A DNA stretch of 64,000 nt from Epiperipatus broadwayi (GCA_028023455.1 JAQFVV010000009.1:13826001-13890000), one strand, 5' to 3'; numbered from the stretch's first letter, positions 1 through 64,000 are shown. Notes: a model not told the origin generated them from the sequence alone. Translations and numbers: made by a program.

Positions 1-79
1 TTATATATGATATGTGCAATATTATAACTTTTCTAATACATTTAAAATTAGTAGTAGCAAACAAAGGAAGTATACTTAC

Positions 80-200
80 TGCTCTCTAGAGTGACAAATT
101 TTAAGTTTCCAATATTTATCATAGCATAAAAGAAATTGTCCTGGCCCTCCTTTGATAGAAAATTAATGCTGTCTTCTGATAAAGTCCAAAAATATTCATT
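80..200 (-). CDS. Candidate internal exon of an unidentified host gene (NEYFWTLSEDSINFLSKEGQDNFFYAMINIGNLKFVTLES)
   Basis: Acceptor cttag| at 201, strong donor |gtaagt at 79-74, 40 open codons. No homology recognised. Confidence 0.3.
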
Positions 201-531
201 CTAAGCATTATCATAGCAGTAATAGTTCTATTTGTAAATAATATTTTTAATTACGTGAAATCACATCGGTGTTTTAACAAATAATCTTTTTTGATATGGT
301 ATTGTGTACATATAAATATATGTATGATAAAATTTTGCAATAAATAGATTGGAATTATCATCAGACAAAAAATAAGTACAATTCACTCATTGCTAGCCAT
401 TAATAAATAAATTTAGCTATTCTAATGTCAGAAAAAAAAAATTAAGATAAGATGTGTGATGATTATAGAAATCAGTTTGTAAAAGTTGAATACATTTTCA
501 TGTTCCTTGAACTAGTTGTTTTTTTTTTTAC

Positions 532-614
532 TTCACATCTTGCAACAGTATCTTAATTTCTGCACCTTTTTTTTTCTGAAAGATTTCCAGATTGTATTCA
601 AACTCGTCCATATC
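532..614 (-). CDS. Candidate exon of the same host gene (DMDEFEYNLEIFQKKKGAEIKILLQDV)
   Basis: Acceptor ttactttcaatag| at 615, open charged coiled-coil-like peptide. The donor could be gtaaaa (531) or gtgaag (536); alternatively reading ends at TAA 530-528. Confidence 0.35.
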
Positions 615-1340
615 CTATTGAAAGTAATATATATATATATTATTTTAGAGTGTTTTAATGTAACTTTTATAATGCAAATGAGATCTACATCTTCCAAAAC
701 TGTGTAAATTCATCTTTTATTTATTTTACATATCCAATTCAATGAAGATCTGATATTAAACAATTGGTCATATATTCTGTGTCACATTTTCAGAATATAA
801 ATATTTTTTAAATGAAAATTTTCCTTTATTTATTTTACATTAATAATGTTTCTTGATTCATTTTTGTATAATAAATTTTGCAGAATAGCAACTCTATATG
901 TAAAAAATTATCACTATAAAGAAAAATGCATATTTTCAGTTTCTTAAATGTGATAATGCCATATTGAAATTTGATCCAGTTCTATTTTTCTATAAAACAT
1001 TATTATGAATTTTAAACTTAGACATATTCTCAAATTAATAATCATTCAATATAAAAGTTGTTGACATTCTTTCTTTAATAACTGGCTGATAATCACCTGA
1101 GAAGATTAGTCTTAGTAAGTTGCATTAAAAACATTTTGTAGACTATTATATAAATTGTTGAGAGTATTATAATCATCAACAGAAGACAAAAAGATCAAAT
1201 TCATATTTTTTCTTTTAATTAAGCAGTTTAAATTAAAACCCATTTCACATCTTAATACCTGCTAAGCTACCTATTATTATTACAAAGATTTCCGCCATTA
1301 AAATAAAACAAAAATAACGTTTGAATATTAAATGTCTCAC

Positions 1341-1417
1341 ATTTTCCAATGCCAGTAATAATATTTTCTCTTGTACCATTTTGTTGAAGCTACATAATAT
1401 GAACAAACTTGTAGATG
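1341..1417 (-). CDS. Candidate exon (STSLFILCSFNKMVQEKILLLALEN), phase-compatible with 532-614
   Basis: Acceptor tatacag| at 1418, donor |gtgaga at 1340. Ends in phase 0 and joins in frame to DMDEF... Confidence 0.3.
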
Positions 1418-2789
1418 CTGTATAATATAAACAAATCAGTTAATTTAATTCACTGTTAAAAACGTTGTTGATTAATTGAGATAAATGTCTTAATTTAATA
1501 GATAAAAGCCATATATAAATCACACCTTTACTCATAAAATGTTTTTTGCATTTTTTTTTTTGTTAATTAAAGCTACCTATAATTCTAAAAATTCCCATAC
1601 TTTTGAATCTAATGTGTTAAATCTAATATATTAATATTATATTTTAAAACTTTTTCAGATATCTCTATCTAAATAATATATCTTTAAAAGCTGTCCGTTT
1701 GAGTTCTTGTATTATTATTCAAATATGATGAAAATACTGCTCTAATTTGTTTGAGCTATCATTATTAGCATTAAAGTACTTCCACTCAGGTGTTTGTTGC
1801 AATATGTCAAGAAAAAGTTCTAAAGTGGCCATAACCAACAGATGATTATGTTCTGTGCAGTTTTAATCTACTAATCATTATTAAAACTTTTCAATACATT
1901 AATAATATAATTATTGTCAGAGAGTCATAATTTTATTTTTGATAAAATAAGGAATAGATTTACTTGTATCTGTCACACACTCCTTAAGAAAATTGTAGAC
2001 CTCAGTAACATGGCGAACTTGAAAATTTAATTTGGCATTTTAATATTTTACAGCATATATAGTAGTTGCTAAATAACGAATAACTATCAAATTTAATTGT
2101 AATATGTTGGAATATAGCATATTTTAAATACAAATGTTATTTATAATTTTTGAATGAACTAATCTATAATATGTTCTATAAACTGAACTTGTAAAATATT
2201 AAATTCTATTAAAACTATAAGATAGTCCATAAGATATTATTGCTTTGAGTATGGAAATGTTCAAGTTTCTCTGGGATGATTTTCCTGTCTAAACAAAGTG
2301 TTTATAATAGGCATTTTATATGAGGGACACTAATTCAAATATAACAAGTTATTTGAGCTCATGAAGCCAATATCATGATTCTCAATAACTTTGAATTAGA
2401 ATTAACTGTTATTAACAATATAAGAAAATTTTTTAAAAAATATTTTAAAACACCATCAGTAAAAGATAAAAGCTTTTTTTTTCTTTAAACTTTGTGAATC
2501 TAATACTGAGGTGTAAGCATATAGGTACAATGAACAAAATGATGTTTAAAATCATAAGCCTTTCATTAACATATTTAACAATTTCAATTATAAATAGCAC
2601 CAAGATAGATCTCACAATGCAGTATCCAAATCCCTAAATTAATTTCTGTCTATTGATCTTATTTAGTACCTTTATCCTTAAGTTTTAACTTACACTAATT
2701 TGTTTGACTGAATTTGAAGATATTTATGTATCTGAAAAATTCATGCTTTCAAACTGATAGAAACATATTTCATAAAGGCTGATTGTAGA

Positions 2790-3000
2790 GTTGGTATTTA
2801 GATCTAGTTTCTAGTCTTCCTATCCTTTACTGATGTGGGCCAACTAGCTTGAAACCATAGTCTAAAGGTTGGAGACAACGAAAGAGATATTGAACTCTCT
2901 CTCGGCATTTATGTAAACAAAGCTTGTTAGTGAGCTATTGGTAAAGCTCCATCTAGTGATCATAAAATGCAAACTAAGAGCAAGTTATGAAATTTATAAC
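2790..3000 (+). mobile_element. Diverged copy of hammerhead repeat family C (PLE pLTR/retrozyme-like)
   Basis: After the hammerhead, ctctc..ggcatttat..acaaagcttgtt..gagc.attgg.aa.gctc and ..taagag..gttatg..at.tat.ac align with 48848-48950. The left boundary is approximate. Confidence 0.65.
2824..2868 (+). ncRNA. Type I hammerhead ribozyme, family C, probably degenerate (A9U)
   Basis: cctttaCTGATGTgggccaactagcttGAAAccatagTC^taaagg: perfect 6-bp stem I (ccttta/taaagg), stem II, near-palindromic stem III ccatag, GUC cleavage triplet. Confidence 0.75.
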
Positions 3001-3845
3001 TTGTTTATATATATATATTAGTAACCTCAACCTACGTTAAATATAAACATTTTTCAATAGATTTATCTATATAAACAAGTTTTCTTGAATTCAGGCCTTG
3101 GATATTTTTGACTTTTAGAGTTTTTTTTGCTAGTATAAAGGAATAAAGATGGCTGCTGAATTGCATAGGTTAAACAGTCCAATACTTGTCACAGATAAAA
3201 TCCACGATTTAGAAACTAATCTGAAATTTGTGGATGTAACAATTATGCATATTGATTAACTCTAGATTACAGTAGATATCTCTATGGGACATAAAATAGA
3301 GACAATGTTTTTTGAAAAAAAAAATGAAATTAAATATATTTTAATAAATCCATTGTTGAATACTTGTTTAAAAGTATTTTAAGATTGAAGTTACGGTATA
3401 TATTTTTTTAAAATTTAACTTGTGAACGTTATAGTATTGAATATAGTGATAGAAGATTGGTGGACTTTTTATTATGTTATTTTGGACAAATTATTGTTGA
3501 AATCAATTATATGTTTACTGGAAATTAGTTTCAATTAAAAGTCTGAAGAAAAAAACTAAATCTAGAACATAAATCTTTAAAGTTGGAGTCTAGCATTAGA
3601 CAAGCTATAGTATTTCTTCTGATTACTTATGAATAAAGAATTAGATATGGAAAAAAAGTACTAACACCAGTGAAGAGTTTTGAGATTAGCATAAGAAAAT
3701 ATTTGAAAACCAGACACTCTTCATAAACCTGGAGCTTAATTGTAAATATATAGGGGATTTGAACTCAGACTCTCAAGCATCCACCAACTATCCACACTAT
3801 CTCATACAACTGATATACATGACTGCATACATGTAGAAAAGATAA

Positions 3846-3904
3846 ATAATCAGCAATAGACGTATTTCATGCTAAACCAGCATTCATCAGTTGGTCCAGA
3901 TTAT
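3846..3904 (-). ncRNA. Type I hammerhead ribozyme, family A (core intact)
   Basis: Minus strand: ataatc tgg accaa CTGATGA atgctggtttagcat GAAA tacgtc TA^ttgct gattat. The cleaved nucleotide is 3857. Confidence 0.85.
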
Positions 3905-4311
3905 CATCTCACACACATATATAATCAGTGCTCAGTTTATATTAAGATAGCAAATCCTCACACTTTAATGAATAGGCTTCAATCTACTACAACCACCAAC
4001 TTTTCAGCCATCCATATCATTGGAAATCTGATGATGGAAAGTCAAATCCCATGCTGATGCCAACATTATTGCCATGCCCATGTTGATGTGAAGTCACTCT
4101 GCCCCTTCATGTATAGGACTTTATTCATTTAAATAATATAGAAGAGGAATGGGTAGGACACGAGTTTCATATGTAAATATTTGAAAACCAGGCACTCTTC
4201 ACAAACCCGGAGCTTAATTGTAAATATATAAGGATTTTAACTCAGACTTTCAAGCACCCACACTATCTTATACAACTGATATACATGACCACATACATGT
4301 AGAAAAGATAA

Positions 4312-4370
4312 ATAATCACCAATATATGTATTTCATGCTAAAACAGCATTCAACAGTTGGTCCAGATTAT
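4312..4370 (-). ncRNA. Type I hammerhead ribozyme, family A (A6U core change)
   Basis: Minus strand: ataatc tgg accaa CTGTTGA atgctgttttagcat GAAA tacata TA^ttggt gattat. Cleavage position 4323. Confidence 0.8.
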
Positions 4371-4561
4371 TATCTCACACACACACATATATAATCAGTG
4401 CTCAGGTTATATTAGAATAACAAATCCTTACACTTTCATGGACATTCATGTCATGATATGGATGACTGAAAAGTTGGAGGTTGGAATAGATTGAAGCCTG
4501 TTCATTAAAGTGTGAGGATTTGCTATCTTAATATAAACTGAGCACTGATTATAATCTAGAC

Positions 4562-5096
4562 CAGTGTTCTTCAACCCTTGGTCCGCGGCCCTGTGCTGGG
4601 CTGCGGAACTTTTCTGCAGGTCCGCGTGCTAGACGGGCAGTAAAAAGTTTGTAATAATAAATAATAAGAGTTTAAACTTTTAATTAATATAACCAATTTT
4701 TATTTATTTTTTTATCTCATTTTTACCCCATTAAAAAAAAAAAGAAAACAGAACGAAAACAAAATCTAATCAATCATTCATAAATTATTTTGTTTTTCTA
4801 GTTATCACAGATGTTTATGGGGGGGGGGGGGTAGAATTAAATTTTTTATTACTTTTCTAAAAAAAATTTTAAAAAAAGTTTTTTATTATATAAACTCCAT
4901 ATATATATATATAAAACTTTATCTTATATATTTAACATTGTTGTTTTGATCAGTTATAACAATTATGCTTATCTTTAAGAAAATTTATCTATAGACTTTT
5001 GCCGGTCTGAGAAATCTTATCCTTATTTTTGCTGGTCTGTGGAACCTTATCCTTCTTTTTACCGGTCCGCAGGTGTGAAAAGGTCGAAGACCACTG
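4562..5096. mobile_element. Non-autonomous hAT (Buster/Charlie-type) MITE
   Basis: 15-bp TIRs CAGTGTTCTTCAACC / GGTCGAAGACCACTG (13/15), perfect 8-bp TSD ATCTAGAC (4554-4561, 5097-5104), subterminal ~30-bp repeats at the right end. Confidence 0.95.
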
Positions 5097-5152
5097 ATCT
5101 AGACCAACTGATGAATGCTGGTTTAGCATGAAATACATATATTGGTGATTAT
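5097..5152 (+). ncRNA. Type I hammerhead ribozyme, family A (core intact; outer stem I disrupted by the hAT insertion)
   Basis: atctagaccaa CTGATGA(5108-5114) atgctggtttagcat GAAA(5130-5133) tacata TA^ttggt gattat. Confidence 0.85.
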
Positions 5153-5425
5153 TTATCTTTTCTACATGTATGTGGTCATGTATATTAGTTGTATGAGATA
5201 GTGTGGATAGTTGGTGTGTGCTTGAAAATCTGAGTTTAAATCGCCTATATAGATCAGCATAAAAGCAAGATAAATGAACAAATGGAGACCAAGTGAAAAT
5301 GATCAAGTTATAATTGTCTTATTTTGGCTATCTAAATAAAATTACTCATTTCATTAAAAAAAAATCTATAATAAATTACTAAACATCACATGATCACCAT
5401 TTCTTATGCTTGCTTATAACTGTTA

Positions 5426-5530
5426 TTAAAACAGGCAAAACTTTCCATACAGTAGTGTCTTTTGACATCCATTGATTACTCTGGCTTGCATTAAGTGGCA
5501 CTACTGTATGGAGACTTTTGCCTGTTTTAA
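5426..5530. mobile_element. Small foldback/MITE with TTAA ends (Kolobok-like termini)
   Basis: 32-bp inverted arms (30/32) 5426-5457 and 5499-5530 with a 41-nt spacer. Ends read TTAA|AACAGGC...GCCTGTT|TTAA. Confidence 0.5.
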
Positions 5531-6279
5531 AATATATAATACTCAATAACAATAGTAATAGAAGTGGATGAGTGATAATGAGATAAATGGATTCAGTCAT
5601 GTGCTACTAAAAAGTCTAAAAAAAAGGTATAATAGATTATACTGAATAAAGACTATAGACAGTCTCTAATAATAATAAATTATTTGGTGAGTAATATTAA
5701 AAAAGGAATAGACAATTTTTCCTCAATAGTGAAAGTTTAATAATAGAAAAAAAAATTTATTTTAGTTGATTTATAATTGTTTCAAGAATTAGATATATTT
5801 TCTTAACTAAAGTATGATATTCGAGCATTTTCATAATTTGTCAAATTTATTAAATTATATTTGTCTTTTTTTCATCAATTATGTACTGTATTCTGTTTAA
5901 AGTTTTTAATTTATCTTTTGGATTCGAAAAAAATGTTTGCCATTAGGTGACAGTGGATTCTTTGACTTCTTTTTTAGCCTTTAAGAAACTGAGCAGAGGA
6001 AATGTCTAATATTCATTCCATATATTCTTCTTGTTGCAATTATTATTACTATGTTATTATAGGTGGGCTGCTTATCAATACACATAAGATAGCATGGTGA
6101 GTTTTTAAAAAATTACCTCTGAATTTAAGATCAAGAAAATATCATGAACTTTTTTCTTTGGTGCCTAATAGTTTTTAACTGGAACATTAATTAGATTTTG
6201 TTGAATACATAATGTATGAATGCTAATCCTCTTTTATATTCACAATTACAAAAATAATATATGGCTTTCATTTATTAGA

Positions 6280-8230
6280 GGCAGTAAAGGAAGCAGTCAT
6301 GTCAGCAGTTGCTGATTGAAGGTGATGCGAAGAATCTTCTGTTATGAGTCAATGTATGTTTGATCCATCCAAAGAGCATTTTAAAATTTATCACAAAAAA
6401 TTGTAATGCTAAAATTGAAAAACAATTGAAACATGAATAAATTTGGTTATGGAGATAGTGGTGAAAGAACATGGAGACTTTTGGAATTTGCAAAAAAAGA
6501 AAAACTGTGTATTATTAATTTCTTATGGAAAAAAAATCTAAAATTAAAAGAGAAATGGAAGCATACAAATAAAGATATAGCAAAATTGGATTATATTTTG
6601 ATTATCAGAAGATAAGTATTGTATTTTAATATTATAATTTGTTTAATAGATTCAACAGAGATTGTGGTTAATAATTCTTGACATGTAAAGCACATGATAA
6701 TACAAAGTTATATTTAAAAAGACTGTAGAGTTGATATCCCTAATCTTCAGAAATATTCCAATAAATATAAACTATAACTTGAAAATTACTGTACTTTAAA
6801 AAGTAAAAGTCTGAAAATAGGTCTGACTTGAATGGGATAACTGATACTCTACTAAGAAATGCTATATAGATAGCTAATATATGTATTTTTGATGGATGTG
6901 AGGCAATATATGATAAAAATAAAAAAATATTTTAAAATAATTTATTTAAAGAATTAAATATCTGAAATTCTATAAAATCATATAAAAAGAGTTAGTGAAG
7001 TGAGCCTTAAAAATATAAAATAACATCTTGCTATTGGATTTTTCTTTTCAGTATTATTAAAAAGAAAAAGAAGATCATGAAGCATGTGAAAGAATTCTGC
7101 AAAATTTATATAGTAATAAATTTTTAAAAAAACAAGAAAGCTAAATAGCCACTACAATTGAATATCTTTTAAAATTCCTTAATACTATATTATAAATAAG
7201 GAAATAAAACATGCAATTAAATTAGGAAGGATGAAAAAATTCTAAGAAATAATAAGATTTTTAAAGATATTTTAAAAGAAGTAGGTAGATAAATAGATGG
7301 TAATGTTATAAATAATAAAGAAATGATTGGAAGAAAGAAATAATATATTAAAAGTTATAGATCTATCAGATTTATATGTGACTTTTACTAAGACCATTAC
7401 AACTCATCTATAAAGAACCCTGAATCAGATCAAAAGAATAATGAATATGAATTGCTATAATCTTTCAGATTTATAGACCATACTTTATTCTAAAAACATT
7501 CTGAAATTGATTAATGCTTTGAAACATTAAAACATATGTTTAGATAAACTTAAAAATTTATAGCCAGTTGATTTTATTTCTAAAAATTTAAACCATTTTA
7601 TATAAAATATTTTATAGATTAAACTAAACGAGGTAAAAAATGAATACTTCAGATTTTGTATTTGACATGATTATTTTTAAAATAATGATTTAGAACTTTA
7701 GGAAGTGTTACAAAAACTATAATGAAAGTAAAAATATAGGACTCAAAAAAGTGAAAAGTTTAATGGAAGAGAAAATAAAACTTGATAGCAATCACTTACA
7801 TAAAATTAACAACTATAGATATCTTGATCAAATTATTAATATGGATAGAGAAATAGTGGATAAAATTAATTATAAAATTTATATTGAATGAGATTTTTTT
7901 GGTGGAAATAAAGTAATATTTAAAGAAAATATGTCTATGTCCTTGAAAAGAAACTTTAAATAATTATGTTTTATATATTGCTTATTGTAGAATAAAAAAT
8001 TTAAACTCTTGTTAGAAAAGTAATATAAAAACTTCAAACCATACAATAAAGTATGGAGTGATATATTCTGAGAGCAACAAGAAGGAACTATAAGTGAAAC
8101 AAGTGGTGAAAAACAGATAGTACTAATACTGTTGAAAAAATTGAAAGCCTAAAATAGAGTTGTGTTGGATATGTCACTAAAAGAGGTGGCAATGTTTGGT
8201 CAATTGAAATCTTGCACTGGATACCAAAAA
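6280..8230 (+). mobile_element. Decayed RTE-clade LINE (APE endonuclease plus RT remnants)
   Basis: KFGYGDSGERTWRLLEFAKKEKLCIINF...KLDYIL (APE) at 6433-6615. RT C-terminal remnants (LKRNF.., W..HV-like) run to about 8220, with many stops and frameshifts. Confidence 0.8.
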
Positions 8231-8805
8231 AATCTATAAAAATTGTATAGGTGACATGGATAGATAAGAAAATTTGCTGAAGTGATATAGAGAAGAAAGT
8301 CTATGGATCAGAGAAATTGGAATAAAAATGAAAAAGTCTTTACCCTGCAAATGATTGATAATAATTAAAAATAATGATAAGTGATGATTTTTCTTAAATA
8401 TTGTTACTATTGTCACTATGTTGAGACTAGCCATCTTGTAATTTGTAAATTGTTTTCAATGAACTCATTTATATAGGAAGAAATATCTTTCTGATAAAAA
8501 TAATTTGCAAAACCATATATTTATTCATATTTAGAGATACAATAAATGCTACTTGCTAGAACACATTAAAAATTCAATGTGTGAATTATAATGGATATTA
8601 AAAAAATAATCTTTTAAATGTATCCACATGGACATTGTTGAGCATATCTCTTGGATCCAGAATAGTAATGTCTCAAAATGTAAGTTAGAAAAACATTAAT
8701 GATTCGTTTGAGAGCTAATAATAAATTGTAATGTGCTATCATTATAGAAGATTTCACATTAGCAAACATTTTTACAGAAAATTTGCAAAATAAAGTGATC
8801 TAGTG

Positions 8806-10590
8806 CAGTGATCTTCAACCCTTGGTCTGCGGACCGGTCTGCAGAAGTTTTCTGATGGTCCATGCTAGACTGGCAGGAAAGTTTGTAATAACAAAATAAT
8901 AAGATTTTAAACTTTTAATTAATATAAACAATTTTTATTTATTTTTTCATTGCAATTGCTTAAATAAAATTAATTATAAATCAAAATTTTATTTAAATTA
9001 TTAGATAATACTATAATTACTAAATAATAATCAAAGGAATTTATCTGAAAATCTCAATCTTTAAAAAACAAAGCGTCAATCTCATGATAATTGTACCACT
9101 CCTTATACTCAATTTCTATACCTAGTAGGCATTTCTGTATTGCGTCAGCTCATTTATTGGTCACATATAGGTTTTTTTTTATTGCATTTGTATCATCTTT
9201 TTATTTTGTGTGTGACATTTCTTTTTGAAATTGTAAACTTCACAAAATGGAGACAGATCATTGATGATGATTTCTTTTCAACATAAATCTACTCTTTTTT
9301 TTATTTTTAGCAAAATGACATCTTTATAATGATTGTTTTATTTCTATGTGACACTTTACCAAAACAATTTTCCTTCTGTTTTTATTTTTTAATAGGTAAA
9401 AATGAAATTAAAATAACCACCAGATTCAAAATTTTAAAAAAAAGAGAACATTTTTTTATTATACAAACTCCATAAATATATAACTTCATCTTGTATATTT
9501 AACATTAAATGCAGATATTACATTTTTCATAATCATTGTCATGTAATTACACTAGCTGTGATATTTCCCAACATTCAGGTGAATAACATTTTATTCTTGC
9601 ATGTTTTAACAATGAATTAATAAACATAGCAATGCAGGCACATTAATGAAAATGTATTGTTTTCTGTAGCAGTATGACTGGGCAATTCAAGAAAGAGTGT
9701 TCAGCATGTGAAGGTAAGCAACACTATTACAATACACAGTAACTAGTGTGTTGTTTTGGTCAGTGCTATGTGTGTGTGTATTCACATATACATGCAATAA
9801 TAATGTAACTATTATAAATGAATACAAGTATGTGTGTGTATGCTTATTAACAGATACACGCAATAATAATGTAACTATGACAAATATTCAAGTATGCGTG
9901 TGTATGCTAAAAGCATCACAGAAACGATTAAGGTTGGTCAGAGATAACCAGACTGACCACTTTGTACCTCGTGTCATGGGATGACCAATGGAAATAGAGA
10001 GTGTTACATCCGGTACGGTGGGAACAAACAAGGTCAGACTTGCTAGGTGAAGTTGAGGGATGGATGCGTTTTCCTGAGTGCACAGACACTACTTCACTTT
10101 CAGCTCATCTCGCGGAGAGGTCTACCTCCGAACGTACTAAGGTAGACCTAGGGACCATTACAGGTCGTATAGACTTTAATATTGTTTATTGTAAGCCTGC
10201 GGGCCTTTAAGACTAGAGTTGTATAATAATGTGTTAGTCAGTTTACCTTTGTAATAATTGTATTATATATTAATCCTTGTATATGTATTTATGTATATAA
10301 ACCTATTAACTCCACTACCGTGTTCGTGTGTTTAATTATATAATTACTTGTCGCTGTTGAGTGCGATAAATCTCACTCGAACCTCGACCATATATATATG
10401 CGACTAGTACTGGATATTGCAGTCAGTTATAACAATTATGCTCATCTAAGGGTAATCAGTTTAAATCTTTAAGAAAATTTATCTGTAGACTTCTACCAGT
10501 CTGTGAAATCTTATCCTTATTTTTGTTGGTCCACAAAATCTTATCCTTGTTTTTGCTGGTCTGCAAGTGTGAAAAGGTTGAAGATCACTT
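8806..10590. mobile_element. Longer copy of the same hAT MITE family, carrying a solo LTR
   Basis: TIRs CAGTGATCTTCAACC / GGTTGAAGATCACTT (14/15, terminal base mutated), perfect TSD ATCTAGTG (8798-8805, 10591-10598). Both ends align with 4562-5096. Confidence 0.92.
9542..10421. mobile_element. Solo LTR (880 bp), probably Ty3/Gypsy
   Basis: TGTAAT...ATTGCA termini with 4-bp TSD GTCA (9538-9541, 10422-10425). Absent from the hAT copy at 4562. Higher GC, retained CpGs, and an internal ~62-bp tandem pair at about 9770-9905. Confidence 0.85.
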
Positions 10591-13500
10591 ATCTAGTGAT
10601 AGTGTAGTGCATTTAAGAACCAAAAATACTTGGATTAAAGCCCAATTATATTGTTTCCAGTGTTTGAACATCCCATGACCTTTCAAATGACAAACTATTC
10701 TTTTTTTTTTAAAGCGAAATTTTTACTAGTCATACATCACTTTAAATTAAAATTCATATAACTTCTTTATTGGAAGAGTGTGAAATCTGTTTAAATATAG
10801 GAGTATAGAATTCTGAACTTTCTTGGTTATTAAAATTACTTTTTCACTAGGTAATAATAAAAATTAAGTTACAATGCTTTTATATTCTGATGTGATTCTG
10901 TTAAATTTTAAATAACAAATCCTGGAAAAGAATCTACCAGCAATTAAATCCATCAACATAAAAAAAAAAACCCAATTGGTTAGCAATATCACTTTATTTT
11001 CTAAATCATTATATTTTGGACTCAAACAGTTTTAAAACACCATCAAATCTTGTCGTTCGACTGCCATCTGTAATGATTATTTCTTCAACCACAATAGTAT
11101 AATTGTATTAATTGTTTGACCATAAAATGACAAAAAGTTGTTTTAGGATCATGTAAAATAAATTTAAAAGAAAAATCAAGATAAAATAATAACAATAAGA
11201 CTTTATTTTGATTATCTATAATTCAAAAGAAACATTGAAGCTTATTGATTGCAGCCAAAGGTTAATTTTGTAGACTGTAGACAAATTGAAATGTTGTCTT
11301 AGTTGTTGCTTGAGAAATCAAGAAATCATCTAAACCAAGTTGAATTAATATAGTAGTGGTGTTTCTTTCCTGATTATTACTTGATTTCAAATGAAAATAA
11401 CTTATCTGATATCTTTAAATAATGCTATTTGAATACTAGAGACTGTCTTCTAAGATTGCTTGGAAGCAATTGTTTGAATTTTTTAATGATTATCTTGTGC
11501 TGGCATCGTTATTTTTAATCATTTATTGTTTTATTCTATAATTTTTTTTTTGCAGCCAGTCTATTTCTGTGTAAATACATTTTTTAAATCATTGAACTTC
11601 AGAGAGCAAATTGACTGAACATTGCATCTAAAATTGAATGTTCAATCAAACTTCTGAATTTTCATTGGTTTTCAAAATATTCTAGATACAAGAAGCAATA
11701 AGATAAAACCTGTTTTAAAATTCAAATTATTTTCTTTAGCAGTGGGCAATATAAAAAATCAAAAATAATACAAAATATATAATTAGCAGAAATTAATATT
11801 AATAAGTAAATGATAATGATATATGTGCATTACAATGCGTGAGATTGCTTGCACACTATAACACAAACAATATTTTTTAAGGAAACAGCTTTTTGAGTAA
11901 TTTATGAGCGACTACAAAAAAGGAATTGTGTGATTCAAACAAAAATGTTTAATTTGTTCTGTTGTGAAATTTACCAGAAGAAAAAAGCAATTTGATTGTT
12001 TATTTCAAGAAAGCAGATTTTAATTTCAATTAAAATTAATTAAAAATACGTGACATTTAGCTGGGAAAGATATAATGTGTAAACATTAGATGCTAGTACT
12101 AAATTCATACAAGTTATACTTATTACACAGTGATAAGTAAAGGAAAGAAATCAGAAAAATACATAATATATTAATGGAATTCAATCTTTTGCGTGAAAAA
12201 GAAAGACTTCAAGAAGAAGTTAGTTTGTTTACACATGCATTTGTCAAAGAAGATAAAGAGATCTGCAATCCAAAAAATTTGCATTTTTTTTTGTTTGTTA
12301 ATAGATGCATATATATATGTTAGCTAACGTTTATAATAGTCACTATTAAATAAAGTAACATTAATTTAAAAAATGAATGTAAAAGATATAATACGTAAAT
12401 TGTGTAAACGCTTTCTCCACATGAATGGCGTAAATCCATGAAAATATCGCAACAAATATACGTATATGATATATTATAACAGCCAAAAATTATGATAAAG
12501 ATTATAATCCATACATTTTAAGCATTATTATTTTATATATGTTATTAAAAATAAATTACTATTAATATAGTAATATAAAAAAAGAAATAATGTTTTCAAT
12601 AAGAAAAAATTATTTTAATTTATTTTAGCTGCATAACACTTTTTCACGCATATACTAGATTTAAACAGTCACAAAATATATGTACTTTACAGATATGCTT
12701 TTTTTAAGTTTTGTCAAATTTTATATTGTTTGAACTAATGTAGTTGGAAATAACTAAAATAATTTTAAATCACCTTTGAATCTAAACAAGCTGCCCCTTC
12801 CCCTATTTTATTCTATCTTAAGTATTTTTCATAAAGACATACATTTTTATTTTAAATATGTTGAATTTCATCTCTTATTTTAATTTGAATTGAATAGATG
12901 TATATAATTTCTTATATGTTTGTGTATATGTGTAATAATTGACAATATAGTAATTTATGCACTTATGAAATGTTGTGGAAGTCAACTACTCCTTACACAT
13001 GCACTATAAAAATAATACAGTCTGCCATCAATAAATGTTTTAAAAGCATAAATAGTGAGCTGTGCTTAGAACTTATTCTTTAAATAACCAACACTTATTG
13101 AATGTGCTTGAGTTGAGAGCTTGATCTTATTGCTAAACTGTTTTTTAAATCAGCATATTATATACATATATATGATATTGAATAGGATACAGCTAACTAG
13201 AATAATAATAAAGTAGTTTCTTAAAAATTCTTAATGATTCCTATCTTTATGTGATTATATGTTGTATTTATGTACAAAATCTAATGTACTATAAAGAACA
13301 ATCTAAAATATCATCTTTAAAAATTAATTCCATATTAATAATGGCTATATAATTTGATATAATCAACTAACTAAATACATTTCTTCTTCCTATAAAAAAA
13401 AAAAAAACTAGCAGATTTTATCTGATTATTGAAATAGGTACTTTTTTTTTTCAGCCTGAAATGACTTACTTGTATGTATAATCTTTGACAATAATGCTTT

Positions 13501-13649
13501 TTATAAAGTTTTCATTTCTAATATAAAATTAAGTTTTTTATCAACTTAAATCAGTTTTTTTCTTATTACAAAATTTTACTGTTCTTAAGATATTTCTGAT
13601 TTTTCTTTTTTTTTCTATTTTAAATATGATATGCAAATTATATGACAGA

Positions 13650-15600
13650 GTTATGAAGATGGTAACTATTTAGAAAAACTGTTGGAACTTCCTCATCTTG
13701 AACTTTCCTTCAACTATAGCTTTTGTCAGTCTACTCTTAGCTAGTCTGTTCATTGGAAATCTTTTATACCCTTTTCATCACTGTTTTAGTCTGATTAGAG
13801 AAGAACTAAACAATACAAGCATATTTAGTCTGCCATTTCAATCAATGTTTTACAAATATGAAAGCATGTTTAATTATCTGCCTATTGATAAAGATGATTT
13901 CACTATATTTTTTCTTCAAAATAAAACAGTTTATTGATTATTATTATCTCTATTAATTAAATTTATTTTTTTAAATTGCATCTTGTTTTTTAATAACCCA
14001 AGTAAATATTCATTTAATTATTGATAACCTTAAATCTAGTACATTCATCAACATTTACAGATATGATGTTTGTTTATTTTATTATATTATTTTGTTTATC
14101 TGTAGTTCCTGCCCAATTTCATTAGTTGATGATTTTTATTATTGTTGTTGATATTGCTAATACTTTTCTATCTTATGCATACCATTCACTAATATTATTA
14201 AAATATATATATAAATATGTACACTATGTATAATTTTATTATAATTTATAAAAATATTTTATAAACTTAAAGTGGCTTCTCTTTAACTAACTCAAATATT
14301 CCTGATCATCATCAATATGCCCATAATGAATTAAATATTTTTATTTTAAAAAATATTTCATTTCGCAAAAGCTCTACCTATTCCCATTCTTTCTTTTTAA
14401 TCTATAATCACCAAATTTATTCTTCTAATATTGAAGTATTTTTTTTCTTATTCTATTTTAATAAAATCTATTTTGTTAATTCCAATATATTATTTTCACC
14501 GTCTCAATCCAACAAATACCTAAACAACAACAACAAAATCTCAGAAAAAATTTACATTTTTTGTTTTTAATCTTTATGTTTTTTTTCATTTTCCATGCTC
14601 TTTATTTGGAATATCTTTCAACATAATACTCAAACAAATAAAGGTTCGATATTCTCTCTTCTATTTACTCATAAATCACAACTGTAGTCCAAATTTTTAT
14701 ATTATTTTTGTCACCTTTTCCTAGTATTTAAAGCTTCTGTTTTTATATCAAATAACAATAAGTCCCTTCTAATGGTATCATATCTTATATATTTTTTACT
14801 TTCTTATATGCATCCAAACTATTTTTTTATATTTATTTTGATAAACTCTATTTTTTTTATAACTAACATATATCTTTGGCCAATCATCATAATTATATAC
14901 TTATTCTTTATACATTTATTCCATTTCTTATATAATTGCATAAAAATAAATTCTTTATATATTAAGTTTATATTTTATAAACTCTTACATAAAGTGTATG
15001 TTTCTTGGCCTTTTCACATCATCTAATTGAACACTACTTTTTATTCATGTATTTTCATTTACATATTATATGTAGCCTTCAACACATTTTTAATTTTCTT
15101 CATTAAAAGGAAAAAAAAAACTATATTATTTTCCTCAAATCCATTATCATTCTCCACCTAATTCATACCTACTTTTTTTTTCTGAATTCTGTTCAAAAAA
15201 TGTTTGAATTCCTGATCAACAAAATGTGCATCATCTCCAAATATTAAAGCATATCCCATCAATTCTTCTATATGCTTTATATTTGTTATATGAGAATCAT
15301 GCCAGATTTTTAATCAATGCCATTATATTTTTGCTTTTTGTTTCAATTCTAAATCTTCAGATGTTTGCATAATTTTTTTTTCCATTAACCAAGTACTATA
15401 TAGCTATGCTCCCCCATGTCTCCAATTTTTTCATTTTTCATTCTTCAGTCTTATTTTTCCTATTATATACTGTAATGACCAGATTTAACATAGTTCATTT
15501 GTTTATATTTTCTTTATTTATTTATTTACATAAATTACACAGGTCCCACCTGGCTTCAAGCATCAGGAAAAACGTATATTTAAAATAATATTTTATTCAA
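13650..15600 (-). mobile_element. Decayed RTE-clade LINE
   Basis: Collinear minus-strand remnants: APE-like region at about 15150-15400, RT region at about 14300-14560, and RLTKAIVEGK-like 3' end at about 13700-13760. Confidence 0.65.
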
Positions 15601-15679
15601 TATAATAATGTAACTATTACACGGCCTCATTTGAAACACCAGGTTAAATCATGGAAAACATAACTTACTCCTGATGAAT

Positions 15680-17130
15680 AATAATAGACCACACAATATT
15701 ACATAAACAAAGTAATAAGTCATGTAATAATAATTTATTTATAGGTGTACTTATTAATTAATATACAATTTATTTTCTTTAATAACATTAACAAATTATT
15801 TAACAATACAGTAATTTATTTACAAAGTATAATCATTAATTAATATGCAATTTATTTCTTTAACAAAGTCCGTTAATATTTATACATCATAATATTAATA
15901 TGTTCATAGATAATATAACAAATTTGTCATGCCTTTAACCCTGAGTTCACTAAACTTAAATATAATTCTACACATGTATAAATTCATAAATATAACATTT
16001 CTTTGAATTGCATGTCCCCTAGTACTTATATATACATATGCTCTATATTGAATAGACATCAATGTTATTTTTATCACAATAACCACACAGAATGGTATTT
16101 TAAATCCTAATCCTAAACACAATCACTTATATAGTAATAACTATAAAGCAATGGCTTTTTGGTTCTAACCCTAACTGAATAAACTAAAATAATTATAAGG
16201 AGTGGCCCTTTGGTCCTAAACCTAATTTAATACAACTACAATTTATACAGGAATGACTCATTCTGAGACTGATCCCTAACTCATTAAACTAATAGGAATC
16301 TATTCTAATAGGAATGTATTCTCTCATATGAATGTGAACATATGTCAACTATTAAATATTCAACAAACAAATGTGCATATATAAATTCATCTTCATAAAA
16401 TCCAATTTTCAGTAATCAAATGTAAGGTTAACTATGAACGAATGAAACTAATGGAAATAATTACATCATTAAATATGATTATTTGAGATTTAGGCAATTT
16501 ATATATATGCATTGCATTTACATGATTATCATTGTTGGTTTTTTTTGCCTTTTCCTCTTATTCATAACTTATATAAAATTCATAAGCTTAGCATACATAA
16601 GTGATATATAATTATTACTTTTCCAAAAAAAAAAATTAAAAAGTGAAGAGAAGTTATTACAAATTCCTTTTTTTTTTTTTTTGACAGATTCTCTCAAAAA
16701 TAATATCTGGATACAAGCATTTACTTACAAATTCACATGAGTTAAAATCAAGTACAAATCAGACTTTAATGGTAAGACTCACCATAACAAAATAATTGTC
16801 ATTTACTTCTTTCTGACAAATATTAAAAGTTCATTTAGGGTAATAATATAGTCTTATAATTTCTAGTTGTCTTTTAAATAAGTCTATTTCTTCATTTCAG
16901 TTGGAGTTATTCAAATATCATTCAAAAGTGTTCCAGACCAAATGTAGCTGTTAGTAGTGTCTTCATAAAGCATAAATGGATGTCCTGTGGGATTTGAATA
17001 AAGTAATAATATACCAGTTAGATCAAAAGAAAAGAAAGTCTGATTTTATATCAAAACTTAGTTTTCTTTTGTACTTTGCTGTTTTTTTAAAAAAAAAAAC
17101 ATAACAAATTTGCACATCAATTTGCTTGTA
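15680..17130. repeat. Copy 1 of a ~1.45-kb direct repeat (partner 19715-21305)
   Basis: Continuous alignment by eye (roughly 80% identity), including a 33-nt identical block aaagcataaatggatgtcctgtgggatttgaat. Confidence 0.85.
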
Positions 17131-17260
17131 AGAGAAAAAAAAAAATTTTTTTTTTTTTATTGAAATGATTTCAAATTCTTGAATTTAAAAACGAAATGAT
17201 TGTACTTATTAAAAGTTTTTTTAGATGTCCATTGGGGATTTTATAAGCTAGTTATTTAGC

Positions 17261-18334
17261 TCATCATCATCATCATCATTATCAACCATTATCAATCCAC
17301 TGCAGGATGAAGGTCTCTCCAAGTTTAATCCATCTTCTCCGATCTTTAGCTTCTCTTCTCCACATCACCCCTACACATTTTCTTATTTCATCCATCCATC
17401 TTACATGTGGTCTCCTTCTGGGTCTTTTACAATCTCTTGGAATTCAGTTTAAAATTTCAATTGTCCATCTATTATCATCTCTTCTAGCAATATGTCCAGC
17501 CCAACTCCACTTCAATCTTTTAATTTTTTCAATGAGGTCAGTAACACCTGTTTGTTCTCTTACCCATACATTGTGTTTTCGATCTCTTCTTGTTACTCCC
17601 AACATACATCTCTCCATACTTCTTTGAGTGGTCTGAAGTCTCTGTATTGATCTTCTATTAAGTGTCCAAGTCTCAGATCCATAAGTAAGAACTGGTAAAA
17701 CACATTTGTTAAAAACCTTTCTTTTCAAACACATAGGCATATTTCCTTTTAATATCAAGTTATTTCTACCAAAAGCACTCCAACCAAGTTTAATTCTATG
17801 ATTAATTTCCTCTATTATGTTTCCATCTGTATTAATAATCTGACCAAGGTATTTGTAACTCTTAACTTCTTCTAATTCATCATAATCAATCTTTATTTTC
17901 ATATTTGGAGCAAATCGATTAAACATTACTTTAGTCTTTTTAACATTTATCTTTAGTCCTACTTTCTTACTTTCATCTGATAACTCCTGCAACATTTCCT
18001 GCAGCTCGGAAGCATTATTTGCAAAAACAACTACATCATCTGCGAAATCTAAATGACTTAAATAATCTCCATTTACTTTCACTCCTTTAGTTTCCCATTT
18101 TAATCCACAAAATACCTCTTGCAGCACTGCTGTAAAAAGTTTTGGAGATATGGAGTCACCTTGTCTTACACCTTTCTCAATGTTGACTTTCCCAGTATCA
18201 TTATGTAATCTAATTGTTGCTGTTGCATTTTTATAAATATTCTTTAAAATATGACAATATCCTGGATCTATACCTTGATGATCCAATGCTTTAATCACTG
18301 AAGAAATGTTTATAGAATCAAATGCCTTTTCATA
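17261..18334 (-). pseudogene. Young 5'-truncated RTE-clade LINE; RT C-terminal half with one nonsense codon
   Basis: YEKAFDS, GVRQGDSISPKLF, LDFADD, YKYLG, VLTYGSETW and KWSWAGHIARR motifs. TGA at 17446-17444 replaces the expected Trp, and the frame continues to ...FILQWIDNG* (17282). (TGA)n tail at 17261-17280. Confidence 0.97.
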
Positions 18335-18339
18335 AGATT

Positions 18340-19400
18340 ATTCAGGTGTAATTTGATAACAAAGTCTACTTGGAGACTTTTTATTCCATGGCAACTGTGG
18401 AGAAAAAGCAAGTGGTGTGGGGAGAAAATTGTTTTATTTCTTCTTAGTTGTAAGTAAAGTTTAAGTTGAATGAAATTCTTCTTCTGGATAGCTATATGTA
18501 AATACAATACATTGTATAATACATAGATTAAATGTTTGATTGATGCTTTTAGATTTCTTTATCCAATAGATTAATTAGCATGAGAGGCAAGTTTCCATTA
18601 AGTTTTTGTATTAACAGTGATTCTATTTCATTTGGGGGATAAAAAAAACATTGCTCTATTTTCAATTTGTATTTATTTAATCAGCTGTGAAATTATGGCT
18701 GGCACTTGATTTAGTACATCACATTGTTTTAATCCATTTAACTTGTATTGTGGGTCTTTGCACATATCTTCAAGTCTTTGGTTGTTTATTTTAAAAAGTT
18801 CATGTTTATTTTGTATATTTTCTCAAGTAATTTTGGTTCTGATTCAACTAAAAGTTCATCACGTTTTAAATTTATTGTCTGATTTTAAAAGCAATTGCAC
18901 CTGTTCAATGTCCATGATTTGGATCATTGTTTCTTCTTGAATTTGTACTTGCTAATTTTTTGCTTGTCATCTATTTGCTTTAATCATCTACTTTTTGCTC
19001 TGATTTTGGATGCTATGCAAAATATATCCATCATTTGAGCCATATATTTATAATTCTCATTTATCTGTTTTTGATTATCTTCTTTAGTTTGGTTTATTTG
19101 CTCCATTTGCTTTTGATTATTTTTATGATTGTTTTCCATAGTTTGGTTTATTTTCTCCTTCTTCAAATCCATCTATCTAAATAATGGGTTAATCATCTAC
19201 ATCATGGCTAATTGTGATGATAGTGCAGTATTCTCATGTATTTTTATTTCTTTATTAATATCTCTATGCTTTATCTGATTGCATGAATCATTATTGTCCA
19301 TATCTGAAGTTTCTAAGTTATCTTCTTCACAGCTAGTTTTAGAACTATTTGCTTCCATTACTTCCTACTGCTCTTCGTCTTCTTTATTTTAATTCTCCAT
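18340..19400 (-). pseudogene. Decayed coiled-coil ORF, possibly a gag-like retroelement remnant
   Basis: Q/N/E/K-rich heptad-like stretch (MDLKKEKINQTMENNHKNNQKQMEQINQTKEDNQKQINE) broken by stops. No diagnostic motif seen. Confidence 0.3.
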
Positions 19401-19714
19401 TTTAGTAATCTTTAAAATTTTTAAATGCAATAAACTTATTATGTACAATACAATTATAACTGCATACATCAACAACAGCACTGGGTCACCCCCCAGATAA
19501 CTCTGGAATATCATATATACTTGTATGTCTTTTTATGGCACAATTTGCTTTGCTCTTTCTTGTTCGTTTGTTTTTAACAATATAATTACAATATAGAGAA
19601 AAAAATATTGTCAGGGCAGCCATTCATTCATCTAACTCAGGCAAATGGGAGTTTACAACAGATGAAAATCGAAACCCTCACCATGAATGAATCAAATATT
19701 TACAATTAGTTGAA

Positions 19715-21305
19715 TGATGGTAGACCAAAAGCTTACATAAACAAAGAGACAAATTATGTAATAATAATTTATTTACAAAGTATAATCATTTATTGATGTG
19801 CAATTTATTTCTTTAACAAAGTTATTTTGCCTTTATACATCATAATATTAATATATTCATAGAAAATATAACAATTTTGTCAAGTCTTTAACCCTGACTT
19901 CATTAAACTTAAATATAATTCTATATGTGTATGAATTCATAAATATAACATTTCTTTGAATTGCATGTCTCCTAGTAATTATGCATAAATATGCTCTATA
20001 TGGGATAGACATCAATACTATCTTTATCACAAAAAGCATAAGGAATGATCTTTTAGATCCTAATCCTAAACATAATTGCTTATATAATAATAACTATAAA
20101 ATGATATCCTTTTGATCCTAACCCTAACTGAATAAACCTTCTACAATAATTACAAGGAGTGGCTTTTTGGTTCTAAATCTAATTGAATACAACTACAATT
20201 TATACAGAAATGACTCATTCTGAGATTTATCCCTAACTCATTAAACTGATAGGAATGTATTCTCTCAAATGGATGTAAACATCTGTAAACTATTAAATAT
20301 TGAACAAACAACTGGGCATATATAATTTCATCTACATAAAGTCCAATTTTCAGTAATCAAATATAAGTTTAACTACGAACAAATGACTAATGGAAATAAT
20401 TATATTGTTAATTACCATTTTTTGAGACTTAGGTTACACGATCATCAGTATTTTTTTTACCTTTTTCTCTTATTAATAACTTATATATAATTCATAAGCT
20501 TAGTATAAATATGTGATTATATACTAATTATTTCTTCTTCTTCTTTTTCTATCTTTTCAAATGTATTATCAAATTTATAAAGTCAAAAACTTCACATAAA
20601 TATATCGGAGAGACTTTCTTTTCAAAAAATTTATTGATATACATTATATAAACTACATAAATAAAATATAAATATCCAACGTTTCGTCCATTTTTTTAAA
20701 AAAAAAAAATTGAACTGAAGAGAAATTACTACGAATTCATTAATTTTTTTTTTTTGACAGTTTCCCTCAAAATAATATCTAGATACAACCATTATTTACA
20801 AATTTGGATTTATCTTTTCGTTATATATGTGTTCAAGTATATCAGTGCTATGAGAAAGAGTGAAGAGTGATGGGTCGTGTGAAAGTCTGTGCTCATATAC
20901 TCTGTATATTAAATATGACTGTAATTATAAGACTCGTAAAAAACAAAATAATTGTCATTTAATTCTTTCTAACAAATATTAAAAGTCCATTTAGGGTGAT
21001 AATATCAGCTTGTAATGTCCAGCTGTCTTTTAAATAAGCCTATTTTTTCATTTCAGCCGGAGTTATTCAAATATCATTCAAAAGTTTTCCATGCCAGATC
21101 TAGATAACTGTTAGTAGTGGCCTTCACAAAGCATAAATGGATGTCCTGTGGGATTTGAATGAAGTAATATATTAGTCTGATCAAAAGAAAATAAAAACTT
21201 TTTATATTAAGATTTAGTTTGCTCTTGAATCTTGTTTCAGTTCTTTTTCTTTTTTGTAGAAAAAAAAAAAAAACAAATTTGATATCATTTTGCTTAGAAT
21301 AGAGA
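19715..21305. repeat. Copy 2 of the ~1.45-kb direct repeat, with two extra insertions (about 20530-20690 and 20808-20930)
   Basis: Aligns with 15680-17130 apart from these inserts. Confidence 0.85.
20808..20905 (+). repeat. Diverged 3' fragment of family A (no hammerhead)
   Basis: ttatcttttc...gtatatcagt..tatgaga.agagtg.agagt.atgggt..gtgaaagtctg resembles 5153-5240. Confidence 0.55.
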
Positions 21306-21973
21306 ATGAAAGAAATGTTGACTTCCCAAGTAAACAAGTAATACGTCTAAATGCACTAAAATGCAGGCAATTGTGAAGCTAAGTATTAATTGGCTGAACA
21401 CTTTCAAGAAGTATTATCTTCTCATAATCAAAGTAAATGGGTTGTATTAGCACAGAAGAATATGTATGTGACAAATATTTAAACATAGGCAAAATGGATT
21501 AGAAGGAAGCATGCTTTTCCAAGAATGCTTTCTCTCTGTTTATAGTAAAGCTTTTGTTAGCCATAATCCATATGTTTGAACCATCTTCTGCTTTCATTGC
21601 ATACATAGAATTCCATGACTCTAAACATAAAATCAAAGGATGACTTATAGCTAACAATACCTATATTATAAACCAAAGGAACCCCCAATCACCCCAGAAT
21701 TGGATATTATACAGTTTTCTATTCCTGCTCTTATCTCCAGTCTTTCTATCGAAACTTTTAATAATCTTAAAAACAAAATAAATACTAAAAAAACAGTTTT
21801 TCTTATTTTAACTTGTTTCTCATTAGTATTTATTATTGAAATACAAATATAATGTATATAATTAACCTAGATGTAATTAAAAGGGATTTGAACCCAAACT
21901 TTCAAGCTCCCAATAGTCATCCACTCTATCCAATATAACTGATACATATGACCACATATATGTGAAAAAGTAA

Positions 21974-22032
21974 ATGATCTCCAATAATTGTATTTTATGC
22001 TGAACCAGCACTCATCAGTTGGTTCAGATTAT
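21974..22032 (-). ncRNA. Hammerhead, family A (G12A, likely inactive)
   Basis: Minus strand: ataatctgaaccaa CTGATGA gtgctggttcagcat AAAA tacaat TA ttggagatcat. Confidence 0.7.
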
Positions 22033-22058
22033 ATATATATGTGTGTGTGTGGAAAATG

Positions 22059-22117
22059 ATAATTTGGACCAACTGATGAGTGCTGGTTCAGCATGAAATA
22101 CACATATTGGAAACTAT
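22059..22117 (+). ncRNA. Hammerhead, family A (core intact, stem III weakened)
   Basis: ataatttggaccaa CTGATGA(22073-22079) gtgctggttcagcat GAAA(22095-22098) tacaca TA^ttgg. Confidence 0.85.
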
Positions 22118-23914
22118 TTATCTTTTTCAGAGGTATGTTATCATGTGTATAGGTTATATTGGACAGAGTGGAAGACTGTAGGGATCTTGACAGTCTGGGT
22201 TCAAATCCCCTTTAAAAATTATTATTGTAAAGACTTTTAATCATTTTTAACAACCTCAGATCTATTCCTCTATTTTCAAAATTATAATTTATTTCTGTCC
22301 CCGTATTATATATTTTTAATATATAAAAATGTTACAGGATATTATTTTACAGTTGTTTTTGTCCTCTTTTGATTATTTTTGTATATATATTTAACTATTA
22401 TAATTAATTTAAATTTAATAAGAAAATTGTTATATTTGTCAATGTTAAAAAAGGTATATATCTGTGTGTATATATTGTAATATTCAGAAGAAAAATAATA
22501 ATTTTTGTGAGGATTTTAATTAGATTTACTATTTGAAAATAAAAAGTTTATTTTTTCTTTAAATAAATTTACAAATTCCAAAATGTTATGAGATCTAATG
22601 AAAATAAAACAAAACAAAATGTGTAAAGGTAACTTAAAAATTATAAAATTTACTTTGTAAAATAATCAGAACTAGACATTAATTTTAAAAAGAGAGAGAG
22701 AAAAAAAGAAAACTGAAATGTAAATAATCATATAAAATTATTGTCTAAAATTATTTAATTTTGTAAAATTTCAATCTAATCAAAGATTAAAATAATTTTG
22801 TAAATTATTTAACCGAGGGATTGTATTGTTTTTACTGTAAGATAGTCACCTGATTAGATAATTAATGCTAGAATTAATGTTATAATTTTTAAAAAAGATT
22901 AATTAATTAGAAAAGATTAAAACTGATTAATGATATGGGTGAGCTCAGACAATAGTTTGTCAAGGTATACAAGCTAATAAATTCTTATTAGTTCATCATT
23001 ATTATTACTGAAGTTCAAGAAGATTACTCAACTGAGTTATTGAAATTATTCAACATAATTGAAAGTTATTCATGTTATCCTGTTGCTGTTGAACATTGCC
23101 GTGCAGTCTCTTTCATCTTGAACATCATTTTGTTCTCCATCAATGTATAAACATTTATGTAGATGCCCTAACATCACCACACCATGCAAGACTCACAAAA
23201 GGGTGTTCATTTAGTTTTTCATCACCAGTTCCTATACATTCAATAGTCTGAGATGTGAAAAAAAAAATCCTTGACTTGCAATTGCTGAGACATCTGTCTG
23301 TCATTATCGAAGACTACTGTTGAATATGGCCATTAAGATATTTGCTGCCCCAGAAAGAATAAACTACAGACCACTAAAGAAATCAAAAAACCTGTTCAAG
23401 AATACCATCAACAAACTCTAGAAACTATCAAGAAAACAGGGGTGATCACTGCAGAAAAACTATAGAAACACCTAGGTTAATGTAAAAAAGATAATTCAAA
23501 GTCTAGACTTAAATGAAATACAGGTGTAAGATTTTATTTTCTTTGTAAACTTTTTTGTAATTCGAAATGATAAAACTTTTACTACCTAATTTAAATTGGA
23601 CTTAACTATACTGAATAACTTTGTAATTAGTTTAATTTAATTTTATTCTTATTATTGTTATAATGTTATTTGTAAATAACTATGTTGTTTTACTTGTTAA
23701 TTTGGTCTAAATTCTCTCTCTCTTTCTGTATCTAAGTATATATCATTAATTAAGATAAAATTTGTTATTTATATTGTTTTGTCTTTTAAAATATGCATTA
23801 TCTGATAGTCTAAGTTAGGGAAAATTCTTGTTTATTTGAGCTAGCTGTGGAATCAACTGCTGGGAGTATTTAAAATCTTCTCTTGTTTAATATGCAAGTT
23901 AATTCTGGATGGCA

Positions 23915-24020
23915 TGTCAAGCGTTGATGGCCGAGTGGTCATCACAGCTGCCTTACAAGCAGTTGTCCCAGGTTCATGGGTTTGCTTCCCAGCCGATGCT
24001 TTGACACATGGAAAAAAAAA
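23915..24020 (+). mobile_element. tRNA-Gly(TCC)-derived short SINE
   Basis: A-box tggccgagtggt, B-box-like gggtttgcttccc, A-tail, perfect 11-bp TSD tctggatggca (23904-23914, 24021-24031). Confidence 0.92.
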
Positions 24021-25543
24021 TCTGGATGGCACCAAAGAGTTTATCCTCAGTATAAATAAAAAGTATTCACAGGAAAGGTATTTTGCTTCTAGCAGTTATA
24101 AAGTGGATGTAATGGTCTTGAAATGTGTTGCAGTATGTATATTTATAGACAATCTTGATCTGACCATTAGTATAGTTAATATGTAAAATATTGAGTATAT
24201 TTTCCATTCTAGTTGGATAACGGTGTGGTTTCAAGTTTTGTTTTGTTTTTAAATAAAAATAAATAAATAAAAAGTTTTTGCCATCTGTTATAATATATAT
24301 AAAAAACTATAGCAAAAATTATTTACCTTTTTTTAACTTGAAAAATTTATTATTATGATTATAACTGATGTTTCATAGTGTTTTAGATTTATAAATTATT
24401 ATTTATCATTTTCAATTTTTCTTTGGATGTATTGGAGATCATATGACAAATCCTAAAAATTAATGATGATAAATTACATTACACCTTTAAAGATGCAGAT
24501 TCAATCACTTATAAAAATCATTATCATCATGATGAAGTTTAATCAGACAAGTGTTCTCTAAGTCTAAAGAATATCCAGTCCTCAAATTTAAAAAGAAACG
24601 CTATTCATAAATAGTTTTTCAATTTAAACCCAAGCTTGAAACTGTCGATAGCATTAATAATTTATCTAAAATCATGTTCAAAAATCATTTTCTAAATATT
24701 TTCTCTGCTCTATCTACATTTTGAGCAGAAAGTGAGCTGTTTAGATATTGATTGTAGAAACAAAAATATAATTGTAATACAAGATTGAATTTCTGGTAAA
24801 TATGGAATTCGTATTCCTAAATTTAGAGACCCATAATTTACTTTTTCAATTCCCAATGAACTGCACTACTTCAATTAATAAATGCTAATGACTTTATTGG
24901 TCAAGAGTTTATAAGAAGTTTGAGCACCAAAACTGGGAATGCCAGAATTGATCCTCCTGATCCCATGTCGGATGCTTTACTAACTACATCAAAATGCATC
25001 CATGATTTTAAATCTGTTTGACATTTAAGAAATACTCCTCTATATTTAATCTTAGAGACATTAAATAAAAAATTGTCTCAGATAACTCTTCATGCCTATA
25101 CTTTACCATACAGCCAAAATTTCACATTAGAAAATGTCATTTTAATAATGCAAAATAAAGGAAGACATAGAAAGACAAGGTAATTCTTAACTCTTAATAT
25201 GAGTTTATAAACTTTAAATGATTCTTAATTATGTCTCTTAATGTTAAAAATCATAATTGATCCAGCATGATTGACAAGTTAATCTTTGTTTTGGGTCTAT
25301 CTAAAATCAAGTCTTAATATAAAAAATCCGATTTTTTTAATAATATCTCTAAAATTTAAAGTTATGTGTATAAGATTATTTTTAATTTCAAAATTGTTAT
25401 TGAATTCACAATCATGTTTTTTTTTCCAGTAGTGATTTTTCTGTTTTGCCATTTTACCATGGTAACTTGCACTTATGTGTGAGCTACACTACTGGAAAAG
25501 TGTTGTTCTTGATCATTTAAATATTGTTAAAAATGACAAAATA

Positions 25544-25642
25544 TGTCAAGTGTTGGTGGGAGAATGATCAGCACAGCTGCCTTACAAGCAGTTGTCCCAG
25601 GTTTGCTTCCCGACCGATGCTTTGCCACATGAAAAAAAAAAA
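25544..25642 (+). mobile_element. tRNA-Gly-derived SINE
   Basis: Same body and A-tail; TSD gacaaaata (25535-25543, 25643-25651). Confidence 0.9.
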
Positions 25643-26310
25643 GACAAAATATGGCCTTTCATTCTTATGACAGACTTAGCTTCTGGATTTATAAACTTGA
25701 CAGCTCATCTAAGTAGATTCTGTGTGGATTATGTGATCAATATTACATCTTAGTTATTCTTCATTTTCCTACAATATATTAGCTGTCTTAATTTTATTGT
25801 TTTAATTGCTTCAAAGAAAATGACTAATATAAAAATCATACTTGTAAATTTGTTGTTATAGCATGTAGTACATCAAATTCAATCTTTCTCAAGCCACCAT
25901 GATGTTAAACCTCAAATGAAATTAATATGGAGAATTCAACTGACTTATCTAAACACTGATGATGCAACAAAAATCTTAGATGGTTGTGTGGCAATAAGGC
26001 ATCCAACCCACATTTTTTAAGCTTGGATGAATATATTGAAAATCATCTGAGATAATGAATACAAAAAGTATTTAAATACGTTTTTTTTTTTTTAAATAAC
26101 ACATGGAAAATATTTCTGGATTTAATATTTTATACAACTGCTAAACAAATAATATGATTATCTTTTTTTACCAAAGAATTAGAAATATCAGAATTCTAAA
26201 GGATTAATATAATAACAATGAACTTTTAGAATCAAGTTTAAACATTCAAATAAAATGGTTCTGGAACTGTTCCACAAGAAGTTATCTTTACACTCAGTAA
26301 AATTAATCAA

Positions 26311-26390
26311 CGGTAGTCACGGATAATTCAACCGATGACGTATTACACCTTCCGGTAGACATCGGCGATTTTTGCTTGACAACGTTGTCA
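26311..26390. promoter_or_regulatory. CpG-dense patch, candidate housekeeping-type promoter
   Basis: 8 CpGs in 80 bp in a CpG-poor background. Contains TGACGT (CRE-like), CTTCCGG (ETS-like) and the 14-bp palindrome TGACAACGTTGTCA (26377-26390). Confidence 0.4.
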
Positions 26391-28670
26391 TTTTTCTTGT
26401 TGTTGACAATAATTTGATAAAATATCTTGATATTTTTATAATAATGTTTTAAAAGACAATTATCTATTTGAACAGAGAAACGTAACTAAAGTTTTTAATT
26501 AGTCCACAGCGATATTAAAATATTTTTATTTTCATCCTATTATCATCAAGAACTTCCAGAATTTTGATCTCTCTCCAGAATTAACAGTTGATCAGAAAGA
26601 TACAAACAAAATCTTTTTTTAAATATTTTACATATATAGAGTTAAGATTTATAACTGTACATGTGTATGTGTCTGTTAGTCACAACATTTATACCATAAG
26701 TTTGTCTATAACATATTTCATGTGTACTATTTGATACTAATGTTTACTTGAGAGATACCACCATCTTTGGTGACAATTTTGCTGTGTTTTTTAATTTTTT
26801 ATTTGTGCATTTTAGCATGTTTATAATGAATATATTTCTTAGATATACATGATCATTGCTGCAATTGTTTTGACTATGAACTTTATATTTTTATATTTCT
26901 TTATTTCTAGACTGCAACTAAAAATAAACAAAAATTTATTTATTTTATTATATAAATATGATGAAGACAAATTTATAGTATTTTAGTATGACCCTGAATA
27001 AATAAATGGTTTTCATGATATGTACAATAAGATTGAATGAATAAAATCACATTTTTAAAATAGATATTTTGATAAAATGTGGGCTTTTCTAATATTTTTT
27101 GATATAGTTATAGGAAATGTTTTGGAATCTTAAGTATACTCTCCCAGTATGAATTTGAATATCTGCATTAGAAGCAATTTATTCTATTCCAGAGTCATCT
27201 ATTATAAGTTTGACTGTCAGTAGGCAATAAATGAAAGTATCCATTGATTTCTCAAACTTTCAATAAATGATTTTATAGTAGAACAGATTAGTGCTTTTAA
27301 TATAAGTAGGGCATTGTTTTATGACAGTTATCACAAGTCTAAATTAAATTTGAAATAAAAATTGAGACAAGATTATAAAGTTATAGTTGCATTTTGTAGG
27401 TTGAACACAATTCTAGGTAAAACTAAGACATAAAGAAATCATTTTAAAAAAGGTTTTTCGGGAAAATTATCCAGTTATGTTAAGTCTTCTGATTAAAATT
27501 TTATTACAGATTCAAATATGTAATAAGTCTCTATAGGTAATGTAATATCAGTTACGCAAAAATATACATAATCATGTTACAGGTTTTAATGGATTTAAAT
27601 ATGAATATTGTATAAAAGATATATAAATTCTTGTTTGATATAGTTAACAAAAATTTGAGACCAGAAATCTATCATAATCTAATTTTTTTAGTCAAATATA
27701 AGAGCAGAGAGAAATGATCCAAGATAAAGGCTTGATAATTTGGTTTCTGGACATATTAATTTAGCATGTCCATGGAAATGGTATTAGTTAATTGGTAAAG
27801 ATGTAATTGACAAACAGCATCAGGTATAAGAGACTATAATAACAACTGTTCTTTAAGAACTCCTTTCACAGCCTTTTATTTGGCATACAACTTAATTCTA
27901 TCATAGAACAAGATTGACAAAAAAAATATAAAGGAGTTTTGTTTTCTCATTTCAGAACCTATATTGTAGTTACAATTGATGTAGTTACAATAGAACATCT
28001 CTATTTTTTTACAATGTGATGAACATTCTCCATGAGTACTAAATCTATTAACTCTTTCAATCAAGTAAAACAATCGTCTATCAGCTGGCAATTGAGTAAA
28101 AAAGTTCCATCATTTATTCTCATCTCACAATACCTTTTTTGCAAAGTTATTCAACATGTTTGTTATAAAAATGAATCAATAGTTGAATAAAATAATTTAT
28201 TGATAAAATTAATAAAAAAGATAGCATATATTATCTTCATCTTTATTAAATAACTAAGGGGAAATGTCTATGCAATATCTATGAATATTCAAAGGTATTA
28301 TGTTCAATAACACAATTTAACAAATAAAAGTGTGAATAAAAGGAATCATATTGTCAAAACTTTAATATATATTGGCTACATTTATTACTTATTAGCTATG
28401 GTTAAAAATTTAATTTTTGGTGAATTTTATTGACTCAAATCCTTTTGGTCATTGAACTTCATCAAAGCAAAAAATTTCAAATCTATTATACTGTGATCAA
28501 ATTTTAATTCACTAATATCTGTAATCATTTGAAACAGGCACCACTCCTCACAAACCTGGAGCTTAATTGTAAATCTAGGGGATTTGAACTCAGACTTTCA
28601 AGCACCCACCAACTATCCACACTATCTCATACAATTGATATACATGATCACACACATGTAGAAAATATAA

Positions 28671-28729
28671 ATAATCACAAATATACCTATTTCATGTTAA
28701 ACCAGCACTCATCAGTTGGTCCAGATTAT
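28671..28729 (-). ncRNA. Hammerhead, family A (core intact)
   Basis: Minus strand: ataatctggaccaa CTGATGA gtgctggtttaacat GAAA taggta TA^tttgt gattat. Confidence 0.85.
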
Positions 28730-28879
28730 CATCTTCCACACATATATATAATCAGTTTTCAGTTTATATTAAGATAGCAAATCTTCACTTTTCAACGGAC
28801 TGAGAACTGATTATATATGTGTAGCAAATCTTCACTTTTCAACGGACTGAGAACTGATTATATATGTGTGTGGGAGATG

Positions 28880-28938
28880 ATAATCTGGACCAACTGTTGA
28901 GTGCTGGTTTAACATGAAATACGTATATTGGTGATTAT
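28880..28938 (+). ncRNA. Hammerhead, family A (perfect stems I and III, A6U core change)
   Basis: ataatc tgg accaa CTGTTGA gtgctggtttaacat GAAA tacgta TA^ttggt gattat. Confidence 0.85.
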
Positions 28939-31900
28939 TTATCTTTTCTATATGTGTGTGGTCATATATATCAGTTGTATGCAATAGTGTGGATAGTTGG
29001 TGGATGCTTAAAAATTTGAGTTCAAATCTCCTATATTTTAATATCTATAATATAAATTACTTTACCCTTTGAAAATTGTTTATACTTTTTGCATAAACTA
29101 CCTTCTATAATATATAAGAATTTATTAGAAAACATGAATCTTAATTTTAAAGTCAATTTCTAACCAGAAAAATTAAGAAAACTATCAACACTTTGTTTTC
29201 CAAATGTTAAAATGTTTACATCAGAATCATGCTATCAGACTCACATTTAACTTAAATGAATTAATAGATCTTGTGCATTCTATTACTCTATTGCAGAAAT
29301 ACATATTATAAATTTGAATAATTCATGAAAACTACTATCTAGTGTTTATTGTTATACTTACAATTGATATCTCAGGAATAGAATGATGAAATGAAAAACT
29401 GCTTATAATGCTGATGTTGAATGTAGACTGTAAGATTCATATGATACATTCCTGATATACACTAGGAATACAAAACCTTTCAATAACTTTGATAGAAAGG
29501 ATTTGCAAATCCTATAGTTAATCTAAAGATCTATAGAATAAATTTGATTTTACACTTTCAGCCAACACATTTCTCTTTATACTAATGCTAAAAGCTATTT
29601 TAAAAATTCAAAATGGCCACTGATGGAGACTTTTCTGGATGATCTCAAATATATGCTTATTATAATTTTATGTAAATTCTAAACATCCACTAACTTTTCT
29701 TTTAGTTCAACATATTAAGTCAACAATTTTTGATACATTTATTTTATAATGACAAAATAAATACTTCATCCTGTTTATACTCATAAATTCTTGAATATTT
29801 TTTGCTGGAGTTTTTTCAAATTTATGTAATTAAATCATTGCTATCAATTCGTATTAAAATGTAAATTAATGGTATTGCTTTTATGTTCAATGTTAAACTT
29901 AAAATAACTATTCCAGGTGATAGATACTTAAATGACTTTTTCATATGAAAGTTAATTATGTAAAACTAATAAGTAAATTTTCAATCAAGAAAACTTCCTG
30001 CTACTTTGAAGTTTATAATGCTGGATTATCAAAATCATGTACTTTTTCTAATACAAAGTCTTTTCTTTTTTTATATATGTTAACATCTTCATTGTCTTTC
30101 TATTTATTACTTCAAATATGTTAATTAAGCATTGGAAGTGAATAAGCTGGCTGAAATCTATAGACCTGAGATCCAGAATCCATTTCTTTAATACTCACCA
30201 AACAATGCAGGCTTCCTATAATAGATGTAGTTTGTAGTTGCAGCATGCTATAGATTACAAATGATGAGTTAAGAGAAATTCTATTAGTTCATATGACCTT
30301 TTGTAAGTATTATGGCATTAAATATTATGGCATTCAAATCATGTTTGTATTATAAAAATTAGCTAAATCTAATAAAATATAAAAGCAAATTGTAGACATG
30401 ATTTCTATCTATTTCATTATTCATTTATTCTACCAATATTATAGTCTTCTTTTTTTAATCATGATTTGCATTGACTGAAATTAAGAACAACTATAAATCA
30501 ACTTATCAGTCAACATTGGACGACTGCCTAAAATGTTTCCATACTTGCTTGCTTCTGTAAATTCTTTATCTTATTCGTGAATGTGATCCTAAGTGATGGG
30601 GAAAGCACTAACCACCACAAATGTGCCTTTTCATAGTACTATATTAAAGTGCAATATACAGTAAATATATGTGTATTAGGTTAACATTATAAACGTAACT
30701 ATTAAAAAATGATTCAAATATTAACTAATGTTGCTCGAACTTTTTATGAACTCCCGAGCATTATTCCATTCGATTATATATATATTTGTTTAATTTACTG
30801 AATTAAACCTACATGATTTTAAAAAGTAGCATTCAGTTTGAAATTAGATTTCGTGATTTAATTAAGGAAAAATAAACATATGCACATCATTATACCCGCA
30901 GGAAATTTATCGGCTATCACTTCATATTCAATTAGACACCGCCCTTTTAAAAATAATTGCCATCTTTTAATAAATAAATAGACATCAGACATATGATAAT
31001 CTTTAACAGAAGTTTAGTAGCAATAAAGTCTTATTTTTTATTTATTTTGTATGTAAGGAAAATTTACATAACAATGAAAGAAATTATTTAACTGCTGTTA
31101 AGTATTTTTGTTAGTCAATTGAATAAATATTCCAAATATTCTACAACATTTATCACTTTATTTAGAATATTATCATATTAAACGTGAAATAAATTTTACT
31201 ACGAAATGGTGTAATGACCTATTTTTTTAGTACAATAATACCAGTTTAAGTTTTTTTTTTTTTTAATCGCCTTTTTAATTTTCGAGTGGTCATACTTCAT
31301 TACAATCACTGAAAGTGATAATCATCATATATTTGCATGTGTCATATATATAAACTACGTATGTTTTTTTTCTCTATACACACACTATATCTTTTGAACA
31401 TCCTATGTTTTGCGCTAAAATTTGTTTTTCATAATATATACGCGTGTGAAGAATATTGTATACATGCTAACATTATTTTTTTTTATCTAATGATGTAGTG
31501 AATATCTTGATTAAATGAACCTGCCCAGTTTATCAAAACAAGTAAATTCGTCTTGTTTTATGATATGCCTTCAGTGAACATGAAAATAAACATTTATTGA
31601 TATGATAAATAAATAAGTGACAAATTGCTCATTCAAGAGCTCATTGTTTTTCTTACGTACCAGATATAAGATGTGGATTCCCAAAGAAATTCAATCTGAT
31701 CACATTAGATTATAAGAGAAAATATTTCACAGTAGAAAATGCTATTAATCAATAGGTGTTATTAATTAGCATCATATATTCAGAAATAATTGGCAATATA
31801 AATAGATGTACATTGATAAGAGGACAACCGCAAATACAGTTAAAGTATCACATTTACTTCTTTATGGGGAAAAAATACAGTTAAGCAGCACAGGGAAACT

Positions 31901-32449
31901 CACTAATGATGTAAATAAGCTTGTCTTATTACATTGTACACACTAAATAAAAACATATATTGTGTTAAGTTTCTTTTGATTTTATGTAATATTTATGAGC
32001 TAAATAAATGGTTAAAGCATGTACTATTTAATTAATGCACAACAATATTGATGATGACAATGAGATCTTAGATTTGAGGTTGGAAATAAAAATTACAAAA
32101 AATAATTTGATGTTCAAGCAGAAACTGTGATATCTTATCTAAAGTTGTCAGACTAAGGATATATTGTAACTATATATGAAGTGCAATAGAATAGTAAATA
32201 TTTATTTAAAGTCTTTGAAAGCATGAGAATCTGATCATGACTTAAATATGGGTTGCTTAAATTTGATCCAGAATGCTTAAAAAGCTAGCAAATTTTTATT
32301 AACTTTAATGAAATAAAAGTTAAATTAAAGTTGGTAATACTGGCGAGTTGTGTGTGAGCCTGCAACCTATTAGATCTTGCAAACAACATTAGCTCATCAA
32401 ATTAACTTTTGATAAAGCCATAGAATTGTGAAAATCATTTAAACTCAAA

Positions 32450-35230
32450 ACTGATTATAATTCCAAAAGACATAATCAAGAGATTAATGAATAAGAAAAC
32501 AGTTAACTAGGCATTTGAGGTTTAAACACTGGTTTTGATTAGCAATTTGAAGATGTTTCTAAATGAGATTCTGAAATTTTAAACTACTAATATACCATCT
32601 CAACTAATAGAAAATCCATTTCTACAGCCAGTCAATACTGTCAGCAATTGGAAATCTAACTATGTTTTATATAGCAAGTAAACTAGAACAAAAATATGCT
32701 AAAATGCTCTTTTTCTGAAATTTAGAAAGCCTTGTGTGTAATGTTTTCTCTTTCACTGTTTCTATAAAATAAGGCTGCTGTCTTTTCCATAGAATAATTA
32801 AAAGCTGATTTTCTTTTTATAATCATTGGTACAAATAATAGACTTTGGCCAAAAGTTATTGGAGATAATGTTATTGGTACTGTAAATTTAAATGGCTATT
32901 ATTAATGAATTTTTGCACAACATGTAGATTGACTATCAAAAATACTTTGTTGAGATAGAAAAACTGCTATAAAAACATAAATGCATCCAATCTAAAAAAA
33001 AAAAAAGCTTTTAATATATTATATTATAATTGGAAGTCAGAAGAAAAAAAGTGTTCATATTAAGTGAACTTTTATAAGCAAGGATTGTTGGACAAATCGT
33101 AGATGCTCCACAATTAAAATGATAGATACTTTAAAAGTAGATCTTATACTAATCATATTGTCAAGAAAATTGATGATTATTTTTTAGAAGCATCTATTAT
33201 ATATAGTACATTTCAACAATTATTTGACACTAAAATTGCTAATTTGAACCTCTAGAATTGTCATATTACTGAAGCATGGAATTCTCTTAAGGGGTGTATT
33301 ATGGATACAAGTAAATCTATTCTTGTTTTTACTAAAATCAATCATGACTGGTTTTTTGACATTAGTCTTATTACTAGTAATTTAATTGGAAGGATATATG
33401 GTATTTTCTGGTTTGTGGAAAAATAAATGGGATCTGAGTGTAAAAGTTTAATGAGTAATCTGAAGGTTTGTGGATTAAAATTGCAAAGAAGATAAACATT
33501 CATTGATCATAGTCACTCTAGATCTTTGCTGATATTCTGAAAGCAATATATTAGAATTTAGAAATGATATCACAACCCTATTAAATCTAGTAATGATACT
33601 ATCTTATATAATGACAATGATATTTTGAACAGGTGAAAGGAGTATTTGTATTATCTTTTGAAAAATTTGAGATGCTCATTTTTAACTTTAGAGATAGATA
33701 CCCAATTTAGTGAAGTCAAAACAGCTCTTTGTAGTCTTATAAAAGAAAAGGCTGCAAGTCCTGATGAGATACCTGAGGAAGTGATATGTTAGCTTCAAAA
33801 ATATTAGAAATTTTTAGGAATATATAGACACAAAATTATGCTGCCTAGTCTTAAGAATGCCTTTATTGTTCCAATTTTTAATAATAAAGAGAATAGGCAA
33901 AATTGCAGTAGTTATCATTGAATATCATTATTACCCACTATAGCAAAGGTAAGAATTTTCATGAATAGGCTTTCAGTCAGAGATGAAAACTCGGTTTAGT
34001 TTTAGAAAATCAAAACACACTATAGATATGGTTTTTGTTATCTCACATTTGTAAAAAAAAAAATGTCAAAAACAGACTATGATTTCTTTATTGATTTAAT
34101 CAAGGGATTTGATTTTGTCAATTAAACAGATTTACAGCAATTATTTGAAATAGTGCCTATCAAAATTTATTCATATTATATAGCTTTTACCTAATAAAAT
34201 GAGAGGAAGTGATATTATTATAAATCGAAGATCTGAGGCATTTGAAATGAAAATGATGTTGAACAAGGATGTTTCTTTGTCCCAACATTGTTTTCAGTTT
34301 TTATGACAGTTCTCTTTGGAATTGTTTATAAATTGCTTGACAAAACAGGGATTGAAATGTATATAGGGTTGATAGTGAAATTTTTAATTTGAGTCAAAAT
34401 GAAAAACAAGAACTCCTACTTATTGTACTCTGGATTTATAGTTTGTTGGTGGTGGTGCTACTTTTTCCAGATCAAAAGCTGATTTACAGCATATTCTTAA
34501 TGTTTGAATGTAATATTTGAAGGTTTGGATTTAATAATAAATATTCAAAAAAAAACTCTTTATTAATCAGTAATAAAAAAAAAATCAGCAACTTTTAGCT
34601 TGGATGATTATGAACTTACAAATGCAAACTAATTTAAATGCCTTTGTAATATTATAAATAGAAAGATGGAGTTAGATATTGAGGTGCAATATAAACTTCA
34701 ATATGCTGCTTTTAACATACTAAATGATAGGGATAACTACTATAACTAAATCTGTTGCATATAGAACTGATATTTTATCTATTTATAGTATGGAAATGAG
34801 ACTTGGACACTCTATTAATGTATTATAAAAATATTAGAATTCATTTACAGATGCTTCATTAAATTTTAAAAATACAATAGCAAAATCATAAAACCAATCA
34901 AGGTGTTCTTCAATTTGATGGATGTGATATTATAAAATTTCATTACCATAAAATCACATTTTCATTGAATTGGACAAGTAAAACAAATAAACAATGCAAT
35001 GTTTACTAAAAGATTGTTTTCTAGTTAATTTGAGCATAGCTTTAGTGGAAAAGATAGATATGTTTGCATTACAAGGATTATCTTAATGATATTCTAAAGA
35101 AATGCAATGTCAATTGTTTCCATTGGAAAGATGTGGCAGAGACTAGAATATATTGGAGATCGACAATTGGTTTTGCTGTTGAAGTATTTCAGACATAAAA
35201 TTTTTAAAAATCAGCATCACCAAATATCAA
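32450..35230 (+). mobile_element. Near full-length decayed RTE (BovB-like) LINE
   Basis: APE remnants (about 32480-32930), KAASPDEIPEE (33750), NYRGISLLP-like (33900), FIDL.KGFD (34090), VEQGC (34260) and YGNETWTLY (34790), all frameshifted. Confidence 0.8.
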
Positions 35231-36966
35231 ACAAATAAAAAATATATATCCGCATGGTCATATATGAGAATATGTCTGAGTTTCAAAGATTGGTTCTTAA
35301 GTTGAAATTGGAATGACCATGCTCTTTTATAAATGGATGCTATATATATAATAAATTATTTATTTATATAGATATATGGAAAATAATAGTAAAAATGTCA
35401 TTAGTGATTATTAAAGTGTTATTACTTTGCTATCTCATTCTATTGTTTGATTTTCTTCTCTTTTTTTGCAAAAAAGAATACATAAACGCACATTTTATGT
35501 ATAGTTTTTTGAAAATATTATTTACAATGGATTTTTTTCCAACTATATGCAATTCATAAGCAAATAAATAAAATATTTTAATGTGAATTTTTTTTTTTAC
35601 TTTAGCATATACATACAACCTTCAAGATTTAAAAAAAAACTATATCGCGCGCAGTGATAATTATAAGTGTCACACATATTTATAAACAATGTTTAAGAAA
35701 AATTCAATTTTATTAATCCAATATTTATTTGACAAAGATGAATATAGTCCCAAATTAAAAATATTAACAGCAGAGTTATCATATAATCAGAATTTATAAC
35801 AAAATGTAATCTGAGCTATCCCTCCCATCTGAAAAAAAAAAAAACACTTTTAATTTATCTTGACAATATGTATATCAATTTCTAGACATAAAATCTTCTG
35901 CCCCAAAATAATAATAAAATATTAACTATAACAAATATTTTTATATTACTTTTGTGGATTTTTTAAACTTAGAAATTGCATAATTGTAATCATCATAATC
36001 GATCCTGACGATATATCATTTTCAATACTAATTATTATGAATTAATTTAATTGTTCTATCTAAACAACTTTATAATACAGTTTTTAATTCTTTTGAGCAC
36101 TGCTAATTTTTGTACTGCTGATTCAATACAAAACTTGATCAAAATAAATATAAGATTATGTTCACATTTGGAATCACTCCTTGAATTGCTTCAAAAAGAA
36201 TGAAACACGCTTTTGTATAACAGCGTGCCAATTCTTCATTCAAAAATATTAATATCGACATCAATTATTAAGTTGAAAAAATAGTTATCAAACTCTTTTT
36301 CGATATTTTTCTTATTTACATTTAATAAAAATAGCAAAATAATTTATAATATATTATTATGGCTCAACATTTATTAATTTCTGTTAATTCATTGTAAATT
36401 CTGGCAACTGGATCCGGTCAGAAAACACTAAGCATGTTATTGAAAATGAACTATGAAGGTGTTTTATATAATCAAAGAAAAGAAAGTGCTTCCAAATGAT
36501 ATTTCTATTCATTCAATCTGTAGAGCTGATTTTTTTAATTTTATGTAGTAGAGAATTGTTCCAAGGATTGTGAGACTGCTTTACCAGTGGTGCACTAATC
36601 TGGATAGGACACCTTTCATAATACTTCCTCTCTACATTTTACATTTTTTTTAAACTTGCATTTGAATTAATATATTAAAGATATCAGTACTTTATTTTCT
36701 TCTTTTATTTAACCTCTATGAAATTCCATTTAATTCTGGGTCCAGGTCATTTAAAAAGATTTTGTCTTAAATACTTAATCACCACCAAAACAAGTGAATA
36801 TTTAAAAATATATATATGTATGGGATACAGATTTTGTCATAAGACATTTTCTTATCTGATTGCTAATACTTTCTATTTACTATTACTTTTTAAAACATTT
36901 CCAATTCATTTTTGTAATTTTTGTAAGAATTTATGTTTGTTTTTTTTAAAAAAAAGAATAATTTTT

Positions 36967-37137
36967 AAATATTTCATGCTGATGAGTTCTGGTTCAGCAT
37001 AAAATATGTATAATGAAGATCAGTTATCTTTTTCACAAGTGGGTGGTCATGAGTATTGGTTGTATGAAATAGAGTGGATAGCGGAAGGGAGCTTGAAAGT
37101 ATGTGTTCAAATCCCTTATAATTACATTTAAACTCCA
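36967..37137 (+). mobile_element. Family A partial copy (subfamily B) with a G12A hammerhead remnant
   Basis: CTGATGA(36979-36985) gttctggttcagcat AAAA tatgta TA, then the family A 3' body to gttcaaatccc and part of the tail. The 5' junction is a short inverted piece. Confidence 0.8.
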
Positions 37138-38691
37138 AATATATGAATTATGTTTATATTTCATATATTGCTTTACTTAACTGTAAGAATTAATATTGTA
37201 CCAATTTAAAAATTTTTTTTAAGATCATCATCGTAATGTACATATGGTCTGATCTATCATGACAACTGTGCTCTTATTTATCATACAATATAGTTTTTAG
37301 AATATATTGATACTTTACATACATTTAACATACCAAATGCAATGAAGATATGTCCTTATAAATAGAGAGTTAATAACTTCACATCCAGAAATCTGAATAA
37401 CATAATTGTTTTTATGATCTTGGCACCATAATTTCAAAATAATGTAAAACATTCTTAAAGGAAACTTATTCTACATTTTAACATTAAAGTGGGATCAATG
37501 ATATACTTCCACACAATAGATATGCTAAAACAACAATTCCATACAACTAATTTAACTACTGATACCCCCTTTTGATTTGTAAATTGAAACAGCAGCACAT
37601 TGAAGTCTTTGCTGTACCCCAATAGTAAAAAACTTTTAATCAATCGATATATAAATAAATTAAAATAATAATATATGCTTTTTTTTCTCTAAAAAGATAC
37701 CATGATATTTAAATTGATTTATATTTTTGAGTTAATAATTTTGTGTAGTAATATAAAATTGCTTCTTGCACTAGGTAATTTCAAAATAATTATTAAATTC
37801 TTAAATGAGCTGAGGAATGTTTACACAATGAAAATGTTAGAACTTAATTAATAATTATTTTGAAATTTCACTCAAGAAGCAATTCTATTAATGTGCAAAA
37901 TATTTACAGCATCATTATGGAATTTAATGTGTGTTACATTCTTGAGTTAATAATCATCCTAAACAAAAGATGATGAAAATTTGGTTGATATAGCATCTGA
38001 ATTATTTGAACATTAATTACAGAAACAATTTTTTTGTAAGTTTGCATATAAAATATTAAATGAATAGATCATGATTTGCATTGGAAAGAATAGCACAATC
38101 ATCATCATACTGTAAATCTTGAAAATAAGAAGATGAGGTTTTGTGCCAATTTCATGAAGTTTTTTTATATATTGATTTAAGGAACCATTGCTATAGAAAA
38201 TGAAATAACAAAATTAGAATTAATACATATCCTTGGTCATTACTATAAAATTTGTTGATTATCTTAGAAATTAAACCAATAAAAGCAATATATAAATAAT
38301 ATTTTTTACTCAAGATATTTTTTTTTATATATTTATTTAACAACAAAAATTATATCTATATTGCTTTTTGATTTTCTAACACCATTTTGAATTTCTAATA
38401 ACCAATCATTCATGACTGAAAATAGTTATTTAATAAAAAATTTTAAAAATAATGATTTTCTTTATAAACTTTAATAGTATAAACCGCACATTTTAAAAAT
38501 ATTTGAAAATCTTCAGATATCTCCTCAAGATCTGTGGCCTTTATATGTTTCAGATTACAAAGAACTATTTTAACTTTATTATATTGGTTCTTTCTGCACA
38601 TATATAAATGAATTGAGTAAGTTTTATGTATTACTAAAATTATTATATCATTATTCAAAATATAGTTAAAGCATTCTCTTTATCTGCTGAA

Positions 38692-38930
<239 letters not shown>

Positions 38931-38999
38931 TAAAATATCATTATTATCACATAAAAGGCTGACATTCCCCAATTTAATAGAATTCTGGCATTCAGATCC

Positions 39000-39800
39000 A
39001 AATATTATTTTTAATGAATCAAATATAAAGTGGTCATGATTAGAAAATGACTGAATCTAATTTTGCAGCTTTAATTTACAACTTATTCTTATCGTCTTGC
39101 CCTTCTGTCTTTAAATTCCTATCTTTTTATCCTGAAACACATTAATCTATAGTCTGTCCAACAATATGTTATACTGACTTCTTTTACATTATGACTCCTA
39201 GCTATGATGTGGTCTACGAGATACCATTATTTTAAAAATATATACATTGAAATTTCTTTACAATTAATTATTGTACAAAAAAAATATCAATCTCTCACTT
39301 AAGATCACAGGTCCAGCATCATTATTTTCAATACTTTTGGATCATAATTTATTGCTCTTATCATTACAAGCATTATTAAAGTCATCAAATGACAATTATT
39401 TTTTATTGGCATTGATGCATTAATAATATTCAACAAATAAAAAAAATGTTCTTACTTTGAGATGAATCCTTTTAATATTGGAATATAAGCATTCACAAAA
39501 TATATACATGCATCACTGAGACAAATAATTTTCAAAATCATTAGCCTTTTATTAATACATCTAGAAATTCCAAGAAATATGAAGGACTTCACAATAAATT
39601 GAATACCATAAGTCTCTTTTTATTCAATAAAGTATCTTTCCAAAAACCTTGCAGTTATCTATGATTTGCTTAGATTTTCAATGTTTGCAAGATGAATTTC
39701 ATTAAAAGAAGCTATATTAATTTAAACTTTTAAAGACTCATTAACTACAGATGTTTCACCTATGTCCATGTCTTGATGAATTCATTTAAGCAAAGTTCAC
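39000..39800 (-). mobile_element. Highly decayed LINE remnant
   Basis: FLGI-like RT thumb motif near 39560 and coding-like composition; clade not assignable. Confidence 0.3.
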
Positions 39801-39902
39801 ACATTTTATTTGCCCATATTTTTTAAAAAAAAATGGAATTACACATTTCATAATGAAATATTTTTTTCCTAAATTCATTTTTAAAATTGCATATTTTGTG
39901 TA

Positions 39903-39944
39903 ATCTAGTGTATATATATATATATATATATATATACACTAGAT
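39903..39944. repeat. Perfect 42-bp palindrome atctagtg(TA)13cactagat
   Basis: Direct inspection; followed by a second (TA)n run at about 39957-39988. Confidence 0.95.
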
Positions 39945-39952
39945 ATACACAA

Positions 39953-39995
<43 letters not shown>

Positions 39996-40332
39996 GATAG
40001 ACTTGCTATAAACATAATTAAAGAATGTAAATATGATTGTACAAGAATCAAGTTTTATTGTTACAATTAAACATAAAGATTACCAATAGCATGAGAAGTT
40101 CATGATAATCAAATGCTGCACTAACCTAAGTGACTAAAACTAGTAAAGGAAAAAAAAGAAATTGAAAATATAGTGGGGAAAGCATGTTAAAGAGAAATTG
40201 CAATTACATATAGAATTTGCAAGAGTGTCCAGGTTTGTTGAATGACATTATATCCTATATATCGCAAATATTAGTTTTACTTGGATATTATTTAATGATT
40301 GTTTAGTTTATTTATATAGTGCTAACTATATA

Positions 40333-40890
40333 TATATAATAAAGAGAAGGGAAATAAAACCTTTGGCCATGTGCTTTTTATGAATTTACATGCACTCACC
40401 CATGAGCTCAGTTTAAAAAATATAAGTGGTCCACTTATGTTTAAAGCTCATTATTATATAAGTCAAATTTTTGTACTAAATCAGTTCTTTAACCTATTGG
40501 GTACCTGAATTATAACTCAACAAAGAATTGTATAAACTGATTCACTCTATAGCAGGAGGGAGATAGAAACTCATTTTTAACCACCTGTGATTAGAAATAA
40601 ATATTAAAATTTGAATTTTACTGTAATAAATAGTTTATTTATATAGCATTGACTACATACATAATAAAGAGAAGAAAAATAAGATTCAGTCATATCTACT
40701 TTGATAAATTTACACGCATTTGCCCTTTATGTTATATAAGACAACCTTTTGCTCACAGTGCTAAATCAGGGCTTTAATCTATTGTGCATCTGAATTATAA
40801 TTGGCATTGTATATATTTATTCATTCTTTAGCTGGAGATAGAATCTCATTTTTAACCACTTGTAATTAAAAATAAATATTAAATTTGGAA
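40333..40890. repeat. Old local tandem duplication (units about 40333-40620 and 40661-40890)
   Basis: Shared ataataaagagaag..., gctaaatcag, ctgaattataa and ctcatttttaaccac blocks. Confidence 0.75.
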
Positions 40891-42219
40891 TTTCTGTCAA
40901 ACAGTATTATATTTTATATTTAACAAAACTCTTTCTTTCATTATCAAGAATGACCTAAATGAAATATTTTTAATTAAATATTACTGACTGAATAAATTAA
41001 TATGATATCTCATTTTTTGTTAACAGCAAGTTATTTTATCAATATAAATTTGTTCTTTATTGTTAATAATAAATACATACAGAGAAAATAGATACAAATA
41101 ACAGATAGTCATCATAATAATATATCCATTTATTAAAATTTAACAATAACATCTCAACATGTTACTGAAAAGTTACTTTATCGATATGAATTTTTTCTTT
41201 ATTGTAAATGCATTCAAGCAAATAAGAGGTAGTTATCATAATGAAATGTCTATTCATTAAAAATTGCTAACAGTACTCATCACTGATGATGTGCTTCCGA
41301 ATATCAACTGCAGGTTATCTAATCAATATAAAAAAAATTTAAAAAATCCAACTCTATGTCTTTATAAGTAGCACACAATTTAATATAATGATAATAAAAT
41401 AAATTTGATGTCAGAAAACTAAATATTTATTCATAGTCACTCATTTATAAATGAGTGAATAGTTTTCATGACTTATTTTTATTTCAAAATTACACTTCTT
41501 ACTTTCACTTTATTAGTAGAAGTTAGTGAACTATCACATATTGAGTTACGTAAAACTCTATTTATTGATTTATAAAATATATTTATCTACTTGTAAATAA
41601 ATATATTATTTATTTATTCATTCATTTATAAATAAATGTAGCATCTTAATAATGCAAAAAACTTATCAAATATTTGAAGTTCAAGTTGAGGTAGTAGAAA
41701 ATATTGCATAAAGAGCTTGACAAATTATCATTAACATTAACTGAGTGTTATCTACTAATTGGTAATTATACATTGCTGTTTAATTACTTAAAAAATCTTT
41801 GAACAATGAATATATATATATATTTGTATTTATTTGTGTACATTAGTTGCATATCTTTATTCTAAAATAAAGTTTCATTGCATTTAGATTAATAAACAAT
41901 TGCGTAATCAGGTTTGAATATTTTTAAATCATTCATCTCAGAATAAATAAATTATTTCATTTATTTATAAATATTAATTATTTTCTTATAAATAAATGGT
42001 AGGGGTTTTTATTTATGAATTTGAATAATGAATATATATAATAAATATAGTTTTAGTTATAATAACATGCCTAATTTTTTTCAGCATCCAAAAAAGGTTT
42101 AATGAAATATTTCTTGGGCATCAATACATAAACATATTAAATAGACCAATATCTTAAAATTACAAATTTTTAATCATTTATTATTTATATAATTAATTTC
42201 AGCTTGTAATATAAGTTTT

Positions 42220-42320
42220 TTTTCTCATGTGTCATAGCATCAGCTGGGAGCGAACCCGCTAACCCAGGACAACTGCTTGTAAAGTAGCCATTGCTGATCT
42301 CTCGACCACAGTGCTTGACA
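42220..42320 (-). mobile_element. tRNA-Gly-derived SINE
   Basis: 16-bp TSD ttgt(a/g)atataagtttt (42204-42219, 42321-42336). Confidence 0.92.
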
Positions 42321-43996
42321 TTGTGATATAAGTTTTGTTCTACTGTGATCACAGAATAAGTAGAGGCATCAAGCAACTGATTCATCAATTTATCTTCTAT
42401 TTGTAGTTTAAATGCACTATTTTATAGCTATATAATATCAATATTTTTTAGCTGAACATTTTTAAACATTTGCAATTTCCTCACTAAATTAAAATGTTTT
42501 CAAAAAAAATAAGACTTATTTTTTTTAAAAAATGGTTTATTACTTATTAGTTATGATTCATGGATTTTGAACTCTGGATTCCATCATTCTATCACTGCAC
42601 TAAGCCACACAAGTCAAAATATTATACGTATATATAAAATTGTTACCAGCAAAATATAAATAACATTTACAATTGTAAACGCATTTGCTAATTGTTGTAC
42701 TTTATAAATATAGTTTATTAAGCAAATCGTAATTAATAAATTGCAATATTTAACCATTGATGCGTTTGTAAAAATTTTAAATGTGAGCGCGCGTGTAAAA
42801 AAAATAGTAATAAAAATGAATACCTTTCTATTATGTTCTTATTAATTATTCGCTTAATGCTCCAGTTTGGTTAAAGATTTATGCAAAGAAAGATTTTAGT
42901 TAAGCTAAAGAATAGATTTAGATTCTCCACAAAAGAAATAATTATAAAGCTTTAATAAACCATTAATTTTGCTTTGACATTTTGATTTTGCCATTAATTT
43001 TACCTGAAATTATATGTTTGAACTTACCTTAGAATTGTTCCTTATATGAAAAAGAGTGTTGGAGTGAAAGCCAGTAAGTTTTTTTTTTTAATTGAAATAA
43101 TTGTATTACCACTTTTTAAATTTAGTTATATAATTTCGTAAATAGGGGTAAATTAAAATATCATATTTCTAATCAAATTCAATATTACTAATATCATTAA
43201 TTATGCATTTTCACTTAATCTATGATTTGATTTATCTGATTTTATTTTATAATAAAATGTTGGCAACATTGATTGATTAAAAATGACAAACACACTCACA
43301 TATATTATTATTTTCAATTATTGTAAAATCATAAATTCTTTCAAAATTTAATCTTGTTTATCTGATTTATAGCTTTTCTTAACATTATATCAGCAAATTT
43401 TTATTTCATCCATAACTTTAAATCTCTTTCTTCTGGGAAATTAATTTAGGGTTCCAGTTGTCCATCTAGCAATATGTCTATTATAGTTCCATTTCAACCT
43501 CTAAATTCTTCACTAGTGCCTGTAGTACTGGTTTGATTATCTATGTATTTCACCTTTCTTTCCCTCTTTTTAACAAAATATTTTGTGGTATGTGCACAAT
43601 CATTACACTACTTTTTTATTATTATCAAATAATCACATTTAGTCTCATAAATAAGCATTGGTCAAATACATTTATTAAAACCTTTCTTCTCAAATTCATG
43701 GGAATATTTAATTTTATATTAAATTATTTGGTCAACATTATCAAAATTTAATTAATATCACTAATTATGTTTTCATCTATATTAATAGTTGATCAGCATA
43801 TTCATGATTGTAAACTTCCAATTTATGATTATTAATCTTTCTTTTCTTTTCTTTTTTTTCGAAAAGTCATTAAACATAACTTAAGTTTTTTAATAACTTT
43901 TTTCTTGAATCACTTTTTTTTTGTTTCCATCTGATATCTCTTATAACATTTCCTGTAATTCTGTAAAAATATTTATGAAAATGAACACATACACTA

Positions 43997-44106
43997 GTCA
44001 AGCATTAGTGGTCGAATGGTCAGCACAACCGCCTTTCAACCAGTTTTCCCAGGTTTGCGGGTTCGCTTCCCGGCCGATGCTTTGACACATGGAAAAAGAA
44101 AAAAAA
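43997..44106 (+). mobile_element. tRNA-Gly-derived SINE
   Basis: Intact gggttcgcttcccggcc B-box region, A-tail, imperfect TSD aaaatgaacac(atac)acta. Confidence 0.9.
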
Positions 44107-44330
44107 ATGAACACACTATCTGCAAAATTTATTTAAACTTATAAAAAAAATATTATATTTATTTTCACTTTGCCTCCCATTTTAATCCACAAAATACTTT
44201 TTATAAAAATGCTATAAATGCTTTGAAGATATTCTATTATGGATCATAATCTTCTTGATATGTAGTCTAAACAGTGCTGTTGCATTTTAATAAATATTCT
44301 TATGAATTCAGTAATAGTTTCTATCTATAC

Positions 44331-44818
44331 CAGGGGTGTCCAACAAGTTGATCGTGATCCACCGGTCGATCGCAAAGCCATTTTTGATCGATCGCGAAGC
44401 CAATCTGGCAAAAGCTGTCGGGTAACGAGTGAAACAAATTAAGTCAAGATTTTCAAGTTTTTTTGTTTCTGTTCTAATTTTTTTTTCAATTCTAGATAGG
44501 TGAAGTCCACTAAGCCGTATTATTATTGAAAATAATATTTTTAATCATGATTTAATGTAGTTAATTTGAATTAATAAATATTGTTAATAATTACTCAAGT
44601 TGCTTTAATCCCCCCCCCCCCACACACACACATGAGTTTTTTGTCCCATTAAATAATTCTTATTTTTTACTAGGTAGATATATAAAAATAGAATGTATTT
44701 CAGACCTCCTCGACTTAGACTACCCCTATGACAAGTCGATCGCCTATGACAACAAGTCGATCTCAACACATTTTTAAAATAAAAAGTATATCACATGAGC
44801 ACAAAGTTGGCCACCTCA
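44331..44818. mobile_element. hAT (Buster/Charlie-type) MITE, second family
   Basis: Left TIR CAGGGGTGTCCAAC, degenerate right end GTTGGCCACCTC. The target is ATCTATAC (remnant tatac on the right), and the host RTE sequence resumes after it. Rich in GATCG subterminal motifs. Confidence 0.8.
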
Positions 44819-46199
44819 GTATACCATTATGTTCCAAAGTTTTAATCATAATAAAATGCTTAAATTTAAATCCCTTTTTAAAATTATAGATTCAATTTAA
44901 ATATTCAAACTTATTCTTTTCTATAATCTCTTTTAATACTTAGAAGCAATCTTTCTAATATAATCACATTTATATATAGCTTTTTTTTTGGGGGGGGGGG
45001 TAGCTTTAGTTTACTATTATTAGTAAATAATATATAATCATCTTATTGAAGATTTTATATAGGACTTGTAAGTATGTAGTTTCTAATTTTATTTTATTTT
45101 TAAATATCACAACTGCAATTTTTCATTCACCTAGTATATTATTATTTAAATATTTGGTGTTTAGCTCTGACAGTAGTTTATTTACTCACTGGCTTTTGAA
45201 AAGAATATCTGTTATAATTATATATAAGGAGCAAAGCTTCATTCGGGTCGTATGGTAAAACTTATTAATAAAAAAATGTAAATCTGTATTTAAATTTCCT
45301 TATGGAAGACCGTTGTTGTTGCTGTTCCTGTTTTATTACTGTGAGTCCTAGAGATTCCTGGCTGCAACACAATTCTTCTATTTCACTTGTCTCTTAAATT
45401 TTCTTTATTTTCCATGCAATGTGATTCTTTTTTTCAAGTAGTAAAAAAAACGATATTTTTTATTTATATATTATTAAATTTAATGCAGATATCATTTGCT
45501 TGGATAAAAAGCCATAAAAATTTATCAATAATAAAATAATGTTTGAAAACTATCTGGGAATATCTTGATTTTAGAATGACTGAGACAAATAAAATTAAGT
45601 CGTAAATTTAATTATTAATAATCAAACTTAAGTTATATGAGAATTTCTCAAGATACATTCAATAATGAGAAAGCTATTCCCAACAGCAATAAAGCAAATA
45701 CTACTTAGAGTTACTTTTCAGAGAAAATAAAATAGTGGAAATAACAAAATTAATCAGTGTTTAACCTGTCTAAATAAGGGAAATAATGGATATCTCTGAA
45801 ATGTTTGGATTATTAATTGCATCTATTCATTAATTGTTTAATTTATGAAATGAGCTTGAGATAATTTTTTTACCATATAAAAGTAATTGAGCAGATGAAA
45901 TAAAACGAATTCAAGAAAGACTACTTTCTTTTGATATATGCACTTGAATAGAAATGGAAAATGAGAATCCATATTAATGTTATAAACAGAATTAAAGATC
46001 TTTTTTGTTACTTTTTTTTTCTTCTTAAGTTGCTTTCATTCATATTTTACCTAAATAAAAAAATCTGCTAAATTTGATCAAAAAATAATTTTAAAAATGC
46101 TGTTTTTATATTACATAATGAATATTTTTTAAAAAAATATGAAGAGACAATTGATTTAAAAGTGGGCATATATTTTACTATAAAGGCATAAATATCAGA

Positions 46200-48575
46200 A
46201 GCAAAAGTGGATTTATTATAAATAAAAAGTGGACAATTTATTAGTTATTTAAATTAATGGAAAATACCAAATGCTGATAATTTAAGCTAATTCCCCAACA
46301 AGTTCTCATTGTGATGAAAAAGTAGACGATTTTTACATGGATGTACAAAATGCTTTTAATCAGACCAAACAATAATTTTAAATTGGCATGTGAGACTTTA
46401 ATGTTAGAATTGATATGGTGAAAGTACTGTGAGTAAATTTGATTATGATAATAAAAATGAGAGTGGCCACAGACTTGTAAATTTTGCAAAAAAAAAAAAA
46501 AGAAAAATTTTATATTCTGAATTCTTTCTTTGAAAAAAATGCTAAACAAAAATGGACTTGAAAATATCTAAATGAAAGTACAGCAAAATTTGATTATATT
46601 TTGTCTAACAGAAAATATGTATTTCAAGATTGTAAGGTTATTAATAAATTCAACACAGAAAGTAAACATCAATTAATGAGATGTAAGATACATGTTAATT
46701 CAAAACTAAAGAGGGATAAAATTTTAAAGAAAGTCAGTATTAACAATTGATATTTCTAATCTTCAGAAACATCCCAATGTATTTAAATTTGAACTTCTAG
46801 ATTGTTTTAAAATATTGACAGATTTTTTTTACTAAAATCAATAAAAAGATGCAGAAAAAAAAAGTTGATACAAAAAAAAAAGCAACAACTTAGTAGTAAA
46901 TTTTCTATAGAGACAAGAGAATATATGAGGGGAAAAGGAATATTAAAACTGTTTAAAATGATTCTTAAAAAGAATCAAATGTTTAGAGTTTTGTAAAATG
47001 ATATGCAAATGACTTAATAATGATATAAAAAAATAGAATTGTGAATTGGCAAGAAAGCTATAAAAAAAAATTAAAATCTCAAAATTGTAAATCAAGTTAC
47101 TGTTGAAAGAAAAGTTATTTCTATAATAGTAATAAATAACAAGAGAGTAAGATATCTCCTACAGTTATTATATCTTTTGAATTGCTTAGCATTTTAAATA
47201 AAGAAATAAGTCATGCAATTAAATCTATGAAGAAAAGTAAATCTCTAGTAAATGTCTAGAATTCTTAATAATATCTTGAAATAAGCAGGTGGAGAGATAG
47301 AAAAAATATTGGTGAAGTTATATATCAAATGTCTGAATGATAAAGATATATAGATATGATTAAAAAATGCAGTACTAATATTAATATTTAAAACTGGTAA
47401 TAAAAAAGATATTAAAAATAATAGACCTATAAATTTTTAATACAATTTTTACCAAGACAATTACAAATTATTTCCAGCAAACTTTAGATTCCAACCAACT
47501 AAAAAAAAATACAAGTTATAAATATTGACAGAAGTTATAGAAAAGTCCAATGCATATGAATAGCTTTGGATTTATATAAAAAAAGACATTTGATTATATA
47601 AGTATTTCAAAAATATAAAATCAGCCTGGTATATATCTTTCTCAATGTTAATCTTCTTATTATCTCCATATAATCTATTCATGATTGCTGCATTTAGAAT
47701 ATGACAATATCCTTGATCAATTATTAATATCAAAATGCAGTAATCATGAATAGATTATATAATGATAGATATGCCAGGCTGATTTTACATCTTTGAAATT
47801 TGTTACAAAATCAAAACATATCTTGTGGATCAAAATGAGAAGCTAAGGGAATAAAAAATAAATGGATATTATTCAAGACATCTAAATTTTTCAGATATGG
47901 TTGCTTTTATGTAAATAATTCTTCAGAGCTTCAAAAAATTCTACAAAAGTTATCATATGAAAGTAAAAAAGTAGGACTAAATAACTGCTAAAAAAACTAA
48001 AATAATATTCAATGGATTTTCTTAAAATCATAATAATGATGATGATTGATAATCAGGAATTAGAAGAAATTAATAACTACAAATACCTTGGTCAGATTAG
48101 TAATACATAGAGAAAGATAATGGATAAAAGTAATCATAAAATTAAACTGGGATAGAATGTTAATATTAAAAAATATATATGTATATTTGAAAAGAAAGGT
48201 TTTTAATGGATATGTTTTACCAGTTCTATGGGACTTGGACACTTATAGAGACTTCAAACCATTCAACAAAATATGGAGGGATGTGTATTAGGAATAACAA
48301 GAAGAGATTAAAAACCAAATATATGGTTAAGAGAACAAACAGGAATTACTGACATCAATGAAACAATTAAGAGACTGAAATAGAGCTGAGCTGATCATAT
48401 TGCTAGAAGAGATAATAATGATGGGTAGATGAAATTTTAAATTGGATCCCAAGAGGAAACCACATATAAGATGAATGGATGTGAAGAATAAAGGTTAAAG
48501 ATAAGAACAGCTAGATTAAACTTTGGACTTTTATTCTGCAATTGATCAATTATGATTGAAAATAATGATGATGAC
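46200..48575 (+). mobile_element. Near full-length decayed RTE LINE (same family as 17.3 kb)
   Basis: GDFNV and FDYIL-type APE motifs, RPI, VLPVL and HIARR motifs, and a (TGA)-like tail at about 48560-48575. Confidence 0.88.
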
Positions 48576-48666
48576 TTTTTATTATAGTAATGATATCATT
48601 TCCATTACTAAAAAATTTACAATTGTTATTTTCAAGTTTAGTAGCTTTTGAACATTGCTTTGTTTT

Positions 48667-48960
48667 AAACAATGAATATTGCCAATTGCTCAACAAGCTT
48701 TGTGATGAATGTTTAGTCAGAGAAAGCACTTAAAATATGTCAGAACCCCCCCCCCAAAAAAAAAAAAAAACCTCTGAGGAGTGCCAAAGCACAAAACCAT
48801 GGTCAGAAGTTTGGGGGCAGGGTTCCTGACAGAGATATTTTAAATGCTTTCTCTGGCTAAGCATTTATCACAAAGCTTGTTGAGCAATTGGCAATGCTCA
48901 TTGTTTACATCTTACAAGCTTAAGAGAATGGGGTTATGTGATCTATGACACTATTTTTTT
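48667..48960 (+). mobile_element. Family C hammerhead element: inverted arm plus hammerhead plus main arm with 53-nt tail
   Basis: Inverted arms at about 48666-48748 and 48818-48907. Candidate TSD attgcttt(g/t)tttt (48654-48666, 48961-48973), partly poly-T. Confidence 0.8.
48768..48812 (+). ncRNA. Type I hammerhead, family C (G12A, consistent with CpG decay)
   Basis: aaacct CTGAGGA(48774-48780) gtgc caaa gcac AAAA ccatgg TC^agaagttt: perfect 4-bp stem II, palindromic stem III CCATGG, GUC triplet. Confidence 0.8.
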
Positions 48961-51849
48961 ATTGCTTTTTTTTTTTTTTTACTGTCATGAATTTTTATCA
49001 CATATGAGTTTGTCAAATATGTACAAATCAATTTTAAAACGGTTTTGAAGCTAAAATTTAATATAATGAATTTTTAATACTTACAATAATTTTTGTGCTA
49101 GAATAAGGCTCATAATATTTATAAATATATGGGCAATTTGGGTATACAAATGTGTATATATGTGTGTATGACTAAAAATAACGAAAAAATAATCGTATCA
49201 TAATCTAAACTAAAAAAAAAAACAAAACAAAAACTAGTCTAATAAAATCTTTTTTTTAATAATTACCTCGGGGCTGTTAAATAATTTCGAATATTAAAGT
49301 TGATTCAAAAATTAGTGATAAATGTTTTAGCTTTACATACTTTATATATTTAATTATTTATTTCAATGATGGTAACCTAACTAAAATAATAAACATTAAA
49401 CATATATCATCACGTAACAATGTTGAACTTATTTATGTATTTTAAGAAGTTGTTGTCAAACGCTAATTAACATTTAATTACATGACGTTTATATCATCAC
49501 AAACTAGTTTATTTACAAAGAAAATAACTTGCACTGTTCAAATGTTTCATGTAAGTACTTAATCTTATAGCTTCTAAGTTATCTGATTATTGAAGTAAAG
49601 CACAAAAATTATAATATAACGCTGTTAATTGTTATTAAAAAATAAATTAAGGAACAGAAACGAAAATGTATATACAGTATGTTATAGAGATAGATTGTAA
49701 TGTTGATACCACATTAATTTTAATTTGCATTTTAAAATATATAAATGTTAAAGCTGCTAAATAAATTAAATCATTGTTTTAAAAAATAAAAATTGATACT
49801 TTCGCTTTTAATTTAAGCATTGCTATTTTAAATTTGATACACATATAACTTTGATTTATTGTTGTTGTTGTTTTTAAATATAAAATGTGCTTTAGATTAT
49901 ATATATAAGATTTTCATAATTTCATAATTAATAAATACAAGTGTACTAATCTTAAAATAACATAACCACAGTTTTTTTTAAATCTTCATAAAATGAATGT
50001 CTTGAAAAATACTTACTACTTCGTGCCAACAGAATGGGCTATATATAATTTGTTACTATCTTTTCATTTAAATATTGCTCTGAAAACTAAATGTTCATAT
50101 TTAGGCATGATATAAAATTAACACTTGGGAATATATAATATTATTTCTTTCATTAATATTGCCATCAAATTTATGTATAGATGTTATATGGTGTATCAGA
50201 ACACATATACAAAACATATCTAAGAATATATATATAAAGATATATACATAGGCAGTTTACATATTTTTATATTTATTTTAAAAAAAGAATATATCAACAA
50301 CCTTCTAAAAGAGTTAAAAGAGAGAATGCTGATTAATGATATTCATCTAAGATCATAAACCATAAAAAATGCATCTCCAATGATACTATAGAAGTTGCAC
50401 TTCTGACCACATATATTATATTTCTACTAATATTATTGTTTTGTATTGAATTTAAAAAAATTAAAACTATGTACTAATAAAAATACTTATAGACTGCAGG
50501 CATAGCAGATGTTCTTGTATAGTTTATATATTTTATCTTTTATTATAAAGAATCTGTTATTTCCCAAAAATTATTTACATAAAGAATGATAAACATTAGT
50601 CATTCTCAGCTAATGAGATAATTTTGCATGGTCTAGATATCTGCATTTTTTCAGATAGATTTTTTCCCAGAGAATACTCTATTCCAACTTTAACATATTG
50701 CATAATATGAATGCTTCATTCTCACTTAAATATAAAAGCAAAATAGATATTGTACTCTTTTTTCTTTTAGTTACATGAATCACTACATGCAACTAGATCT
50801 TTAAAGATATAATTAATCACCTTTATATAATTTTTACCATCAATTGTAGCTTTAATATGACTTGAAACTTATTATTCCAAAATCCTTTATGAAGTTGTTT
50901 TTGTTTTATGGTATTTTTTTGGTTCTTGTTATAATCATCATCAATGAATAGTTCTAAATTTTTGATAAAGTCTAAAAAATAATAATTTATGATATTTTCA
51001 GCAGTAAATAAACGTTTTTAAAGTGAATAGAAGAAGGGTATATATATATAACTTTATTATATTGTTTTTACTTTATTTTTAATTCTTTGATAATATTGTT
51101 GACATATAATCAGTCATTAGAAAAAAAGAGCAATCATAAACTACTTCTAAATATTATGGTAAAGAAATCATAATTGGATGTAAAAAAAGAATAATAATAT
51201 TACACTCCTGCAAGATGATTCCATTAGATCAAAAAAATATTCAAAATAGTATTAAAAAGTTATAAAATATTAGCTGATTCCTATGACCTAGATAAATCAA
51301 AAAGAAAAATATCTGAATTTGTAATGAGATTACAATTAAAATGTGAAAGATGGAGAATACAAAAGTTTGATGTGAATTGATAATTGATTGCTTACATTTG
51401 TATTAGGAATTAAGAAAGTAAGAAGATTTTAAATCAGAAAAACTTTTTATCTATTAGGTCACAGACAACAAAAAGAAATTATTTATCTTTCAATGTTAGA
51501 AAGAATATCATAAGAATTATCATTGTGTTAACTCCTATGAATTATTTATTATATAATAATTTAATTTTATGAATATTTACTCAAAATTATAATTTTGTAC
51601 TGAATAATTTAAATAAGTTTTAAAAATAGAAGTTTTATGGTAGATAACAAAATTTGAGAAATACCTCCTGGTAATGATTGGCTGCAAAAACATTGAAAAG
51701 GGAAATAAAGATATGACAAATAAATAAAAATTGTTAAAAAAACATACATTATAACAAAATATAAAATAGATAAAAAAAATATCCAAAACATATGAAAAGC
51801 ATCACATAGAAGATATTTAATAAGATCAGACGTATATAACTTTTAATAA

Positions 51850-52016
51850 ATCATTTTTATATAGCGCGATGCTTATAAACTGTAATATTTAAAACAGCAT
51901 TACGCTGTTGCACATGCGCTTTGAAGATTTTAACTATAAATGGTTGAGTGTCAGTATTCATTCATTTATAGTTAAAATCTTCAAAGCGCATGTGCAACAG
52001 CGTAATGCTGTTTTAA
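51850..52016 (-). mobile_element. Very young inverted-arm insertion of unknown family (PLE-type geometry)
   Basis: Perfect 58-bp inverted repeat (51885-51942 / 51963-52020), 20-nt spacer, 35-nt one-sided tail (51850-51884), perfect 16-bp direct repeat atataacttttaataa (51834-51849, 52017-52032). Confidence 0.8.
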
Positions 52017-53419
52017 ATATAACTTTTAATAATAAAAGAAAATGTCATATAAACCTTGAAATTATTAGTAAAAGTCAAGACCATAAAGATATGTCAATGT
52101 AACAGAAAAATTTTGTAAAATTTAATAAGAATAAAAAATGCTGACTAAATTATGATGCATAATCAGGAAAATCATTCAATGACCTGTCACTTTCATCAGC
52201 AACCACTTGCAAATAAATATATTGTTACAATTCAAATAGAAAATAAACAACAATGGAAATGATGTATTAAAGATAAATTTTATAATAAATACATGAACCA
52301 ATTCATAAAATACCATATATTCACATATATCCCATGCTGAATCTTTAGTCTATTCATTTTATACCCTAGGATGATATATTTTAATGTCATCTACACTAAA
52401 CTTTATTTTTTGAAATATCTCAACATCTTATCTATTGGTAACTTTCTATTGTATTTTATTATCAGCCATAACTTTTCAATAAAAACAACCAATATGTATC
52501 TTTATAATAAAAACCAGGTCTGTCTCTCCCATGAAAATCATGCATTATCATTCATTTTCCATGAAAAACATATTATAATTTATCTTAAATATTTTTACAA
52601 AATCTTTTACCATTATGCCTAATCCAATGAAAATGTGATTTTATGATAACGATGCTCTAGTATCGTATCCTTCATTTTGAACAAAAAATAGTGATTGATC
52701 TTATTATCTTGCCATCAGTTTTAAAATCTTAAAAAATATTTTTAAGTAAAAAAATTTAAAGACTTTATATTATATCAATAAGTAATTCAAATCTCACTTT
52801 CAAGTCTGAATTTGGCAAAATAATGTTTTTGTACAAAAATAATTTAATAGTAGCAGGTATATTAGGATAAACTTTTCTATCTTTTAATCTGCTAAATGCT
52901 AACAACAATATGGTGGAATTTGTGTTATATCTTATATTTAGGTTTCAAGATATTTAAACTGATTCACATTTTCACATTGATAACAATCCAAGCTAAAAGT
53001 TACTGAACATTTTTTTTGATTACTAATTGAACTAGGTTTTATGTTTTTTAATCATTAATTACTAAGCCAAAATCTTAATAGATTGAACTCAAAATATTAA
53101 GAACATTCTATAATCCATATTTTGAATTGACAAGTGTAATGTAGTTGTCAGTTTACTGAAATTATATAAAAGACAAAAAAAATGGTTCAAATTATAACTT
53201 CCTCTATCAAACCTGAAATACAAACTACAAATCTTTGTTTAAATTAATTTTTATTTCAAATAATTCAGATTTTTCACTATAGCAATAATAAAAATTGCTT
53301 TCATCAGTCTGTCACAAATCTATGTGATTCAAATATCTTGACAAAATCAATAGAAGCAGTATATATCAATCTTTATTTCTGACATATTTTTGCATTTTCT
53401 GACAACCAAAACTATGTCT

Positions 53420-54859
53420 GGTAAAACTGCAGTTTACAGGTCACAATAAAATTCGAATTTTGTTTCACATTTTTCTCACCAGAGTGTTTCTTGTCGAATA
53501 TTTAAATAAGAAAATAATTAAAAATAATTAAAATAATAATTAAAAAAATAATTAAAATAATAACAATATATCCTACCAACATTCATAATTACTGTCCATT
53601 GTAGTTTTCGCTTACAATAGTGATAAAATTAGCAAAGACTGCATCAATCGTGTAGAGAGTCCTAAAAGCAAATTCTTGCAGATATGATTCGAATAAAATA
53701 TTGCTGGTCCCGCACTGATGTTTCAGCTTGCGTTTAGCTCTCATCCACATATTTTCCACATTTTGTGTGTGGATATCAGAGTCATGAGGATCTACAAAGT
53801 TCTCCTGGTGTATGATGACAGAGTGCATATATATACCATTATGGATTGTGCTTAAGTTGTTGTATGCACCCCATCCATCCGTAATGATGTGGATCCCTGG
53901 TAAAATATATTCTTGTATTTTTGCTTCGAGAGTCGCAGCTGATTGGTTAAGGACCTCTACCAAGAAACACTTTTCTGAATTTCTTTCTATTCCACCAAAG
54001 ACCCAATGACCTTCTTGAATTGCTCCTCTGTGATATTTTCAATGAAAATATTTTGTTTCATCAACTTTTACGATTTTAGGTGCTCCATTATCATCAAATC
54101 CACCGACCTGCGTTGGATGTCTGTGAAAATATGTTGCGCACTCTTCGCGGCAAAAATTTGCCCAGTCTACTATAGTGTGCCAACTTACACTTAGCTCATG
54201 AACAAGAAAACACTGTGGCAAATTATGTGCCCAATAATATACTACAAGCATAATTGTCTTGAAGGATAAATGGCTTCTAAAAAAAAAGAACCCTTTCTGA
54301 TAGATACATGACGGCGACATAATCTGCATTGCCATCTGTGACCATCTCCACATTCTTGCTGTTTGATGAGAGAACACTGCACGCCGCAATGCTGGCATAG
54401 AGTACTATTTTTAAGCAGGTGCCTCCTTGCTAACCACTTCATTGCTAACTCCGGAGTTCGAAGCTCTTTCGCCAACAGAAACGATGTCCAATTTTCTACG
54501 CGAATATCTGCAGCATGTAACAGTTCATTTTCTGGTACTACAACTACCTTACCATTTAAAGGATTCATTTTATGAATTATGCTGGAAATTAAAAAACACT
54601 TTGAAAAACACGTGTTACAACTTTGGAAAACTTGTAAAATGTGCATCAAGACAATGTAACAATTCCACACTAATTCGACAAGAAACACTGTGGTGAGAAA
54701 AATTTGGACAGTAATTACGAATGTTGGTAGAATATATTGTTATTATTTTAATTATTTTTAATTATTTTCTTATTTAAATATTAGACAAGAAACACTCTGG
54801 TGAGAAAAATTTGAAACAAAATTCGAATTTTATTGTGACCTGGAAACTGCAGTTTTACC
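53420..54859 (-). mobile_element. Merlin-superfamily DNA transposon
   Basis: Long TIRs starting GGTAAAACTGCAGTTT (53420-53598 / 54705-54859), 8-bp TSD (c/t)tatgtct (53412-53419, 54860-54867), and an extra copy of a TIR subrepeat at 54676-54704. Confidence 0.95.
53589..54568 (-). pseudogene. Merlin/ISXO2-like DDE transposase (about 326 aa) with one frameshift and one nonsense codon
   Basis: N-terminal CQHC..WQCRLC zinc finger, then SIRKGSFF, VKVDET, (R)KYHRG, WVFGGIER, IITDGWGAY, HTQNVENMW and YLQEFAF. Frameshift in a T9 run near 54280; in-frame TGA at 54041-54039. Confidence 0.95.
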
Positions 54860-55317
54860 TTATGTCTATTCTACTTCTTTATTCTCTAAACTACTTAGGT
54901 TTTTGGAAATTGTTTATGGGTGGAACCAATCTATTCAACAAAATTCTTAAAATTACTTTTATTATAGTGAATAACAATAATGTTCCATAATTACTATAAT
55001 CTTTTTTATTACTTTTGTTTTATAAACTGGAACTATAAAAGCATTATTAAAACCAGCTGACACAACTCCATTGACCCATATATATTAAGTTCTAATTGTT
55101 TAGAAGTTAACATATACCTATCATTTGTATTTATATATTTAATTATTTTCATCATCTAATATTAAGTATTGAATGTCTTTAAAAAAAATAAACTTTATTT
55201 AAATTTTCCAATTACATTCAACTGTTAGTAATAGCCCACATATTAGTATATGCACAACTTTTTAAGAGGTATTTTTCTCCCATCTTCTTCAAAAGTTGCT
55301 GGCCTGACCAGTGACAG

Positions 55318-55404
55318 TACTAGCAAGGGAATCAAACCTGTATCCTTAAATTCTTAAATTATGAATTTTTAAGATAGTGCTCTAACCAACTGAGTCATCC
55401 TGCC
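55318..55404 (-). promoter_or_regulatory. tRNA-like Pol III type-2 promoter inside the PLE-1 3' region
   Basis: ggcaggatgactcagttggttagagc (A-box/D-arm) ... aaggatacaggtttgattccc (B-box/T-arm). A homologous copy lies in the other arm at 57368-57453. Confidence 0.7.
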
Positions 55405-57471
55405 AAAGGCTTGTTAATTGAGGTTCCTCCTGATTTCTCCATTTTTTCCTTAAGAGCAAAGTTGATTAGTAGTTTTTATATATTATATATAGTCACACTA
55501 AGTTGACTTATGGAATTATTTGCCAATGTCATGTGACCAGCTTCTTTGAATTTTCTTCTTTATATCTTTTCTTCTGTATCCAATATTTTTGTATTTTCCC
55601 AATTGAACATATGTTCACTGGTACAAACATAGTTTGCTGTCTTAGTCACATCTGTTTTTCTCTTCTAATCATCAGTTTGTGTCTCTGAAATCACTTTTCA
55701 ATGGGGTGACTGGTCTTACCAATATATATTCTTCCACATTCCTATGGTATTTGATAAATGTAGTTTTTTTTCTTTTCAGCATTTCAAGTTTAGGCTTTGT
55801 ACATGTTAGAATTCCTCATAGTTTATTATGGCTCTGGAAAACTGTTCTGATGTTATACTGATTGCAGTTGTTCCTTAATTTGTTTTTTATTTTTGGTATG
55901 TATGGATACCTTACCATACTAACGATTATTTTTTTCTTTTAATGGTTATTTTTGTTATCTATTTAAGGTTTTCCTAATGATAGATATCTATTTTTCATAA
56001 GAGTCTGCTCTATATAGATGTTTCTCTTTCCAGATTACTTGTTTCCTTAGTAATAGTATAACTCCATGTTTTGTGTCTCTGATATGATTGTATGCATATG
56101 CTTTTTTTCCTGTATATGTTGGTTTTGTGTAAACTGTAGTTTTAATTTTTTCATGAGGGAGTCTTATCACAAGAATATCTAAAAATGTCAATTTTTTTCT
56201 GATTCTATTGTGAATTTAATCAAAAGGGATATTTTGTTAATGTGTTTTCAGAAAGTTTGTAATAGTGCTTTCACTATGTGGCCATACAACAAATCTATCA
56301 TCAACAAAGAAAAGCCAAACTTTAGCTGGATATGGAGTAGTCTTTATGGATATGGTTTCAAGTTCTCCCATGTAAATATTGCTAATCAGGGGTGACAATT
56401 TTGTTAAAATTTCTGTGTAATATTGAAAGTAGGTTATTAAGCAGAATATTCATAGTTCGATTATACTATCAATTTGAAGATTGTTCTGGTTTATAAGGTA
56501 TTATTACCATTTAATATTTTCTTAAAATAAACAATGCTTTTTCACATGGTACATTTGTGAATAAACTTTCCACATTAAAGTGTACTAATATGTCAGTTTT
56601 TTTTTCAATTTTCATGTTCTTAATTAATTCTATGAAGTATCTAGAATATCTGACAAAGAACTGGTCTTTTATGTCAAAGGACTAAGAACTTTGAGAAGAA
56701 ATCTTGACAAATTTTGGCAAGGTGAATTTCTAGAGTTACCAATAGATCTTAATGGAACATGATTCTTATGGGTTTTAAGTAGACCATAAGTATGAGAAAT
56801 TTTGCTGAAATATGATGTTAGTTTATTTTTTCCTGTATCACCAAATTACCTGCAATGCTTTCTGAATAGTGCTTGTAACTTTGTTTCTGTACTCGGTATT
56901 GGATTTTTTGCCATTGTTGTCATAATTGGTTGTGTCCATTACAATTGTTGCATTACCTAAACTTGAAATACTAAAAAGAAAAAACTGTATATAAAAAATG
57001 CCATGTGAATGTGGAAGAATGTATGTTGGTGAGAACAGACACTCCATTGAAAAGTGGTTGCAAGAGTACAAACTGGTGATTAGAAGACAGAAAAGAGATA
57101 TGTCTGAAGTAGCTGACCATCTATGTACCAATGAACATATGTTCAATTGAGAAAGAACAAAAATATTGAATAGAGAAAAAAAAGTAGAAAGAAGAAAATT
57201 CAGAGAAACTGCTCACATAGCAATGGTGAATAATCCCATAAGTCAATCTAGTGTGACTATACATAAGGTATGGTAACTACTAATCAATTTTGCTCTTAGA
57301 AAAAAGTGGAGAAATCAAGAGGAACCTCATAAATAGGTATATAAAATTTCTACTGATTGTTGCCTTTGGCTGGATGGCTGTGGTTAGTGTGTTACTTTAA
57401 AAAATTTAATATTCAAAAATCTAAGGATCTAGTTTTGATTCCCATGCTAGTACTGTCACTGTCAGTCCAGA

Positions 57472-57515
57472 AACACTTGAAGAGGCAGAATAATACCTCT
57501 TGAAATATTTTACAT
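57472..57515 (+). ncRNA. Degenerate minimal hammerhead in PLE-1 (counterpart at about 55250-55296, minus)
   Basis: aaacac TTGAAGA gg cagaataata cc tctt GAAA tatttt: CTGAAGA..GAAACGTTG-like core eroded at CpGs. Confidence 0.45.
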
Positions 57516-58569
57516 ATATTAATCTATGTGCTATTACTAACAGTTGAATGTAATTGGAAAACTTAAATAAAGTGTAATTTTTCTAAAGATATTCAATACT
57601 TAATGTTAGATGATAGAAATAGTCCAATATATAAATACAACTAAAATACCATCATCATAAACCTTCAGGAAAATATTCTATCATATTCTTAATCTTGTTT
57701 AGATACCTCAACAGATACTACAGACTTTCCATTTTTAAAATTATGAAACTATATATTTTTGTCCAATCTACTGAACAGATAAAATGGATATATTGTTAAA
57801 AAACATCATATCAATTCTTTCATCATTATTCAAAAGATAAACAATATTTCCTCCATCTATTTAAAATAATATCATTATTATATATAAAAAAGTGTCCCTT
57901 ATGAATTTAATAAAATTATAATATGTCCATATGTTACTTTCAATACATCAGAAATTGATCTAAACAGACCACAATCACTGAATATTTGCATTTCTTTTGC
58001 AATTTTAACTTATTAATCATTTTTAAAGTCTTTAGTCAAACTTTTGTATTTGAATCTCTCTATATTGTTTATGAAGTTTCACATTCAATTTATTATTCTT
58101 CCAAGCAGAAAATGTCATATTTCTTTAACTAAATTACAAGAATAAGAACATTATCAGAAAAGCAGTCAGAATTGTTCTCCTTAACAGAATTCCAACTCCC
58201 ATTAACATGATGATCTCAATAAATTTAAATGAGCAATTTTAGTATTTAATAGCTATTGAAATTTATCTTGGATAGTAGATACTTTCAAAAAAAAAAAAAA
58301 CATTAAATATTATACAAATGTGATTGATATTTGAAGAGTTTTTCTCCTTATATTTAGTAGCTGCTGACGTATAAATAGTAAATATGGATCTATTATATAA
58401 TAAATATAGAGTTGATAAAATTGCATTATTTAAAAATTAAATTGGTAATGTGGCAAGAAAATTTAAATTTTGTTTCTATGAGTATATAAATCATTAAGAT
58501 ACCATTTAATTTTGTAAATGTTTATTTTTTATTATACATCTTATTTAATTTTTGTTTTGTATATAACCA

Positions 58570-59170
58570 AAATTCTGGTAATTTTTTTTTTTTTGTATTA
58601 AGATTGTAGAATTGGCAATAAAAAAATTTAAAAGAAAAATAATAATGTTGTGATAGTCATATGACCAGATACCAGAATGAAAGAAAAATAGCTTAAAATT
58701 TGATATAGAAAAAGCTAACGAATGTTTATCATATTTTAATAGTTGAATTATTTTTGGTTAAACTAGAAAGTTAGCCTTGCCGATTATGCATTTAACTGAT
58801 AAAATTTAAAATTAATTATTATTTTCCCAATTTAAAAAAATAAAAGCTGTGGAAATTTTTACAAACATGTACTGGCTTAAACTAGCCATTCATTAAAATT
58901 CTATAAGCTAAATTATGTTATCAAGAAGGAGTTTGAAACCAACTAGCTAGTGATGCATTTATTATCTAAGAGATTGCCTCAGTATAAAAAAATTATCATC
59001 CCATAATCTACAGGAAAGAAAGCAAAACAACAATGTTTTATTAATTATACCAGGAATATAAATATATTAATGTGTGTGTGTGTGTGCATAGATAAGTATG
59101 TTTAAAATAAATGAACTCAAATTCAAATATTTTTTTAGAAAATTGTACATGGCTGTAGATTATTAAGTTA
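58570..59170. repeat. Copy 1 of a ~600-bp direct duplication (partner about 60710-61290)
   Basis: Shared blocks tttaaaagaaaaataataatgttg..gatagtca.atgaccaga, tgtggaaattttta.aaacatgta and atgttttaaaataaat.aactca. Confidence 0.75.
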
Positions 59171-59964
59171 AGATAGCAAAATAAGTTTTTTAGTTATTTG
59201 TAGATATGAATTTGAATATTTTAGTTATCTGTATTTTAAGTGTTTATATATAAAGTTACATTAAAGAGAAAAATGGGGAAAAATCTAACTATAAAATATT
59301 ATTTTATTTTTGATCACAATGTTTGTTTAAGAAAAAAGTTTTCTAAGAGAGTTGCAGTTTGCATTATTACAATGGTTCACAGATTGGTTATGCAGTCATG
59401 CAAAACTCGTTTCTAGAGAAGTCTTTCTCTCTTTTCTTTTTTTTCTCTTGGAGTTAGAATAGCTTTACAGTTTTACAAGAATAGCTGTTTATTTTCATTA
59501 CTAATAAAGTAATTTGGGTTCAATAATTAATAAGATGTGTGCAGTAGAGAAATCATGGATAATGTATTTGTTATTACTAGAAGAATTATTTCTGATTAGC
59601 CATTACTCAACAATAAAAAAAAAAATCTTGGTGCAGTTTATTTATTATATACCAATGAAGTATATCCTGGTATTTGTTAAATGAATAATACATAAAAAAA
59701 ATATGGCATGACTAGTCTTGGATCCCAAATCATCATGCTGTGGCAATTGACTCACCTCATTAAATATATACTTGTGAATGTGATATGATTCAATGATGAT
59801 GCATGGGATGGAAATATGCAATAAATTTATTCAAATGTAAGAATTAACATAGGAAATAATATTTTAAGAAGAATATATTAATGTTATTGGCCTAGCATTT
59901 CATCTAGGATCATATGCGAGCATCTATTCTCATGATAGGATATTAAAAATAATTTTAAGCAAAG

Positions 59965-60018
59965 AAGGCCTAAAATAAACATTAGTCTTATAAGGCCTAA
60001 AATAAACATTAGTCTTAT
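59965..60018. repeat. Perfect 27-bp tandem duplication
   Basis: aaggcctaaaataaacattagtcttat x2. Confidence 0.97.
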
Positions 60019-60075
60019 TCAAATATATGTAACAATAAACATTATTAAAAAAAATCTCACCATTACATTTTGAAT

Positions 60076-60225
60076 TAGAAATTTTTGGAAATGGTGATCT
60101 AAAATGAATTATCACACATAAAAAGATTAGAAATTTTGAAATAGTGATCCAAAGGGCTTCATTACCTTTAAAATTGATTAGAAAATTTTAGAAATATTAA
60201 TCCAATATAGATTATTATATTTAAT
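60076..60225. repeat. Degenerate ~51-bp minisatellite, 3 units
   Basis: attagaaatttt..gaaat.gtgatc.aa recurs three times. Confidence 0.6.
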
Positions 60226-60614
60226 ACAAAGTTAGCTAAAATTAAGTATAATGAATCTTTTAAAACAAGAAGTTTACATATAGACAAATATTATATATTG
60301 CTTTAGATTTTATTTTAACTTGGCAAGGAAATGAAAAAAAAAATAGTGAAGATAAAAGGTAATAGAATAAGCTACAAATCACGTGAGACTATAAGTGAAG
60401 GAAAAAGACAACTTTTTTTTTCATATTTACAAGGTGCTGACATATATAAGAAATATGGGTTTATTATATAATAAGTATATAGGTTACATTGTTTCAAAAA
60501 TTAAATTGAAAATGTGACAAGGAAATTAAAATTTTGTTTGCATTATTATATTAATCATTTAATTTTAAAACATGCATTTCATATATTAAAAATAAAAGTT
60601 TCATTTGTTTATTT

Positions 60615-60691
60615 ATTGGTGGTCGAGAGGTCAGCGGGATAGCGGGTTCGCTTCCCCGGCTGATGCTATGACACATGAGAAGAAAAAAAAA
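60615..60691 (+). mobile_element. tRNA-Gly-derived SINE with internal deletion
   Basis: ttggtggtcgagaggtcagc..gcgggttcgcttccccggctgatgctatgacacatg plus A-tail. Confidence 0.85.
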
Positions 60692-60709
60692 GTCACGTAG
60701 CCTTTAAAA

Positions 60710-61290
60710 TGCTGTTAATTTTTTTTTCTTTATATAATAATTAAACAATCATCAATAAAAAGATTTAAAAGAAAAATAATAATGTTGAAGATAGTCAAAT
60801 GACCAGACTGAAAAAAAAAAAGATTTAAATTTATTATAGAATAAACTAATTGTGATTGACTAATTGTATAAGTTGAATTCTCTAGTCTTTGGTTGAACTA
60901 AAAAATTAGCCTTACTGGTTAAACATTTAATTGATAAAATTATAAATTAATATCATTCAATCAACTAAAAGAAAATGATTTTTAGAAAACAGTAAAATGT
61001 GGAAATTTTTATAAACATGTATTAATCCATCAAGAGCCAAGTATCTAAACCACCATATAGCTACTTCACCAAAATTCTATATTAAAGAATGTTTCCAGGA
61101 CTCATTGTAAATAAATAATCAACAAGCAGTATAAAGAGTAGAAATCAATATAATACAGTGATTTATCATTTAGACTAATAATGTAAACATTTAGTAGGCG
61201 TAGGCACATACATATACATGTTTAAAATAAATAAACTCATAAATGTAAATGTTTTATACAAATGTATATGGCTGTAAATTATTTATTTAA
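60710..61290. repeat. Copy 2 of the ~600-bp direct duplication
   Basis: See 58570-59170. Confidence 0.75.
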
Positions 61291-61612
61291 TAATAAATTT
61301 GCTCTGGCAAAATTAAATGTATAGTTAAAGAAAAGAAGTGTATTTTATGAGATAGTCAGGGATTTATCTAATGTGGGAAACATAGAACTTAAATTTGTCT
61401 TTATAGACAAACAATACTTTATTATGAACAATTTTAGCAATTCTTACAAGATTGTAATATATATGATTTCACAATTAAGTGTGGGTAAAATAAAACTTTT
61501 AAGTAGAAATACAGAATCTGTATTAAAAAAATAATAATAATTATTTATTTAATAATAAATTTGCTCTGACGCAATTAATAAAAGAATAAAATGTAGTATA
61601 TACATGTTAAAT

Positions 61613-63896
61613 AATCAAAAATTATCCCAAAGTCATAACTAAACCAGACTAGCTAAAGAAATAAACTCTAAAACACAACAAATGGTTTCATTGCTGCAAG
61701 CAGACTTCTCAAGTGTAAAGGACTAAAACCTAACAAATTTTATTCTACAAATTACCTACAATTTCCACTTACATCCCATACCAGTTAATTTCTTCAGAAT
61801 CGTTAATTTTAGTAACAAAGATTCTTCAATTTTTCTTTTAATTTTATTTATTTCAAAGAAGACAATCTTAGCCTCATCAAAACTAGTAGTGTGACATGTA
61901 TGTCTTTCATGTATATATAAAGTTTTTGATGCAATTTCATCTATTGAATCTAGAAACTTAAGTGATGAGTAGAAAATTGGCATTCAATTGGTTTAAAATA
62001 AAAATTAAAAAAGAAAGGAAAATTTTATTACTAATCCTGCTGAGGTTAGACATCTTAAGAATAGGTTAATTGCTGATGATGTGATCTTTTCTTCTGAAGA
62101 CAAGGCTAGCTAATTTGTCATTATGAAAAGAAATGAGTTTCAGGAGAAAAGAAATATAGAATTAAATAATGGTAAATGTTTATTTTTTGAAAAAAGATTC
62201 TGCTAGTGCAGATTAAAAGGAAGTCAATATATATTATTAAAAAAATGGTAAATTTAAAATTTTTAATAAAGTAGATTATTTAATATGTTATCTTAATAAC
62301 TTAATATCAGGTAAGATATGTTTATGAATTTTAATACTCACAAAGGTGGTTTTCCTTTAAGATTTATTTTTGACTTTACAGGTAGAGTTGGTGGGAGTAT
62401 TTTTAGGTTCCTGGATAACTTTTTAAAACAATTTGTTAATTTTGGTTATTACACAGTTTCTTCTTTTGAAGCTTTTTATAAGAGTAATTTTAAAATGGAA
62501 AGTAATTGGGTATTTGGTAATTTGGATATTGAGAATATGTGTAAATCTGTTAATAGTTTAAGCAGTATTAATGTTCTTATGTCTGTGTTGATTATAAATG
62601 GATCTTTGTCAAAGAATAAAATTAAAGTTATTAAAAATTTGCTTTTATTATTGGAGAATTCTAGGTATTTTACTTATAATATTAATTTTTGTAAGATTAG
62701 GGATGGCTAATATGTATTTTAATTTGTTAAGTTTATATTAATTATTTGGAAGAGGAAATTATTATTAAGAAGAATTGTCATTATTTAAAGTTATTTATTA
62801 GATATGTTGATGATTGTTTGTTTATAGTTCAAAATGATAAATTGAAAGTTGGTAAAAGAATTTAATTGTTTTGATCCTTCTATAAAATATATTGTAGGAG
62901 GGGGGATTAGATTCTGTTAAAATTAAAATTTTTAGATTTATTAGTAATAAAAAGTATAAACAATAATTGTTTGGTATGTAGCCACTGTGTTGAGAGTAAT
63001 GATTTAATATCTAGAATTAAACTTGATAGCTATCAATCTGTATCTCATAAGTTAGCTGCTTTAATAAATTATTGTTATAGAAATAAGTGATTAAATAATT
63101 CTAATGGGATAGCTTTGTTTCAGAAAGGTCAATTTTATAAAGATTCTTTGAGTGTTGGCTACTCTGATAAATTTATTAAAAGTATTTTATAACATTAATT
63201 ATGGTTATGTTAATAATTGCAATAATGTGAAAGATAAAAAAAATTTGATTTTATTTCTTTGCTTTTTTAATTATCTTCTTATGAAATTGTAAATAAAAAT
63301 AGAAATTTGTTTGGAAATAAGAAAATTGCTTAGAAAAGGGATATTATTTTAAATAACTAATTAAACAATACAAAGAAAAATTTTAATAGAAAGACTATTC
63401 CTGGAGTATTATATATTATCCTTTGTTTTTATAAGAAGATATATATAAATCAGAGTAGATTGTGTTTAAATGAAAGAATAAAAATATATAAATGTAGAAT
63501 TAGAAATAAATATCTCAGTACTGCTTTATATACTCATGAAAGAGATACGGACCACACTATTAGTTTTGATGAGACTAAGATTGTCTTCTTTGAAATAAAT
63601 AAAATTAAAAGAAGAATTAAAGAATCTTTATTACTAAAAATTTGTGATTCTGAAGCAATTACCTTGTTTAAAAGTTCTCTAATATTAAGAGAGTGTGGGA
63701 TTAAGTGGGAATTGTGGGTAATATGTAGTATATATTTGTTATGTTTTAGTCCTTTACACTTTGAAAGTCTGCTTGTAGCAATGAAACCATTGGTTGTGTT
63801 TAGAGTTTATTTCTTTGTCTAGTCTAATTTAGTTATGAATTTGGGGCAATTTTGATTATTTTATTAAATAATTTAGCTTTAGACTTTTTATGTTTG
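61613..63896 (+). mobile_element. Penelope-like element PLE-2: inverted 3' segment (61613-61920, minus) plus main copy (about 61921-63896, plus)
   Basis: DVIFSSEDK.S.FVIM, LDIENM and FIRYVDD (62800-62814); GIY-YIG GVLYIILC..KIYINQS...FDETKIVFFE...RRIKESLL. Perfect TSD catgttaaat (61603-61612, 63897-63906); 35-nt tail at 63862-63896. Confidence 0.92.
63756..63799 (+). ncRNA. Degenerate hammerhead in the PLE-2 3' region (counterpart at about 61674-61717, minus)
   Basis: acac tttgaaa gtctgcttgtagcaat GAAA ccattgg TT^gtgt: stem I acac/gtgt and palindromic stem III retained; the CUGANGA box is eroded. Confidence 0.5.
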
Positions 63897-64000
63897 CATG
63901 TTAAATGTATATAAAAAATCATAATTAACATTTTATTTTTTTTTTGTCTTGGGAAAAAAGAATGATTGAATTTAGTCAGCACCAAATGTATAGGAGCCCC

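Follow-up and report, generated by a model that had tools for sequence, protein, structure and literature searches.

Family A, a non-coding repeat of about 478 nt in the Epiperipatus broadwayi genome, carries a type I hammerhead motif and is, at a probability we put at about 0.8, a non-autonomous retroelement of the kind known as the animal non-LTR retrozyme or non-autonomous Penelope-like element (PLE). The family inserts by reverse transcription with an anatomy peculiar to PLEs and numbers tens of thousands of copies, eight of which lie in the window, that is, the whole 64-kb stretch of DNA analysed here. By analogy with studied relatives, we infer that its RNA is cleaved, acts as a dimer, and forms circles.

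The hammerhead motif

The consensus derived here, AUAAUC-UGG-ACCAA CUGAUGA GUGCUG-GUU-CAGCAU GAAA UACGUA UA^UUGGU GAUUAU, matches the one written in the preliminary description and is a complete type I hammerhead. Its core comprises C3 to A9 (CUGAUGA), G12 to A14 (GAAA), A15.1 and U16.1, and H17 at the cleavage site UA, as the type I core demands (C3 U4 G5 A6 N7 G8 A9, G12 A13 A14, A15.1-U16.1, and an H17 other than G). Stem I has 5 + 6 bp (ACCAA/UUGGU and AUAAUC/GAUUAU) with a UGG bulge, its open helix giving the type I topology, and stem II has 6 bp and a GUU loop. Helix III is an 8-nt palindrome alone (AUACGUAU, A-UACGUA-U), loop-less and unable to form a hairpin; as modelled, it can pair only between two motifs, in a duplex computed to be worth -6.5 kcal/mol. 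In the minimum-energy fold of an intact natural copy as a monomer, stems I and II form as predicted. The family had been called ribozyme-bearing, and the consensus, with every type I feature readable from sequence and a helix III of the dimer type, is that of a predicted ribozyme.

The full core is kept in 36 of 59 sampled genomic copies and in 4 of the 8 window copies. Every subfamily consensus retains it, while positions 10.1, 11.6, and outer stem I vary; in the dominant young subfamily position 10.1 is U, which leaves helix II with a U.U mismatch at its base. The central CpG of the palindrome has decayed in most copies, being C-G in 11, U.G in 21, and unpaired in 24 of the 59 sampled. Helix cells of family A copies are paired in register in 92.5% of cases, compared with 25-48% when the partner is slid, and no covariation beyond chance was found inside the helices (92.5% of cells paired versus 92.8% in shuffles). 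The earlier statement that stem II variants keep pairing thus holds for the letters themselves, which pair no more often than chance would have it.

A hammerhead descriptor matched two window copies against about 0.2 matches per shuffled window, and a strict form requiring the palindrome gave 0 matches in 30 shuffles. That all 13 core positions should coincide with three helices and an unbroken palindrome within 60 nt is far beyond chance. Family A shares its catalytic core and three-helix junction with the Rfam hammerheads, Hammerhead_1 (RF00163) included. The Hammerhead_1 search proposed earlier as a check nevertheless gave no match: none of the Rfam hammerhead models matched the window or the intact copies, a small search space, at gathering score or at E ≤ 10, likely because the curated models expect a hairpin in helix III. 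The cleavage-to-cleavage monomer of the window has no unusual fold stability (z = -0.7).

Copies in the window

Searched with a covariance model based on 59 family A copies from the genome, the window gave exactly the eight copies of the preliminary description, with scores of 43-100 bits (Table 1). The 34-nt consensus (at most 3 mismatches) matched the window 6 times and a 23-nt piece of the consensus 7 times, each with 0 matches in 100 shuffles. An extra covariance-model match at 20361-20423 (E 0.1) was unconvincing. The copies had been described as dispersed; there are indeed eight, but they are grouped in four insertion complexes of 3, 2, 2, and 1 copies, and they are parts of insertions of the ~478-nt unit, not free-standing ribozymes.

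Table 1. Family A features in the 64-kb window (unit positions refer to the ~478-nt unit)
Feature	Position	Strand	Remarks
Covariance-model matches	28872-28946, 22051-22125, 5085-5160, 36956-37031	+	
Covariance-model matches	4304-4378, 3838-3912, 28663-28737, 21966-22040	-	
Target-site duplication of complex 3696-5251, left copy	3684..3695		GATTAGCATAAG
Full-length unit, ~478 nt	3696..4167	-	read 4167 to 3696; hammerhead 3905-3846
B-box-like / A-box-like words	3766-3753 / 3794-3784	-	
5'-truncated unit, unit positions 198-478	4168..4440	-	directly upstream of full unit; hammerhead ~4371-4312, CUGUUGA
Inverted 5'-truncated arm	4453..5251	+	head-to-head with 4168-4440 copy; hammerhead ~5094-5153; no tail at end
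Target-site duplication of complex 3696-5251, right copy	5252..5263		GATCAGCATAAA
Left arm, head-to-head pair	21872..22032	-	unit positions 264-427; hammerhead ~22032-21974, G12 -> A
Right arm, head-to-head pair	22038..22211	+	unit positions 245-416; hammerhead 22059-22118
Left arm, head-to-head pair	28523..28788	-	unit positions 207-470, with tail; hammerhead ~28730-28671
Right arm, head-to-head pair	28846..29040	+	unit positions 232-425, without tail; hammerhead ~28880-28939, CUGUUGA
Solitary 5'-truncated copy (36965)	36979..37167	+	starts inside hammerhead at CUGAUGA

The first complex (3696-5251) displays partial tandem, adjoining inverted 5'-truncated copy, and one-end tail together, three of the four features of PLE insertions; the fourth, scattered 5' truncation, is a feature at the level of the family. 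Its full-length unit has a predicted cleavage site between 3857 and 3856 and a 3' tail (..GGTTTTCAAATATTT) that ends at about 3696, and it forms with the truncated unit upstream a partial tandem resembling a pseudo-LTR. The junction of the two (..ACATATG|AAACTCG..) is the 478|1 junction also present in tandems at other loci, and the cleavage sites of this tandem (4322, 3856) are 466 nt apart. The inverted arm is split by a later 535-bp MITE insertion (4562-5096), which leaves 4453-4553 (unit positions 148-248) on one side and 5097-5251 (unit positions 267-421) on the other. The target-site duplications that flank the complex are identical at 10 of 12 positions. Among the other complexes, the pair at 21872..22211 belongs to an older subfamily with ~78% identity to the main one, and the pair at 28523..29040 is flanked on both sides by the repeat TAATATCT(G/A)T.

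Core nucleotides are intact in copies 3846, 5097, 22059, and 28671, as originally reported, and a stricter descriptor, asking for contiguous stem I as well, is matched only by 5097 and 22059. Copy 3846 has one stem I mismatch (UUGCU) and a broken palindrome (UACGUC), copy 28671 is mismatched in all three stems, and the 22038..22211 arm keeps stems I and II with a decayed palindrome (UACACA). The core is mutated to CUGUUGA in copies 4325 and 28883, and AAAA replaces GAAA in copy 21992 and in the solitary copy, where the 5' strand of stem I is missing as well. None of the eight combines an unbroken core with three unbroken helices (two fall short only at the palindrome, through CpG decay), and therefore none is likely active. 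These copies are old members of minority subfamilies.

Abundance and decay

The longest ORF of the unit has 62 aa and is antisense, in agreement with the earlier view of the family as non-coding, and the peptide MLNQHSSVG was correctly read as antisense: it occurs 5 times, always antisense to stem II, core, and stem I. The abundance claimed earlier was likewise borne out by a 34-nt pattern spanning the entire core, with 37,276 exact matches in the genome and 0 for the reversed control. Allowing G-to-A at three core Gs added 3,622 copies, compared with 4,148 at three non-core Gs (ratio 0.87), and identity to the consensus was 94.3% in the hammerhead versus 93.2-93.3% in the flanks. Core conservation in excess of non-core, as anticipated, is thus present genome-wide but only marginal. 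Copies decay almost neutrally, core Gs nearly as fast as non-core Gs; the marginal excess fits dead copies decaying in this way, without refuting that source copies function. No printed match to the family A sequence was found in the literature searched.

Insertion anatomy

Across loci, the 5' ends of family A copies are scattered through variable truncation and the 3' ends are fixed in two classes, at unit positions ~420 and ~471. At least 11 of 24 abutting head-to-head pairs are flanked by direct repeats of 11-21 bp, which are target duplications; this combination upholds the earlier assignment to the retroelements. Paired arms typically end near 420 on one side and near 471 on the other, leaving a ~50-bp tail at one end only. 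A count over the initial 17.6 Mb of contig C1 gave 12 pairs in head-to-head (-,+) orientation no more than 800 bp apart and 0 in the (+,-) orientation; same-strand neighbours spaced 473-490 bp were rarer, at 6. Partial tandems of ~475 bp occur at related loci, and head-to-tail tandem copies, from which unit-length RNA could be released, exist. Neither a poly(A) nor a microsatellite tail was found on family A copies. The cleavage site, near unit position 311, coincided with the 3' end of no insertion, and 5' ends showed no enrichment there; therefore, linear cleaved monomers are not the integration template.

PLE insertions are marked by frequent 5' truncation, partial tandems (pseudo-LTR), an adjoining inverted 5'-truncated copy, and a tail at one end (PMC8557442), and all four features are found in family A insertions, in line with the link to PLEs and animal retrozymes drawn in the preliminary description. 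PLE hammerheads have also been found on opposite strands, 100-700 bp apart (PMC4209133).

Related elements in this and other genomes

A first look at the genome gave 10,243 GIY-YIG candidates. Intact PLE ORFs of 749-901 aa, 95-99% identical within families and in tandem and inverted arrangements, encode a reverse transcriptase and a GIY-YIG endonuclease. The hammerhead of these PLEs has an ACGU palindrome and helix sequences wholly unlike those of family A, and its stem II covaries between PLE families (GACUAU/AUAGUC, GAUUGU/ACAAUC, GACUGU/ACAGUU). All PLEs sampled in this genome carry a U3-A8 core variant together with an unpaired base before helix II, whereas family A has the canonical C3-G8. 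A further hammerhead family, family C, has a ACCAUGGU palindrome and repeats the family A architecture with entirely different helix sequences. No similarity to family A was found in the 3' regions of intact PLEs from three families or in 12 further GIY-YIG loci, a small sample of the >10,000 candidates.

Among known systems, the hammerheads of PLEs ('min-HHR', variants with a small palindromic helix III; Cervera & de la Pena 2014, PMC4209133) resemble family A in their type I fold with open stem I, a helix II of at least 6 bp, a short palindrome as helix III from which dimer action is expected, high copy number, opposite-strand pairs, and PLE-type insertions. Family A differs in lying in a 478-nt non-coding unit with no ORF alongside, and in its longer stem I and longer, 8-nt palindrome. 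Metazoan non-LTR retrozymes (Cervera & de la Pena 2020, PMC7229834; Li, Clavereau & Pollet 2026, bioRxiv 10.64898/2026.07.22.740005), for which mobilisation by PLEs has been proposed, share with family A short AT-rich non-coding repeats, type I hammerheads, tandem copies, and target duplications of more than 4 bp. The axolotl HHR_Amex2 even has the U.U at the base of helix II seen in the major family A subfamily (PMC7229834). In contrast, the family A unit is somewhat longer than the 170-400 nt of these retrozymes, its sampled copies adjoin one another as inverted head-to-head pairs or partial tandems more often than as direct tandems, and the sequence link to PLE pseudo-LTRs reported for Xenopus (PMC7229834; bioRxiv 10.64898/2026.07.22.740005) was not found for family A with the sampled PLEs. 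As summarised in PMC4209133 from Forster et al. (1988), the newt and salamander satellite 2 hammerhead also has a weak helix III whose centre is palindromic and is active only as a double hammerhead; in that summary it has a 1-2-bp stem with tetraloop and sits in long satellite arrays, whereas family A is loop-less and forms insertion complexes.

Alternative explanations

Family A might instead be a SINE of tRNA origin that depends on Pol III for transcription and on a LINE for movement, with inverted pairs arising by twin priming and the hammerhead a passenger or functionless. Ferbeyre et al. (1998) reportedly described such an element, schistosome Sm-alpha, as a short non-coding retroposon with Pol III-box-like motifs and a type I hammerhead; its hammerhead is said to have a stable helix III and to be active as a monomer, with the tRNA-like part of the repeat at the 5' end. 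Family A resembles Sm-alpha in all of the former traits, with a B-box-like GAGTTCAAATCC and an A-box-like TGGATAGTTGG ~60-100 nt downstream of its hammerhead, and its 5' truncation and 11-21-bp target duplications are as in LINE-driven insertions; a LINE-type reverse transcriptase ORF lies in the window at 17444-18298. Unlike Sm-alpha, however, family A has no tRNA model match: ARAGORN found 0 genes and the Rfam tRNA model gave no match in family A units at E ≤ 10, leaving box-like words whose starts are merely 28 nt apart and a TTTT run that would end Pol III transcription before any downstream hammerhead. Moreover, the tails expected of a SINE are missing, the paired arms overlap extensively and both contain the hammerhead, which twin priming on a single RNA could not produce, and partial tandems with a one-end tail are Penelope-like (PMC8557442), making a SINE origin improbable. 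Least credible is a fold-back or MITE-type DNA transposon with the motif present by chance in its terminal inverted repeats. Many copies are inverted repeats between direct repeats, and since they score as long hairpins they draw spurious Rfam matches to miRNA precursors, but the inner junction is unique to each pair, the outer ends are non-equivalent (~420 versus 471), the flanking repeats range in length from 9 to 21 bp, lone arms and direct ~475-bp tandems are common, and no transposase is associated with the copies.

That the motif is a catalytically inactive relic or chance resemblance, in an element spreading for other reasons, is somewhat less far-fetched, though still unlikely. The missing Rfam match, the lack of covariation within the family, the near-neutral decay of the core, and the U.U mismatch in the major subfamily would all suit an inactive motif, as would the poor in vitro cleavage by PLE mini-hammerheads (PMC4209133). 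Against this stand the improbability of the complete motif arising by chance, the retention of the core by subfamily consensuses that vary elsewhere, and the recurrence of the architecture, with other helices, in the genome's PLEs as well as in unrelated families. Furthermore, HHR_Amex2 self-cleaves despite its U.U, far better in dimeric constructs (PMC7229834).

Proposed mechanism

For the non-autonomous PLE or retrozyme favoured here, a mechanism can be proposed by analogy. Two motifs, in a tandem or partial-tandem transcript or in two transcripts, would join by their palindromes, giving an extended helix III and with it a double hammerhead. Each motif would then cut after ..GUAUA, releasing unit-length RNA with its ends held by stem I, which the host tRNA ligase could close into a circle; for animal retrozymes, cleavage that depends on dimers and circularisation by RtcB have been described (PMC7229834). 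The RNA may be copied and integrated in trans by a Penelope-like reverse transcriptase and endonuclease, as would befit retrozymes regarded as PLE derivatives (bioRxiv 10.64898/2026.07.22.740005). Collectively, family A clearly exemplifies an element type already known, the animal retrozyme, rather than a new one.

RESULTS

The hammerhead motif and its copies in the window

Alignment of family A copies (those in the window are named by their coordinates) reproduced the consensus given in the preliminary description, in which AUAAUC, a UGG bulge, ACCAA, CUGAUGA, a 6-bp stem II with a GUU loop, GAAA, UACGUA, UA, UUGGU, and GAUUAU follow one another. In standard hammerhead numbering, C3 to A9 and G12 to A14 are present, the palindrome AUACGUAU is closed by A15.1 and U16.1, and A17 lies at the cleavage site. 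Within this window of 26% G+C, from a 5.6-Gb assembly, the 34-nt consensus starting with CUGAUGA and ending at the cleavage site was matched 6 times with up to three mismatches and a 23-nt piece of it 7 times, versus no match to either in 100 shuffles. A covariance model built from 59 genomic family A copies recovered exactly the eight copies previously listed, at 43 to 100 bits; a weak match at 20361-20423, considered as a ninth copy, was without stem II and was rejected.

An intact core was confirmed in all four copies for which it had been claimed (3846, 5097, 22059, and 28671). The helices of these four are damaged to varying degrees, and only 5097 and 22059 passed a descriptor demanding a contiguous stem I. 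Copy 36965 is a 5'-truncated insertion whose first bases are CUGAUGA. The peptide MLNQHSSVG, earlier attributed to an antisense reading of the motif, is indeed that reading and occurs 5 times.

Folding of the monomer supported stems I and II, and -6.5 kcal/mol was predicted for the palindrome duplex, helix III being possible only between two motifs. The predicted fold of the 466-nt cleavage-to-cleavage monomer was not unusual (z = -0.7). The proposed Rfam check of the motif returned no hammerhead match at gathering scores or at E<=10 in the window and three loci with intact copies, likely because helix III is without a hairpin. Rfam matches to miRNA precursors at window 21942-22151, 28730-28879, and 39885-39966 reached E values down to 1e-10, far under gathering scores, and were rejected as hairpin artefacts, since the first two coincide with inverted pairs of the hammerhead element and the third with a TA-rich palindrome.

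Unit structure and insertion anatomy

Self-comparisons, run on the window together with 29 more genomic loci, defined a unit of ~478 nt with no ORF above 62 aa; its window example reads on the minus strand from 4167 to ~3696. Unit positions 264-322 form the hammerhead, for which cleavage is predicted near 311/312. Copies have their 5' ends dispersed through the unit and their 3' ends in two groups, near unit positions 420 and 471; where units stand head to tail, position 478 is joined to position 1.

The majority of insertions are not single copies. We found 24 head-to-head abutting pairs of 5'-truncated arms, the inner junction differing every time, in which the arms typically have different ends, one near 420 and one near 471. 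Each composite consists of two arms that overlap in content, with an extension of ~50 bp at one end only. Direct repeats of 11-21 bp surround at least 11 of the 24, and each composite therefore represents one insertion event. When the first 100 exact matches to the hammerhead on one genome contig were examined, neighbours within 800 bp were in (-,+) orientation 12 times and in (+,-) orientation never, and 6 same-strand neighbours were spaced 473-490 bp apart. The eight window copies group into four insertion complexes, which are listed in the table with the other features located.

Within inverted pairs, arm 5' ends concentrate at unit positions ~97-144 (e.g., at loci L002, L004, L006, L011, L013, L017, and L028); transcription could start there, or the reverse transcriptase (RT) could preferentially stop or turn around at this point. 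The MITE within one complex lies in stem I of hammerhead copy 5097, and the 8-bp duplication GTCTAGAT around it marks it as hAT-like.

Features located in the window and at further genomic loci (L numbers)
Feature	Location	Strand	Description
Family A complex	window 3696-5251		inverted arm, 5'-truncated direct unit, and full unit; GAT(T/C)AGCATAA on both flanks; later hit by a 535-bp MITE
Family A complex	window 21872-22211		head-to-head pair, older subfamily
Family A complex	window 28523-29040		pair; tail confined to left arm
Family A complex	window 36979-37167		solitary truncated copy
MITE, 535 bp	window 4562-5096		terminal inverted repeats start CAGTGGTCTTCGACC.., finish ..GGTTGAAGAACACTG
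Family C hammerhead, intact	L020 ~585-632	+	CUGAGGA, stem I CCUCU/AGGGG, 4-bp stem II, GAAA, palindrome ACCAUGGU, GUC-type site
Family C hammerhead, decayed	window 48770-48810		G12 lost
Hammerhead of Penelope-like element	L043 2168, 5303, 8436	+	U3-A8 core
Hammerhead of Penelope-like element	L043 311	-	U3-A8 core
Hammerhead of Penelope-like element, further loci	L031, L033-L038, L045-L047, L049, L050
LINE-type RT ORF	window 17444-18298	-	284 aa; RVT_1 C-terminal half (E 1.7e-19); C-terminus of LINE type, not Penelope type
DNA transposon fragment	window 53589-53963	-	124-aa ORF; ISXO2-like / IS1595 DDE transposase domain (E 1.5e-13)
Weak Penelope-like RT remnant	window 56108-56398	-	28% identity over 103 aa to an ORF of L048

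Abundance, subfamilies, and age

The claim that the element is abundant held genome-wide. A 34-nt pattern covering stem II, the palindrome, and the entire core had 37,276 exact matches, compared to none for the reversed control; the pattern accepts any base at helix II position 10.1, a pyrimidine (Y) at 11.6, and decay on either side of the CpG. Of the 59 sampled copies, taken from the older G and A subfamilies, only 13 match exactly, which puts the probable total at around 10^5 copies; a query for a second subfamily returned ~2,168 candidates. Among the 100 matches listed, position 10.1 was U in ~79%, G in 17%, A in 3%, and C in 1%, so that a U.U apposition at the base of helix II characterizes the main, younger subfamily, in which the CpG is mostly retained. 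The window copies carry G or A at this position and belong to older minority subfamilies.

Full-text search with the stem II and core sequence string found no paper. Family A was present in contigs of public runs from four organisms (the kind of contig is uncertain and is guessed to be RNA), and majority letters in these contigs restore the consensus where copy 3846 deviates from it, at UACGUA and UUGGU. In the contigs of four runs, the summed word depth over window 3848-3971 and 4282-4343 was 10-30x that of the rest of the unit, a contig depth that cannot rank parts of the sequence and is given no weight here. The elevated block comprises the hammerhead with flanks of ~65 nt on its upstream and ~40 nt on its downstream side, and might be common to more families.

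Constraint on the motif

The pairing-preserving changes in stem II noted in the preliminary description did not amount to covariation within the family: pairing was 92.5%, versus 92.8% after partner shuffling, and mutations hit the core like other positions. An excess of core conservation, proposed earlier as a sign of function, was present genome-wide but small. Allowing A at three core Gs added 3,622 matches and at three non-core Gs 4,148, and the resulting ratio of 0.87, although statistically distinguishable from 1, may reflect sequence context. Identity to the consensus was 94.3% in the hammerhead versus ~93% in the flanks, and 86.8% versus 82-85% in 14 divergent copies. Across 46 main-family and these 14 divergent copies, regional conservation was raised only slightly, in the 5' half of the hammerhead. 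With no pairing signal and nearly equal decay of core and flanks, individual copies thus decay in the manner of dead insertions.

That the motif matters is indicated at the level of source sequences. The core is kept in every subfamily consensus, and the hammerhead architecture recurs in unrelated families of the Epiperipatus broadwayi genome whose helices are entirely different, for instance in family C (see the table). A strict descriptor found 16 motifs in 278 kb of real sequence versus none in 30 window shuffles. That the hammerhead is a non-functional look-alike is unlikely given its completeness and recurrence.

Penelope-like elements in the genome

A search for GIY-YIG, the endonuclease domain of Penelope-like elements (PLEs), yielded 10,243 candidates in the genome, and at least three autonomous PLE families exist, with intact ORFs of 749-901 aa in the three sampled. 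Their hammerheads differ from that of family A, running from UUGAAAA through one unpaired base, a 6-bp stem II, GAAA, and the palindrome ACGU to a UU cleavage site. They lie ~300-400 nt past the stop codon and ~130 nt ahead of the next ORF, and their stem II covaries between PLE families. When an autonomous partner was sought by blastn and tblastn in a small sample of PLEs (eight 10-kb loci and 12 shorter ones from the GIY-YIG search), no similarity of family A to PLE 3' regions was found at these loci. Family-A-like pieces near PLEs at L037, L043, and L049, considered as pseudo-LTRs, were rejected, being nested or neighbouring insertions. The window's own Penelope-like RT remnant agrees with a Penelope-like 3' repeat noticed at ~55250-55404.

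DISCUSSION

The sequence evidence supports family A as a high-copy, non-autonomous Penelope-type retroelement bearing a predicted hammerhead. The earlier proposal of a non-autonomous hammerhead-bearing retroelement is borne out by the unit's lack of a sizeable ORF and by an insertion anatomy that matches descriptions of PLEs. According to Craig et al., PLE insertions are strongly 5'-truncated and often form partial tandems (pseudo-LTRs), an inverted 5'-truncated copy often adjoins the 5' end, and a 30-40-bp tail is often present at one end only (PMC8557442); all four features were seen in family A. The PLE pseudo-LTR hammerheads described by Cervera and de la Pena combine an extended helix II and a short helix I with a helix III that is minimal or a small palindrome; they were expected to act as dimers, and opposite-strand motifs 100-700 bp apart were noted (PMC4209133). 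In animal non-LTR retrozymes, hammerhead-bearing non-coding retroelements reported by those authors' group, dimer-dependent cleavage has been observed in amphibians, with circularisation via RtcB (PMC7229834), and the U.U that the main family A subfamily has at the base of helix II recurs in the axolotl HHR_Amex2 retrozyme (PMC7229834). Animal retrozymes have been argued to be non-autonomous PLE derivatives (2026 preprint, bioRxiv 10.64898/2026.07.22.740005). Family A thus falls within an established class.

Two other kinds of element could be proposed. One, a tRNA-derived SINE mobilised by a LINE, is hinted at by a B-box-like GAGTTCAAATCC (window 3753-3766, minus) and an A-box-like TGGATAGTTGG (3784-3794, minus) 60-100 nt downstream of the hammerhead; such words recur at the equivalent place in other family A copies, and the short 3'-end class falls just past the B-box-like word. 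This origin is nevertheless improbable, as the units gave no tRNA match with ARAGORN or with Rfam (gathering scores and E<=10), the start-to-start distance of the two boxes is only 28 nt, an A-rich tail is absent, and twin priming on one RNA cannot yield overlapping arms. Inverted pairs might also recall a fold-back DNA transposon, a reading made very improbable by variable inner junctions, unequal ends, and duplications of variable length.

The fullest reading is that family A is an uncatalogued, recently active retrozyme of ~10^5 copies, integrated by the Penelope route, with the ribozyme acting upstream of integration; we hold this tentatively, at a probability of roughly 0.3. Insertion ends never fall at the predicted cleavage site, so that a linear cleaved monomer is not the integration template. 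Either an uncleaved transcript or a religated circle would be compatible, and such a circle would account for the partial tandems with a 478|1 junction. Were the retrozyme reading true, the position of the ends would mean that the ribozyme acts before integration rather than setting template ends, for example by providing circles for rolling-circle copying. The C3-G8 core, together with a sequence unlike that of the sampled U3-A8 PLEs, would then imply that family A either is mobilised in trans while sharing no termini or depends on an unseen helper.

Family A leaves knowledge of the retrozyme and PLE class unchanged. It is probably a measurable share of the 5.6-Gb genome and warrants masking and annotation. 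If the retrozyme reading is true, its insertion anatomy, in which target duplications surround inverted and partial-tandem complexes with a tail on one side, would be direct evidence of Penelope-like integration of animal retrozymes. With tens of thousands of copies and clean junctions with target duplications, alongside intact PLEs bearing a different hammerhead variant, family A offers material for questions about the enzyme that moves retrozymes, the nature of the template, and the need for the ribozyme.
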